A stretch of DNA of 64,000 nucleotides from the NCBI GenBank assembly GCA_028023455.1, contig JAQFVV010000005.1, positions 18,042,001 to 18,106,000 on the forward strand, given 5' to 3'. The notes beneath the pieces were generated by a model. The model ran no database searches and had not been told where the DNA came from. It saw nothing but the letters and a program-made list of their open reading frames with translations. Positions 1 to 64,000 of the stretch are shown one piece after another (the stretch's first letter is position 1; every line of letters starts with the position of its first letter). Source of the stretch: Epiperipatus broadwayi (taxonomy: Eukaryota > Animalia > Onychophora). The position numbers were made by a program, and so were the translations under genes.

Positions 1-829
1 CATATCTTGCTGTTATTATTGTTTTACTAGGACCACATTCTTCCTAGATTTTCAAGAAATAAAGAGAACAAAATTAGTGCTATGAAATTATACAACATAA
101 AGAATCCTGAGATTTATTTATCTATAAGAATATTTGGAAAAAAAACCCACTGCTATAATTTAAGATCAAATCATTTTAAAAAAGAGTCATGTGACAAAAA
201 TAAAAAAAATGCATGTTTTAATTTAATAAAAAAAAAGTACATTTAATCTGATTATTGTAGAAATATAATCTCAATAATTATAAGATTTAGTGATATTTTG
301 AGGATGTGTTGTCATATGATTAAAAAAATTAAAAAAAAAGAGTATGAAAATTCTCCATTTGTCTTATTATATTGTTTACTCTTATTATAATAATAGCATA
401 TGTGCACTTGAACTAGCCTATGTATATATGTTTATTATTAGCCTACATTATGTATTATTTGAGCTATTAATATTAGCTACTATTTTAGTCTAACCCTTAG
501 CTTATACATTTTGGGCTATGTGACTTTTACTTTAAAAGTTACAAGTTTAGCATGTCCTACATAGTGGCCTTTCATTCCATAAAACGTTTTGATCAATTCA
601 CCTTTTTGCTTAATTTGCTAATTTTCTTATTTCAGGTTACAATATAAATTACTTCATTACAAAATTTATGCTTGAACAAACTAATAAAATATGACAGCAA
701 TCTGTTGCCAAGGCAATACCACAATTAAAAAGTTAATGAAATTTATATTGAAACATATAAAAACACACACATATTGTAATGGTGCAAAGCAAGAAGGAAA
801 ATATGGAGAGATAAAAAACCATCATCATT

Positions 830-3800
830 CCCACACACAATAATCAAATTTAAATATAAAAGGAATGAGCATGAGAGATCAGCAAAGAATAAGAGAAACT
901 ACAAGTTCACCCCCATCATTAAACAAATGTAATAATTAAATCATTAATCATGAACAATTAAAAATCAATATCATAAAATCAATAGTCAGCCTTGTGACTG
1001 GATTTGAAAAAGGTCCACTACAGACAGGCTAAGTACCTAGCCAGTGCCAAACTTACGGCAGAAATACAAATAATAATTTGGATGCACAGACTTAAGTGCT
1101 AATTCATCAGAATATAATAATAAAAAATAATGATATTCTAAAACATGCTGATCATCAATGCTTTGGCCACATGATACTATTAACATACTGGCCAACTATA
1201 AACTTAATTTCTAATAAAAAGTAAAACAAAATGTAGTGCATGAACTTTAAAGGTAATACCTTTGTGCAAGCCGGGGTTATCATTTGAAATCCAAACACTA
1301 ATTTAAACCCCTAATCTCTATAAAGTAACCATTCTGATCTGATCAAATTCAGGAAGCAAGAACTCTATAAACGATTACTGCAAGCAAAAGATAAGATTTA
1401 ATCTGCCATAATTAAAGTTTTACTGGGATAATTTAAAAATCCTAGAACAAGCTGTACTGAAATCAAGACACATATACTGCCAATTCATGTAACAGATAGC
1501 TGGAAGAGGAAAGACATTATCACTAAAAATATTTTTAAACAACTATTTAATTACTAACTGATTAACTATAAACAAAAATAAAAAAAGAATGACATGGTAA
1601 ATATGAAAATTTCAACATCACTTTTTCAAAAAAATGTACTTATATAAAAATTATAATTAATCAATAGATTTCTATTCATTAAATTAATTAACTTTTAATC
1701 CGTTAAGTTATTTCTTTAAATAACCAAAAGTTGGAAAAACAACATTTACAAAATAAAAGATAACAATTTTTAAATTAGCTTAATTGATCCTTTGTTGAAT
1801 TTTGGAAGGAAAAATAAATGAATGGAAGAAAAAAGATGTTCCAAAATAAAATTTTATATTTAAGAAAATTAAATTTTCCAAAAAACTCTCATAATTTTGA
1901 AGAGAAAAAGTAAATACATTAAAAAAATGTTTTCATAAGAAAATATTAAGTTACTGAAGTTATTAAAAATTATCAATTCTTGTTTTTATAAAAAATATTA
2001 TTTGTAATACATTAAAGATCAGCCTTTTCAAGCTATTGTGCATGTGCTTTTTATGAGTGTTAATAATAAATGAATACTTTCACTCCCAACACGAGATATA
2101 GTATTTAAAAAAGAATAAAATGAATCACTTTTTCTTTCCAACCCAAATGCTTATATATGGGCAAATCTTAAGTACTGGAAGTGAAAGTGTGAGGATAAAC
2201 CACTCACTTTAAATTACTGATTACGATGTCTGAATGAATGATGTCAGCAAAATTATCTAGAATTTACTAAACATCACTCTCAAGTGAAACTTAAACATAT
2301 GTAAATACACATTTATTTTTATAGTGCTCTGCTTTATAAATTGTAATACATTAAAGATCAGCCTTTTCAAGCTATTGTGCATGCCCATATATAAGAATTT
2401 GGGTTGGAAAGAATAAGTGATTCATTTTATTCTTTCTTAAATACTATATCTCGTGTTGGGAGTGAAAGTATTCATTTATTATTAAGACTTGTAAAAAGCG
2501 CATGCACAATAGCTTGAAAAGGCTGATCTTTAATGTATTACAATTTATAAAGCAGAGCACTATAAAAATAAATGCTTATTTAAAAATATTATTTTAAAAA
2601 AAAACCCTTTAAAGCTATAAATGAAAATACAGTTTGCATATAAAGAAAATACCTTTAACTATGGTTTTACTCTTATTTGGAGTCCTTTCCAATTATGACT
2701 TAGTTTTTTCCCTGAAGGCTTCTACACAATGTACATAATTAATTTGTGCTATTTTTGTATGTAGCATTTCCAGATTAACAAATAGCAAAAGTTTATCCAC
2801 TTTTCTTATGATAAAATTTCCCACATAGAGACTCATGTTCTTGGTTGAAGTCAAGCTTGGTGATTATTTCAGGAGAATTTTTTTCATCTTTACATTTTAT
2901 TCCAATGAAGGCAGGTTACATGGAGAAAGATGATGTCAAGCTTTTAGCCCGTGATTTTCATTATGGAAATCATTATATAACTAAACTCATAGTATGCTAA
3001 CAGCTTAGTTAAAATTTCAAAAGCTTAAATTAAGACTTCTACTTCTTTCTTCTTTAACAGATATGTCAGGAACATCTTTTCTCCTACTGTCTTATTCAGC
3101 AACTGGATTAAGACTGATTACCTCTCAAAAGACATTTAGGTTTGCTGACTACTCCACATCCCAAAATTTTTTGGAACAACCCCATCTTCAAGATAATCAC
3201 AATTCTATCTCCAACATGACATAATTAGTAATAATCAATTCCATCGTGTTTTACAAATAGACAGGTTCAGCTATTTTTCTCTTTCAACATTGATATTAAA
3301 AACAAGTCAAAAATTTAAACTAGAATCATAAATTTTTTATTCCTTTTTTAATTAAAAATTTTCTTTCCAAAAAACCCCCAGATAATCATATTAATTAGGC
3401 CGATTTGATAAACTCTGCCTTTTCTTTTGGACAGAGATAAAGAAACAAAATATTATTAAACAGAAACCTTTACCTATCTTATTTTCTTTCGAAAGTTAAA
3501 ATCAAAAGTTTCAATAAACATTTCAAAATAAAAACTGGTAAATAGTTAAGAATTAGTGAAGAGAGTGAACAAAAGAAATTATTTGATTTTATATTTTTCT
3601 CTTTATTTTACAACTATTTATAAATTAAGGGAAGATATGCGCTAATACACAACTGAAGAAAAGTTTATCCTTTATAACTAAAATATCAAAATAATGATGA
3701 GTGCTTTTGAGTTACACTACACTCATAATCTTACCTGGGTTCAATTATAAAGTGATGGAATAAAAGTGTGTGTCAGTATATATATATTGTTGTGAAAATT

Positions 3801-4210
3801 TAACTTTATGTAAAATAAAATAAAAAAAAGAGTCCATCCTGGAGAGGAGAAAACCTAGCTATGATTATAAATGTAGTGTAATTCACAAAAGTGCTCAGAA
3901 TTATTTTGATATTTCAATTATAAAAAATAAATTTCTCTTCAGCTGCATATTAGTGCATATCTTCTCATTACTTGCCATGAAATACAAATATAAACATCAT
4001 ATTATTTATAAATTAGTAAAATAATCACATTACTATTTTTAAAAATGTCTAGAATTTTCATTTTACCATTTGGAAAAGAAAACATTAAATTAAATGAAAT
4101 ACCCATTATTATAATAATAAAAAAACATAAAAAATTACATATTAATTAAATCTAAATTTAAACTTTAGGAGCTTGTAATATTGGCATGGTTAGTGTCCCC
4201 AATGTTCAAT
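830..4210. repeat. Degenerate 2-3 kb repeat, copy 1 of 3 (unknown origin)
   Basis: Colinear similarity to 7795-9630 and 17470-19150, e.g. atgagcatgagagatcagcaaagaataag (~865/7822), ggagtcctttccaattat (~2680/8589) and catgttcttgg (~2835/8760/18355). Interrupted by an insertion at 2004-2581. Confidence 0.85.
2004..2581. mobile_element. Fold-back plus tail insertion, family F (no intact HHR seen)
   Basis: 13-bp TSD AAAAATATTATTT at 1991-2003 and 2582-2594. About 2004-2163 is the reverse complement of about 2385-2540, followed by a ~40-nt tail; an extra inverted copy lies at ~2310-2385. The paralogous site at ~8490 lacks the insert. Confidence 0.8.
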
Positions 4211-4299
4211 ACCTTGACCTTAAAATGATGAGACAATGAAATAGGGTTAACATTTTATTTCTTATTATTTTAACTATATATTCTAATGGTCACCTTATT

Positions 4300-6480
4300 A
4301 CTAAAGCTGTCCCAAGATTATAATGATATTTAGATAAGTATTCTAATCCATACATAGTTAGTTCTTTTGACTTTTATTGCTGGGATCACATCACCATGAT
4401 ATATTATTTCATTATTTTGTTATTTACTATAATATGGCTCAAACATTCTAATTTGTGTTTTAGCCAATTTATTTTTAATTTAGATCAAATAGATTGAGGG
4501 TCTTATAGCACATCTCACCCTTCTTAAGATGAATGGTGGTAATTGTCCTTAAGTTGTTATAAGTCATTAAAATTTATTACTATCAGATCTGGGCTGAAAT
4601 CATGGTTTTTGGACTATTTTATTATTTCACAATTTATCCATCATCTATTAGTGACTTGTCACTTTTGCACTCTTATAGTAAACTGAAATTATTTTGATTT
4701 ATTTTGGGAAGTCACATGTGGAGGTTATATTTATTGAATAAATCTTTTTTATACATTGAGAAGTAATGTAATATTTTTTACAAGTATTCTTTTTAAAAAT
4801 GATCTAGGGTCATTATCAAATAAGCCATTCTCATTTCTACCATAATTGTTTTTTGCCTCTGCCCTGAGAGACAGTGTTCTTTATCATTGATGATTTAGGG
4901 TCCTTTCTAGTGTATTTATAAACCTTGTCCATTTTCTGTGGCTGGACAATTTAGATCCTTTTTGTTTTCCAGATCTATTTCTTTCCATACCTGTACTTGT
5001 ACTTAGATAAGGAGATCCATTTTATGATCTATCAGAAGTTGTTGGTTTTCTGGGGCAGGGGTAACTTCATAAGCACCTACTTATTCTGGTTTTCTGCATC
5101 CACCTTTTATTATTTTTCTAAGATGGATGGGACCTATAGGCATTATTCACATCCATGCACCTGATAAATGCATTATTTCCATATCTATTTATGAACTTTC
5201 TTTCATGGTAACTATCCTCTCTGTAATGAAAACATGTTGCAAATTTATCACAAATCAAGGGTTAAACAGCTCTGCTATCTGCTCAATTGATAGGCAGTCA
5301 GTACCTTAGTATTAGCATTTGCTCAATCTTGAGTGACAAATTTCTTCTGATGATCCATATGATGTCCTTCAGTTAGGGGATGATGTAGTAAGGGGTTTTA
5401 ATCTAGCAATTTGTCATGTAAAGGTGGTATACATCTCTTCAAGGTTATATCTTTTCTGTGAGACTTGGCACATTATACCTTCCTGATATTCTTTAGTCCA
5501 ATAATTAGCCAATAATGCTTCTTTATAATTTCAAGAGTAATAAGCTTAGTGAATAAAGAATTGCACACGCCCAAGATCTTCCTGTAAGTCCTATATGCTA
5601 TCACTCTTTTACTTTTTTCTGGCATCAGGTTTAACCTAATATATTTTGCTAGGCTATTTAAATGTTAGTGATGGGCTTCACCAGCCTGGCCCCTAAATAT
5701 TCTTATCTTTAGGAATTGGTTCATTAAATTTGATGCCTCATTATGATGAACTGGGTTCATTCTGGCCTCTTCTTTAACCACTGTTTTGATTTCCTTTCTC
5801 TTGCTTCATTGAAATTTGACCCTATCTGAACTGCTATTACCAATTCCAATTCCTTTAGACTTGTGAAGTTTTAATTTTTCTTTAACTCTTCATGATCAAT
5901 CTCTATGATTTCCAGACAAGCAATAATTTCTTTGAATGGAATCTCCTGCTGAATGTTTGATACTTGAATCTGCATTTGTTTTCTTACCACTTTCTTCTAA
6001 ATTCCATTTATCTATGCTCTTTACTATTTGATATAATTTTTAATTTTTTCTAGAAATCTATCCTATATTTGATCGATAACATTGACAATTTTCTTATTCT
6101 GACCTTTCTTATCTTCTTCGATAAGTTGGGTAATATTTTGGACAGCTTCTTATTCTTTTTTGATAATCTTTTATTATAATCTTCTATTTTATTTAACATG
6201 TCTTCTCTTTGCTGATTAATTTCTTTCATCTCTGTAAACAGCATCTGATATGCTGACTACTTTCTTACACTTTTTAAAAAAGCATCTGAATAACCTTTAC
6301 TCTTTTTTTAATATCCCATTTTCTTTGCTGATGGCTTTCTTCTATTTTTGTTATCAGCATTTGAATTTCTTCTCTATTTTTATTATCCTCGTCTTTGTTA
6401 TTTTTTTTACTATCCTCTTCTCTTTTTTACTATCTTCTTCACTTTGCTCTTTCCTTTGTTTAAACATATATAACAATTAG
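4300..6480 (-). pseudogene. Possible highly decayed LINE ORF1 (K/E-rich region, zinc-knuckle relics) and start of an APE endonuclease
   Basis: Minus-strand peptides: K/E-rich ORF 6050-6244; PLICDKF...HY...CM..N..RSHPS (~5120-5260, weak gag-knuckle-like); PDLIVI and IIILG motifs (~4300-4600). Many stops and frameshifts. Confidence 0.33.
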
Positions 6481-7794
6481 ACTAACATGGAAGCATCCTA
6501 TACTCTCTAGGTACCTTCCATAGGTTGCTGATCTTTTTCATTCTGATAAGGTTCTCCCTTCATCTTTTTTTAAATTTTCCTCTTGTCAGCATATATGTTT
6601 TTATTATAAAATTTTAATCCTCAAAAAAAAACTGTTAAATTAGTTTTACACAGAAAATACATATATGAACTTTTTAAAAATATCTCTTAAAATAAGCTTA
6701 ACATTACCTCTTCTTTCATGCAACCCTATTTCACATTATCTAATACTAGTACTATATTATTATTATTACCCATAACCTGCTTTTCTTTAAATCATATTGT
6801 CCCATTACCTGACTTTGTTTAATTTATTTCCACTGCTTTATTCTCCATTTCCATCCTGTGTGACTGATTTCCAATTCATTAATATTTTTATTATTTATTT
6901 TTAATTTAAGTACATATGCAAAAACAAGTTTATCTTACCAATCATTTGTCAAAACTTTTCTCAGAGATGTGATTAGACTCTAAAAAGAATGCATAGTGAT
7001 TTGCAATCCTAGGGTAGATACAGAATTCATTCACTGGACTATAAGTACCCAATGCAGCATGAACATTATAAGGTCTATTGCGATTTAGACACTATAAGCT
7101 ACCTACAACATAAAATACAAATAATAATACAAACAACTTTGCAAAGTCCTGCTACTTTGAGTCTTATACACTGGTAAATATGTAACTATGTTTTGTTCCT
7201 TTTCTTAGAAGCTTATAGGCTGAGAAACCTGGCACAACTTCATTAACTGAACCATGATCAATAATAGGAAATATGAGAATCAGAAAATAGCTTGAAGCAA
7301 TTCCTGAGATAGAACATTCTATGGAGTTGCACGAAAGTACTACATCCTCAGGCCAATAAAAAAACCTTATCTATCATCAGTACATTCAACAGTTAAAAAT
7401 TCAATCCAATCTCCAAAATCATACTTTGATCTTCTATTATACTTTAAATATGAACTTTTATATACATTTCTATAATTTGTAATCAAATAATAGCTTAGTC
7501 ATCATAGATACTCTTGTCATATTTCACATTAATACATTTTAAAATTAATTCTGCATCAAAATAGTTTTTTTTTTTTGTCAGGTGTAATTTCTGAGGTTTC
7601 AGTTATATAGTCACTGACCACCAGGATGTGATCAACATTTGCCATAGTTGGATTTCCATTTGTAATGGTATAGAGCAAGAGGAGATCAATATCGGAATTA
7701 CATGGTCCCACAATTGGGTAGCCATTTGCAATGGTGCGCATATAACATTAGGGCTGAATTACAAAAGATAGGAAACCGTCATCTCTCCACATTT

Positions 7795-9630
7795 AGTAAT
7801 CAATTTTAAATATAAAAAAAAATGAGCATGAGAGATCAGCAAAGAATAAGACCAAGTTCACCACAGTGGTAAACAAATGTAATAATTAAATCATTCATCA
7901 TCATGAGCAATCAACAACAGTCAATATCATAAAATCAAATCAGCATTGTGACTGGATTTGAAAGGGGTCCTCTATAGATAGGCTAATTATCTAGCCACTG
8001 CCAAACATAGGACAGAAATGCAAACAATAATTTGGAAGCACAGATTGGTACTAATTCATCAGAATATAACAATGAAAAAAATGCTAGGTACTGAAACCAT
8101 CAATGAATGACATGATAAAATTTATCAAAAAAATAGTTTTATAAAAATTATAATTAATCAGTGGATTTCTATTCATTAAATTAATTAATTTTTAATTCAT
8201 TAAGTTATTTCTTTAAACAACCAACAGTTTAAAAAACAACATTTTTAAAATAAAAAATTACAATCTTTATATTAGCTTAACTGATGTTTTGGTGAATTTT
8301 GGAGGGAAAGATAAATGAATGGAAAGAAAAACATGTTTCAAAATAAAAAGTTTAATTTAACAAAGTTAAATTTTCCAAAAAACTTTTTTTCATAATTTTG
8401 AAGAAAAAAATTGAATGAATTAAAAAAAAACATTCTCGCAAGAAAATATTAGGTTACTAAAATTATTCAAAATTATCAATTCTTGCTTTTATAAACTTAT
8501 TAGTTTAAAAATAATCATTTTTAACTATATATGAAAATACAATGTCCACATAAAGAAAATACTTTTAACCATGGTTGTATTCTTATTTGGAGTCCTTTCC
8601 AATTATAACTTCCAGGTTTTCCAGGTAAATTTTCTTCTTGAAGGCTTTTATACAATGTACATGATTAATTTGTCCTATTTTGTATGCAGCATTTCCAGGT
8701 TAACAAACAGCAAAAATTTATCCATTTTTTCTTCTGATAAAATTTTCTACATGGAGACTCATGTTCTTGGTTAAAGGAAAGGTTGGTGATTACTTCAGGA
8801 GCATTTTTTTATCTTTACTTTTTATTCCAGTAAAGGCAGGTTACATGGATGATGATGCCTAGCTTTTAGCATATGATTTTCATTATAGAAGCCATTTTTA
8901 ATTAAATTTATTGTTCACTAAGTTTAGTTAAAACTTCAAAACCTTGAATAAAACTTCTTTCTTTTTTTAGCAGTTGTGACAAGAACTTTTTTCTTACTGT
9001 TTTTTTTCAGCAGCTGGATTAAGACTGATACCCTCTCACAAGAGACAGGTCTTCTAACTAATCCACATCTCTAATTTTTTTGGAACAACTCTGTCTCCAA
9101 GGCAATCACAATTTTATCTCCAACACAATTAATAAAAACCAATTAGGTCAATTTTTACAAATATACTGGTTAAGCTATTTTTCTCCTTCAACATTGACAT
9201 TAAAACACAAATCAAAAATTACATTCCTTTTTTAATTAAAAATTTTCTTGCAAAAGAAAACAAGATAATCAGATTAATTAGGCTGGTTTGATAAACTCTA
9301 CCATTTTTTTTTGGAGAGAGATATAGAGAAAAAATAATATTAAACATAAAACTTTAACTTTCTTATTTTTCTTTCAGAAGTTAAAATCAAGTTTTAATAA
9401 ATATTTCAAAATCAAAACTGATAAATAGTTAATAATTATTGAAGAGAGAGAACAAAAGAAGTTCTTTGATTTTATATTTTTCTCTTTCTTTTACAACTAT
9501 TTATAAATTCATTATTTTAAAAAAATATCTAGAATTTTTGTATTACCATTTGGAATGAAAAAAACATTAAATCTAAATTTAAACTCTAGAAGCTTGTAAT
9601 ATTGGCTCGGCTAGTGCCCATAGTGTTACA
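7795..9630. repeat. Degenerate repeat, copy 2 of 3
   Basis: Colinear with 830-4210; lacks the 2004-2581 insertion and the ~1200-1640 block. Confidence 0.85.
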
Positions 9631-9681
9631 ATATATTGAAAAGAGAAATCAAGCAATTTAATGATCAAATAGTCTCTTGAA

Positions 9682-9793
9682 TGTCAAGCGTTGTTAGCCG
9701 AGAGGTCATCGCAGCCACCTTGCAAGCAAGTAGTTGGTTGCAGATGGTTGTGGGTTTGTCTCCCAGCCGATGCTATGACATATGAAAAAAAAA
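9682..9793 (+). mobile_element. tRNA-Gly-derived SINE (subfamily 1)
   Basis: GCGTTGTTAGCCGAGAGG (A-box-like) ... CCAGCCGATGC, then TATGACATATG and an A-tail; 11-bp TSD AGTCTCTTGAA at 9671-9681 and 9794-9804. Confidence 0.8.
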
Positions 9794-10531
9794 AGTCTCT
9801 TGAAAAGAAAAGTTTATGGATTAATTTCCAGAAAAGGAAAACAAAAGATCTTAATATGGGTATGCTTCAAAATATACAGGATAAAAATATATCCAACAAT
9901 CAGTTAGAAATCCTACAATACATATATTTCAAGTGAAACTATTTTTATTGATTTGGTTACAGGTTTAAACACTCATGTAGTTGAACCAACAGTTTGAATT
10001 TTATTTATGTATTCAAGATATATTATTTAAATTCTACCTGTGCTAAGTAATTTAACATATCATTTGTGAGTGAATAAAATTCACATTTTAAAATTCAGGT
10101 AATAATCTTTCTAAATACAAAAATAGGATTAAGGTTGATAGTGCCAGCATGTTCATCAGATATTTGAACCTTTGAGATATCTGACAAAGTTTTTTTTTTA
10201 ATTACACAAAGAGAATGAAATAGACTATTTTTAATGGGGTGTTAGCTAACATTTATTTAAAAGGTTCACTAAAAATACTCATTTCTGAATGATTACATTA
10301 ACTTACAATGCCATAATTATTTATTATAATAAAAATGCATTTCTTTATCAATAGCATTAGTACTGAATTATGCAGTGTAGTGCAAAGATAGTGATCACAT
10401 GAACATTTGAATAAATAATCATTCAATTTTCTTTATCTATTATTGAGTTAGAGGTATTAAGTATTTTAAAAATTTCAGAAACTATAAAAACAATAGGAGC
10501 TCATATGTTATTAGGATCTCGTGAGCTTCTA

Positions 10532-10701
10532 AATTCAAAAGTAAAAAGGGAAATGAAGATAGAAATATTAAACATCCAGAATCAAAGATGTGAGATTTAC
10601 TCCATCATAACACGAGTTTCTCAATTCAAAAATAAAAAGAGAAATGGAGACAGAAATATTGAACATCCAGAATCAAGGATGTGAAATTTACTCCATCATA
10701 A
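10532..10701. repeat. Tandem duplication, ~91-bp period
   Basis: aattcaaaa...aacatccagaatcaa.gatgtga.atttactccatcataa occurs at 10532-10610 and 10623-10701. Confidence 0.85.
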
Positions 10702-12226
10702 TTTGTTCAATGAATTTGAGCTACCAAAAAGTGTTTAAAAATGATCACATAATAAACGGATTGTACAAAAAAAAATTATGAATTTGGAAAACATAATAAA
10801 ATACACAAAAAGAATGATCACAAAAAATAAAATTGTAGACAAAATAAAATTTTAAAAGTGATAATGGAATGACATAAAAGAATAGATTTGACTAAGCAAT
10901 AATAACTTGTATGGTTTGTGCAATGATAGAGGGACAGATTTTGGGTATTAAGATACAGGAATCAAAGTTTTGGATTTGTCATTTCCGGTGTTTGAATTTC
11001 TTTTAAACTCTCAATCAATAAACAATTCGATTATTATTATTTTTTTTGCCATGAATGGTTTAGAGCAGTTATAAAATGTCAGATTCCGGAATTAAGGCCT
11101 TTAGATTAATTTCGTTGAGGATTCTTCCAGTCCTCGAATTTCTTATCGACTCCTGTGCAATGAAGTCATAATAATTTTTATTTATTAGGCATCATGTTTG
11201 AAAACAAATGTTGAAAATATTTAATTTAAAAATGCTTGGTTATATTTGTAACAATCTCATTATGTTACACAGACTTTCTGAATGAACTGAAGATAACGTT
11301 AAACATGCTAATCACGTGTTTCACATTTACATGTGTCCTTATTTATTCTAATATATATTTAATTTTTATTTATCTTTTATTTGTTTGTGAGTAAATAGAA
11401 GATGAAGTTTACATATATGTAGGTTTTAATTTGTTAATTAATATTTTCTCAGATATATTATTGCTACTGGCAGAAAAAAAGATTTTTCATTTCAAATCTG
11501 TTCGTGACAATAGAATTATTAATTAAAACGTCATGAGAGAATATAATCATTTAATATTTTTTCCCACAACAAAATGCATTCAGCATAAATAAAAATAAAA
11601 TCCAATCTCAGATAAATCCTTTTGCCTCAATCTTAAAAAAAGTTTTAAAACATTGAAGTTATCAATAGAGAGAAGATACATGTGACACTAAGATTTAGTT
11701 ACAAGTACATAATTATATGTTCTTATTGTGTACTAAGTCTTTTTGACTGTTAGATCCTATAATTAAGATAGATCTTGCTTGAATTGATTCTGAGGTTGAA
11801 TGCTAGATTTTGGATTTTCAAATCCATGAATTGTAACCCAGCTCTATAACTTTTTTTTAAAAAAATGTTTTTTATTTAAACATGAAGTGTCCTTTGTACA
11901 CTGAAAAGGTTTACATTGTATTTAAAGCATACAGACTAAAAAAAAGGAACACATTCTGCACAGTCCTGAATATACAGATCAACAGTCTTTAATCAGTGAT
12001 GAGTCCATCAGTGAGATGCTATATATCTGTTTAGTCATTTAGTTTCTTGAAGGCATAATCCAACGCAGATTGCATGATGAAATCAGAGCATTTATTTATT
12101 TTAGATTTATATCATTGTTGAAATAGGAGCCATCAATATTTCATGGTGGGTTATTCATTTGGAAACTCAATCTTTTCCCAAGTGTCTCTGTGTAACAGTT
12201 TAGGTGCAAGGGCTGAATCTCTGACT

Positions 12227-12620
12227 TTAGCCTGCGTGAGTATCTTGATGTAAATCTGAAGTGGAGTATTTTCCAAAATGTCCAAACATTAATTTGCATC
12301 TGGTTAGCCATAAGGTGAAGGTCAAGAAGATGGACAGTCTGATGGATGCATAGGTTCCCTGTTTGATCATGTTTTGAATTGATAGGGCATCTCTGATGTC
12401 TAGTGAAACTTTGTTAATGATGAAGTTCCTGATATGTGAAAAGGTGGAGCACATGTATAATAGGTGGGCTATGGTCTCATCAGCTGAGTGGCAGAGCTGG
12501 AACTCTCAAACAATAAACCATTTAATTGCCATTCATGGTTTGAGGCAGCAGTAGATTGGCAGATTCTGTAGGTCATGATCCATGACTTTCATCACTTTTG
12601 ATGCCGAACTTTGTAAAATT
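12227..12620 (-). pseudogene. Non-LTR retrotransposon ORF2 C-terminus relic (L1/Tx1-like zf-RVT region)
   Basis: Minus strand reads F(C)QLCHSADETIAHLLYMC, a decayed CxxC..E...H....C motif, preceded by W...RLP-like residues and followed by WLTRCKLMFG; stops and a frameshift are present. Confidence 0.6.
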
Positions 12621-13198
12621 CCTGTCATTCAATTATTTTGATTCTGATATTTGGTTATTATTGCAATTCTATTATAATAATAAAAACAACTAAGAATTGA
12701 AATATGAATTAATATCAATATTATAAATGAGGGTTTTTTTTTGTATAGCTTATTATGCACAGTTTTGAATAAATATTTTTTTTTATTTATATAGGATATG
12801 GAAATTTTGAAATCTTTAATCAGGAGTTTATCAAAAATTAAAGTTTAGAGTTGCAGGATTAGTCACAGGAAGACAGTCACTCATCCATCTTAACATATAA
12901 ATGAAAATTATCCTTAAATATTAATCTTATATGAATTTCTATATCATAAAACAACTATAACATCATAAAAATCATTCAATATATAAAAAAAACTTCTAAA
13001 ACTGAATCTTTAAATATTGGAATAAATGATCTGCCAAATTTAGCCTAATATTATATAATCACTCTACTAGTTCTTGAGCTTCAGTAATGGAGTTTTTAAA
13101 TTAAACTGGCAAATCTTTACTCAGTGCAATCCAGAGTAATCAATGGATGTTAGAAGGCTTGTGCATAAAATCCATAACTAGTGCCTACTCACCCAATA

Positions 13199-13240
13199 TC
13201 CCCAGACTAGTTTCTAGCTTGTGGCTTTCATCAGTGAGGA
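13199..13240 (-). ncRNA. Minimal type I hammerhead ribozyme motif (family A)
   Basis: Reverse complement reads TCCTCA CTGATGA AAGC CACAA GCTA GAAA CTAGTC TGGGGA. Confidence 0.78.
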
Positions 13241-13282
13241 ACTTGGATCTGAGACCAAGTGCAGTGCTCTCAGATCCAAGGC

Positions 13283-13324
13283 TCCTCACTGATGAAAGCC
13301 ACAAGCTAGAAACTAGTCTGGGGA
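13283..13324 (+). ncRNA. Minimal type I hammerhead ribozyme motif (family A)
   Basis: TCCTCA CTGATGA AAGC CACAA GCTA GAAA CTAGTC TGGGGA: stem I TCCTCA/TGGGGA, stem II AGC/GCT, palindromic stem III ACTAGT, predicted GUC cleavage after 13318. Confidence 0.8.
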
Positions 13325-14214
13325 TATTGGGTGAGTAGGCACTAGATAGGGATTTTATGCACAAGTCTTCTGACATCCATTGATTACTCTGGCTTGCACT
13401 GAGTGGCACTACTGTATGGAGAGTTTTGCCTGTTTCAATAAGTTATAAGCAAGCATAAGAAATGGTGATCATGTGATGTTTAGTAGAGTTTTTAAATTAG
13501 TGCAAAAATTCCAGCTAGTGTTAAGATAAATATGCAAAGACATCTTGATTATTTTTTCACTTTTTTTATTTTCATCAATCTACTCTAATTAGAAGGTTGA
13601 GTTATTTGGTCTTGCTATTTGTGTGAAATAGACTGTTTCAAGTCAATATTAAAAATTCTCCTGCTAAGCAAGTGATAATGTTAAAAATTTGCCTGGTTAT
13701 TTAAAAACCAATCTTTCGACTAAAACAGTGTGATTGTAAAATTTTATACTCAAATATAGGTGTTTCAAACTGTACTGATTTTATATTTTATTCAATCGTA
13801 TTGATTGAAGTAATTAGAGCACAGAGGTTCATTAAATAAAGATTTGTTTTCACTTTGAATATCCAAAAATCAAATCAGAAACCCTTTGGGTTACAACCAG
13901 CCACTCTTACCATGTCCTAACAACTCAGATCATTCCAATCATGAGGTATTAAAAACTGGACGTAATTATTAAGTTAGTTTTTTGGAAGGTTGGATGAAGT
14001 TTAAGCACTGCAAGCACAAGTTGAACTTTAATACAAGAACACTCACAAGGCAAAAATCCAATAAATATTAGCTTGGAAAGTCACATGACAGTAAAGTTCA
14101 AGAAATAAAAAATTAAGCTTTGTTGAGTTGCTTTTTAATACCTTCAGCTAAAAAAAATAGTTGGATAACCATTTACTGACCAATATTGGATGGTCCTTTG
14201 GGTTGCCCAAGGCT

Positions 14215-14330
14215 AATTATCTGAAAAAAATTAAATCTATAAAAAAAATTTCAAGTTTACTCAGACCAATTCAAACCCAGATTTTAGGATAGATAGGCGA
14301 ACACCCTACTATTGCTCTTGTATTAAAGCC
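14215..14330 (-). mobile_element. Old tRNA-like SINE relic (similar relics at ~31500-31575 and ~58345-58400)
   Basis: Reverse complement reads AGTAGGGTGTTCGCCT...TCTGGGTTTGAATTGG then TCTGAGTAAACTTGAAATTTTTT; the aaaatttcaagttt.ct.a...agatt..aa motif recurs at the other two sites. Confidence 0.45.
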
Positions 14331-17300
14331 TTTCTAATAGATAATAATGATAACTAAAAAATATATTCACGTTTTGATAGTTTATATATGGCAAAACCAA
14401 TAAAAAAAAAGAATTTATTATCAACTATTTTTTATTTCATCTTTCAAATTTGACCAACTACTGCAACTGAAAAATTACAAGAAAATGAGAGAAACTGGTA
14501 AGATTTTCAACCCAGTGATTCATCAAAGAGTTTAATAATTCAAGATAACTCACAAAGAAGAGAAGAAAAAATATTAAGATAGAATTTTAAATTAAAAAAC
14601 TTGTGCTATAAATCATAATAACCGACACCGTCTGATGTATCTGGTCATGATCGCATAATTTAATGATTTATGATGAAATTTTGATTTATTGTTGAGTTAA
14701 TAGCTTCTGTAAAATCAATTTTAAAAACAAATAAAAAAAGATAAATATCTATATACCTCGGACGAAGAGTTACAAATAAAAAAAAAAGATTTAAACGTGA
14801 CTTTGCCTTCTTAGAAATCGCACAACAAAGGCTTTCCTCCCGAATGTTTCGACTCATGCTTCTTTATGATTTTGTGGGAATAATCGATTTCTCCTCTCTG
14901 TGCCCTTTCTGTCATATTTTCTCATGCTTTCATATACTATTTTGATTTACTTAAAATAGTGTAAGAGCTGTTGTTATAAGTCGCAGTTAATATTCATCTC
15001 ATTGCACACAGTTTGTTATAATAGCAATGGGGGCCTGTGCATCTCCATTTCTATACTTTTATGTTACACACAATAGCTCTGATTTCTATCTTTTTTTAAT
15101 CTTTGATTTTTCTTTTTTTTTGGAAGTAGAATGGTAATATTAATTTACAAGTGTTTGCTAACAATGATGATGATAATCTAGAAATTATAGGGCTAGACGT
15201 TTAAGAGTTTAATTGTGGTCAGTTAAAATATGCATAGTGTGGCCTACTGAACGATGAGTAGTTTTCTCTCCAAGCTGTTTGCAGAACAATTACTGAATTA
15301 ACACATGTGTTACATAGCAACATAGTTTTAGCTATTCACTACAAAAATGTTTAATGCTAGCATATGGTCAAAGCCATGACATGAATTGTAATAATATATT
15401 TTGTATTTTGACCTACAATGCAATAATACCAAATTTTATTTTAATTAGAGTATAACTGCTATTGAAATATTTAAAATAGTTCAAACTGCATATAGCAGTG
15501 AATCCATGAGTCACAAAAAAATTTCAAATAATTTACAAAATTTTATGATGGCAGAGAGAATATTCGAGATGATCTACAAATATACAAATCATACTAACAC
15601 ACTCCACATTGCGTCTCATAATCAAACCAAGCGAGCATCTTAACATTTTTGTGATGAATAATTAAACTGTCATTATATAATACGTATTGATTCAGAGATG
15701 AAGCTGCAGTCAGCTTGGAGAAGAAAGCAATTATCTTTTTATTAATGCACACTATCTATGTCATTCTAAATAATTAAAAATATTAATTGCTTAAGTTTGG
15801 TTTTAGATAGTTACTTTAATTTCAGGTAGATATTTTGGATAAACACACACACACAGGAAGTTTATTCAAAAGTTATTGACGTTTATAATCAAAGCACAAC
15901 CTGTTATTGGAATAGTGATACCATATCTTAAGGATTATTAAATTATTGACTGCCATTTTACGGGCTTAGTCACTTAAAATTTTAACCAAGTGTATGGTTC
16001 TAGCGCTCAAAAAGTATTTTCATTTGCAAGTTCCATAGGCCACATATTCGAACCTACGACAGCTGAAATGGTTTGCAGTGAGCGCAATGACACCAAGCAC
16101 AAGATAAAGGAGGTTTGCTTTATAGCAGAAAACCCCAACTCCATCAATAGGAGAAATAATTGTTTCTCTATTTCGAAAAAATTGGTGGTCTAAGTGATTT
16201 GCATATATCTCTATTAGACAAGCTAACAACAAACATTATCATTATAAGCTACGAATATGGAAGCATGAAGTTTCCAAAAGCGCTAAGCAAATACAAACTT
16301 TTAATATAGCTTCACGATGTGCGTTTCAAGCGCAATATATAAAATAAGACCTAATGAAAATTTTCCTGAATTTTTAAAAGTTTCTACTCTTTCCAAATTT
16401 GTTTAATTGACCTAAAATTACTTTCCCCCCTAGATAAATATATGAAAAATACTTTATCACGACTAAGTGTTAATAGCTTTTGATGATGATGATGATTATT
16501 TATATTAATAATAACATCATACTACTGACAGAAAAAAATAATCAAATGATACAAACATCAATGATTTAAAAAATTAAATACAATGACAAATGTTGCATAA
16601 TAGATTTAACTTTTTCTCTTCTCCACAACACTACAGCAAATCTTATCCATCCATCTTACAAGTGATAAATATATAACCTCAGAACACTGACTTCTTTTTT
16701 TAGCTATCTCAGCTCACAATTTCTTCATATGCATGGTTATTTTTTTGACAAATTAACAAGTTTTCAACTGTATTTCTTTGATGAATACTTTTATTGTGCT
16801 TTTCTGTATGGTATATTTTATTTTGACATCTCACAATAACCTATTCAATCTTGTTAATATACATGCGTTTTAAAAAATACATTACTGTCATAACTTACAA
16901 GCTCACCTGTAGAACTATACCAGAATGAGCAATGTTAGTTTCTATTTATTAATTCAATTTAACTTTTTGCTTACATCTAAAATAATAAAGCACAAAAAGT
17001 TTTCATATGCATTTACTTATTCTAAATACATTACAGCTATATCTTTACATCTTTGCAATGATAACAATAATATAATAAATACTTGGATGATTATTCATTC
17101 TTGAAGTGATGTAATATCTGAATATCAGAAGTGATAGATTGAATTTTCAGTTCAAGCCCATCACTCTGTGTCAAATTGCAAAGGATAAAATAACACTGAT
17201 ACTATAATATTTCAATACTTAGTTTTTATTTTTACCATTTTAAACCAATTATGTAGACTTCTCCAGATTCTAAGAATGAACAACATCACATCAATTACAT

Positions 17301-17332
17301 ATATTTTATTAAACTTTATATATATATATATA

Positions 17333-17427
17333 TTTCTAAAGACATTCAATATTTAATAATAGATGATGAAAATAGTCCAATATATAAATACAACTAAAAT
17401 ACCATCATCATAAATCTTCAGAAAAAC
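17333..17427 (+). repeat. Family E fragment
   Basis: tttctaaagacattcaa...agatgatgaaaatagtccaatata...caactaaaataccatcatca matches 20231-20290 and 46973-47067. Confidence 0.75.
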
Positions 17428-17469
17428 AATATAACACAGTTCTTTAGATGCATATACTTTAGTGGTAAA

Positions 17470-19150
17470 ATAACTATCAGAATATAAAAGAGTACTGGAT
17501 TATATGAATGCTCTGATCATATAGTATCGTTAGTGCACCAGCAAACTATAAACTTCTAATAAAAAATAAAATGTAGTGAATGGACTTTGAAGATGATACC
17601 TGTGCATCACCCAACTCATCTTGGTGCCTGAAAACAAACCCCTACATCCATATAACTAGTTATTATTCTCTCTAGAAATAATTCAAGATCATAAGGCTCT
17701 ATGAACTTTAACTGTGAACAACAGAAAGTAAAATATAACAGCTTACTCTTTTAAATAATTTTACTGAGATAATTTTAAAATATCTAAACTACTATGCAGT
17801 AATGAAATCAAGTTGCACACATTGCCAATTCATAGAGCAAATAACTGTAGGAATAAAGGCATTAACACTATATTATTTTTAACATGTATTTAATAAACTA
17901 ATTGATGAATAATTAAAAAATTTTTTAAATATAATTCAAACTTATACATTTTATCAAAATCTATAATTTCATATAATAAGTACTGTTAACTAGTGGATTT
18001 TTATTCATGAATTTAATTAACTTTTGTTTTCATTAAGTTACTTCCTTTTAAATAACAAAAGTTGGTAAACAACTTTTTCACAATCAGAGATAAGTTTTAA
18101 ATTAGTCAACAACTCTTTGTATAATTTTGGAGGGAAAATCAAAAAGATTTTCTTTTTGAATCCTTCTTTTATACTTGTAATTTCCAGTTTCCATGCAGGT
18201 TTTCTTCTTGAAGACTTTTCCATTTAAGGATAATGTACACAGTTAATTTATTCATTCTAACATACAATATTTTCAGGTTCCACTCAGAATGAATTTCTCC
18301 ATTTTCTTTCATCTACTTATTTCCAAGTCAGGATAGCATGTAAAGAAGACAGTCATGTTCTTGGGTGAGGACAAAGCTTGTTGCAGATTACTTAAGGGTT
18401 ATTCTCCTCTACAATTTTCTAGTGATCTGGTTACATGGAGATAGATGTTTAGTTTTTAGCTAAACTTAGTACAGTATTTGTCTTCACTTTATAAAACATT
18501 TTTAAACAGTGAACTTCTGCATCTGTTTAATAGTGGAGTTAAAAACCACTGTTACAGCTCTTCTCAATAGTTGAGTCAAGAATAACAGCTACTGTGCTCC
18601 TTAACAGCCGAACCAAGACTCTTCTACTGAGAGATACTGATTTACCCTTTCCCCTATGGTACTTTTTTAGAACAATTCTGTCTCCAAGCAATCTCAATCT
18701 TGTCTCCTACATAATGAAATTAAATATTGACCAATTAGGTCTATTTTAACAAAAAAATGTTCAGAAAACTTTTCCCTCTTTTTTTTATTGCAAAACAAGT
18801 AAAGAAAATCCTCTGTACTTGTTTTTCTCTTATGCCAAAAATAAGTTAATCTTTTAATGACCCTGATTTGATAACCACTGTTTTTTTTGTCTTGGAGAGA
18901 GATAAAGAGAAAAGAAAAAACAACTCTAATCAATTAAAAATAAAAATTTAACAAAAATGTCAAAAATTTATTTATTTATTTCTCTTATAATTTAAATTTA
19001 AAATTGTTAAGTAATTTATTGAAGATAATTTTTTTTTTCTTAGTACATTTTCAAAGTTAAAATTAAAACTGATAGGTAATTAAAATTATTGAAGAGAGAA
19101 TAAAATAAATTATTTATTTGATTTTGCACTTTTTCCCTCTCTTTTAAAAC
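17470..19150. repeat. Degenerate repeat, copy 3 of 3 (most diverged)
   Basis: Colinear similarity to ~1150-3620 and ~8140-9500. Confidence 0.75.
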
Positions 19151-19900
19151 TCTTAACTACATATAATATTCACGTCAGATGATATTTCCAACATGACTCC
19201 TAGCCTAGTTTCTAATTATTAGCTTTCATCAATCAGAAATGCTGAAATACACAATCTATCTAGAAATCACTTTTACTATTTCTATTATGAAATTCAAGCT
19301 AATTTCAAATGCCTTAAAGTTTTGAACACAATATAATCTTTTACATCTAAGTGTTTTAGGGAAAGTATATAGCTGCTGATTTTAATGTCATATTCATATA
19401 GCTCGATAATCAGATGTCTTGGCTTCAAAACCTTATTTTCAAAATTTCAATAAAAATAAAATTAAAAAATATAATGCTCATTATTGGCAAAGTCAGTTCC
19501 ATGGAATGTATTATTTCTATTAATGCAGATATTAAATGTAACAAAGAAAGTCATGATGGTTTATGTTTTTGATTGTTAAGATCACAATATCAATCAAAAT
19601 TATTAAAATAATAAATAAAAACCAGTGAAATATATTTATCATTGATTTAATCAAATAATATTTGTTCAATTCTAAAAAAACATGTAACATTATTATAATA
19701 TTTATGCTCAAAATTCCAAACATCATTGATTAAAGGTTAAAATAAAAACAATATTTTTGAATCATTTGCTTGATGTGTTTTCCTGAATGTTTGTGATGAT
19801 AGTATTTTAGTTGTAATTATATATTGGATTATTTACACCATCTAATATAAGTATTGAATGTCTTAGAAAAATTTAACTTCATTTAAGTATTCCAAATACA

Positions 19901-20141
19901 CCAAAATCACACTTTTCTTTATGTTTGCCGTAATATCATATAAATACAATTTATCCAAACTTCAAACACTTTTTAGCAAACTTTATTTGTACATACACCT
20001 ATGTTTCAACTGACCTGCAGTCTTCTTCAGAGTAAGATTATTCTGATCTTACTCTGAAGAAGACTGCAGATCAGTCGAAACATAGGTGTATGTACAAATA
20101 AAGTTTGCTAAAAAGTGTTTGAAGTTTGGATAAATTGTATT
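19901..20141. mobile_element. Family D fold-back plus tail insertion with HHR-like motifs
   Basis: 13-bp TSD TATTCCAAATACA at 19888-19900 and 20142-20154; ~99-bp arms 19940-20038 and 20046-20144 with 2 mismatches; ~40-nt tail at 19901-19939. Confidence 0.88.
20049..20095 (+). ncRNA. Hammerhead-like motif (family D); mirror copy on the minus strand at ~19990-20035
   Basis: TTACT CTGAAGA A GACTG CAGAT CAGTC GAAA CATA GGTG TATGTA: intact core and a 5-bp stem II; stem I is weak (ACT/GGT). Confidence 0.6.
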
Positions 20142-20439
20142 TATTCCAAATACATTCAATTGTTAAATAATAGCATACCGCTTATTACTTACAGTTGAAT
20201 GTATTTGGAATATTTAAATAAAGTTAAATTTTTCTAAAACATTCAATACTTATATTAGATGATGGAAATAGTCCAATATATAAATACAATTTGCTTGATG
20301 TGATGCATTGTGGCTTCTCCTTTATTGAAGTTAGGAATTTTTCAGCCACAATGCCCAGAGAAATATGGTAGCCACCTTACCTTCCCCTTCTATTTGCCAC
20401 CCTAAGTTTTTCCCATATTGTTTGCTATCCTAATCCATC

Positions 20440-21130
20440 CCATTTCCACTACATAATTTTTGTCAACTCTATGGCCTTTATATCTAAATCCCCCTTATCT
20501 TTCCACAAGCCCAGCATAAAAACCTAAGAACCCACTTTCTGTATAATCACTTTGTTTATATTTATTCTCTCACAACTTCATTATTTGTACCCTTTCTACC
20601 TGCAGTCATTTACATTCAATTAACAGATGCCTAATATTTTCTATACCTTTCTTATATAACTTGCAGATTAATTCACTTATATTTTTTCATTTATGTGTAT
20701 ATTCCCTTGTTGCTAAAGATCCTGTTCGAGCCTTAAACAGTAAACTACTTTTGTTGCCATTATCATAAATTAACTCACACCCAATATTTTGTTTACTTCT
20801 ATATATTTTTAAACTTTTTTTACTCTCCATACTAGTTCTCCATCTCTCCAAGTCCCTAATCTTTAATAATGCATCTATTCTTCCATCCCATTCCTTGCCA
20901 TTATTGCACTTAACAAATCTCCTAAATACAATCATGCCATCTTTTGTATAAGTATAAATTATTTATCCAAATCTTCTGCATATCATATTACCTTTCTCAC
21001 CTATCTTGTTGCCTGCCCTTTACTCGTAAGCCAATTAAATACTATTTTGGCTATTCTCTTATTATCCATAAACTGCAAATTTACCGAACATTTTCACCTA
21101 GTGGTCAAACTATTCCAAGCATCATATTTC
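20440..21130 (-). pseudogene. LINE ORF2 C-terminal fragment (post-RT region with CCHC-type zinc knuckle)
   Basis: ORF 20687-20935 W..SMESKKSLKIY..K..I..E..YDN...S.LLFKARTGSL.T continues in frame past a stop to CKLYKKGIENIRHLLIEC; upstream LQFMDNKRIAKIVFNWL is typical of LINE ORF2 tails. Confidence 0.8.
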
Positions 21131-23752
21131 ATTTAACTAATATTTTATGCAAATTAGTATTTGATGATGATAAGTTGATACAATCAAAATGCATTGGTAA
21201 TGAAAAATATTAAGTATTAAATTTTCTTTATTTTGCTTCATAATTAGTAATTATTTCCCTCTTTCTTTTTAATATCTCCTTGATGCAGCAACAAGTTTTT
21301 AAATCACAAAATATATATAATCTATATTCAACTAAATTTTCTGAGTATTCATACAGAAAAGATAGCCTTTATAATTTAAACGTAGTTTTTACTAATGCTT
21401 AGCTAAAAATCGATTCTCAATAAACAGAAAAGACACAAACATCTGCCTCTCGAAGAAGTGGACTTTTAAATGGATTTGAATACTTTTGAATATTAAAATA
21501 ACAAATTTAAATGTTGTTAAATATTAAAATATTTAACAAATATACTTAAAAGCTTGGAATAGTAAAGAAGTAATAATGCTATGATTATGCACACATGCTA
21601 TTTTATATAACGAAATCATGCTAAGCATAAATAAAAGCGAAGTTTAAATTATAAAGGCTACTTTTTCTATATGAATGCCATGAGCATTTAGTTGAATAAT
21701 ACAATTATCCAGAAAATAGGGGGGTCATTGGTTTATATAGTCTACAATATTTTCCAAACATATAAGCCACCCTTCTCCCCTTAGCTTTGAAAAAAAAATC
21801 TTTTCAAAATAAGACTTACTTAATTTAATTCTTAATAAATAATAAATTAAAGAAGAACTTTCAATCTTAGAGTGTATTATGTAATTCAAATAAATTATTA
21901 AATATTTACAGTTAAACGAAAATTTATTGAGATTAAACATTCTTACACAATATACTATTAATATCATTATTATATAATTATTTCTGTGGATATGATATAA
22001 AAAAAACCCCATAATTTTATTAAGTATCAAAAAATACTTTAGTAAAAAATTGTTACATAATATTGTTTATGTTGCCACTAAAGACTCTCCTGCGCAGAAG
22101 GTTTAAATGCAGATCAAATAAAATACTTTTTAGGAGGCTTAGGGTTTTTATTTCAGTTATTTGGCCCATAACCACTTCAGCTATGTATTTAAAATTTGTT
22201 TTAAAAAAAGGATATCCAACTATTCTTAATCAGAGAGCAAAACAAGGATGAATAGTCCCTCAAAATCTAACCATCTGGAATTTGCAAAAACTGTGAGTGC
22301 TACCTTCTTCTTGCTATTCTAAAAGGCAATGTTGGAAAGAACTTTGCCCTGGAATGGCCTACTTATATATAAAAGTAACTATTTATATAAAACATAGTAA
22401 CTAGAATTGATAAAAATGTAAGAAAATATAACTGTGAAATAGCTGGAAAGTTATAGAAAAGAATGAAAGTCTCAAAAATATATAATATCATTTTATTACA
22501 GGAAGTCATTTCAATAGAAAAGAAAATAATAAAAAGTATATTTTGTTATGTTGACACTGGCAGATGAGATCTTGCTAGAGATATTTTTTCCCTTTACTAT
22601 TGGCTATCAGATAAGATAAAAGAAAGAGAAAAGTCCTAGCTATGTCTGTGAATAAATCCAGTGGCCTGTGTGATTTAGCTGACCTGAGTAATGATAAATA
22701 CATTTTGTTCAGTTAACTAAATGCAATTATTGCTGTGCTTGGTTAAAGGCAATAGTAGGGTGATGAACTCTGGAGCTCAATATCAATGGAATGCATTGTC
22801 AGCTCCATCATTTCCAGTGTTCAAACCATTCAATTACTTTTATTGACACCACTGTGTTCAAATTGTCAAGTGAATGCTTAAATTTCATATGACCTCCTTA
22901 GATAGTAATCGTAAAATTATTACAATAATGGCATATCTGGAATGTTGCTTTTGTGCTGTATTAAAAAAGTGATGACATAATAAATAAATAACCCAGTCAC
23001 TAAACAAAAGTTTATTTCTAATAATACATAGTATTGCACTTTCTCCTAGATAGCAATATCATAGGAGAATGATAATTAAAAACAATCCTTTCATTATTTT
23101 CTTTTAATGTTACCGAGAACTTTACATTATAGTTCAATCATACACAAGAGAGTGGAAGGGGTGACCTCTGAGTGAATTTTTTTATTCATAGAGAAATAAT
23201 TATGAAGATCTATCATCCTTCATGGGAATGTTTGAATGGATGAATAAATAAATAGGCAAATAGATAGATGTATATAGTTAAGTATAGATGGATAGACATC
23301 TAGACTGTCAAGTAAATAGAAATAGGTAGATAATCATCTTTATTGCCCAAATAAACATATACCTAATTCATCTAGTAGTTGGTGTTATTACTCTGTTATG
23401 TAATTATCAATGGACTAATATGACTGTGATCTCTGTTGATAAAACCATGATCTGAAAGGTTATAGAAAAAGTAATTAAAAATGTATAAAGAATTAAGGGT
23501 GATTGTGAAATTTATCCACAGTAGGTAGCTTTACTGGTAGTTGCTTTTGTACCATTTTTTTATCCAGACATCTACTTGTTGGAGAATTAACAAGATTAAG
23601 TTCATGTTTAAAAACTATGTAAGAGAAACTAGATTACATGATCACCATCTCATATTAGCACATAGTAGTGCCACCCTGTGCCAACCAGAGTAAGCAATGG
23701 ATGCCAGAAGGCTTGTGCATAAAATCCATATCTAGTGCCTACTCATCCAATA

Positions 23753-23794
23753 TCCCCAGACTGGTTTCTGGCTTGTGGCCATCATCAGTGAGAA
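23753..23794 (-). ncRNA. Minimal type I hammerhead motif (family A)
   Basis: Reverse complement reads TTCTCA CTGATGA TGGC CACAA GCCA GAAA CCAGTC TGGGGA. Confidence 0.75.
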
Positions 23795-23909
23795 GCCTTG
23801 GATCTGAGAGCACTGCACCTAGATCTTAGGATCCTAAGATCTAGGTGCAGTGCTCTCAGATCCAAGGCTCCTCACTAAGATCTAGGTGCAGAGCTCTCAG
23901 ATCCAAGGC

Positions 23910-23951
23910 TCTTCACTGATGATGGCCACAAGCCAGAAACCAGTCTGGGGA
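23910..23951 (+). ncRNA. Minimal type I hammerhead motif (family A)
   Basis: TCTTCA CTGATGA TGGC CACAA GCCA GAAA CCAGTC TGGGGA; 4-bp stem II TGGC/GCCA; predicted cleavage after 23945. Confidence 0.78.
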
Positions 23952-26900
23952 TATTGGATGAGTAGGCATTAGATAGGGATTTTATGCACAAGCCTTCTGG
24001 CATCCACTGATTACTCTGGTTGGCACAGGGTAGCACTACTGTATGGGGAGTTTTGCCTTTGTTTAGAAACTAGATTACCTGATAAAATCATATTGAAATC
24101 TGAGAAATTTATTCTGCTTTCACATCAGTAAATGCAATATAGCATATAACAGCATAAATTTCATATTTTATTATATTTTGTAATTAAAAACTAATGATCT
24201 TATACCTAAGAAATCTTTTATTCAATATATTACATATTTTTTTAATTTATAAAAAATAATTGAATGATTTATATTGAGAGTTTGCAAAAGTTTAAGCACC
24301 AGAAGGAACAGAGCAGTCTTGATACCTGGACGTTGCCACTCTACCCCTGAATTAAATTATATAAGACATGTATTGTTATGAAAAATTGAATTTGGTTCAA
24401 AAATGAGTCCACAGAATTTATTGTGGACTCATCTTATGTTTACCCTCAATAATGTATTTATTCAAACTATAAAACCCTCCAGATCAGATTGAGAATACAA
24501 TATGGCTGATCAATAAAATGGCAATAAGGTAAACAAACAGTTTAATAATGCAGATAAATCAATCGATTAACTAAGTTATTATTATATTTGATTAAGACTG
24601 TGTAACACTAAGATATAAAAAAACAATAAACTTGCAAGAATATATACATATAAAATTAGTCAGCATAAAAGACATTAAAGTATCACTCTAGAAATAATTA
24701 ATATGCATAATAAGTGAAATTATGCAAATATTACAATATCATAGATATACTAATTTGCAAGAAAAAATAATGAAAATATTTATGCTAATTAGATCATATT
24801 AAATAAAACTATCGAGGGCAATAGAAAAAGAATAGCCAGAGGGAAGTACAGTGCATAATTATGAAGAGGGCAAAATAGTAAGAAGCTGAAGAATAGTACT
24901 GCAATAAGAAAAAATGCAGCACTATAGTTCAACACTATAAAGAATTGTGTGTGCATGATTGAGACCGATTTAATTTATGAAATTCAACTAGCAAATCATT
25001 AGTTGAAATAGTAGCAATTTACTAATATTATATATTCTAAGAAATAAACTTGTTGTTAAGTTCAAATTTTTTTTGCGTATTATTTTAAAATAATTTAATA
25101 ACTGTACAGATGGGTCAAATCTAACCACTGTATATGTCAGTTGATGCAGTCAACAGTTTAAAACTTGTAAGTATCAATTAGCATAATCATATAAATTTGT
25201 ATAATAAGTGCTTGACATTAGCATAATTTTATAAATTTGTATAATAAGTGCTTGACAATGATGACATACAACATAATAATGCAAAACAGTATGATAACCT
25301 CATTTAACTAAAATAACCCAGTGCAATGACAGATGTAGATTAATCATGTCAAATGATACATGATAATAAATAATATTCTGGTTAATAAACTAAAAGTTGC
25401 TACTCTTATATAGATGTTGTGGAAGGATGTGCTTCAAATAACTAACTGTCTGGACCTGAAAATGCCAGAAGATATAAAAATTTAATCTATATTTCAAACC
25501 AACAATTTCAAAATATATAGAAAGATTTTATTCCAAAATATAATGCAGTTACCAAATGAAAAGATATGAGATTATTATATTCTACAGTGAGAATTAACAA
25601 AAGGATGCTAGTTTAAAGACCACTTAAAAAATATGCTTCTAGACCAGCTATTATGGGGCATGTGAGATGTAAAACTTAGACAAGTATCACCAAGTGAGTC
25701 TATACTAACTTATACTGCCACCATTAAAAGATAAATAGCTTACAAAACAATTCTAGAACATGTGAAAGAATTTTAAGATATAGCAGATGAAATTAAAACA
25801 ATCACATATATAAACAGGGCAAAGACAGATGGCTGAGAAGAATACTTAACAGGATGTTTGTATTAGCTATTGTTATGGAGGAAAAGGCCACATAAAGGAA
25901 ATAAGTAAATTTTAGAAAAGTATAATAATTACAAAATGATATGTCATTTGTTGAAAGTTTATAAAAACAGATAGAAAATGACTGTCAGATTTACTTGCCA
26001 ATAGTAGTAAAGTGAGGGTAGGAGTATTGAAGAATGAATGTTTAAAAAAAAAGGAAAGTGAGAATATGTATAATATAATAGATGTCAAAAGTTACAATCA
26101 AATTATCAAAATGGAAGGCATATCACTTACCACTTCAAAGGATTATTTAGCCATTACTTAAGAAATGGGTTAATATTCAAATAAAAAAAAAACAAATTTG
26201 GTGCTACAAGTGTAAATAGGAATCCTATTTATATAAAAGAAATATTGATAGTACCAGTAAAAGTAAACAGACAGATAAAAAATTCACTGTTATATATAGT
26301 ATTTAAGAATCTGAGCTCTATATTGTGATGTAACTGGTTCCAATCTCTGGGAATAATATTGAACATATCAAGAGGGCCAAACTGAAATGTAAATTCCAGA
26401 AGAAATTTCAATATTATGTAAATCAAGTTTAAAGAAACTGAATAGTAAAATTGTAGCAGAAAGATCAAAAAATGATGTAGGATGTCAATTAGTTATTGTG
26501 AATGAAGCAAGGCTGGCTGAAAGTATGATCAAACTATGTAATGCCACAAATTTAGAATGCTCTAAAAAGTTTATGTATAGACAATAAACTCTTATAGACT
26601 GATTGAGTTTTAGTTCCAAATGAGGAGAGAAAATGTGTGCTACAGTTGTGATATATAATGAATACCCTGTAATAATTCCTATGAAACAAATATCTTGTTC
26701 TTATGACTAATGGCTGAACATGAATAATGATATTGAAAAAACTGTAAAGAAAACCATGACCTGAAGCTACAAAAACATAGAAAAGAGTTCATTTAGATCA
26801 TGCAGAGACAATCTCTGGATATATATTTTGGATAGTTATCAATCCATTCTCCAAATGGATGGAATACAGAATGATCAAAAATACCAATGCAGATAATATA

Positions 26901-27036
26901 ATAAAATTACTAAGTGAATTGTTCACAACACATTGGCATCCCAGGATAATAGTTACTGACAATGGTGCAATATTTTGTTCAGTACAGTTGAAGGATTTTC
27001 TATATGAGAAGGGAATACAGTACATTTTAACATCAC

Positions 27037-27440
27037 AGAGGCAAAACTTTTCACACAGTAGTGCCACTCAGTGCAAGCCAGAGTAATCAATGGATGCAGG
27101 AAGGTTTGTGCATAAAATCCCTATCTAGTGCCTTCTTATCCAATATCACCAGACTAGTTTCTAGCTTTGTGGCCTTCATCAGTGAGGAGCCTTGGATCTG
27201 AGATCTCTGCACTGAGACCTTAGGATCTAATGCAACTCTCCAGCAGCCACCTTTTACTTTTTTTTAGCTAACTATAATGCTTTGAGTCCAAAATGAAAAC
27301 ACAATAATGTTTTCAAACTAAGCTCATTAGCTTGTATAGTTATATAGATCTGAACTGAGTAGCACTACTGTATGGAAAATTTTGCCTCTGTGAAAAACAG
27401 TTTGTGTAAGCATAAAGAATGGTGATCATGTAATGCTAGA
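27037..27440. mobile_element. Family A HHR element inserted into the integrase ORF
   Basis: 10-bp TSD TTAACATCAC at 27027-27036 and 27441-27450; long inverted arm carrying the HHR, plus a short sense arm and tail. Confidence 0.95.
27146..27188 (-). ncRNA. Minimal type I hammerhead motif (family A)
   Basis: Reverse complement reads TCCTCA CTGATGA AGGC CACAAA GCTA GAAA CTAGTC TGGTGA. Confidence 0.72.
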
Positions 27441-29849
27441 TTAACATCACCATACCACCCTAAATCAAATGGATTAGAAAAAAAGGCTATTCAACAACTA
27501 AAATGTATATTGAATAAAATAAAATATGTAGATATTCATGTAATTCTAACTACTGCAATGTTTTATGAGCACTTTACATTGAATTCAAAAACCAAAAATA
27601 CTCCAGCAAAACTTTTAATAAAATGCCATTTTAGGACACATATTTTTGGCTAATTTAGACAAAATTATAGAAAAAGAAATAAGATTTGAAAGTCAAATTT
27701 AAAATAGGACAAACTGGAGTTATAACTAACCTATTATCCAAGAAAATATGCATAATTAAAACAGAAGATGATAGAAAAATCCATTTTATTGGGCTGATAG
27801 CAATAATAGGAAATCAGCAAGTTCAGCTACCACTCATGTGGATGACTTACTAGAAAACTGTCAAAATATTAAATGATTGCATCTATTACATTGAATTAAA
27901 TGTAGAATAAAAATCTTTAATTCTAGATTCACAGGATACATCTGACGAATTAAATACTGAAAAAGAAACTCCTATACTTTGTCAAAAAAGGCTAGTCTAT
28001 GAAGAGACCTGTAAAATTGCAAGACTAAGTCTGTAATTAAACTCTACCCTATTTCTAGAGTGAAAGGGAGAAATTATTGCATTTGATTAAAACTATGTAA
28101 CACTAATATATAAAGAACAATAAAATTCCAAGAGTATATACATATAAAATTAATCAATATAAAAGACATTAAAGTTTCACTTTAGAAATAAATGTAGTTG
28201 TGTAAGTACAAAAATATCCTTAGATATACTAATTTACAAGAGAACAATAATGAAACTATTTATGTAAATTAGGTCACATTAAAGAAAATGGATATCTAAA
28301 GCAATAGAGAGAATAGTCAGAGAGCAGTACAGTGTGTAACATGTGTGAACTGTGTGGTACTTTCAAAGCAGCAATGCATCAGCAAAGAGTATAATAGTAA
28401 AAAGTTAATGAAGAGGAGTTAACAGAGTAAAATAAAGTACTTTAATAAAAAAAAAATGCTGCATTATAGTTCAAAATTATAAAGAACTGTGTGTGCATAA
28501 TTAAGACTGATTTCAAAACTATAAAAACTGTGTGTGCATAATTAAGACTGATTTCATTTATGAAATTCAACCAGCAGGGTGCTAATTAAAATATTAAGAA
28601 TTACTAATATTATATATTCTCAGCAATAAACTCGTTAAGTTCAAACTGTCTTGTGTGTTATTTCTAAAATAATTTAATAAGTATACATCTGAGTTCAAAT
28701 CTGGTTCCTGTACATATCAGTTAAAAAATGTGATTGATCCCAGTGAGGTAAGGCAACTGGCCACAAACCCTGAGATTCATTTGAAAGAAAGACTAATGCA
28801 AATATTACTGAATTACATTTGTAACAGGAATTCATTAGTATGGAAATATTCTGATAACAATATATACTACACACTATTTATATAGTGTACCAAGGCACAC
28901 TCAAGTTTGGAGTAGGAAAATTCTAGCAGCAAACAGTACCAGGTTTTCTATAAAGCAAAAAAAAAAACATGGCTGAAAGTACTAGATTTATTTAAGAGAG
29001 TCACAGCATTCCTCCAATTTGCTGTATTAGCAACAATTAAGCATTTATAATGTCACAAATCATAATGGGTGGCAACTGTAAATATTATTAAATATAGTAA
29101 TTTATTTATCTAGTGCTTTGTTTAATTTGTAGCAATCATTAGGGAATAGATGTAATAAATATTTATATTGTTAGTAATATCTCAAGCATTTATTGGCTGG
29201 AAAATATTTTCCTGCTAGCAAAATACACACACAAGTGACCAGGAAACTGAATGGAGAACAGAATAAAATCCATTGGTAATGATAAAGTGGAATAAAAAAA
29301 TAAATAATATAGAATCTCAAATAGCATCAAAGTAGTTATTTTTCAAATAAAAGAAAACTAAGCAGAAAGTTGATCAGGAATTAAAGACATTACTCAATTA
29401 ATTAACAAAAGTTGAGGAGGGTCTTAGAAAAAGATTTCAAATGATGAATTCAAATATTTGCTATATTACTATGAAAAACAAAGCCTATAAAATACTTTCT
29501 GAAAAAAGAGTATGGGAGAAAGTCTTTTCCTTACAGTTGGATAAGAATAAATGTCATTTATTTAGGAGGTCTTTTCATTACAGTTGGACAAGAATAAATG
29601 TTACTTATTTATAGTGCCTTAGAAAATTAACTTTCAAGCACCAAAACGAAGGCAGACCCACCAGTTCCATTCAATGATCTAAAGTGGAATTAATAACTTT
29701 TGACACAAAGCTAAATATTTAGACAATAATTATTTATGAAATTATAAAAACAAATTATAATGTCACTTTTTCATGCTAAATATATATAACTGAACACATA
29801 ATTTATACATGCATGCGTACATACTGTGCATATTCACACACACACACCC

Positions 29850-30850
29850 GCGCAATACATATATATGCAAAACTATTTCCTTTATTCTCTTCTTAAATCG
29901 CATCAAAAAAGTTAGAGATTAAAAACTCTCAAAACCAGATCAGGATATTGTTTATGTACAGTAATTACAATCAGAAACGTGTCAACGAAAATGATGACAT
30001 CAATACACAGCCAAGATAAGGCAGCCGAATTATTGTCTGGGTTTGAGAGTACTTTTAGTAAAAATAAAAAAAACGAAAATAACTTACAAAGAACAGAATA
30101 AAAAGCAAAGAAAATACCTACTGACATGCAACATTGATAAGCCTTGAACATGACGACATTTTAAATACGATAACATAAGCAGTGTTTAAACACCAATAAA
30201 AATCATGGCATCCGAAATTACAGCATCCCACACACAATTCAAAATCCTTATGGGTATCCATAGATACGCTATCTTTTTCTCTATATTTCTTTCTTTCTCC
30301 TCCTTACTGTCAACATAAATTTTAATTTTGTTTCTGAAGTTCCGACGTCGAAACAGAAAGAGGAGGAAAAACAATAGAAGTAAATTAATAACGATACATA
30401 ATCTAATGAAGAAAAAAAAGATAACTTTAAGACATTTGTGAGAGAGTCGTACTCTCTTCCATTTTTTTTCCCTCTTTGGAGAATTCGTTTCGGAAGAATT
30501 TCAGTCTACTTAAACGCTTTCTATAGTAAATCTGCCGTTAATTTCATAACAGGATCTGACAGCCCCCACAATAATGAATCTTTCTATTTAAAACTGCAGA
30601 TATTGATATTTTCAATAATAAATGAAAAAAAAAAAAATCTCCATTTTAATTATTTGAAATGGATTAATTTACATTAAGTGAAGTTAGTGAAAAAAAAAAG
30701 TTCTGTGTAAGTAATATGCGGTGTAGATAGTTAACAGACGAGAAAAATAGAGACTTTCAGACCACTCAACGAAATATAAAGAGGTGTATGTTGGGAGTAA
30801 CAAGAAGGGATCGAATGTAAAATAAGTGAGTAAGAAAAGAAACAGATATC
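29850..30850. promoter_or_regulatory. CpG-retaining segment, possible promoter or 5' exon region
   Basis: Roughly 25 CpGs in 1 kb by eye against a few per kb in the flanks; donor-like GTAAGT on both strands (minus ~30087, plus ~30706). No convincing ORF. Confidence 0.35.
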
Positions 30851-31816
30851 AATGACATCATTAAACGATGTAAGATATTTAAATGGAGCTGAGAAGATAT
30901 AATAAATGGATAGTTGAAACCATAACCCCTCAAAAGAAAAAGCTATACTTTCTGGACTTGACAAATGCCAATTGGTGGGTTGAGTAGTCTTCAATCTTTG
31001 TTTTACTCTTTGCTAAGAATAGTTGGAATTTTAGCTGTCAGTTATAAGACAGCTATCTGAAAAAATTTTTTTTTAACTTCTTGAAAAGAATGTCATTTGA
31101 ATTGGACTAGAACCCATGTCATAGACATAGCAGAAGAATGTGTTATCTCTAAACCATGAAGTCTTTATCATAATCAATAATTGAAAATAATGTAACAACT
31201 TCTTTTAGTTATCTAAGATATTCTGTCTTTACTCATTGATGTCAAACCGTATCCAGGAAATCAGATAATACAGTTTTGTTTTATTATTGCCTTTCCAATT
31301 TTAAAAATCTCCTCAGCTTGAGAGACAAGATTACATTTTTTTTTTAAGATAGAGTAAACAGGCACAAGAAAAACATAATAACCTCCTTGTTAGTTATAAA
31401 GTAACATTCTTAGAGACATACTTTACAGCTAGCATATTTCCAGCACAATATAAACCTCTATTAGATTGTTAACTTAGTTACCTATAGGTTGATAACCCTC
31501 AAATGAAAATAATTTTAAACCTTCTAAAAAAAATTTCAAGTTTCCTCAATTCAGATTTGAATCCAGGTGCTTCATAGATATATATGTGTTTTAAACTTAT
31601 AATTACATGTTTTTAAATTAGCCATTATGCCTTAAATTATATTCTATTGGTAACTTGCTGTAAGTAAAGGTTCAAATAACTGAAATTTATTCTAAAGTAA
31701 AATCATGCTTTCATATATCACGATTTAGCCCAGACATAATCTTACATTCGGTGCTTTGTGATCATTAGTGTCCATCATATTGCTATTTTAAACTATTACT
31801 TTCAACATATTTTACA

Positions 31817-31877
31817 AAATAAGGCAAAACTCTCCATACAGTATAAGAGATAGTGATCAAGTGATGTTTAGTGGTTT
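31817..31877. mobile_element. 61-bp family A micro-insertion (inverted arm end plus tail)
   Basis: 13-bp TSD AACATATTTTACA at 31804-31816 and 31878-31890; content GGCAAAACTCTCCATACAGTA followed by GAGATAGTGATCAAGTGATGTTTAGTGGTTT. Confidence 0.88.
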
Positions 31878-32899
31878 AACATATTTTACACATAAAAATC
31901 ACAAAGTATTATACTGTAATATTGTAATTTATTATTTATTGATTCTCTGCAGGAATAAAGGTATTTTCAAGTTTAATCCAGTTTCTTCAATCCACAGTTT
32001 CTCTTCTTCCCATCACATTATAAACCTTATTTCATTCATTCACGTCACATGCGATCTCTTTCTAGGACATTTACAATCTCTTGGGATTTAATTTAAGACC
32101 TGTATGGTCCATTTATTTTCATATCTTTTAGCAGCCCAGCTCTATTTCAGATTGTTAATTCTTGTTTGCTCACTACATACATCTCCTCATACTTTATTAA
32201 ATGATCTGTTAAGTTACCAAATTGTTTTAAATAACATTTGAAAATCTGTCAGCTTCAATCATTAAAATATATTTTTTTACTATGGCTGTCATACAACATG
32301 GAAAAATTACCAAATTTTACTTCTATGTATGCATTTCATAAATAGCTTCCTTCATCAGCTCCCTGGAGCAATGACAACAATCAACACAAATATAACAACC
32401 AACTAATGTTATTTGTAATAACAATCAGCTTGGTGTCAAAGTATAAATATTTAGCACTATGATCACTTACTATAAAGTAATCCATTCCAAAACAGTTATA
32501 TGCTAATCAGGCAAAATTAGAAATTCATATTATTAAAAATCTTAATAACAAAATTGAACTCTGAAATAAGGAATATTAATATTATGGGTTCAACATTATT
32601 TTGATATAAAATAGATGTCAAATATTTTCTAACACATAGTTTCATATCTAATTCAAACTGCACTAACATATTTATTATTTAATTAATCTTTATCTATGTG
32701 TAATAAATCCCTTTATTTTGAAATTTTATTTCTTATCTAAAGTGTAATAAGATGATTTATTACTCAGGAGATATGATATTTGAGCACCAAAATGGACATA
32801 GCTGGAATGTGGTTCCATAAACTTCAGTTCTTAAGCTTCTACTGTATTACTGCATAAATCCACAGAGCTTCGGTGGTTGTTATTAAAGCATATCAAGAT

Positions 32900-34370
32900 T
32901 GGCTCAAGTGTAAAACAGAGAACTGATCGACAATTTTCTGATAAGAGTTGTATCAGCTTGAATTATATCACCAGATATTTTGATGCTAAACAAAGCACCA
33001 AATTGCTTTATCTATTTTCAACAATCTTCAACACTAACAATAACCCTATGTCTAGAGCATTATAGATAGCTCCGGAATAGAATAAATAGAGTGAATTACT
33101 TCCCCCTAATAGAGATATTTAAAGTAAACAGACAAAATAATGTGAAGCTTTGGTATATATTACTCTTGCCAAAGAGTTAACATAAAATTGAGATCTCTAA
33201 AATGGGTGCTTATTGACCTAGTGTCAGAAGTGTATAATTAGGTAAGTTAAAGATAAGTTGATTTCAAAACATTAGTATGTTTAAATTTCAGATTCTTATT
33301 GTGGATGATGGTAAAGATGATTGCCAGAAATATAAGTGCAAATCCAGTACCCCTCAACAAAGATAGTTGAAGACTAAAAAACTAATCTGGTGATGTGGAT
33401 TTTCTAGTATTACTATCTAGTATTCATTGATTACTCGTGTTCTTACAATAAATAGCTTTGAAGAAGAACAGATAAAAAGAATATCTGCTTTTATTGCAGA
33501 TGCTACTGCTATACCAAAATCTTTAACTGTTCCTAAGAAATTGACGAAATGATTCATGTAACTCTCTCTTTAATGTGACAAGAGATACCTAACAATATGA
33601 CAGCTAAGTTAAAAATTTCTATGAAACTGTAAATAAATTAAAGTATCTTGCATTTACCTATTTTGCATACAGTGAAAAAAGATTTCCTTTTTAATAACAA
33701 TGATGAAATCTTACATCAATGGTGGCATATTATGCTAGTAATTTGTAGGACTCATAGAAAACATATCCTCAACAACAACTAGTATAGATTTGGCTATAAG
33801 ATTTATTGAAATTGACAAATAACTCAAAAATCCATTCTCTTGGTAATAATTTAAAATTGCTGCTGAAAACTTTGAAAGATTATCAATTTGTGATCCCAAT
33901 GTGTTATCATTGTGATGAAAATAATATCAAATAGTTTTTCTATAATACTACTTGTAAATAACATTAAAGATGGCATAATGCAACTATCTTTTAATCCTAT
34001 TTAGCAGAAAATAGAAGATATTGGCTTAGTTTGCCAAAATGATCAAAAATTAAAAAACAATAAAATTTATATTTTCAGTGATTGTTGTGATCCTATTTCC
34101 ATTTTCAAAACATTTACAACAATTTTATGAGAATCATTTTGAGGATTAAATTGGAAATCTAAGAGAATAAAATAAATGTGGATTATTTATGTCATCTAGA
34201 GTTTTCAGATAATATGGTTGTTTTGCAAATAATGTTTCAGGGTTGAAAATGATTTTCATATAAATCTGGCTTTCCATGAAGATTAAATCTTCAGATACAT
34301 ATTTAAAAATAAAGATAAATATATAGACGATTTTGGATCTGGAAATATTACATAAAAGCAAAAATATGGA
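32900..34370 (+). pseudogene. Possible highly decayed hAT-family transposase
   Basis: Scattered peptides in hAT-like order: ITRYFD, FYETVNKL...YFAYSEKR, LLKTLKDYQFVI, YIDDFGS. Many stops; catalytic residues not resolved. Confidence 0.3.
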
Positions 34371-37300
34371 ACTAAAGATAAATGCTAAAAAAGACTAAAA
34401 CAATATCCAAAGATTTTTCTCAGAAAAAAAAAAAAAGAGTCATATATTAAAAGAAATTATAAATGTCTTGGTCAGATTGATTATTAGTATACGTGGAAAC
34501 ATAATAAATGAAATTAATCATAGAATTAAACTTGAATGCAACTATTAAAAGAAAATATATTTATGTATTCTATGTATTGAAAAAAATATTTTTTAATATA
34601 TGTGTAGTACTTATATATTACCCCATCTCTGAAAGCTTTCTAGGCATTTAAAAAAAATCCATTTTTAGGAGCCTCCAATAAATCTTGAAAACAATATGGC
34701 TGACTAGAAGCGGTCATATTTAATATTTCCTTTTATTTATTTTTTATATTATCAAAATACAAGAAATGAAACAAAAGTATAACAATTGATTGTAATTAAA
34801 ATAAATGTAATATAATTGCAGTAAACCTGGAATAGTTACAATAAAGCTCTTGCTGGTCTGCAACATTCCAAATTTTAATCCTTTTGAAAAAATGTTTCAA
34901 AAAAAAGAAAGATATCCAACAACAATTTTACCACTAAATATATAAAAATAGTGACAATGTTTACAATGTGATAACATTTGTACATTATAATATATATATA
35001 AAAAAAAATTATTAATTAAATTGCACGAGTGGAATTTATAAGACATTTATTAATAATTTTTAAAGTTAACATTGATAAAATAATTTTGACAAAAAAACAA
35101 AAACAAAACATAAACAAATACTTCAACAACCCTAGAAATGGATAATTAAAAAAAATGTCTGACAGACTTCCGGAGATATATGTTTTATCATATTTTACAT
35201 ATGAATCTTTAGAATAGAATGTTTATCAGAAGAACAACACAGATACTCAACAAAACATAGAGAAAAACAAATGTAAACAATTTTCAAGATTGAAGTATTT
35301 ATTTACATTTTTTTTTCCTCAAAATTATTTTCTCGAACATCTGTAGCTCATTAACTTTAAAAAGTATTAACAACTGTATTCTAAATTGAATGTTAATTTT
35401 TTTAAAAAAACTTGAATACATTTTTAAATAAATTCCATTCACAACAAAATGTACAGAAGTTAATATTAGGCGAACAGATAACACGTGGGTAAAATTAACA
35501 TTATTTTTTGTTTACATTCATTAATCCATGCTGATTTTTTTACCATTTCTTTTTTGCCTTCTCATTTCTGGAAATATGATTAAAATTTAGAATCTTTCAT
35601 TGACAGAACAAGGTGCAACAGAATATTTTCAAAATTAATAGAATAGGCTTGCCTGAAAAGTATATGATAATGGCCATGATATTACACTTTATGTGCAAAC
35701 GGAGATGCAATGTTAATGTCATGTGCTAACATGTTCTAAGCACCTATCTATTTGGAAAGAAACATGGTTAGAAGGCTCCAAACCAGTGTTTGTGAGTGCA
35801 TTGAGATTAGTTTATAGGTGGGGTAGTGAATTTACATTAAAAAAAAAAAATTACAATCCTTTGGATTTTTGTGCGTTTCAGTGGAATATTTTCAAAATTG
35901 TGGGATGGTAAAAGTGATGTCTGTTCACATCTTTGTTATAGTTTGCTTAATCATGTTTTATTTTTATTTTCTTTACTGCATTTACATTAAAAAATTTTTT
36001 TAATTACAACTCTTTGGACTTTTGTGTTTCGTTATCGTTTTAATAAATAAAAAAAAACGTAAATATTGAATTCGATAACTTAGAGTCAGCCATATTGTTT
36101 ATATCATGTGTTGGAATTACCTGAAAATGAAGAATTGAATTAAAATAAAACGGATAGCAAACTTTCGGCAGGAAAATTACTTAAATATCAATATTATTTA
36201 TAAATTTTAAATGAAAATTTTACCAATCTTTTCTATCCTCTTGATTTTTTTTTTTTTTTTGTTCCAGTCTGTAGTTTTTTTAACCTTCTCTTTTATTCTA
36301 AAAATTAATTTTATAATCTTCAATTACTTAGGCCAGCGCAGAGTTCAGACATCATATGCCTCTCATGGTATCAGATATATTTTTACACTAAATATGACAA
36401 TGAGATTTTTTGTTTATGCAAGAATATTTCTATTTTTAATTACTCGCACAACAATTTTCTTTTGTATGTGTGTGTTTTTTTCTTTCTATCTATTTTTCTT
36501 CTTCATTTAGAGTTATAATGGCCACAATTGTTTACATGTCACATTTGTGCAACTCAGACTAAACGTTTAATTACTTCTAAATTCTTAACGCTTATTCCAA
36601 TCACGTGTTGGCATCTAATACTGTAGGCAGGATTTAAAGGTTAGTCTACTGTTAAACTGCACTTTTAAAATTAATTTTAGGATGGAATTATTCTATTTAA
36701 ACTATTAAAATTAGCAGAACTCTTTTGGGATAAAATTAAAACTATCATAATATTTCCTTTTTTTTTTTAAGATGAAAATTTATGAAATTTAATAACAAAG
36801 TCAATTAAAAAAATTGTAAAAAAAAAAATTCTAAAGTTAAAAATAAATTTATATAACTGTACGAAATCACAATCTTATCATTAAACTTAAACAATATTTG
36901 GTTGAGTGAACAATTGCAAAATATAGAATATTTGTAAGAGTGACAACCATTCTCCATGTACAAGTTGGATTCATGTTAACCTAAACAAGCATTACATTTT
37001 TCAGATCACAAGCAGAAAATTTCATGTAGTTGCCCGTAGCGGCTTAATTATCCCCAGGTTGCCTGGGAAATGAATATCTTGCTTTAATATTAGTAACTGG
37101 AAAATAAACGTCTTAGCTTAATGTGTGTTGATAAGATGATTGCAAAAACAAACATATAATTTCAATATAATACTATTTTGAATGGGTGTCACCCTCTCAT
37201 AGATAGTGAATTAATAGTTTATTTTTATCTTTTATTTAATAATACAGCACTCCCATGAGTTTAATGTAGAAGATGTAATTTGGATTGGTTAATAGATGTT

Positions 37301-37736
37301 CATCACTGTATATTTATTTTTCATACATCTGCATTTGAAGCAATAATTCCTTCTGTTTCAAAGCCATTAAATGGAAGTCTGAGTAAATCTATGGATTCTA
37401 GATATCAGTACTGCATTTAAAATTTCAAACTAGTTTCTGGCTATTAACCTTCTTTTTGGAAAATCATTTACTTACTCAACCTTATAGTAGATGATTCTGG
37501 AATCAAATAAATTACTGCTTCTAATAAAGATGAAAAAAGTCATGCAATACTATTTTTCACAATTAACCATCTAAATTATTAATAAAATAAAAACTAACTG
37601 ATTCTATCCATCTTTCAAGAAGCCAAGCTTTACTCTTAAATCCAAAACTCAAGACAATAATTAATTATACAGGGATGTAACAAAGCCATTCTACATAACT
37701 AATTTTATTTATAATTTTTCAATTTCATCACATATA

Positions 37737-37772
37737 TTGAGTGGCAATAGTATAGGGCATTTTGCCTGTTTT
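37737..37772 (+). mobile_element. 36-bp family A micro-insertion
   Basis: 14-bp TSD TTTCATCACATATA at 37723-37736 and 37773-37786; content TGAGTGGCAATAGTATAGGGCATTTTGCCTGTTT matches the family A arm end. Confidence 0.75.
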
Positions 37773-37820
37773 TTTCATCACATATAATTTAATCACATAA
37801 ACAAAAATTTCTGAAAAAAA

Positions 37821-37863
37821 CCCCACAATGCATTTCATAGTGAGGCAGCACTCATCAGTTGAC
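37821..37863 (-). ncRNA. Decayed family B hammerhead motif
   Basis: Reverse complement reads TCAA CTGATGA GTGCTG CCT CACTAT GAAA TGCAT TGTGGGG, compared with the intact copy at 48783. Confidence 0.5.
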
Positions 37864-38249
37864 TCAAATCATACTGGAAAATTTTTAATATCAGCTTATT
37901 CTAATAAGTTTAATTTTCTGCACTCACAATTGTAACATTGCCTCTTACAGATAAATATTTAATGTTTATTACTTAACATTTATTATGTTAAAAATTATTT
38001 TACCATTTTTAACCCAAATATATACTTTAAATTTTAATTGAAGTCTAATATATATATATACTACTACTAAAACATATCCTAAAACATAAGCATATAGAAT
38101 TGATTTCATGTGGTTATATTCAATAATAATATACAGTATTAGTTTTCATTAAAATTTTGATTCAATTTAATAATAATAGATATATTAAAGTTTAAAGAAT
38201 ATACCTGGACTAGAAAAGAGATAACTTCTAGGATCATTAAATTAATACA

Positions 38250-38516
38250 TTGTACAGGCCTAAACCTACATTTATATATGTAATATTTGCAGAATTCGAA
38301 CTCAGACATTCACATGACCCACTATTCTCAATGCCATCTCATATTGCTGACCCATCTGATCACACACATATTGAAAAGATAAATAATCACCATTATATGT
38401 ATTTCATGCTAAACCAGCAATCATCAGTTGGTCTAGATTACTATCTCCACACATATATACAAACAGTGCTCAGTTTTATATTAAGATAGCCAATCTTCAT
38501 ACTTTAATGGACAGGC
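38250..38516 (-). mobile_element. Family B element with HHR motif at 38391-38432
   Basis: 38365-38516 is the reverse complement of ~54060-54215; motif ACCAA CTGATGA TTGCTG GTT TAGCAT GAAA TACATA. Confidence 0.7.
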
Positions 38517-38852
38517 TTCAAACTACTCCAACTCACAACTCTTCAGCCTTCCATTTCATTAAAAATCTGATGATGGAACATTCAAAGCCCATGTTAGTGC
38601 CAAGGTTGTCATCCTAACCATCTTGACATACCAATCATTCTGACCTCTCACATACAGGAGAATAATCCATTCATACATACATATGTGAGGGATAGGCAGA
38701 CCTTTTACACACTATTTATATAAATTACTACATTGCACATGCTTAAACCTGCATTAAAGTATTTTTCTGGGCAGACAAATGATTTAGTTATGAGTGTGGG
38801 AAATTTCTCATCTTTAGATTAAATTATAATATAAACTTTATTATTAATCAAC

Positions 38853-39345
38853 AGACTGGCCTATATAATTGAATTTAGGTACAATGATAAGTTGGCGGCT
38901 CTTATTTTTTCAAACTCTCTATCTTGTGCCTTGGATCAAGAGTTTCTTCACATTTAACAAGAACAATATTAATTTAATATAACAGTACAATGCATGTGTA
39001 AAGGATTGCTTATCTTGTGCTTAAAATTACAGTTTGAAACGGTGCTGATAAATATACTCATCAATTACATTAATTCTAATGTAACGGAGTAAATATTAAA
39101 ATTTTGCGAGTGTTAATATGTGTAATAAAGAACATGGAAATAAAATGAAGAATATAAAAATTTCATACTCCCATTCCAAGATATTTAAGATTGGCCTATA
39201 CAATTGAATTTAAGTGCAAAGATAAGACAGTCATTCTTATCTTTCCAAAGTATCTATCTTATGCTTTGGGTCAAGAGTTTCCTCACATTCAACAAAAACA
39301 ATGTTGATTTAATATAAAAGTTCAGCATATGTGTAAAGAGTTGAT
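38853..39345. repeat. Diverged ~155-bp direct repeat pair, 335 bp apart
   Basis: 38853-39008 versus 39188-39345 (tggcctata.aattgaattta...tcaagagtt.ctcacatt.aacaa). Confidence 0.8.
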
Positions 39346-41763
39346 TACTTTCTATTTAGAATTGTTATTATCCTTAATAATTAAAATAATAAGTGAGAAA
39401 TATTGATTACTATCTTTATTGTGAATGTTTAGGTGTTTACTGGTTGGTTTCTAATGGTTAATAATTAAAAGCATTAAAAAAATTACTTATGAAATAAAGC
39501 CCTGTAAGTTTTATTTTCTCATAGCCAATTTAAAAGACTATATTTGCCAACATTTTTTTTTGCTAAGAGTACTTACCCATCAATAGTAATATTGTCACTA
39601 CTATTATTTTAAGTTTTTTTAAACTTTTAAGTTCCTACTGATAGCACTGTTCAAATTATTATTGTAGCCCAGGAGATCCATCTCATAAATAAAATAATCT
39701 TTTTTTCATCTCAAATATGAGCTAGAAAGCCACCACCCCATCAATTAAAAAACGGACTAACAAACTTGTGCTTACTGGCATTTACACAGATGAAATGACT
39801 GCTCCCTTACTGAAAATACATATATAAAGTGGAAGGTAGATAAAAGAATAAGAAAAAGTGTAAGTAGCCTCAATAAAAAAACCACTGAAGAAAGCATGAT
39901 TCACTAGATTTAACAGTTGATGGTTTGAACCTGAAAAAATATTCTAAGTGATTGAAGTCTGAAATGAATTTTCAAGTTTTGCCTGGACCAGAGTTTCAAC
40001 CTGATCATGAACATGCCAAGTGAAAGTGCCATATTTATAAATGTGACTCAAAGCTACAATAAAATATCTAACTGCAGGCCAAAGATCTCCTTGAAAGCCA
40101 TCCAAAGAGAAACAATAAATCAAATGTTCTATTTTATTCTTCAGCAATAAGCACTCATTGGATGATTATTTAATCTGGCTAAGAGCCAGAGATGGAGATG
40201 CAAAGAGTTTAAGCTTGCTTAAAATTTGAATTTGAAATCAAGATTATTAATATGGTAGTTTAATGCATAACCCACCATATCTTACTTTTTTATATAAAGG
40301 AATGTACGACTTTGAGATAAGTTGGCAGTGAATTTGTCTTACATTTATTAATTTTTCATTACTCTCTTAGTTAAAAACAATAAATGAAAACAATTCCCTA
40401 CTATTCAAGATACAGCCATGTGACTGATGACATCATCATTAATTAAATTTACTTATTACCTTAAAAATTATTTTGCACATCTCAATTTGTTTTAGTTCAT
40501 TAAACGTCAGTCGCATTGAGTAATCAACACGGCGGAGCTTGCTAATAAGTTACCGTAATGAACAAACATTTCATTAAAACACCATTTATAGAAAAAAGAA
40601 GACTACTGCACAAAAATAAAGAATTTAACAAAGTCTACTGATTACAGGTGACAGGGAAAAAAGTCTTAAAATCATTTCATATTACAATTAAAAGGTAAAG
40701 TTACCTGCATTTTTGAGAAAGCATAAAAGAACATCAGGGCACTGGAAATATGCTCACGAATTAAAAAAAAGAAAATGTTTCTTTTCTTGTGCGATCAGCG
40801 CAATTAAATTATGTTGTAATTAAATAAGTTTATAAAACAATTTGCATAGATAATGAAGATACATTTCAAAACGGGGAACTGACTAACGCATTATTGATTT
40901 GATTCTAAGTTATTTTACTTTCGAAACTATTACTAATTATAGTACTTAGTTATATTTAATTAACGATAATTATAATAAATATAAATATTATATAAGTAAG
41001 TACGCATGTATTGTTATATATTTAATTAAATCTTATTGTAATAATCTTCTATATTTTAATCCACACATCTTGCGAGTAAATTGTTCACATGTTTCTCGAA
41101 GTCTTGCGCACGTTACGTCTGTATGATTCCATATAAGCTTTATATCATCGTCATCATCATGGCTCTATGGCATTACTACGACGCTTGAAAATTTACCCAA
41201 ATACACATGAATATGATTAGAATACTTAGTATTTGTTAGTGAATATATATTGAATAGAGGGTCTTAGTTTAGATAACCCTTTATAATTCAGTAGATAGGA
41301 AAGGTCCACTATGCACGAAAGATTATATCATTATAAATTATAACTTAATCTATATTTTATTTTTTTATTTATTCATTCGTAATTCAATTACGATTCATAA
41401 CCCTTTATAGAGTTTATTTATTATAAATTATCTACCTGGATAAATGGTGATATTCAGCCAATTATTTTATTTAATTCAAGCTGCAAGCATATTTTGTATA
41501 ATTCATCATTTAATAACCACCATTATCTCAAAAATCATTTTTTTTCTATCACAAATGACTGATATAGTGCATAACGAATGCCATTTGATTAAATACATAT
41601 ATATGCATGGGAGTGCATATCTATTTGTATAATATGCACATACCTGCATAGATTGAAAAATAATTAATACTTTCTCTTCCTCTTTCCTTCTCTATTTATT
41701 TCCTTCTTTATTTTTAAAGTGTAAGAAGAGTGAAATATTATTATATGGTAAATAATAACTAAC

Positions 41764-41870
41764 GTCTTGCATTGGTGGTCGAGAGGTCAGCGCGACTGCC
41801 TTGCACTTGCAGGAAGTTGCCCGGGTTGCGGGTTCGCGTCCCGGCCGATGCTATGACACTTAAAAAAAAA
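41764..41870 (+). mobile_element. tRNA-Gly-derived SINE (subfamily 2), best-preserved copy
   Basis: Acceptor stem GCATTGG/CCGATGC (41769-41851), A-box TGGTCGAGAGG, T-arm CGGG TTCGCGT CCCG, expanded anticodon and variable region, tail TATGACACTT plus A9. Confidence 0.8.
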
Positions 41871-43046
41871 CCTTACATATATATATACGTAAACGTTTAT
41901 ATTATATTACCAATTTCTAACTATAAAATCTTTCCATTGACTCGTTGTAAATCGAAAGATTTCATGAGTAATAAGAAATGTGGACTTAATTAGTGAAGTA
42001 TTGAATAGATTCACGCTCTCAGATCGAACCGCTTCAGCTTCACCAAATTTAAATAGAAAGTAGGTTGAAGTAAAGAAGGGTTCCCCTCTTTTCTTCCAAA
42101 GAGTAAGCTTGTGGTTTAAGACCTGTAGAGGTTCCTACTATCGCATTTTTATACGCATGTGCTTGAGGCTACAGCCTTAATAAATATTACTTACGTAATC
42201 AATGTGCGTTTAAATAAATTTATAATTACCAATGTAGTATAAGAGAACAACATTGTAAAATGAAAAGATATAATTTAAATGTATTTATTATCAATAAATA
42301 GTTCGAACCACTTAAAAATTCCTGAACAATAAACCATTTGATTATTTCTTAATTTAATAGTAACCATCTGTAAAAATATTTTGAAAGATATTTTTTGGAT
42401 TTAAAGTTCGAATGTTCACTTCTGAAGATAACTTGAAAAAACTGTTGAGATTGATTAAGTATAAAAGGAAAATAATAAGTAAAATATTAAACTGCATTTA
42501 TATGATAATAGTAAATCAACTGCCTTGCATAGATAGGTGCAGTTCTGGACTCTGAAGCTTAATATCAGTGAATAGTAAACCAGTTCGGTCACTTTTGACT
42601 ATATAAAAAGTTCCTTCAAAACATACCTTTTAGAAACTATCAAATCATTTTTTTCTCTAAAGGATAAACGATAACCATGAAACATGTTTACACAATATGG
42701 AATCATAGTGAAAATATTTTTCTGACTTTCTGACTTTGGATGTATATTTATAACTATTACAAAAAAAAAATCCTTGTTAAATTCTGTTTAAAGTTTACAT
42801 GTAATCTTATCACATACCTTGCACATGTCTACAACAACCACATACCTAGCTTTAATAGCTATATAAATAAATACTAGTTATATCTCAAAAAATGTATGAG
42901 TTAAACAACCATGACATCTCAATTGAATAATAGATTTACTTCAAGTCTAAATAGTTTATCATTATATGATTCAAAGCCAATAAACATCACATGACCACCA
43001 CCTCTTATGCTTGTGTATAACTGTGCAGTGCTCTAAGATCCAAGGC

Positions 43047-43088
43047 TCCTCACTGACGAAGGCCATAAGCCAGAAACTAGTCTGGGGA
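43047..43088 (+). ncRNA. Minimal type I hammerhead motif (family A)
   Basis: TCCTCA CTGACGA AGGC CATAA GCCA GAAA CTAGTC TGGGGA; predicted cleavage after 43082. Confidence 0.8.
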
Positions 43089-43501
43089 TATTGGATGAGT
43101 AGGCACTATATAGGAATTTTATGCACAAGCCTTCTGTCATCCATTGATTACTCTAGCTTACTGTGTGTGGCAATATATATAGTGAGTTTTGCCTGTTTTA
43201 ACAACAGTTATACACAAGCATAAGAGGTGGTGGTCATGTAATGTTTATTGGCTTAAAACCAATCCTGCCTAATAGGATAGTGGTGGCTATGGTTATTAAA
43301 GAACCAAATACCCTGAAATATATGGGTACTAAACTGGGTTCAGATCCATATGACTATATAAGCTAATGGGCTTGGATTGAAAACATTAAGATGTTTTCAG
43401 TTTAAGACTCATAGTTTTGTAGTTAAATGGAGATAAAAGGTGTTTGCTGGAGGGTTGCATTAGATCCTGAGATCTATGTGCAGTGCTCTCGGATCCAAGG
43501 C

Positions 43502-43543
43502 TCCTTACTGACGAAGGCCATAAGCCAGAAACTAGTCTGGGGA
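43502..43543 (+). ncRNA. Minimal type I hammerhead motif (family A)
   Basis: TCCTTA CTGACGA AGGC CATAA GCCA GAAA CTAGTC TGGGGA; predicted cleavage after 43537. Confidence 0.8.
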
Positions 43544-44712
43544 TATTGGATGAGTAGGCACTAGATAGAGATTTTATGCACAAACCTTCTGGCATCCATT
43601 GATTTATTCTAGCTTGCTGTGTGTGGCAATATATATATAGTGAGTTTTGCCTGTTTTAATTATATGATTCACATATATTTATATCATAGTTTTAAATTTT
43701 ATGAAAATAAAAAGTGATTATATTTCATAGTACATTAAAAAAGCATGACAAACCAATTCAAAACTAGATCACCATATTCCTTGCCTTAATATATTTATAT
43801 AAATAATCTGCAGAATGATTTCTGTACTATATATATATATATAATTATAATTGAAATAATTGAAGTACTTCTGCGGATTTAAAGATTGTTTGTAATTGTT
43901 TGTAAACCGTTAAAAATATTATTTCAATTATAATTACAATATTGTTTTTAATTACGGATATTTTATTTATTTTACATATATATATATCAATGAAATTTGA
44001 CTGTAACTCCAATTGATAGATTGGTGATAAACATACCAAATGCTTTATCAGTTAGCATAGCAAAAGCTTATCAGTTAATAAGTCTGTTGCTGATATGTCT
44101 GCCTACCCTCAGTAATATTTCGTTTGTGAGTACATACACTTACCACATGTTATTTGAACCTGGGATACTTATCATTCTTTTTGGACTGGTACAGTTAATC
44201 AAAACCTCTTCAGGTTCTACCTCATTACATTTCTGAGGAATGTCCAGAAATCCAGATTTGAATCCTTGATTTTTAAGTGTTTAACAATCCCATTCAACAT
44301 CTTGTGACATGCTAGACTCAAACATGAAATTGCACAAATTAATTAATCAATCTAAATCATTTATTCCATTCAGGCATTCAATATAAGGTTTATATTATGT
44401 AACTGACTGAACAATTTTTTTAATAAAAAATATAATGCCATCGAGCAGGCATTCAATATAAGGTTTATAATATTGTGTTTCATCTCCCAATAATTTAAAT
44501 TAGATTAGAAATATCACCCCACCCCCCATGCTTGATCAATGACTTTACTATGGGCATTTTAAAATAATAAAAATAATTCTCATCAAACAATATACATTCA
44601 ATATTACAATTCATTCAAATAAAAATCTGCAATCGTTTTTTAAAAAAATAATATAAGGGATACCAAAAAATTTCCAGAATTTTATAATAAAAATTGTTTT
44701 TTTTTTTTTTTT

Positions 44713-44796
44713 GGCCTAGTGGTTAGCATAGCCGCCTTCCAAGCAGCTAGTCCGGGTTCGCTCCCCAGTGAGCGCATTTGACATATGAAAAAAAAA
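44713..44796 (+). pseudogene. 5'-truncated tRNA-Gly(TCC) retro-pseudogene or SINE
   Basis: TAGTGGTTAGCATAGCCGCC TTCCA AGCAG...CCGGGTTCG closely matches metazoan tRNA-Gly-TCC; 5' acceptor strand replaced by a T-run; tail TTTGACATATG plus A9; TSD-like AAAAATTGTTT at 44689-44699 and 44792-44802. Confidence 0.78.
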
Positions 44797-44904
44797 TTGT
44801 TTATTTTTAGGTATTATAAATTTAATCGCTTTCAAATTATTGTTCATTTAATGCAATATACCAGTCTAAACATGTTTTTCACTTTTGAAAGTAATCCAGA
44901 AATA

Positions 44905-44953
44905 AACGTTACATGCTGTGTGTGGCAATAGATATAGTAAGTTTTCCCTGTTT
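44905..44953. mobile_element. 49-bp family A micro-insertion
   Basis: 13-bp TSD TAATCCAGAAATA at 44892-44904 and 44954-44966; AACGTTACAT (inverted tail piece) plus an arm end matching the 43.2 and 43.6 kb variant. Confidence 0.8.
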
Positions 44954-46293
44954 TAATCCAGAAATACTTGCAAAGTGATGCCTTTTAATGCCTGCCTTGT
45001 TTTTTTTTTTTTTTGTCAATACTTCTTAGTCTGCAAAAAAAAAAAAAAAAGAGAGAGAGATAGACATTTTTTCATTCATGAGAATACAAAAAAAATTTGC
45101 ATAAAGTGAGATTGAATGAAGATGGCTGATAGATAAGCTGGGTTATGCTGAATTTAATTAAAAATTGTTTTACACTCAAATCTTTATGATATAACACTTT
45201 TTTATGGTGAAGATTTCACTCCTCACTTTGCACACAAAACCGGATATTTATATTTTACCATATCATGGACACACTTCAGAACTTGTACATAAAATGCATG
45301 ACCATTACAAATTAATTCTGAAAAAAAAAAAGATATTTGCTTTTTAAAAAAAATCACCATTGTTTGGATATTGGACTTCATTCATGACACTTTTTAAAAT
45401 TTTTGTGAATTTAACACTTCTATTAAACCACTTATAAAGTTATGTTTTTTCTGATATCAGCTTGTTTATAAATATTACAACTGATTTCCCTGCTCTTTAG
45501 CCTAAAAGAAAATGGAATTTCACATTATTCCAACTTTTCAATCATTACAAAAATGAGCAAATATGCAAAAGTACTTACAAAAAAAAAAGCCATGTGGCAT
45601 CATGATTTCACATGGTAACACCATTTGGAGGATTGATGCAGAAGGGTCTCTGTAAGAAATATGTAGCAGCAGAAGAATATATCACAACAGGTGTTAATAC
45701 CAGAGAATTATTCCAGTTATTTTTGGTTCCTGTCTCATACAGTATAATAATAATCATCATCATAATTTAAAAAATATTGAATTTATAATTTAAGGCCTTA
45801 CAATTATACCATCGATAACATTTTAAAACCATCTTGCTAATTTTCTTTTTTTATAAAAGTTGCTTATGATTGCATTTCTTGGCAGCCTGATGTTCGCACT
45901 TTCTTATATTTTTATATGCAATCCTAGAATAATTTATATTGATCACTTAGTTTACCTGGCTTCAGATTTTCAATCAAAATTTCTGAGTAAGTTACTGTCA
46001 GTAGGTTTCTTCCATTTTTACAATCATCAGTATATATATATATATATGCTTTTTAAGGCTGGTAATTAACAGTAAAATGAATACTTTCTCCACTTATTAT
46101 TTCAGGCTGGTCAGCACTGATATCTTCCTTTTTCCTTCACATCAACTCATAAGTTGGCTATTGTCACTTTGCATAATTTCAGAATGCCTCCACAATTGTC
46201 AGACAAATCTCTGGGCAAGGACAAATGTATCTTTGATGACAATGAACATTAATTCATTGTTCTTTTCATATTAGGATTGGACTTTATAATTTT

Positions 46294-47370
46294 TTAAGAA
46301 CAAGGTTTTACAGAATTCCATACATTGTGTATTGCCACACTAGATTGACTTATAGGATTATTTACCATTGTCAAATGAACAGTTTCCTTGAATTTTCTTC
46401 TTTGAACCTTTTCATTTCTATCCAATATTTTTATATTTTCCCAAGTAAACATATGGTCATTAGTACATACATGACTGCTACTGTAGACACATGTTTTTTC
46501 TCTTTTAACCATTAGTTTGTGTTTTTTCAATAGCTGTTCAACAGGGTGACAGGTCTCACTAATATATTTCCTTCCACATTCACATGGTATTTCATAGATG
46601 CAGTTTTTATTCTTCAGCATTTCCAGTTTAGGCTTGGTAGAAGTAAAAATTCCTTTTAAATGTGATATGGCTTTGGAAGCTGTTCTAATGTTATATTGAT
46701 TGCAGATTTTCTTGAAATTTATCTGCCATTCCTGGTATGTATGGATGCACTACAGTACCAATAATTGTATTTTTATATTGGACTATTTCCATCATCTAAT
46801 ATGTGTGTTGAATGTCTTTAGAAAAGTTTAATTTTTAGTTAAATATTCCAATTGCATTCAACTGTTAGTAATATCACAGCAAACAGGTTAGTATATGCAC
46901 CAACTGTTAGTAATATCACAGCAAACAAATGTTAATAATATCACAGCAAACAGGTTAGTATATGCACTAACTTTTCTAAAGACATTCAACACACATATTA
47001 GATGATGGAAATAGTCCAATATAAAAATACAGCTAGAACACCATCATCACAAACCTTCAGAAAAACAACAGTACCAATAATTGTTTTTGCTTTTGGTGTC
47101 TCTTTTTGTTATCCATTAAAGATTTTCTTGATGGCCGCTGATGGATAGCCATTTTCATAAGAGTTTGTTCTATACGAATCTTTTCATTTTTCAAATCACT
47201 CATTTCCAAACAAACTTCCTTTGTTCTGTTCCATAATGATAGTATAATAACTATGATAGTATAGTAACTATGGGTTAACAGTTTTTTAACCTTGTTTTTT
47301 CTTATTGCATTGTTAAATTCATATAATATTAATATCCATTTATTTTCTCTACTACTTTTACAATGCTTCA
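46294..47370 (-). pseudogene. Penelope-like element ORF 3' part: RT C-terminal linker plus GIY-YIG endonuclease
   Basis: LWNRTKEVC...E...IEQTL.KNGYP (after a frameshift); VVHPYIPGMADKF, restored by removing the 46769-47067 insert; NIRTASK...KNCIYEIPCECGRKYISET...H...H.C..DH.FTWENIKILD..E....RKFKE. Confidence 0.9.
46769..47067. mobile_element. Family E fold-back plus tail insertion within the PLE ORF
   Basis: 17-bp TSD ACAGTACCAATAATTGT at 46752-46768 and 47068-47084; arms ~46766-46830 and ~46968-47030; three GTTA.TAATATCACAGCAAACA repeats in the spacer; ~37-nt tail. Confidence 0.85.
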
Positions 47371-48782
47371 TATGAAGCTTTATAAAAAAAAAAAATAAAG
47401 AAAAAAAATGATACTAAAATTATAAGTAAACAGTTTGATTAAAAGATTATTTAAAGGATTAAAAAAAGATAGCTACACATAAAAAATATTTATGATAATG
47501 AATTAGGAAAAAAGTCTTTGAAAAGCAATAATATATCAAACAAAGAATAAAAGCTTTCTTTCACAGAATTTTCTATGTTCAACATTGGACCATAAACAGT
47601 GATAAAATGGATATATGTGGTTAAAGTGTAAAACAACTACAGTAAATTCTCAATCCATTGTTTTTCAAAGGATCAAAAGAATAGACAATAGATACATAAA
47701 AATGATAGAATTTTACATGTAATCTCAATAAATATTGACTGATCCCTTAGTGCTACTTGCACAAATCTTTAAATATCTAGCTTATAAAAATCAATCTCTG
47801 CATCGTCAATAATATCATAAGTACTTCTGAATACTCATGATATTACTGGTAATAAGAAAAAGTACCTTTTTCTGGATGTTAAATTTTAGTTTTGAGATAC
47901 ACTAGTGCTGTTGAAGATGTAACATTAAGTGGATTCATATTTTTTATATTTGATTTTCATTATAGCATTATGCTTTGGTTTAATGTATATAATTTTAATA
48001 TCATAGTAGGGGCATATTTAAAAATCACTGTTAATATGGTGATTACATAATGTTTTTTTTTATAGATCTCATTCCTCTAGTCACTACTGAATTTCTATTT
48101 TTATGTATTTAAAATTTGTCTTTATTTCAAAATTGCAGGAAAACTGTAGATTACACATGCGTGAGTTACATCACTCTTTTCTTATTCTTTTTTGTTATCT
48201 TTCCCATGGTATACATTATGTTTTTCTATGATAAAATTTAACGTTTTTATGAATTTTTATTTAATTACAGAACTTTATTTACCCCCCCCCCCTTTGGTTT
48301 ATTACATTATATGAAGAAAAAAACTGTATTCATTTTTTAGATGGAAAAAATAGATTGGTGACACAGATTCAAACATGAATGATTCTTTTTAATTTTATGG
48401 CTCTTGGATTTTGATAATATTTTGTCACTTAGCAGTTCCAAAATTTACTTTTGGAAGATAAACTAATTCCTTTAGCAATGAAAAAACAAAAAACGCATAT
48501 TCAATGTGTACTTACAGAAACTAGGGACACACCAGATTCTTCCTCTAATAACATCTGAACACAATGTAAAAATGGGTGGTCTTTTTACAATGTTTGCAGA
48601 CCTGAAGAAGTTTTTCATTACACGCGAGTCCTAGATTTTATAATTTTTTTTTTTTTTTTTGTGATACAACTATTAGTGAAAGTAATAAATATGTTAATAA
48701 AAAAGTTTTAAAAATGATGATTTGAAAAAATGCATCAAGTCATAAATTGTTTATTTTTGCTACAATATGATAGTGACCTGGG

Positions 48783-48822
48783 CCAACTGATGAGTGCTGG
48801 TTCAGCACGAAATGCATCTTGG
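48783..48822 (+). ncRNA. Canonical minimal type I hammerhead ribozyme (family B)
   Basis: CCAA CTGATGA GTGCTG GTT CAGCAC GAAA TGCAT C TTGG: full consensus core, G10.1-C11.1, 6-bp stem II, palindromic stem III ATGCAT, stem I CCAA/TTGG, predicted AUC cleavage after 48818. Confidence 0.9.
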
Positions 48823-49189
48823 GGATCATTTGTCTTTTATTATATCTTTATTTATATGAATTTGGAATGAATGGGAAAGTGTGGATGTGTTTATTATATC
48901 TCTAAAGATATTACATACAGGGCAGAGAAAGGTGAATAACACTGCGTGTGTAAATTTTAAAAAATCAGATATATTAATCTTTAACTGAGGTTTAAAGTTT
49001 ATATCTGTGCTAGAGATAATTTCTAGTTTTGAAAGTGATTAGTAATAATCATTAGTGTATTTATCTGAAATGGACGGCATCAAAGTTATGTGGAGGAAGT
49101 TTTGACAATGGTAAATGAAAATATAACAATTTACTCTAGATAAATACTTTGCATATAATAAAGATATATATGAGAGATAGTGACTTGGG

Positions 49190-49229
49190 CCAACTGATAA
49201 GTGCTGGTTCAGCATGAAATACATCTTGG
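49190..49229 (+). ncRNA. Mutated family B hammerhead (G8 to A)
   Basis: CCAA CTGATAA GTGCTG GTT CAGCAT GAAA TACAT C TTGG. Confidence 0.65.
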
Positions 49230-51247
49230 GGGTCATTTGTCTTTTATTATATCTTTATTTATATGAATTTGGAAAGATTTGGGGAAGTGTGGAGGTGTTT
49301 ATTATATCTTTAAAATAATTAATATAGATGTAAATTAATTAGTAAATGGGATCACCTTTATATGGAAGTTAAATTCAAAGCATAGGTGTATTGATGTGCA
49401 GCAACCAATCAGACATGGCTCTGCTTGCTAAATGAAAACAATAGTAAAACTATATATATAATTCCTTGTAAGGTACATGCAGTTCAGCTGAGGAATATTT
49501 GGAATTCATATTCAAGGTATAAGTTTAAAGCAGCTTTATTGTAGAGATATAATGACCAACAGTAGGTTTCATGGTTTATTATCATACCTGCATTTCAGTG
49601 ATAATGAAAAAATGCTAGGTAATAATAATGTCAGGTAACAAAAATAAAGACTTTGATCAAATATACAAAATTAGGCCCAAATAAACTAATACAATACTAA
49701 ATTCAAAACTGCATATCAGATGAATAGAGAAATAGTAGTTCATTGAACAACCACTAAACATACTGGCAATAATACAATGTGACAATATGATCACTCAAAA
49801 CTAATAAAGTGAGGTTCAAATGATGGGTCTGTGCAGATAATTGTAACAGGTATGTATACCATATGGAGTTGCATATAAATAAAAATAAGTCTTATGCTAG
49901 CTAATATTTGAGCACTCAGAAGTTTACAACATTAAAAAATTGTGTTTTCTGCCAGAAAAAATAATATAAAAGGGTTTTGGCTGTGTGTAGTGATAATTGC
50001 ACAATAAAATTGTTCTGAGAGGCGGCTTTATTGCTTATCAACTAAAATTGAGCTAGTCAATGCATCTTAAAACACTCCCCCTAACTTCAGAAATGTGAAC
50101 TAATGCGCCAGCCCCATCCAACAACTTTCTGTATGAATAGTTCTATAGATTGTTACATCTGCATCTTTATTTTGCTGCATGATTATAGTAACGTCTTGTA
50201 AATAATCATTTCGTAGTATCTGAAAATATTTCTGTTTTTATAATTTTTATTTATGAATATTTATTATGACCGTTAATATTTTACGTTATTATTTCTTACT
50301 ATTACAATAGCTAAATTATATAATAAGTATATAGTGTGTGGGCATGTGAATGAATGCTTAAGTAATCAAATTACTTATGATTACATAAAATATTTTATTG
50401 ACTCACTAACTTGGAAATAATTTATCTTAGGTTATATTTTCCTTTTTTATTTCACTTAGTTTTAGTATTGGTTTTGTCTTATAAATGGTTTTTATCTGTT
50501 TTACATTTTGATCTCCGTTTTATTTTTACTTTTTTATTTTCTAACTAATAGTTTTTTCTCCCAGATGTCTGTCAAAGTTCATTCCATCAAAGGCATATAA
50601 TGAATGAACGTTTAATGTAGCAAGTCTCTTCAAAGATACAATATTGATTAGCTGTCTTTCCATTGTAGTCGCATAATAAACACACTGTGCTTAAATTACT
50701 TTTTTAAACATCTGTTCTTTAGACTCAATAACTAATCCATATACTTTAATGTTCTTTAGCATGAATCATAAACAACAGTAATACTTTAAAATAACACAAA
50801 TGGCATTATGAAGTTCAAATCAAAAAAAACAAAAACAAATTTAATGCAGATAGATAAAAACATCTTTACTGCCATCTAATGTCTATTAATAACTAAATTA
50901 ATGCATATATAATAGCTATGAACAAAAAAGCGATCATTATTATTTAATGTAGATAATTTAAGCTAATACAGTCAATGATACTTGGTTTGAAATATTCCAT
51001 GTTTACTATTAAAGCAGTCCACAGTTAGCTTTTATCTGAAGTCACTAATTATATATTAATGATTGTAAAAAATGACAAGTGAATATAAATTGTTTCATAG
51101 TCTACTCCCCTTTTCTATATATGAATATATTACATCAATATTTACCCCAATTTATTTTTTAATAAAAAAAAAGCTATTAGTAAATAGAACTCCTATATTT
51201 ATTTTGATCCAAATATTTCAGATCCAAATAACAATGCTTAACCTTTT

Positions 51248-51354
51248 AAACCACTAAACATCACATGATCACTATCTCATACTAGCACATAATTGTTATT
51301 AAACAAGGCAAAACTCTCTCCATACAGTAGTGCCACCCTGTGCCAATCAGAGTA
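51248..51354 (-). mobile_element. Family A 3' end fragment (tail plus arm end, no inverted arm)
   Basis: AAACCACTAAACATCACATGATCAC...GGCAAAACTCTCTCCATACAGTAGTGCCACCCTGTGCCAATCAGAGTA; no TSD seen. Confidence 0.85.
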
Positions 51355-52548
51355 GTTGTATGTATTTTTTTTTTTTTAGAATCTCTAGCAGCACTTTTTA
51401 TTTATTCAAATTTATCTTTATTTTTTATTATATTTTCAGAAATTTTGAATTATTTGTTAAAAGTATATAGTGTTTATTAATGAAAATTATTCTTACAAAT
51501 AATATTTCAACTTTGAAAATACAGAAAAATAATCATAATATAGATAGGAAGATTTATAATAACAATACAGTTACTGCATTGCTGGTAAAAATATTAAACT
51601 AAAAAAAATCAAAATTGTTTTAACTTAACTCATAAAGTCAGAATGAATTATCATTCAGATTATGTAAACCTATCAAAATTCTATACATGATTTTAAAAAA
51701 ATTACAAAAAAAAAAAATCCGATGTAATCATTATAAAAGGATTCTTTTTCAACCAATCACAAATTGAGGTCATAATTATTTACTTTTTGAAAAAAATCTG
51801 AATTTAATCACATTATTCTTCAGAGAAAATAAAATATTCCACAAATATTTTGTGAAAAATAATCATAAATATGTTTATTAAAAATATAAAAAATACATTT
51901 TCATTTTTGGAAACTTTAAAAGAATGACTATGTTCCAAAGCTCTATAAGACACTCTTACATGAAGAGAACTAGAAATAACCAATCAGCGACATTGTAGGT
52001 TGGTTGTTGACTTACTTGTAAAACATTTCTCAGTACAATACTGACATCTTGTTAAATGAATGCAAAACTGGAAAAATAGTGCTAAAGACAGCCACTAAAA
52101 ATTGATTTAAAGTCAAAGCAAAACAGCTTCATTACAAAGACCAATATTATCACACATAACTTAATATTTCCTATCATTCATTCCCAAATTCCTATTCTAA
52201 TTGTGCTAAGTAACAGTATATGTAGATATCTTTTTTGACTATATGAATAATTGGCTTTAGACTTTTCATTTTCAGATGTCATTTTCTTTTTAATCCAACA
52301 ATTTGGAAATTTTAACTATTGCTTTTAAAAAAATAATATTAAGAGATCCTGCTTTGGCACATATGGACATCTATAGAGTTACTTGGAGTCTGGTTTCATT
52401 GCTAGCACTATTATAATTATGATATTTGCATTATGAATTCTAAAATGTTATTAAACAAAGAGCTTTGCTAATTGCTTAACAAGCATTGTGATAAATGCTT
52501 AGCTAGAGAAAGCATTTAAAATATCTCTATCAGAAAACCACACCTAAA

Positions 52549-52590
52549 CCCTTGACCAATGGTTTCATGCTTTGGCACTCCTCAGAGAGG
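52549..52590 (-). ncRNA. Type I hammerhead motif (family C)
   Basis: Reverse complement reads CCTCT CTGAGGA GTGC CAAA GCAT GAAA CC ATT GG TC AAGGG; stem III ACC/GGT, GUC cleavage triplet. Confidence 0.72.
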
Positions 52591-52897
52591 CGCTAGGGTA
52601 TTTCCAGAACCTAGATCTAAAAATACCAACCCAAAGCCAGCATATATCTAAGAGTTAACTATTGAGTAAAAAAATCTGAAATTTTCAGCACTTAAATATC
52701 TTCAAACCCAGCTATCTAACTCAAATAGCTATAGTTTGGCTGAAGATGTCTCAACCCCATATAACTATTTGAGTTAAATAGCTGGGTTTTAAGACATTTA
52801 AGTGAATAAAAATTTCAGATTTTTTACTCAATAGTTAACTCTTAGATAAATGCTGACTTTGTGTTGGTATTTTTAGATCTAAGATCTGAAACTACCT

Positions 52898-52938
52898 GCT
52901 CTCTGAGGAGTGCCAAAGCATGAAACCATTGGCAGGGG
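52898..52938 (+). ncRNA. Family C hammerhead motif lacking U16.1
   Basis: GCTCT CTGAGGA GTGC CAAA GCAT GAAA CCATTGG C AGGGG. Confidence 0.55.
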
Positions 52939-53975
52939 TTTGGGTGTGGTTTTATGATAGATATATTTTAAATGCTTTCTCTGGTTAAGCATTTATCACA
53001 AAGCTTGTTGAGCAATTAGCAAAGCACTTTGTTTATATTTTACAAGCTTAAAAAAATGGCATCATGTGATATATGACTATTTTTTATTTCTAAAATGTTT
53101 AATTTTTTTACCCATATATAATTATTGTTTTAGAAATTATTTAATTTTCAAAATCCATCTAATAATGATTATATTTCTCAAGAAAGTTATTTTATTTAAT
53201 TATGTAAATAATTAACCAATTATTAATCTAATCACTGTGTTTAATACAATATCAATAAAGTTTTTTTTTTTTTTTAAAGTACTGAATGTTATACTAATAA
53301 TTTATTTTCACTGCAGCACAGTTAGGTAGATAAGTTAACTTGGGTTCAATATTTTGAAGTCTTGAAACTTTGATTTAAATAATATAATACGTTTAAAGTG
53401 GCAATACATTCAAATAATTCATCATATCAGGATAAAAGTTAGTTGGACAGAAATCTGTCCTGTTTGTTATCTCCACTGATTACACAAATACCTCACAGTA
53501 ATAGCACATTAAAAATTGGATCCTTACAATTAGGTTAATAAGTGCCATTAAAGAAATTAGGCCTTCTTTCCTATAAATGCACATAGTAATATTATATATT
53601 AAAGGCACAATAATGTAATACTTGTAAACAATAATATGAAAGTAATTATAAACACACTATTCATTCTTAAAATATATATTTATTTATTTATAATAACACA
53701 AGTATAAATTCAATAATATATAAATATACTTTCAAGTATTAGTAGGTTTTCTATATATCTTGTAATTAAGTTACAATTCATTATGATGTTATCATAATTA
53801 TTAATTCTAAGAAGAAGAAAAAAAGATATAATTTTATTGATGAAGAATTCACAATTTTTCAGGAAAATTGTTTATTTTTACATTTAAAACAATTTTATTT
53901 TTCATTTATCTTAATTTAATAATAAGCTAAATTTGAAGTGTTTAAATACTCTAAATTATATAATATTACATTTTA

Positions 53976-54331
53976 TATAGGGTATATGAGCACAGATTTT
54001 CACACAACCCACCTCTTACCACTCTATTTCATATCACTGATACATTTGAACACATATATGCCTGTTCATTCAAGTATAAGGATTGGCTATCTTAATATAT
54101 ATCTGAGCATTTATTGCATATATGTGGAGAGATGAAATCTGGACCAACTGATGATTGCTAGTTTAGCATGAAATACATATATCGGTGATTATTTATCTTT
54201 TCAACATATATGTGTTCAAGTGTATCAGTGTTATGAGATAGTGTGGAGAGTGGTGAGTTGTGTGAAAGTCTGTGCTCATATACCCTATATATATATATTG
54301 ATACAGGTATATAATAAGTCTATATTTCAGT
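53976..54331. mobile_element. Family B fold-back plus tail insertion, HHR motif at 54143-54185 (+)
   Basis: 15-bp TSD TAATATTACATTTTA at 53961-53975 and 54332-54346; arms 53976-54060 and ~54205-54290; CTGATGA TTGCTA GTT TAGCAT GAAA TACATA. Confidence 0.85.
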
Positions 54332-54991
54332 TAATATTACATTTTAAAAAATTATAAAAATGTAAAGAATATAATATATTTTTATTATTTAAAGTAAAAT
54401 ATTCTATTAATTTTCCTGTATTTACAATCTCACAACTTCATAATTATTTACAATTCGAAAAATATAGGTTTACTCTGACCTGTAAGGTCAATTTGGTCCC
54501 TGAAATGCCTCGTGAATCAAAAATTTTATATAAGAACAAGAAATTATAATGATTTCCTATAGCAAAATTTTTTATTTACTATCCTAAATTCAAAATTTAC
54601 ATATATAAAAAAACCTGATAAAAAAAAGCTTAAAATTAAAAAAAAAAGTCATAATTAATGAATAAATACTTTATAAAATATATTATTAATTAAAAAAAAC
54701 CCATTAACCTGAGAGTAAATATACTATATAATAAAATATTTTAGTTGCTGTAATTTTTTTTTTTTTTTCAAACAAAACAATAATTTCACAATTTAAGGTG
54801 GGCATTTTGAGTATTATCTAATCACAATATATTAAATTAAAATAAAACAAATAGAAAAAAAGACACAACAAATTTATTTTATGTTCCATTATCAAAGTTT
54901 TTTTTTTTTTTTGTACTTATCTAACCAATAAAATTTGTTGTTTTTTTTGTTTGCAGCACTGTTATTTCTTATTAAAACAACATTTCATTAT

Positions 54992-55193
54992 CACCTGATC
55001 ACCATCTCTTATACTAGCACATTATTGTTATTAAACAAGGCAAAACTCTCCATACAATAGTGCTACCCTGTGCCAAACAGAGTAATCAATGGATGAGTAG
55101 GCACTAGATAGGGATTTTATGCACAAACTGGATCCATTGATTACTCTGTTTGGCACAGGGTGGCACTACTGTATGGAGAGTTTTGCCTTGTTT
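54992..55193. mobile_element. Family A short fold-back insertion (HHR core not included)
   Basis: 13-bp TSD AACATTTCATTAT at 54979-54991 and 55194-55206; arms ~55030-55094 and ~55132-55193; tail at the left end. Confidence 0.9.
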
Positions 55194-55714
55194 AACATTT
55201 CATTATATTATTTATTTTACATAAGCAGAACACTAATTCCAATAAAAATAAATACAATATACAATTGATTATTGTAGTTTTAATATTGCAAATGTATATA
55301 AATTTTTTTTTGCTGATATTGTTTTATGTAGAATTAAGATATTAAAATTCCTGTAAATATAAAAGCGTTAGAAATTAGTTAAATAAAAATTGTTTTTGAG
55401 GTAATGTATGTGACATGAATAAACTATGAGAATAGTGAGTAAAAATTAAACCAATAAGTGATCATTTCACTATACGTTTAATATCATTTAATCATATAAA
55501 TATTATTATTAGCTCTTCAACAGTTAATATTGCTTATGACAGGCTCTAGTGGCTGATTGTATTAAATTTCCAACTTTTTTATTTTATTAAATATATCTTT
55601 ATTCTTTATTATATTTTTATAAATTTTGAATTATATCTTAGAAATGTGAGTTTACAAATAAAAATTAATTTAAAAAAAATAATAGTTCAACTTTGTGCAA
55701 ATTTGCCAACAAAA

Positions 55715-55820
55715 ATCTTGCATTGGTGGTCAAGAGGTCAGCGTGACTACCTTGCACTTGCAGGTAGTTGCCTGGGTTGCGGGTTTGTGTCCTGGCCGAT
55801 GCTATGACACTTAAAAAAAA
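55715..55820 (+). mobile_element. tRNA-Gly-derived SINE (subfamily 2)
   Basis: Close match to 41764-41870 with CpG-type decay; same TATGACACTT plus A tail. Confidence 0.8.
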
Positions 55821-56085
55821 TTAAATTAATTACAGTTAGATCTGCTTTCTGCCAATTACAAAATATAACTTTACATTATTGATTTCTTTTGAGTTGTCTT
55901 CTTCTAAAAATAAATATTTTTGAATAAAATCTAAATCTAATCGCATTATTCTTCTGCAATAAATAAATAATATATAAGTATTTGCAAAAATAAATATTCA
56001 AACAAATACAGAAAACATGTTTTCATTTTCAAAATATAAATAAAAGCATAAACACTCCCAAAATCTCTCACTAATGCTCTTGAGT

Positions 56086-56407
56086 TGAGAGAACAAAAAA
56101 CTACCAATCAGTTCATTTGTAATAGGTTTCTTGAGTGAACAAAAAACTACCAATCAGTTCATTTGTAATAAATTTCTTGAGAGAACAAAAAACTACCAAT
56201 CAGTTCATTTGTAATAGGTTTCTTGAGAGAACAAAAAACTACCAATCAGTTCATTTGTAATAGGTTTCTTGAGAGAACAAAAAACTATCAATCAGTTCAT
56301 TTGTAATAGGTTTCTTGAGAGAACAAAAACTACCAATCAGTTCATTGGTAATAAATTTCTTGAGAAAACAAAAAACTACCAATCAGTTCATTTGTAATAG
56401 GTTTCTT
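56086..56407. repeat. 46-bp minisatellite, ~7 units
   Basis: Unit CTACCAATCAGTTCATTTGTAATAGGTTTCTTGAGAGAACAAAAAA starts at 56101, 56147, 56193, 56239, 56285, 56330 and 56376. Confidence 0.95.
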
Positions 56408-57170
56408 CACACACATCATGAATTTTTTTTTTAGTTCTACTTTTTGTTATCAAATGAATGCTAAAGATAGCTGAATGCTAAAGATAGCCACAAGAGAATG
56501 AATTAAAGTTGTAGCAATCACAAAGTCTATTAGTGGCTCTGCAATTTTTCATTCAATACTTGAAAAGGATTAATTATATAATGCATAAAAAATTTCCATC
56601 CTTTTTCAATCCAAATAAATTTAGAATAACAGTATTCTTGTCTTCTCAAATTAATTGAATGAATTATTTTAGTTAATGTACATATTTTAAAACTTGTTAT
56701 TGTTATTGTATAGAATCAAAGTGCGTTTTTTTTATTATTTATTGTACTGAATAAAACTTGTAATTTTTTGATTTTAGCCATTTGCATTGAAAGTTTTATT
56801 CATTTTAGATGTGTCATAAATTAAATTACAAACTGTTAAGAATATTGAATGAAAATATGGTAATTATACTAATTATATCTTAACTGTATGCATTTTATAT
56901 ACATTTATGATATGAAGGTTAACTTCCAATGACATTTTCTTCATGAAATCATTAAAATTATGAAGTTTTATAGAGTGGTCACCATTAAAAATGTTTTGGA
57001 TATTTTTATTATTTTTTATTATGCAATTAGATAAAAAACATATAAATAAATATTTTTTAAAATTTAATTATAGTTAGTATTTATTAATAATTCATTATAT
57101 ATACTGTATATTAAAAATAATAATTATTTTATCTTTTTTTTGAAACTTTATAATATAAAAATAAATTGTT

Positions 57171-57280
57171 TTTCTTTTTTCATATGTCATAGCATCGACC
57201 AGGAGGTGAACCCGCAACAACCTTCCTCAACCAATGCTTGCAAGGTGGCTGCACTGACCTCTCGGCTAACAACGCTGGAC
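57171..57280 (-). mobile_element. tRNA-Gly-derived SINE (subfamily 1)
   Basis: Reverse complement reads GTCCAGCGTTGTTAGCCGAGAGGTCAG...GGGTTCACCTCCTGGTCGATGC TATGACATATG then an A-tail; similar to 9682-9793. Confidence 0.8.
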
Positions 57281-57617
57281 TAAAAATTGTTATTGATTAA
57301 AAATAGCAAATTTTCAAAACTTTTTATTTTTTTATATAAATGCTTTAAAATATTTTTTTGAGTTCCTTTTTAAATTTTGATATATATAATTTTAAAAATA
57401 TTACATAAATACATTTTCTTTAACAAAAGCATTAAAAAATTAAGTCTGAATATCTACTCTCAAAAATTCTTTTTCTCCTGCTTAAAAGATTAAATATTTT
57501 GAAACATCTGCTTTCTGATTTGTTTCTATTATTTTTAAATTTTTATTATTTTTTCTCATAACTAATACTTTTATTCCAGATTCATCATTATATTTATATA
57601 TTAAGTTAAAAATATTA

Positions 57618-58098
57618 AACAATTCAAAACAAAGCAAAACTCTCCATACAGTAGTGCCATCTTGTGCTAACAAGAGCAATCAATGGATGCCAGAAGGCTT
57701 GTGCATAAAATCCCTATCTAGAGCCTACTCATCCAATATCCCCAGACTAGTTTCTAGCTTGGGGCCTTCGTCAGTGAGGAGCCTTGGACCTGAGAGCACT
57801 GAACCTAGATCTGAGGATCTAATGCAACCCTCTAGCAGCCACCTTTTAACTCTACTTAACTACAAAACTATGAGAATTAAATTGAAAACACACTAATATT
57901 TTCAAGCCAAAAACTAGTCTGGGGATATTGGATGAGTAGGCACTAGATAGGGATTTTATGCACAAGCCTTCTGGCATCCATTGATTGCTCTTGTTGGTAC
58001 AAGATGGCACTAGTGTATGGAGAGTTTTGCTTTGTTTTGAATTGTTTAATAACAATTATATGCTAGTATGAGATAGTGATCATGTGATGTTTAGTGGT
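57618..58098. mobile_element. Family A HHR element, fold-back form
   Basis: 12-bp TSD TTAAAAATATTA at 57606-57617 and 58099-58110; arms share private variants; full tail at the right end. Confidence 0.92.
57739..57780 (-). ncRNA. Minimal type I hammerhead motif (family A)
   Basis: Reverse complement reads TCCTCA CTGACGA AGGC CCCAA GCTA GAAA CTAGTC TGGGGA. Confidence 0.78.
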
Positions 58099-59669
58099 TT
58101 AAAAATATTATATATATATCTCACTACAAGCTGGAAGCCAAAGAGCTCTCCATCATTCCTTCATGCAGAAACAGTGAAAGAGAAAAGAAACCAATTATTA
58201 GGATGACCAATTTCAAAATATGATGATTAAACATTTTTCAATCCCTGTTGTACTCATTATTTAAGAATGTTTAAACACTAATTTACCAATTAATATTGTG
58301 TGATTAATTGGATTTGTTAAGTTCTAATTATTTAATAAAATAATCTTCAGCCTATTGAAAAAAAATTCAAGTTTACTTAGACCAGATTCAAACTCAAGTC
58401 AAAAGCATTGCAAAAACATCATCACTATTACATCATGAAAATTTCAATGTAGATATATATATATATCATTCTCTATGGTGCAAAATTTACAATGTAGTAT
58501 ATTTCAAACAGTGACAATAATTACAACAGCATAAAATAAACAATCCACACTACATGTTTCATCTAAAATGGAACATGTATAAAATATGTGAAATATCTGC
58601 AGAAAACTGTTAGTTGAAACTGACATTTTAAACAAAGGCTTTGTGAAAAGTACACCATTTTAAAATCTAAAATCACTTTTTTCACATATTATACAATTTT
58701 AAACACCTGTTCTGTACATTAAGATAATAGTCAGTGGTTCATATATAATTAATTTCATGTAATATATATCAAAATGTATGATGCTTTTACACATGTTCGT
58801 ACTATAGCAAATTTCATAAGATCTTTTTAGTAAGTAGAGGCATCCTTAAAACTACTTTAATGACTTTATATTTAATTCATATAAATGCAATGAGATTACT
58901 TGTGATATACAAAGGAACCGTATTATATTATCTCTATAGTGCAAATGGTAAAAATTAGCATGTTTAGACCAAGGCTGACAACAGTAGAGAATAGAATAAA
59001 CAGTCCAAGTTCTCATACCACCCATTCTAAGTAAAATTGATCTCACATATATTGAAATTTTAACATCTGCCCTCTGCATGAATGTAATGATAAGACCAAG
59101 ATGTCATAGTCAGATATAATTCTTTTTAATTTATTGTTTTTATCTTTCATCTTATGCTAAAATATATATCAAATGTCACTTTTCATGGAGTTAAACTGAA
59201 TCTTTTACTACTTTATTATCCTACTTTTGTTAAGTTCTACATATTTAATTTACTTTTTAAAATATTTTATTATTATTATCTATATTAGTTAGTATAATAT
59301 AGAATGATTTTTCTGGTCATAGTCAATCAAAACAACAAAACATTATTTTGAACTGCATAGAAGGCAAAACAATAATAATTATTACTATAGGAAAATATTC
59401 ATGTAATTGTTCAAAATCTAGATCAACCTATCTAAATTCTTAATATATAATGAATGTGTCTATTTTTAAAAAAAATCATAGCCTTATATATTGACAGATT
59501 ATAGATAGCATTATTACCATCACCTAGATGCACCCTGCTAATGGTCAAACACAGCTTAGTATAGAATACAAAACTCTGAGCAATATTTTTCTATTTTCTT
59601 CTTCATGTATTATTGGCCTAATTAATGAAAGTCTAATGACTTTCAAATTTCCAACATATTGAATAGTAT

Positions 59670-59915
59670 ATACAAGCGCTTTAACATGCTGGGTGAAGAA
59701 GCTGTTAATGGTAACAAAAACAATCAAAGTAAATTAATCCAGGCCTAGTACTTTCTAGGTTTTCCCCCCCTTATATTCATGGCCAAAATAGATTTTAAAT
59801 CATTGCTGACACTGATAAATGATAATGTATGTAAATGCGTATGCAAATTAACTTGTCCATTTTCTTGTTACCACTAACAGCTTCTTCACCCAGTGTGTTA
59901 AAGCACTTGTTTATG
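59670..59915. repeat. Diverged inverted repeat (~65-bp arms)
   Basis: ~59670-59735 versus the reverse complement of ~59847-59915 (ctttaaca..ctgggtgaagaagctgtta.tggtaacaa). Confidence 0.75.
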
Positions 59916-60140
59916 CTATTACGTTTATTGGAGAAGTATACTAAAATATTTTTAGAAACATGTTCAATTTAAAGTGATTGTATAAGTAACTAAGGTATTC
60001 TGTGAATGATAATAATCAACAGAAAATTTATATACATATTTTTAAGGGTATATTTGATTTCTCCATTTTTCTTTTTAATAACAAAGTCTGTGAAAGATTT
60101 CCTATGTTATAGATAAAAAAAATCACTGTCCAGTACTGAT

Positions 60141-60248
60141 TTATCCATACCCTGAGACTAGTTTCTTGCTTATAGCTTTTGTCCAGATCTAAAACTGCTC
60201 AATAATAAAAACTATAAGCTAAAAACTACTCTAGAGGATACGGATAAA
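60141..60248. repeat. Old decayed family A fold-back centred on the HHR region
   Basis: CCTGAGACTAGTTTCTTGCTTATAGCTTTT resembles the family A minus arm (CCCCAGACTAGTTTCTAGCTTGTGGCCTTC); inverted partner at 60208-60248. Confidence 0.6.
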
Positions 60249-61005
60249 ACAACTCTGGATAAGGATTTATGAAGCACTACTATCTTCTATCTATTGATAC
60301 TCAAACTTATGCTAGATGGAAGAAGTGGAATAGGAAAAAATTGAATTCTATTACTATGGGCTATTACACAAGAATGTCTTAAAAAATTACTACTCATTAG
60401 CATGTTCAAATTTTCTTCTTTTTAATTTTTCCTCTTAATAAATATATAATTTCAACATATATAACTATAGACAGATGTGATACAATCATACTAATGATAA
60501 AAGATGTCAAAGTAATTCATTATTAATTAAAAATTCAGAAAATGTTTTTACAGAAAAAAAGAGAAGCCCAAATAAATATATTTTTAAAAAACTTTTTTTT
60601 TAGGAGGAGAAAAGACAGATGAGTATAGAAAAAAAAACAGTAAATATGTTAAATGTTAGGTCTTCTGGGAAATTAGTGTCGTTTTTTCCCATCTACACTT
60701 CACAAATAGCCATTATCACACCTACAAGAGAATCTGAATGTGTGGAAAGGATTTAACCTAAAACATGACAGTGACAAATTAGCTATTTTTTTTAAAAAAA
60801 GAATCAAAGATGAAAAATATTTCAGCATTAGAAATCTTTAGACAATTATATGTTATTACTAAGAATGACAATAAAAGAATCAATATCCTTGTAGAAATTC
60901 GTAATTTAATATTAATATGTATTGGTAAAATAGTGTCGAAAAAGAAAGTAAGTATAACACAAACTACTAGTGTAGAAATAGAATCACAATGAAAGTATAA
61001 ATGCA

Positions 61006-61365
61006 GGTTAGAGTACATAACAGAGGGCATAAAGCTCTGTGGCGTTTAGAATAAATAAAAGATAATAGAAAGTTTAGTTGAGATCAAGTGGTAGGGGATA
61101 AAAAGCTCTGCCTTTAGAATAAGTTGAAGGGATACAAACTCAGTTTAAAGTTGAGTGTTTGAGGGTACAAAGCTCTGTGTAGTTTTGAGTAAATAAAAAC
61201 TGATATAGGGCTCTGTTTAATGTAAACTAAAAGGTAATGGATACAAAGCTTTATGCAGTTTAGAATAGAAAAAAATGCAAATCTCAGTTTAACATAAGTA
61301 AAACAGTGTATAAAGCTCAAATTATAATAAGTAACAGAAGATACAAGCTCTGTTCAATTTAAATT
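61006..61365. repeat. Degenerate minisatellite
   Basis: Recurrent AAAGCTCTG...TTTAGAATAA motif, about 8-10 times at an irregular ~35-45 bp spacing. Confidence 0.65.
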
Positions 61366-64000
61366 AGTGGCACAGCTAAAGAATCCTCAATCAAAGCAAA
61401 AATAATATCTTAATTGAATCAATTAAATAAAACTTGTTTCCAGTCTTTTATTTGCACAACTAAACATCACACAAGGACTTATGGTATTATTAAAACTTAC
61501 AATTATAAAACTCGTGATAAAATTATCGGTCTTCATTAATCATCATGAGGTCCAATTATATTTATAACTATTCATTAAAGTTGGCATATACTATGAGTCA
61601 GTCCAATAATACTATGGTGATCAACTCAGCAGTCAAAGGCTCTTGGATCAGGTAGCAAAAAGCAAAATTTGATCAAAAAAATCCTACATTCTAAGTGCTT
61701 GAATAGTATATGATCACTTGAACAATCAGCTATATAATTATACATATATTAAAAGCAATTATATTCATTGTACTCTGTGCTGCCTTCTATTGTCAGAAGT
61801 AATGAAGCTATTGGTCTGAAATTTAAAAATGTCCTAATGTTTTGAATCCAAATCAATAACCTTACATGTTTATGTAGACCTGACATCAAGTCCAAAAAAA
61901 ATCAGATATGAGAGTAAAAATAATGTAGTATGTATTTAATTAATCTTTAACATTTAGCACCTGCTGAATGTTGAATCTGACAACAGATGGCATCATGTAG
62001 AGATATAGACTGTGGTCATTTGATGTTTTCTAGTTTACACATATATTTATTAAAAAGTGTTAAAGGTAATCAGAGTTTATTACAACTAAATAAAAATCTA
62101 TAAAAAATTATCATATTTTGGAGCAATAAAATGGATCATAGTTTTAAGCGTCTGATGTGAAATATTTTAATTGTGATAAAATAAAGATTTTAGTCAGATT
62201 ATATAAGACAAAAGACATTGGAATTTATTTCACGTGGCAAAAAATTATTCTGATAACATGTTTATATAATACTATTAAAAGTTTATTCTTTTTGTACTGA
62301 ATTTATATATAATAAAATAATATAACTACATCAATATTATGCCCACAAATTAGCAAATGTGTTTTTCTATAAATGTAATAAACAAATAGTATACATTATC
62401 ATCTTATAGATAATATATTATTTTTAAAAATGGTATTTTGAAGACGATGATAACTGGTATAGTTTTTACATATGGAGAAGCCATAAATTACTTCAATTAT
62501 ATGCTATCCAAAGAAAATTGTAAACAAACTAACAAAAAAAATATAAGTAAACAAAAAAAAAGCATTAAAATTAGCAAATTTTATTGTATTCACAACCATT
62601 TTTTCCTTCTCTAAATATATATATTCTAACCTAATAAAAATTTCCTCTGTTTATTCTGTAATTATTTATTAGTTTAGTTTGCACTAATTTTTCAGGTTGG
62701 AAATTAAGGCAACCAAAATAAAGCAACATATCCATTAATTTGCCAATATGATCTAAAATACTTTTCATATAATACAATTGTACATTCAATTCTCTTAAGC
62801 CATGCCACGATTGTAATAACAACAATAATTGATCACTTATTAATTTAAAGAATAATTATAATAATATTAATCTCAGGGTTCTTTGTTTCATGTAAGGAAA
62901 TGCTCGGCGGTATTGTGTTGTCGCATATGACTGGCATTCTGGTCGGCTATAGGAAACATTTATTTTACTTAAATTCAATGTGTCTTCATCTCTCATATCA
63001 ACTGCTATATTATTTAAAGAGATGATAATTCTATTCAATAATGACGTATAATTTTGAATAACACAGCCCTTTTTTTCCAGAATCTCAGTCAGAATAATAA
63101 AAAGACAAGGGTGCTTTTTGTGTCCTTCCATCATCCATGACAACACAATCATATAACTAAGATTTATTACTTAGACAATTTAACTAAATGGGAATGGAAT
63201 AATGTGCAACCAAAGTTAATGGTTTGGAAAAAAAATTCATTTTTTTTTTTTTTACACAAAGGTGAATGTTTAGTCTTAAGTTTTCAACTCCATAAATAAT
63301 TATCATTAAACTAAAATATAATGACATATTCCGATCTGCTTAAATTTATTTCTCTGGTCTATTAAGTTTTTAAGGGTTTGAAATGATTTCGGACTCAAGA
63401 AAAGGTTTTGCAAATATTGTGCAAACACTTATATTTAGCATATAAAAACAAAAAAAAATGAATCTACAACAAATTTTAACAAGACTATAATTTATTATTA
63501 TCACAAAAAAATATATGAACATTTATTTATTCAATAATCCCATAGTAATACAAAAATATAAAATATAACTGATATTAATCTGTATACTCTTTTGGTTATG
63601 GACTAGAGGTTACTACTTCTCCTGTATGCAATCATATGGATTGATTAACTACAAGTACATTTCATTACCAATACATTAATTATTAAATTTTGGTAACCTT
63701 GTAGAAGCTTTTATTCAAAATTATTGACTAACTATTTTTTTTTTAATGATTAATCCAATCATCTGCAATACGCAAAATATTAAATTTATTTCTAATACAT
63801 TTACTTTATTTATGGTCTTTAATGGGATAACCTATTCTAATTATAGGCCAGTTATCAGAAGTCACATTTACCTTCTTACGTTTAACTTAATGCTAACTTA
63901 AGTTATGATACAAATTTTATTCATACGTATAATTTTAAATATGAGTATTATTTAATTACTAACCAGAATTAAATATTGCATTTGAATATTCCTTCATGTT

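Follow-up and report, generated by a model that had tools for sequence, protein, structure and literature searches.

Family A insertions in the window

The window, meaning the whole 64-kb stretch of DNA that was analysed, contains six insertions of the repeat Family A that are bounded by target-site duplications (TSDs), and five of them carry a total of eight type I hammerhead (HHR) motifs. Family A has a non-coding unit of 455 nt, and the tandem period in insertion 4 is likewise 455 nt. A complete unit, from one predicted cleavage site to the next, is located at 43083..43537 (+), with 38% G+C and no Pfam-recognisable coding.

Insertion 1 (13104..13485) consists of two head-to-head arms that both reach back to unit position ~375, with the tail on the right (+) arm, and is flanked by the TSD GAGTTTTTAAATTA (13090-13103 and 13486-13499). 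It contains HHR copies at 13191..13248 (-) and 13274..13332 (+), both with helix II AGC/GCU and an A-A at 10.1/11.1; cleavage is predicted 3' of C17, located at 13205 and 13318, respectively. Insertion 2 (23638..24064) is also composed of head-to-head arms. The left (-) arm bears the tail and has lost an internal segment, and the + arm has a 45-nt internal duplication. The TSD is AGAAACTAGATTAC (23624-23637 and 24065-24078). Both HHR copies, at 23745..23803 (-; C17 23759) and 23901..23959 (+; C17 23945), have helix II UGGC/GCCA, with U10.1-A11.1, and helix III ACCAGU. Insertion 3 (27037..27440), with the TSD TTAACATCAC (27027-27036 and 27441-27450), has a long - arm running from unit ~250 to 455 and on to ~112, where it ends at the short 3' end, and a short + arm (unit ~81-170) that bears the tail. 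The HHR copy at 27138..27197 (-; C17 27152) shows helix II GGC/GCU with a G-U pair and a loop 2 of 6 nt; at position 1.4 of helix I, a G-to-U change leaves a mismatch.

Insertion 4 (42974..43658) starts with an inverted tail-only arm (42974-43022), after which 1.4 units follow in tandem on the + strand, and is flanked by ATTATATGATTCA (42961-42973 and 43659-43671). Its two HHR copies, at 43038..43096 (+; C17 43082) and 43493..43551 (+; C17 43537), are 455 nt apart and share helix II GGC/GCC, A-A at 10.1/11.1, and C at N7. The tandem segments differ by ~10%, a divergence that is no better explained by a circle than by a linear multimer derived from a diverged array. In insertion 7 (54992..55193; TSD AACATTTCATTAT, 54979-54991 and 55194-55206), both arms break off 3' of the ribozyme, and the insertion is therefore devoid of an HHR. 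The left arm bears the tail, and the junction shows the microhomology TGGATGA. Insertion 8 (57618..58098; TSD TTAAAAATATTA, 57606-57617 and 58099-58110) has a long - arm from unit ~289 to 455 and on to ~116, ending at the short 3' end. The + arm starts inside helix II and bears the tail. The HHR copy at 57731..57789 (-; C17 57745) has helix II GGC/GCU with a G-U pair and C at N7. Two solo Family A fragments without an HHR are found at 44891..44956 (+; unit ~53-118) and 51244..51336 (-; unit ~84-175).

Each of the six insertions has an exact TSD of 10-14 bp, a tail at exactly one end, and variable 5' truncation combined with an inverted 5'-truncated arm and/or a partial tandem. One end of an insertion stops at ...GCCUGUUU (unit ~118), and the other runs ~50 nt further to ...GGUGAUCAUGUGAUGUUUAGU. 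The TSD-flanked inverted arms are 94-96% complementary and Rfam sees solely generic hairpin (miRNA-like) matches over the palindrome, as would suit a DNA transposon of the foldback or MITE type whose terminal inverted repeats are long and whose likeness to a hammerhead is coincidental. Such a transposon is scarcely credible and was rejected because the outer ends are asymmetric, with a one-end tail in 6/6 insertions, the inner junctions fall at differing unit positions, and the TSDs are of no fixed length (10-14 bp). Furthermore, one insertion is a direct 1.4-mer, and the chance rate of the full structural descriptor described below is less than 1 in 90 Mb.

It is also very unlikely that the copies are 5'-truncated ends (pseudo-LTRs) of an autonomous, protein-coding Penelope-like element (PLE) and do not form a separate non-autonomous family. 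Most copies in the window are indeed short 3'-terminal pieces, and heavy 5' truncation is usual for PLE insertions (PMC8557442). However, the spacing of merely 455 nt between the ribozymes of insertion 4 leaves no room for a reverse-transcriptase gene, and the longest arms, reaching back to unit 250 and 289, match the same non-coding unit, which is without a Pfam-recognisable ORF. The longest ATG ORF in a unit dimer comprises 83 aa. A Pfam search of the ten longest ORFs in the window for a Penelope reverse transcriptase (RT) or endonuclease gave no match.

Family A is very abundant in the DNA contigs of this organism, with 128,639 matching contig pieces from the DNA run X1. It is also present in the contigs of RNA-labelled runs from two organisms, with 2,134 and 3,566 pieces, where DNA carry-over is possible. 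The run data are assembler contigs, for which summed word depth gives no copy number.

The hammerhead motif and its helices

The pattern CTGAYGA-N(4-20)-GAAAC occurs ten times in the window, compared with 0.17 matches expected from shuffles, and eight of the ten matches are the HHR copies reported by the sequence-only reading. Their CTGA starts are located at 13234-, 13289+, 23788-, 23916+, 27182-, 43053+, 43508+, and 57774-, i.e., at the places named in that reading, the coordinates of which correspond to terminal positions of the TCCTCA and TGGGGA blocks. A full structural descriptor, consisting of a 5-bp helix I, the core, helix II, GAAA, helix III, and UH, recovers seven of the eight copies; copy 27182- is missed solely through the G-to-U change in helix I. 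The same descriptor found no match in 90 Mb of first-order Markov sequence of equal composition. As judged from sequence, the eight motifs are real type I hammerhead copies, with cutting predicted.

The core reads C3 U4 G5 A6 N7 G8 A9 ... G12 A13 A14 ... A15.1-U16.1, H17 in every copy. As had been claimed, it is invariant apart from an alternating position 7: the 12 invariant core nucleotides are unchanged in the alignment of all eight copies, and N7 is U in five and C in three. By contrast, 18 of the 58 non-core ungapped alignment columns vary (Fisher p = 0.019, eight copies). N7 is also free in the contigs of all four runs, where T accounts for ~37-50% of the word depth at 43512. Genome-wide conservation of the core in the contigs, among the 40 of 111 variable places listed, is suggestive; it also spans ~30 nt downstream of the ribozyme and is therefore not specific to the catalytic core.

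Helix I comprises 6 bp, an internal loop (GGC/UA), and a further 6 bp. It is open, with the 5' and 3' ends exiting through it, as expected of type I. Across the eight copies, 97.9% of the cells in its proximal part and 100% of those in its distal 6-bp part are paired. Helix II has three G/C-rich pairs in every copy and a CACAA loop, over A-A or U-A at 10.1/11.1. Its variants are GGC/GCC in four copies, AGC/GCU in two, and GGC/GCU in two. Overall, 95.1% of the helix cells are paired, compared with 24-45% if the partners are slid. All six single-sided transitions in the helices yield wobble pairs, and the sole G-to-A change is compensated.

The sequence-only reading had called stem II covarying. 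The pairing is indeed kept, but covariation comes down to one pair, 10.2-11.2, which alone changes on both sides (GC in four copies, GU in two, AU in two). The observed covariation score was reached in 90 of 500 shuffles and is not significant for eight related copies. As variants are shared between the two arms of an insertion, the eight copies amount to only five insertions. Exact-pattern scans for more copies in metagenome and viral contig collections gave 0 matches, which limited the test to these eight.

A search against Rfam, of the kind suggested by the sequence-only reading, gave no match at the gathering threshold in the whole window, and no HHR copy reaches the gathering score of any hammerhead model. 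For two A-A copies, no hammerhead match was obtained at E <= 10 either. The generic hairpin or miRNA-like matches on the A-A copies are artefacts caused by the palindrome, all far below gathering. A Family B motif with a canonical core was used as a control and also scores just 16.4 against a gathering score of 34. The Rfam models are therefore insensitive to repeat-borne HHRs with a short helix III, and standard Rfam scanning misses families like Family A.

The + copy of insertion 2 (23899-23968) spans the whole model of Rfam Hammerhead_HH9 (RF02275) with 20.6 bits (E = 0.0023 on 81 nt), below the gathering score of 52. HH9 is a canonical type I HHR of amniote introns and has the same order of elements: distal helix I, internal loop, proximal 6-bp helix I, CUGAUGA, 4-bp helix II, and GAAAC...GUC. 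Loop 2 (CCA-CAAG vs CCAAAAAG) and the 3' internal loop (UAU vs UAC) are similar. In contrast to HH9, the closed hairpin of helix III is reduced to 2 nt between C15.2 and G16.2, and the 10.1-11.1 pair is missing in most copies. Moreover, Family A is repeat-borne, whereas HH9 is a single conserved intronic locus. The description of the motif as a minimal HHR is thus only partly right, as helix I runs past the internal loop into a second 6-bp helix and one copy aligns end to end with a canonical, if sub-threshold, model.

Dimer folding and the 10.1/11.1 position

In the monomer, helix III consists of just one pair, A15.1-U16.1, enclosing the palindromic CUAG; in a dimer, it would comprise 6 bp. 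The palindrome is ACUAGU in six of the eight copies and ACCAGU in two, in line with the earlier description of stem III as usually ACTAGT. Since helix III cannot close in the monomer and is palindromic, the dimer is the predicted cleavage mode. The minimum-energy structure of two copies in RNAcofold is a double hammerhead with a 6-bp ACUAGU helix III (-41.6 kcal/mol). For the monomer, it is a competing fold (-19.0 kcal/mol), and the monomer HHR fold reaches only -10.8 kcal/mol. The modelling thus supports the double-hammerhead model that had been invoked earlier. HHRs of newt, axolotl, and Penelope are published as dimer-dependent (PMC7229834, PMC4209133). Helix III of Family A is of the newt/axolotl type, for which a dimer would be needed.

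The G10.1-C11.1 pair, which is highly conserved in known HHRs (PMC4209133), is absent from all eight copies. As the sequence-only reading had pointed out, most copies (6/8) have A-A instead of the canonical G-C; the remaining two have U-A. A-A appears to be the majority state in a family of roughly ten thousand or more copies. By analogy, it has a precedent in the active axolotl ribozyme HHR_Amex2, where a U-U mismatch in the pair at the base of helix II does not prevent cleavage, which is better as a dimer (PMC7229834).

One rival explanation, considered unlikely, is that the HHR, inherited from the ribozyme of a PLE pseudo-LTR, has lost all or most of its catalytic activity and does not self-cleave on its own. 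It would have been kept because the RNA segment serves PLE protein binding or template folding, or because the family amplified recently. The A-A in place of G10.1-C11.1, the lack of an Rfam hammerhead match for the A-A copies, the competing fold preferred by the monomer, and the conservation reaching ~30 nt beyond the ribozyme would all agree with such a loss. Metazoan PLE HHRs cleave poorly in vitro (PMC4209133), and the PAc HHR is reported to be assisted by protein and not to be required for insertion in vitro (PMC11167929). Against this, the core is invariant while N7 floats, every helix change is compatible with pairing, and the minimum-energy structure predicted for the dimer is the active double hammerhead. 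Tolerance of a mismatch at the same place by an active axolotl ribozyme (PMC7229834) also speaks for retained function.

With A-A as a functional state, the base of helix II beside the A9/G10.1 metal site may tolerate a purine-purine apposition in a natural, amplifying hammerhead; this is put forward tentatively, as a possibility that is still rather doubtful. If true, the ribozyme might have been tuned so that cleavage requires either a dimer or the help of a PLE protein. Family A provides a natural test case for the importance of the 10.1/11.1 pair.

Relation to Penelope-type elements and retrozymes

PLE insertions are known to include an inverted 5'-truncated copy and a tail at one end (PMC8557442). 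PLEs use two internal start sites for reverse transcription, and both DNA strands are cleaved and extended (PMC11167929). The one-sided tail, the head-to-head 5'-truncated arms, and the TSDs of Family A correspond to this published footprint. Family A is therefore probably a PLE passenger, i.e., a non-coding, very high-copy, non-autonomous element similar to non-LTR retrozymes, with a type I HHR, in an AT-rich animal genome. No PLE RT/GIY-YIG gene is present in the 64-kb window, and the mobilising element would be a PLE acting in trans. The sequence-only reading missed this context: Family A is a probable Penelope-type non-autonomous retroelement, a class already described, and it represents a new example of this class, not a new kind of ribozyme or element.

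In the proposed mechanism, two ribozymes of a multimeric transcript would pair via ACUAGU into a double hammerhead, which would cut after C17 and release unit-length RNA. This RNA may be ligated into a circle. The reverse transcriptase/endonuclease of a PLE, acting in trans, would nick both strands of an AT-rich target. Synthesis of cDNA would then begin at two internal sites, ~118 and ~170 nt downstream of the cleavage site. Such a reaction would leave two 5'-truncated arms in head-to-head orientation, a tail of ~50 nt on one side alone, and a TSD of 10-14 bp. For the one PLE studied in vitro, insertion did not need HHR cleavage, and the HHR site was free of read ends (PMC11167929).

The insertion footprint that Family A shares with PLEs carrying pseudo-LTR HHRs (Cervera & de la Pena 2014, PMC4209133; Craig et al. 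2021, PMC8557442; Frangieh et al. 2024, PMC11167929) includes 5' truncation, an adjacent inverted copy, a partial tandem, a one-sided tail, and AT-rich targets. The ribozyme is likewise located ~100 nt upstream of the region where reverse transcription starts, and the palindromic 15.2-16.2 positions and loop 3 would imply dimer use in both. Unlike PLEs, Family A is without an RT/GIY-YIG gene, and its tail of ~50 nt exceeds the published 30-40 nt. Compared with the PLE "min-HHR", helix II has 3-4 bp instead of 6-8 bp, and helix I is long and interrupted. Instead of a single bulged base 5' of G10.1-C11.1, there is an A on both strands.

Published non-LTR retrozymes measure 150-450 bp, contain type I HHRs, are low in G+C, and have long TSDs (PMC7229834); their origin from PLEs was proposed recently (bioRxiv 10.64898/2026.07.22.740005). 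That claim rested on cross-species co-occurrence and on sequence and phylogenetic comparisons in Xenopus (bioRxiv 10.64898/2026.07.22.740005). The insertion anatomy of Family A supports the view that animal retrozymes are non-autonomous Penelope derivatives. As a clean, high-copy example, Family A forms a bridge between the two classes of animal hammerhead elements known from the literature, pairing a ribozyme of the retrozyme type (canonical and, by prediction, dimer-dependent) with a Penelope footprint in every insertion.

Some features set Family A apart from metazoan retrozymes (Cervera & de la Pena 2020, PMC7229834). Its unit, with 455 nt, lies at the top of the published size range of 150-450 bp. 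The window holds one short tandem (1.4 units) and no long tandem arrays of Family A, the rest being dispersed head-to-head fragments. The sequence is species-specific, with no match in the metagenome and viral collections scanned. Family A is known here from sequence, with circular RNA and cleavage as predictions. What it has in common with these retrozymes, and especially with the satellite-type ribozymes HHR_Amex1 and HHR_Amex2 of newt and axolotl, is one type I HHR per non-coding unit, a unit size of a few hundred nt, low G+C (38%), TSDs longer than 4 bp (10-14 bp), and very high copy number. Like HHR_Amex1, it has a single-pair helix III around a palindromic tetraloop, for which dimer action would be expected, and like HHR_Amex2, a mismatch at the base of helix II (A-A instead of U-U). 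The predicted circle is highly self-paired in both cases; the circular fold of the 455-nt unit of Family A has an energy of -138.8 kcal/mol (z = -4.7 vs shuffles).

Sequence and constraint of the Family A hammerhead

Family A is a repeat with one predicted type I hammerhead ribozyme (HHR) per unit, and eight copies of the ribozyme are present in the window, with CTGA starting at 13234 (-), 13289 (+), 23788 (-), 23916 (+), 27182 (-), 43053 (+), 43508 (+) and 57774 (-). The identification of these copies as hammerheads in the sequence-only reading is correct and the finding is real. The pattern CTGAYGA-N(4-20)-GAAAC occurs ten times in the window, compared with 0.17 expected from dinucleotide shuffles, and the reported copies account for eight of the ten matches. 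A full structural descriptor recovers seven of the eight, missing only one copy with a G-to-U change in helix I, and gave no match in 90 Mb of random sequence simulated with a first-order Markov model of the window's composition. The ancestral motif is thus not a chance look-alike.

Sequence reading and alignment of the eight copies confirmed the block order UCCUCA-CUGAYGA-helix II-GAAA-CUAGUC-UGGGGA. The details noted earlier were likewise found, namely the alternation at N7, the free core position (U in five copies, C in three), the helix II variants AGC/GCU, GGC/GCC or GGC/GCU, and the usual palindrome ACUAGU (6/8, with ACCAGU in the other two). The caveat on 10.1/11.1 also applies, as six copies have an A-A apposition and two a U-A pair.

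Comparison of the whole window with Rfam gave no hammerhead match at the gathering threshold, and the A-A copies had none even at E ≤ 10. The U10.1-A11.1 copy at 23899-23968 spans the whole Hammerhead_HH9 model with 20.6 bits (gathering threshold 52; E = 0.0023 on 81 nt) and resembles it in loop 2 and the 3' internal loop. A control motif with a canonical core, from the second hammerhead family of the window (Family B), also scores only 16.4 bits against Hammerhead_1 (E = 0.1). It follows that the Rfam hammerhead models detect repeat-borne ribozymes poorly when helix III is vestigial.

Across the eight copies, all 12 invariant core columns are uniform, whereas 18 of the 58 other ungapped columns vary (Fisher p = 0.019). 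Standard pairs occupy 95.1% of the helix cells, versus 24-45% with partners slid. All six single-sided transitions in the helices yield wobble pairs, the sole G-to-A change (10.2) is accompanied by C-to-U at 11.2, and pairing is disrupted by just one transversion. The earlier description of stem II as covarying holds in that pairing is kept, but only one pair is altered on both sides, and the covariation score is not significant, being matched by 90 of 500 shuffles. The eight copies represent five independent lineages, since both arms of an insertion have common variants.

Contigs from four public runs were placed on the unit at ≥80% likeness. Among the best-supported 40 of 111 variable places, only three fall in the ribozyme: 43506 in helix I, where the window copy is in the minority, 43512, which is N7 (T at ~37-50% of word depth), and 43521 in loop 2. 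None of the best 40 lies in 43522-43566. This pattern is compatible with an invariant core in which N7 is free. The quiet stretch runs on for ~30 nt past the ribozyme, however, which means that the constraint is not peculiar to catalysis. The main alternative to a cleaving ribozyme, a catalytically dead hammerhead relic that persists because of a role in protein binding or folding, is considered unlikely.

Predicted folding as monomer and dimer

The ribozyme was previously called minimal, which is only partly apt, because it is a type I ribozyme of canonical layout with a dimer-type (vestigial) helix III. Helix I extends past the six pairs recognised before, through an internal loop of GGC (5' strand) opposite UA (3' strand) into a second six-pair segment, AUCCAA/UUGGAU, whose pairing is complete (100% of cells) in the eight copies. 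Helix II has three G/C-rich pairs and is capped by the loop CACAA. In the monomer, helix III is a single A15.1-U16.1 pair flanking the palindromic CUAG, and C15.2-G16.2 is impossible, as the loop would keep only two nucleotides. Newt and axolotl ribozymes described as having the same helix III arrangement cleave as dimers (PMC7229834).

The minimum-energy structure of the monomer (-19.0 kcal/mol) is a competing fold in which CUGA pairs with UAGU, while the monomer folded as a hammerhead reaches only -10.8 kcal/mol. The co-fold of two copies (-41.6 kcal/mol) is a double hammerhead with a 6-bp ACUAGU helix III. These predicted folds agree with a putative use of the ribozyme as a dimer. The A-A apposition has a precedent in the axolotl ribozyme HHR_Amex2, whose helix II has a U-U mismatch at its base; this ribozyme still cleaves, and does so much better as a dimer (PMC7229834).

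Unit, insertion anatomy and Penelope-like elements

The unit and its copies in the window were defined by blastn, using as query the sequence that separates the two ribozymes within 43023-43673. The unit is 455 nt long, has a G+C content of 38% and no recognisable coding capacity, and its circular fold is far more stable than those of shuffles (z = -4.7). Six insertions with exact target-site duplications (TSDs) of 10-14 bp are located at 13104-13485, 23638-24064, 27037-27440, 42974-43658, 54992-55193 and 57618-58098. They are built from two head-to-head arms, both of which reach the 3' region of the unit, while their 5' truncation points differ; the insertion at 42974-43658 contains 1.4 direct units and an inverted arm. 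In all six, the short outer end is ...GCCUGUUU, ~118 nt past the cleavage site, and the opposite outer end is ~50 nt longer, up to ...GGUGAUCAUGUGAUGUUUAGU.

Insertions of Penelope-like elements (PLEs) show heavy 5' truncation, partial tandems, an adjoining truncated copy in inverted orientation and a short tail on one side only (PMC8557442). This has been explained in vitro by a PLE enzyme that cuts the two DNA strands, extends both, and begins reverse transcription at two adjacent internal sites; these sites lie in an AC-rich stem-loop ~90 nt downstream of where the ribozyme cuts (PMC11167929). The anatomy of the Family A insertions is this published signature; their putative start regions lie ~118 and ~170 nt downstream, with a small AC-rich hairpin at the first. 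Foldback DNA transposition, which fits poorly with the asymmetric ends and the variable TSD length, is highly improbable. Somewhat less remote, though still very unlikely, is the derivation of the copies from truncated ends of an autonomous element, which fits poorly with the 455-nt period.

No Penelope gene was found within the 64-kb window, and a Penelope enzyme would act in trans. Multimeric Family A transcripts would be cut by paired ribozymes after C17, the predicted cleavage position, and the unit-length RNA may be circularised. The enzyme would prime cDNA synthesis at both target ends, from the two internal start sites, and the two cDNAs would then be joined, sometimes via short microhomologies. 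The tandem segments of the insertion at 42974-43658 are ~10% divergent and are thus explained no less well by a linear multimer from a diverged array than by a circle undergoing rolling reverse transcription.

Metazoan non-LTR retrozymes are non-coding, with units of 150-450 bp that carry type I hammerheads, have low G+C content and long TSDs (PMC7229834), and have been argued to be non-autonomous derivatives of Penelope pseudo-LTRs (2026 preprint, 10.64898/2026.07.22.740005). Family A is species-specific and new; its PLE-type insertion anatomy, retrozyme-type unit and mismatch precedent place it in a class that is already described. It combines a 10.1/11.1 variant of modest interest with a very clean Penelope footprint.

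The AC-rich hairpin, CUGUU-loop-AACAG, lies exactly at the short 3' end (43190-43226, 58015-58075, 54992-55050 (-) and 27395-27440) and resembles the Anolis Penelope stem-loop at which the enzyme begins reverse transcription. Other copies carry the variants UUGUU/AACAA and AAUUGUU/AACAAUU; the hairpin is predicted to be only weakly stable and has been lost from one copy. At the head-to-head junctions of the insertions at 54992-55193 and 57618-58098, 6-7 nt are common to both arms (TGGATGA, AAGCCA; 55086-55092, 57904-57910), which suggests that two cDNAs were joined at microhomology there. The + arm of the insertion at 23638-24064 contains a 45-nt internal tandem duplication (23830-23915) ending in CCUCAC, directly 5' of the ribozyme core. 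The two-arm palindrome 13209-13314 matches several miRNA precursor models of Rfam below threshold (≤38 bits, gathering threshold 90), owing solely to its long hairpin. Transcripts reading through such head-to-head insertions would form double-stranded RNA.

Abundance and other repeats of the window

In the DNA run of the same organism, 128,639 contig pieces match the 412-nt Family A stretch, and their depth is at its maximum from helix II to ~60 nt beyond the cleavage site, the profile that 5'-truncated copies should produce. In two organisms, RNA-labelled runs yielded 2,134 and 3,566 contig pieces, and 13 organism labels carry at least part of the stretch. One contig of an RNA-labelled run (X7, organism B) that matches the unit is itself exactly 455 nt long, the same as the unit, which may be coincidental or may reflect an assembled RNA of unit length.

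Family B carries GGCCAA-CUGAUGA-GUGCUG...CAGCAC-GAAA-UGCAUC at 48781-48824 (+); its G10.1-C11.1 pair is canonical, helix II has 6 bp and the palindrome is AUGCAU. The second Family B unit, 407 nt further on near 49190, reads CTGATAA, and this hammerhead is probably dead due to the G8-to-A change. The tandem array at 56039-56466 has a 46-nt unit (at least eight overlapping 107-nt matches) and no relation to Family A. Several collinear direct repeats between ~980-3630 and ~7940-9510, 82-92% identical and spaced by ~5.9-6.9 kb, look like a local segmental duplication. Tight inverted repeats at 19940-20144 (99-nt arms, 98% complementary, 7-nt spacer) and 1996-2549 (168-nt arms, 95%), as well as nested inverted-repeat pairs at 52452-53035 (around 52.6-52.9 kb), are probably other foldback, MITE-like or Penelope-style insertions.
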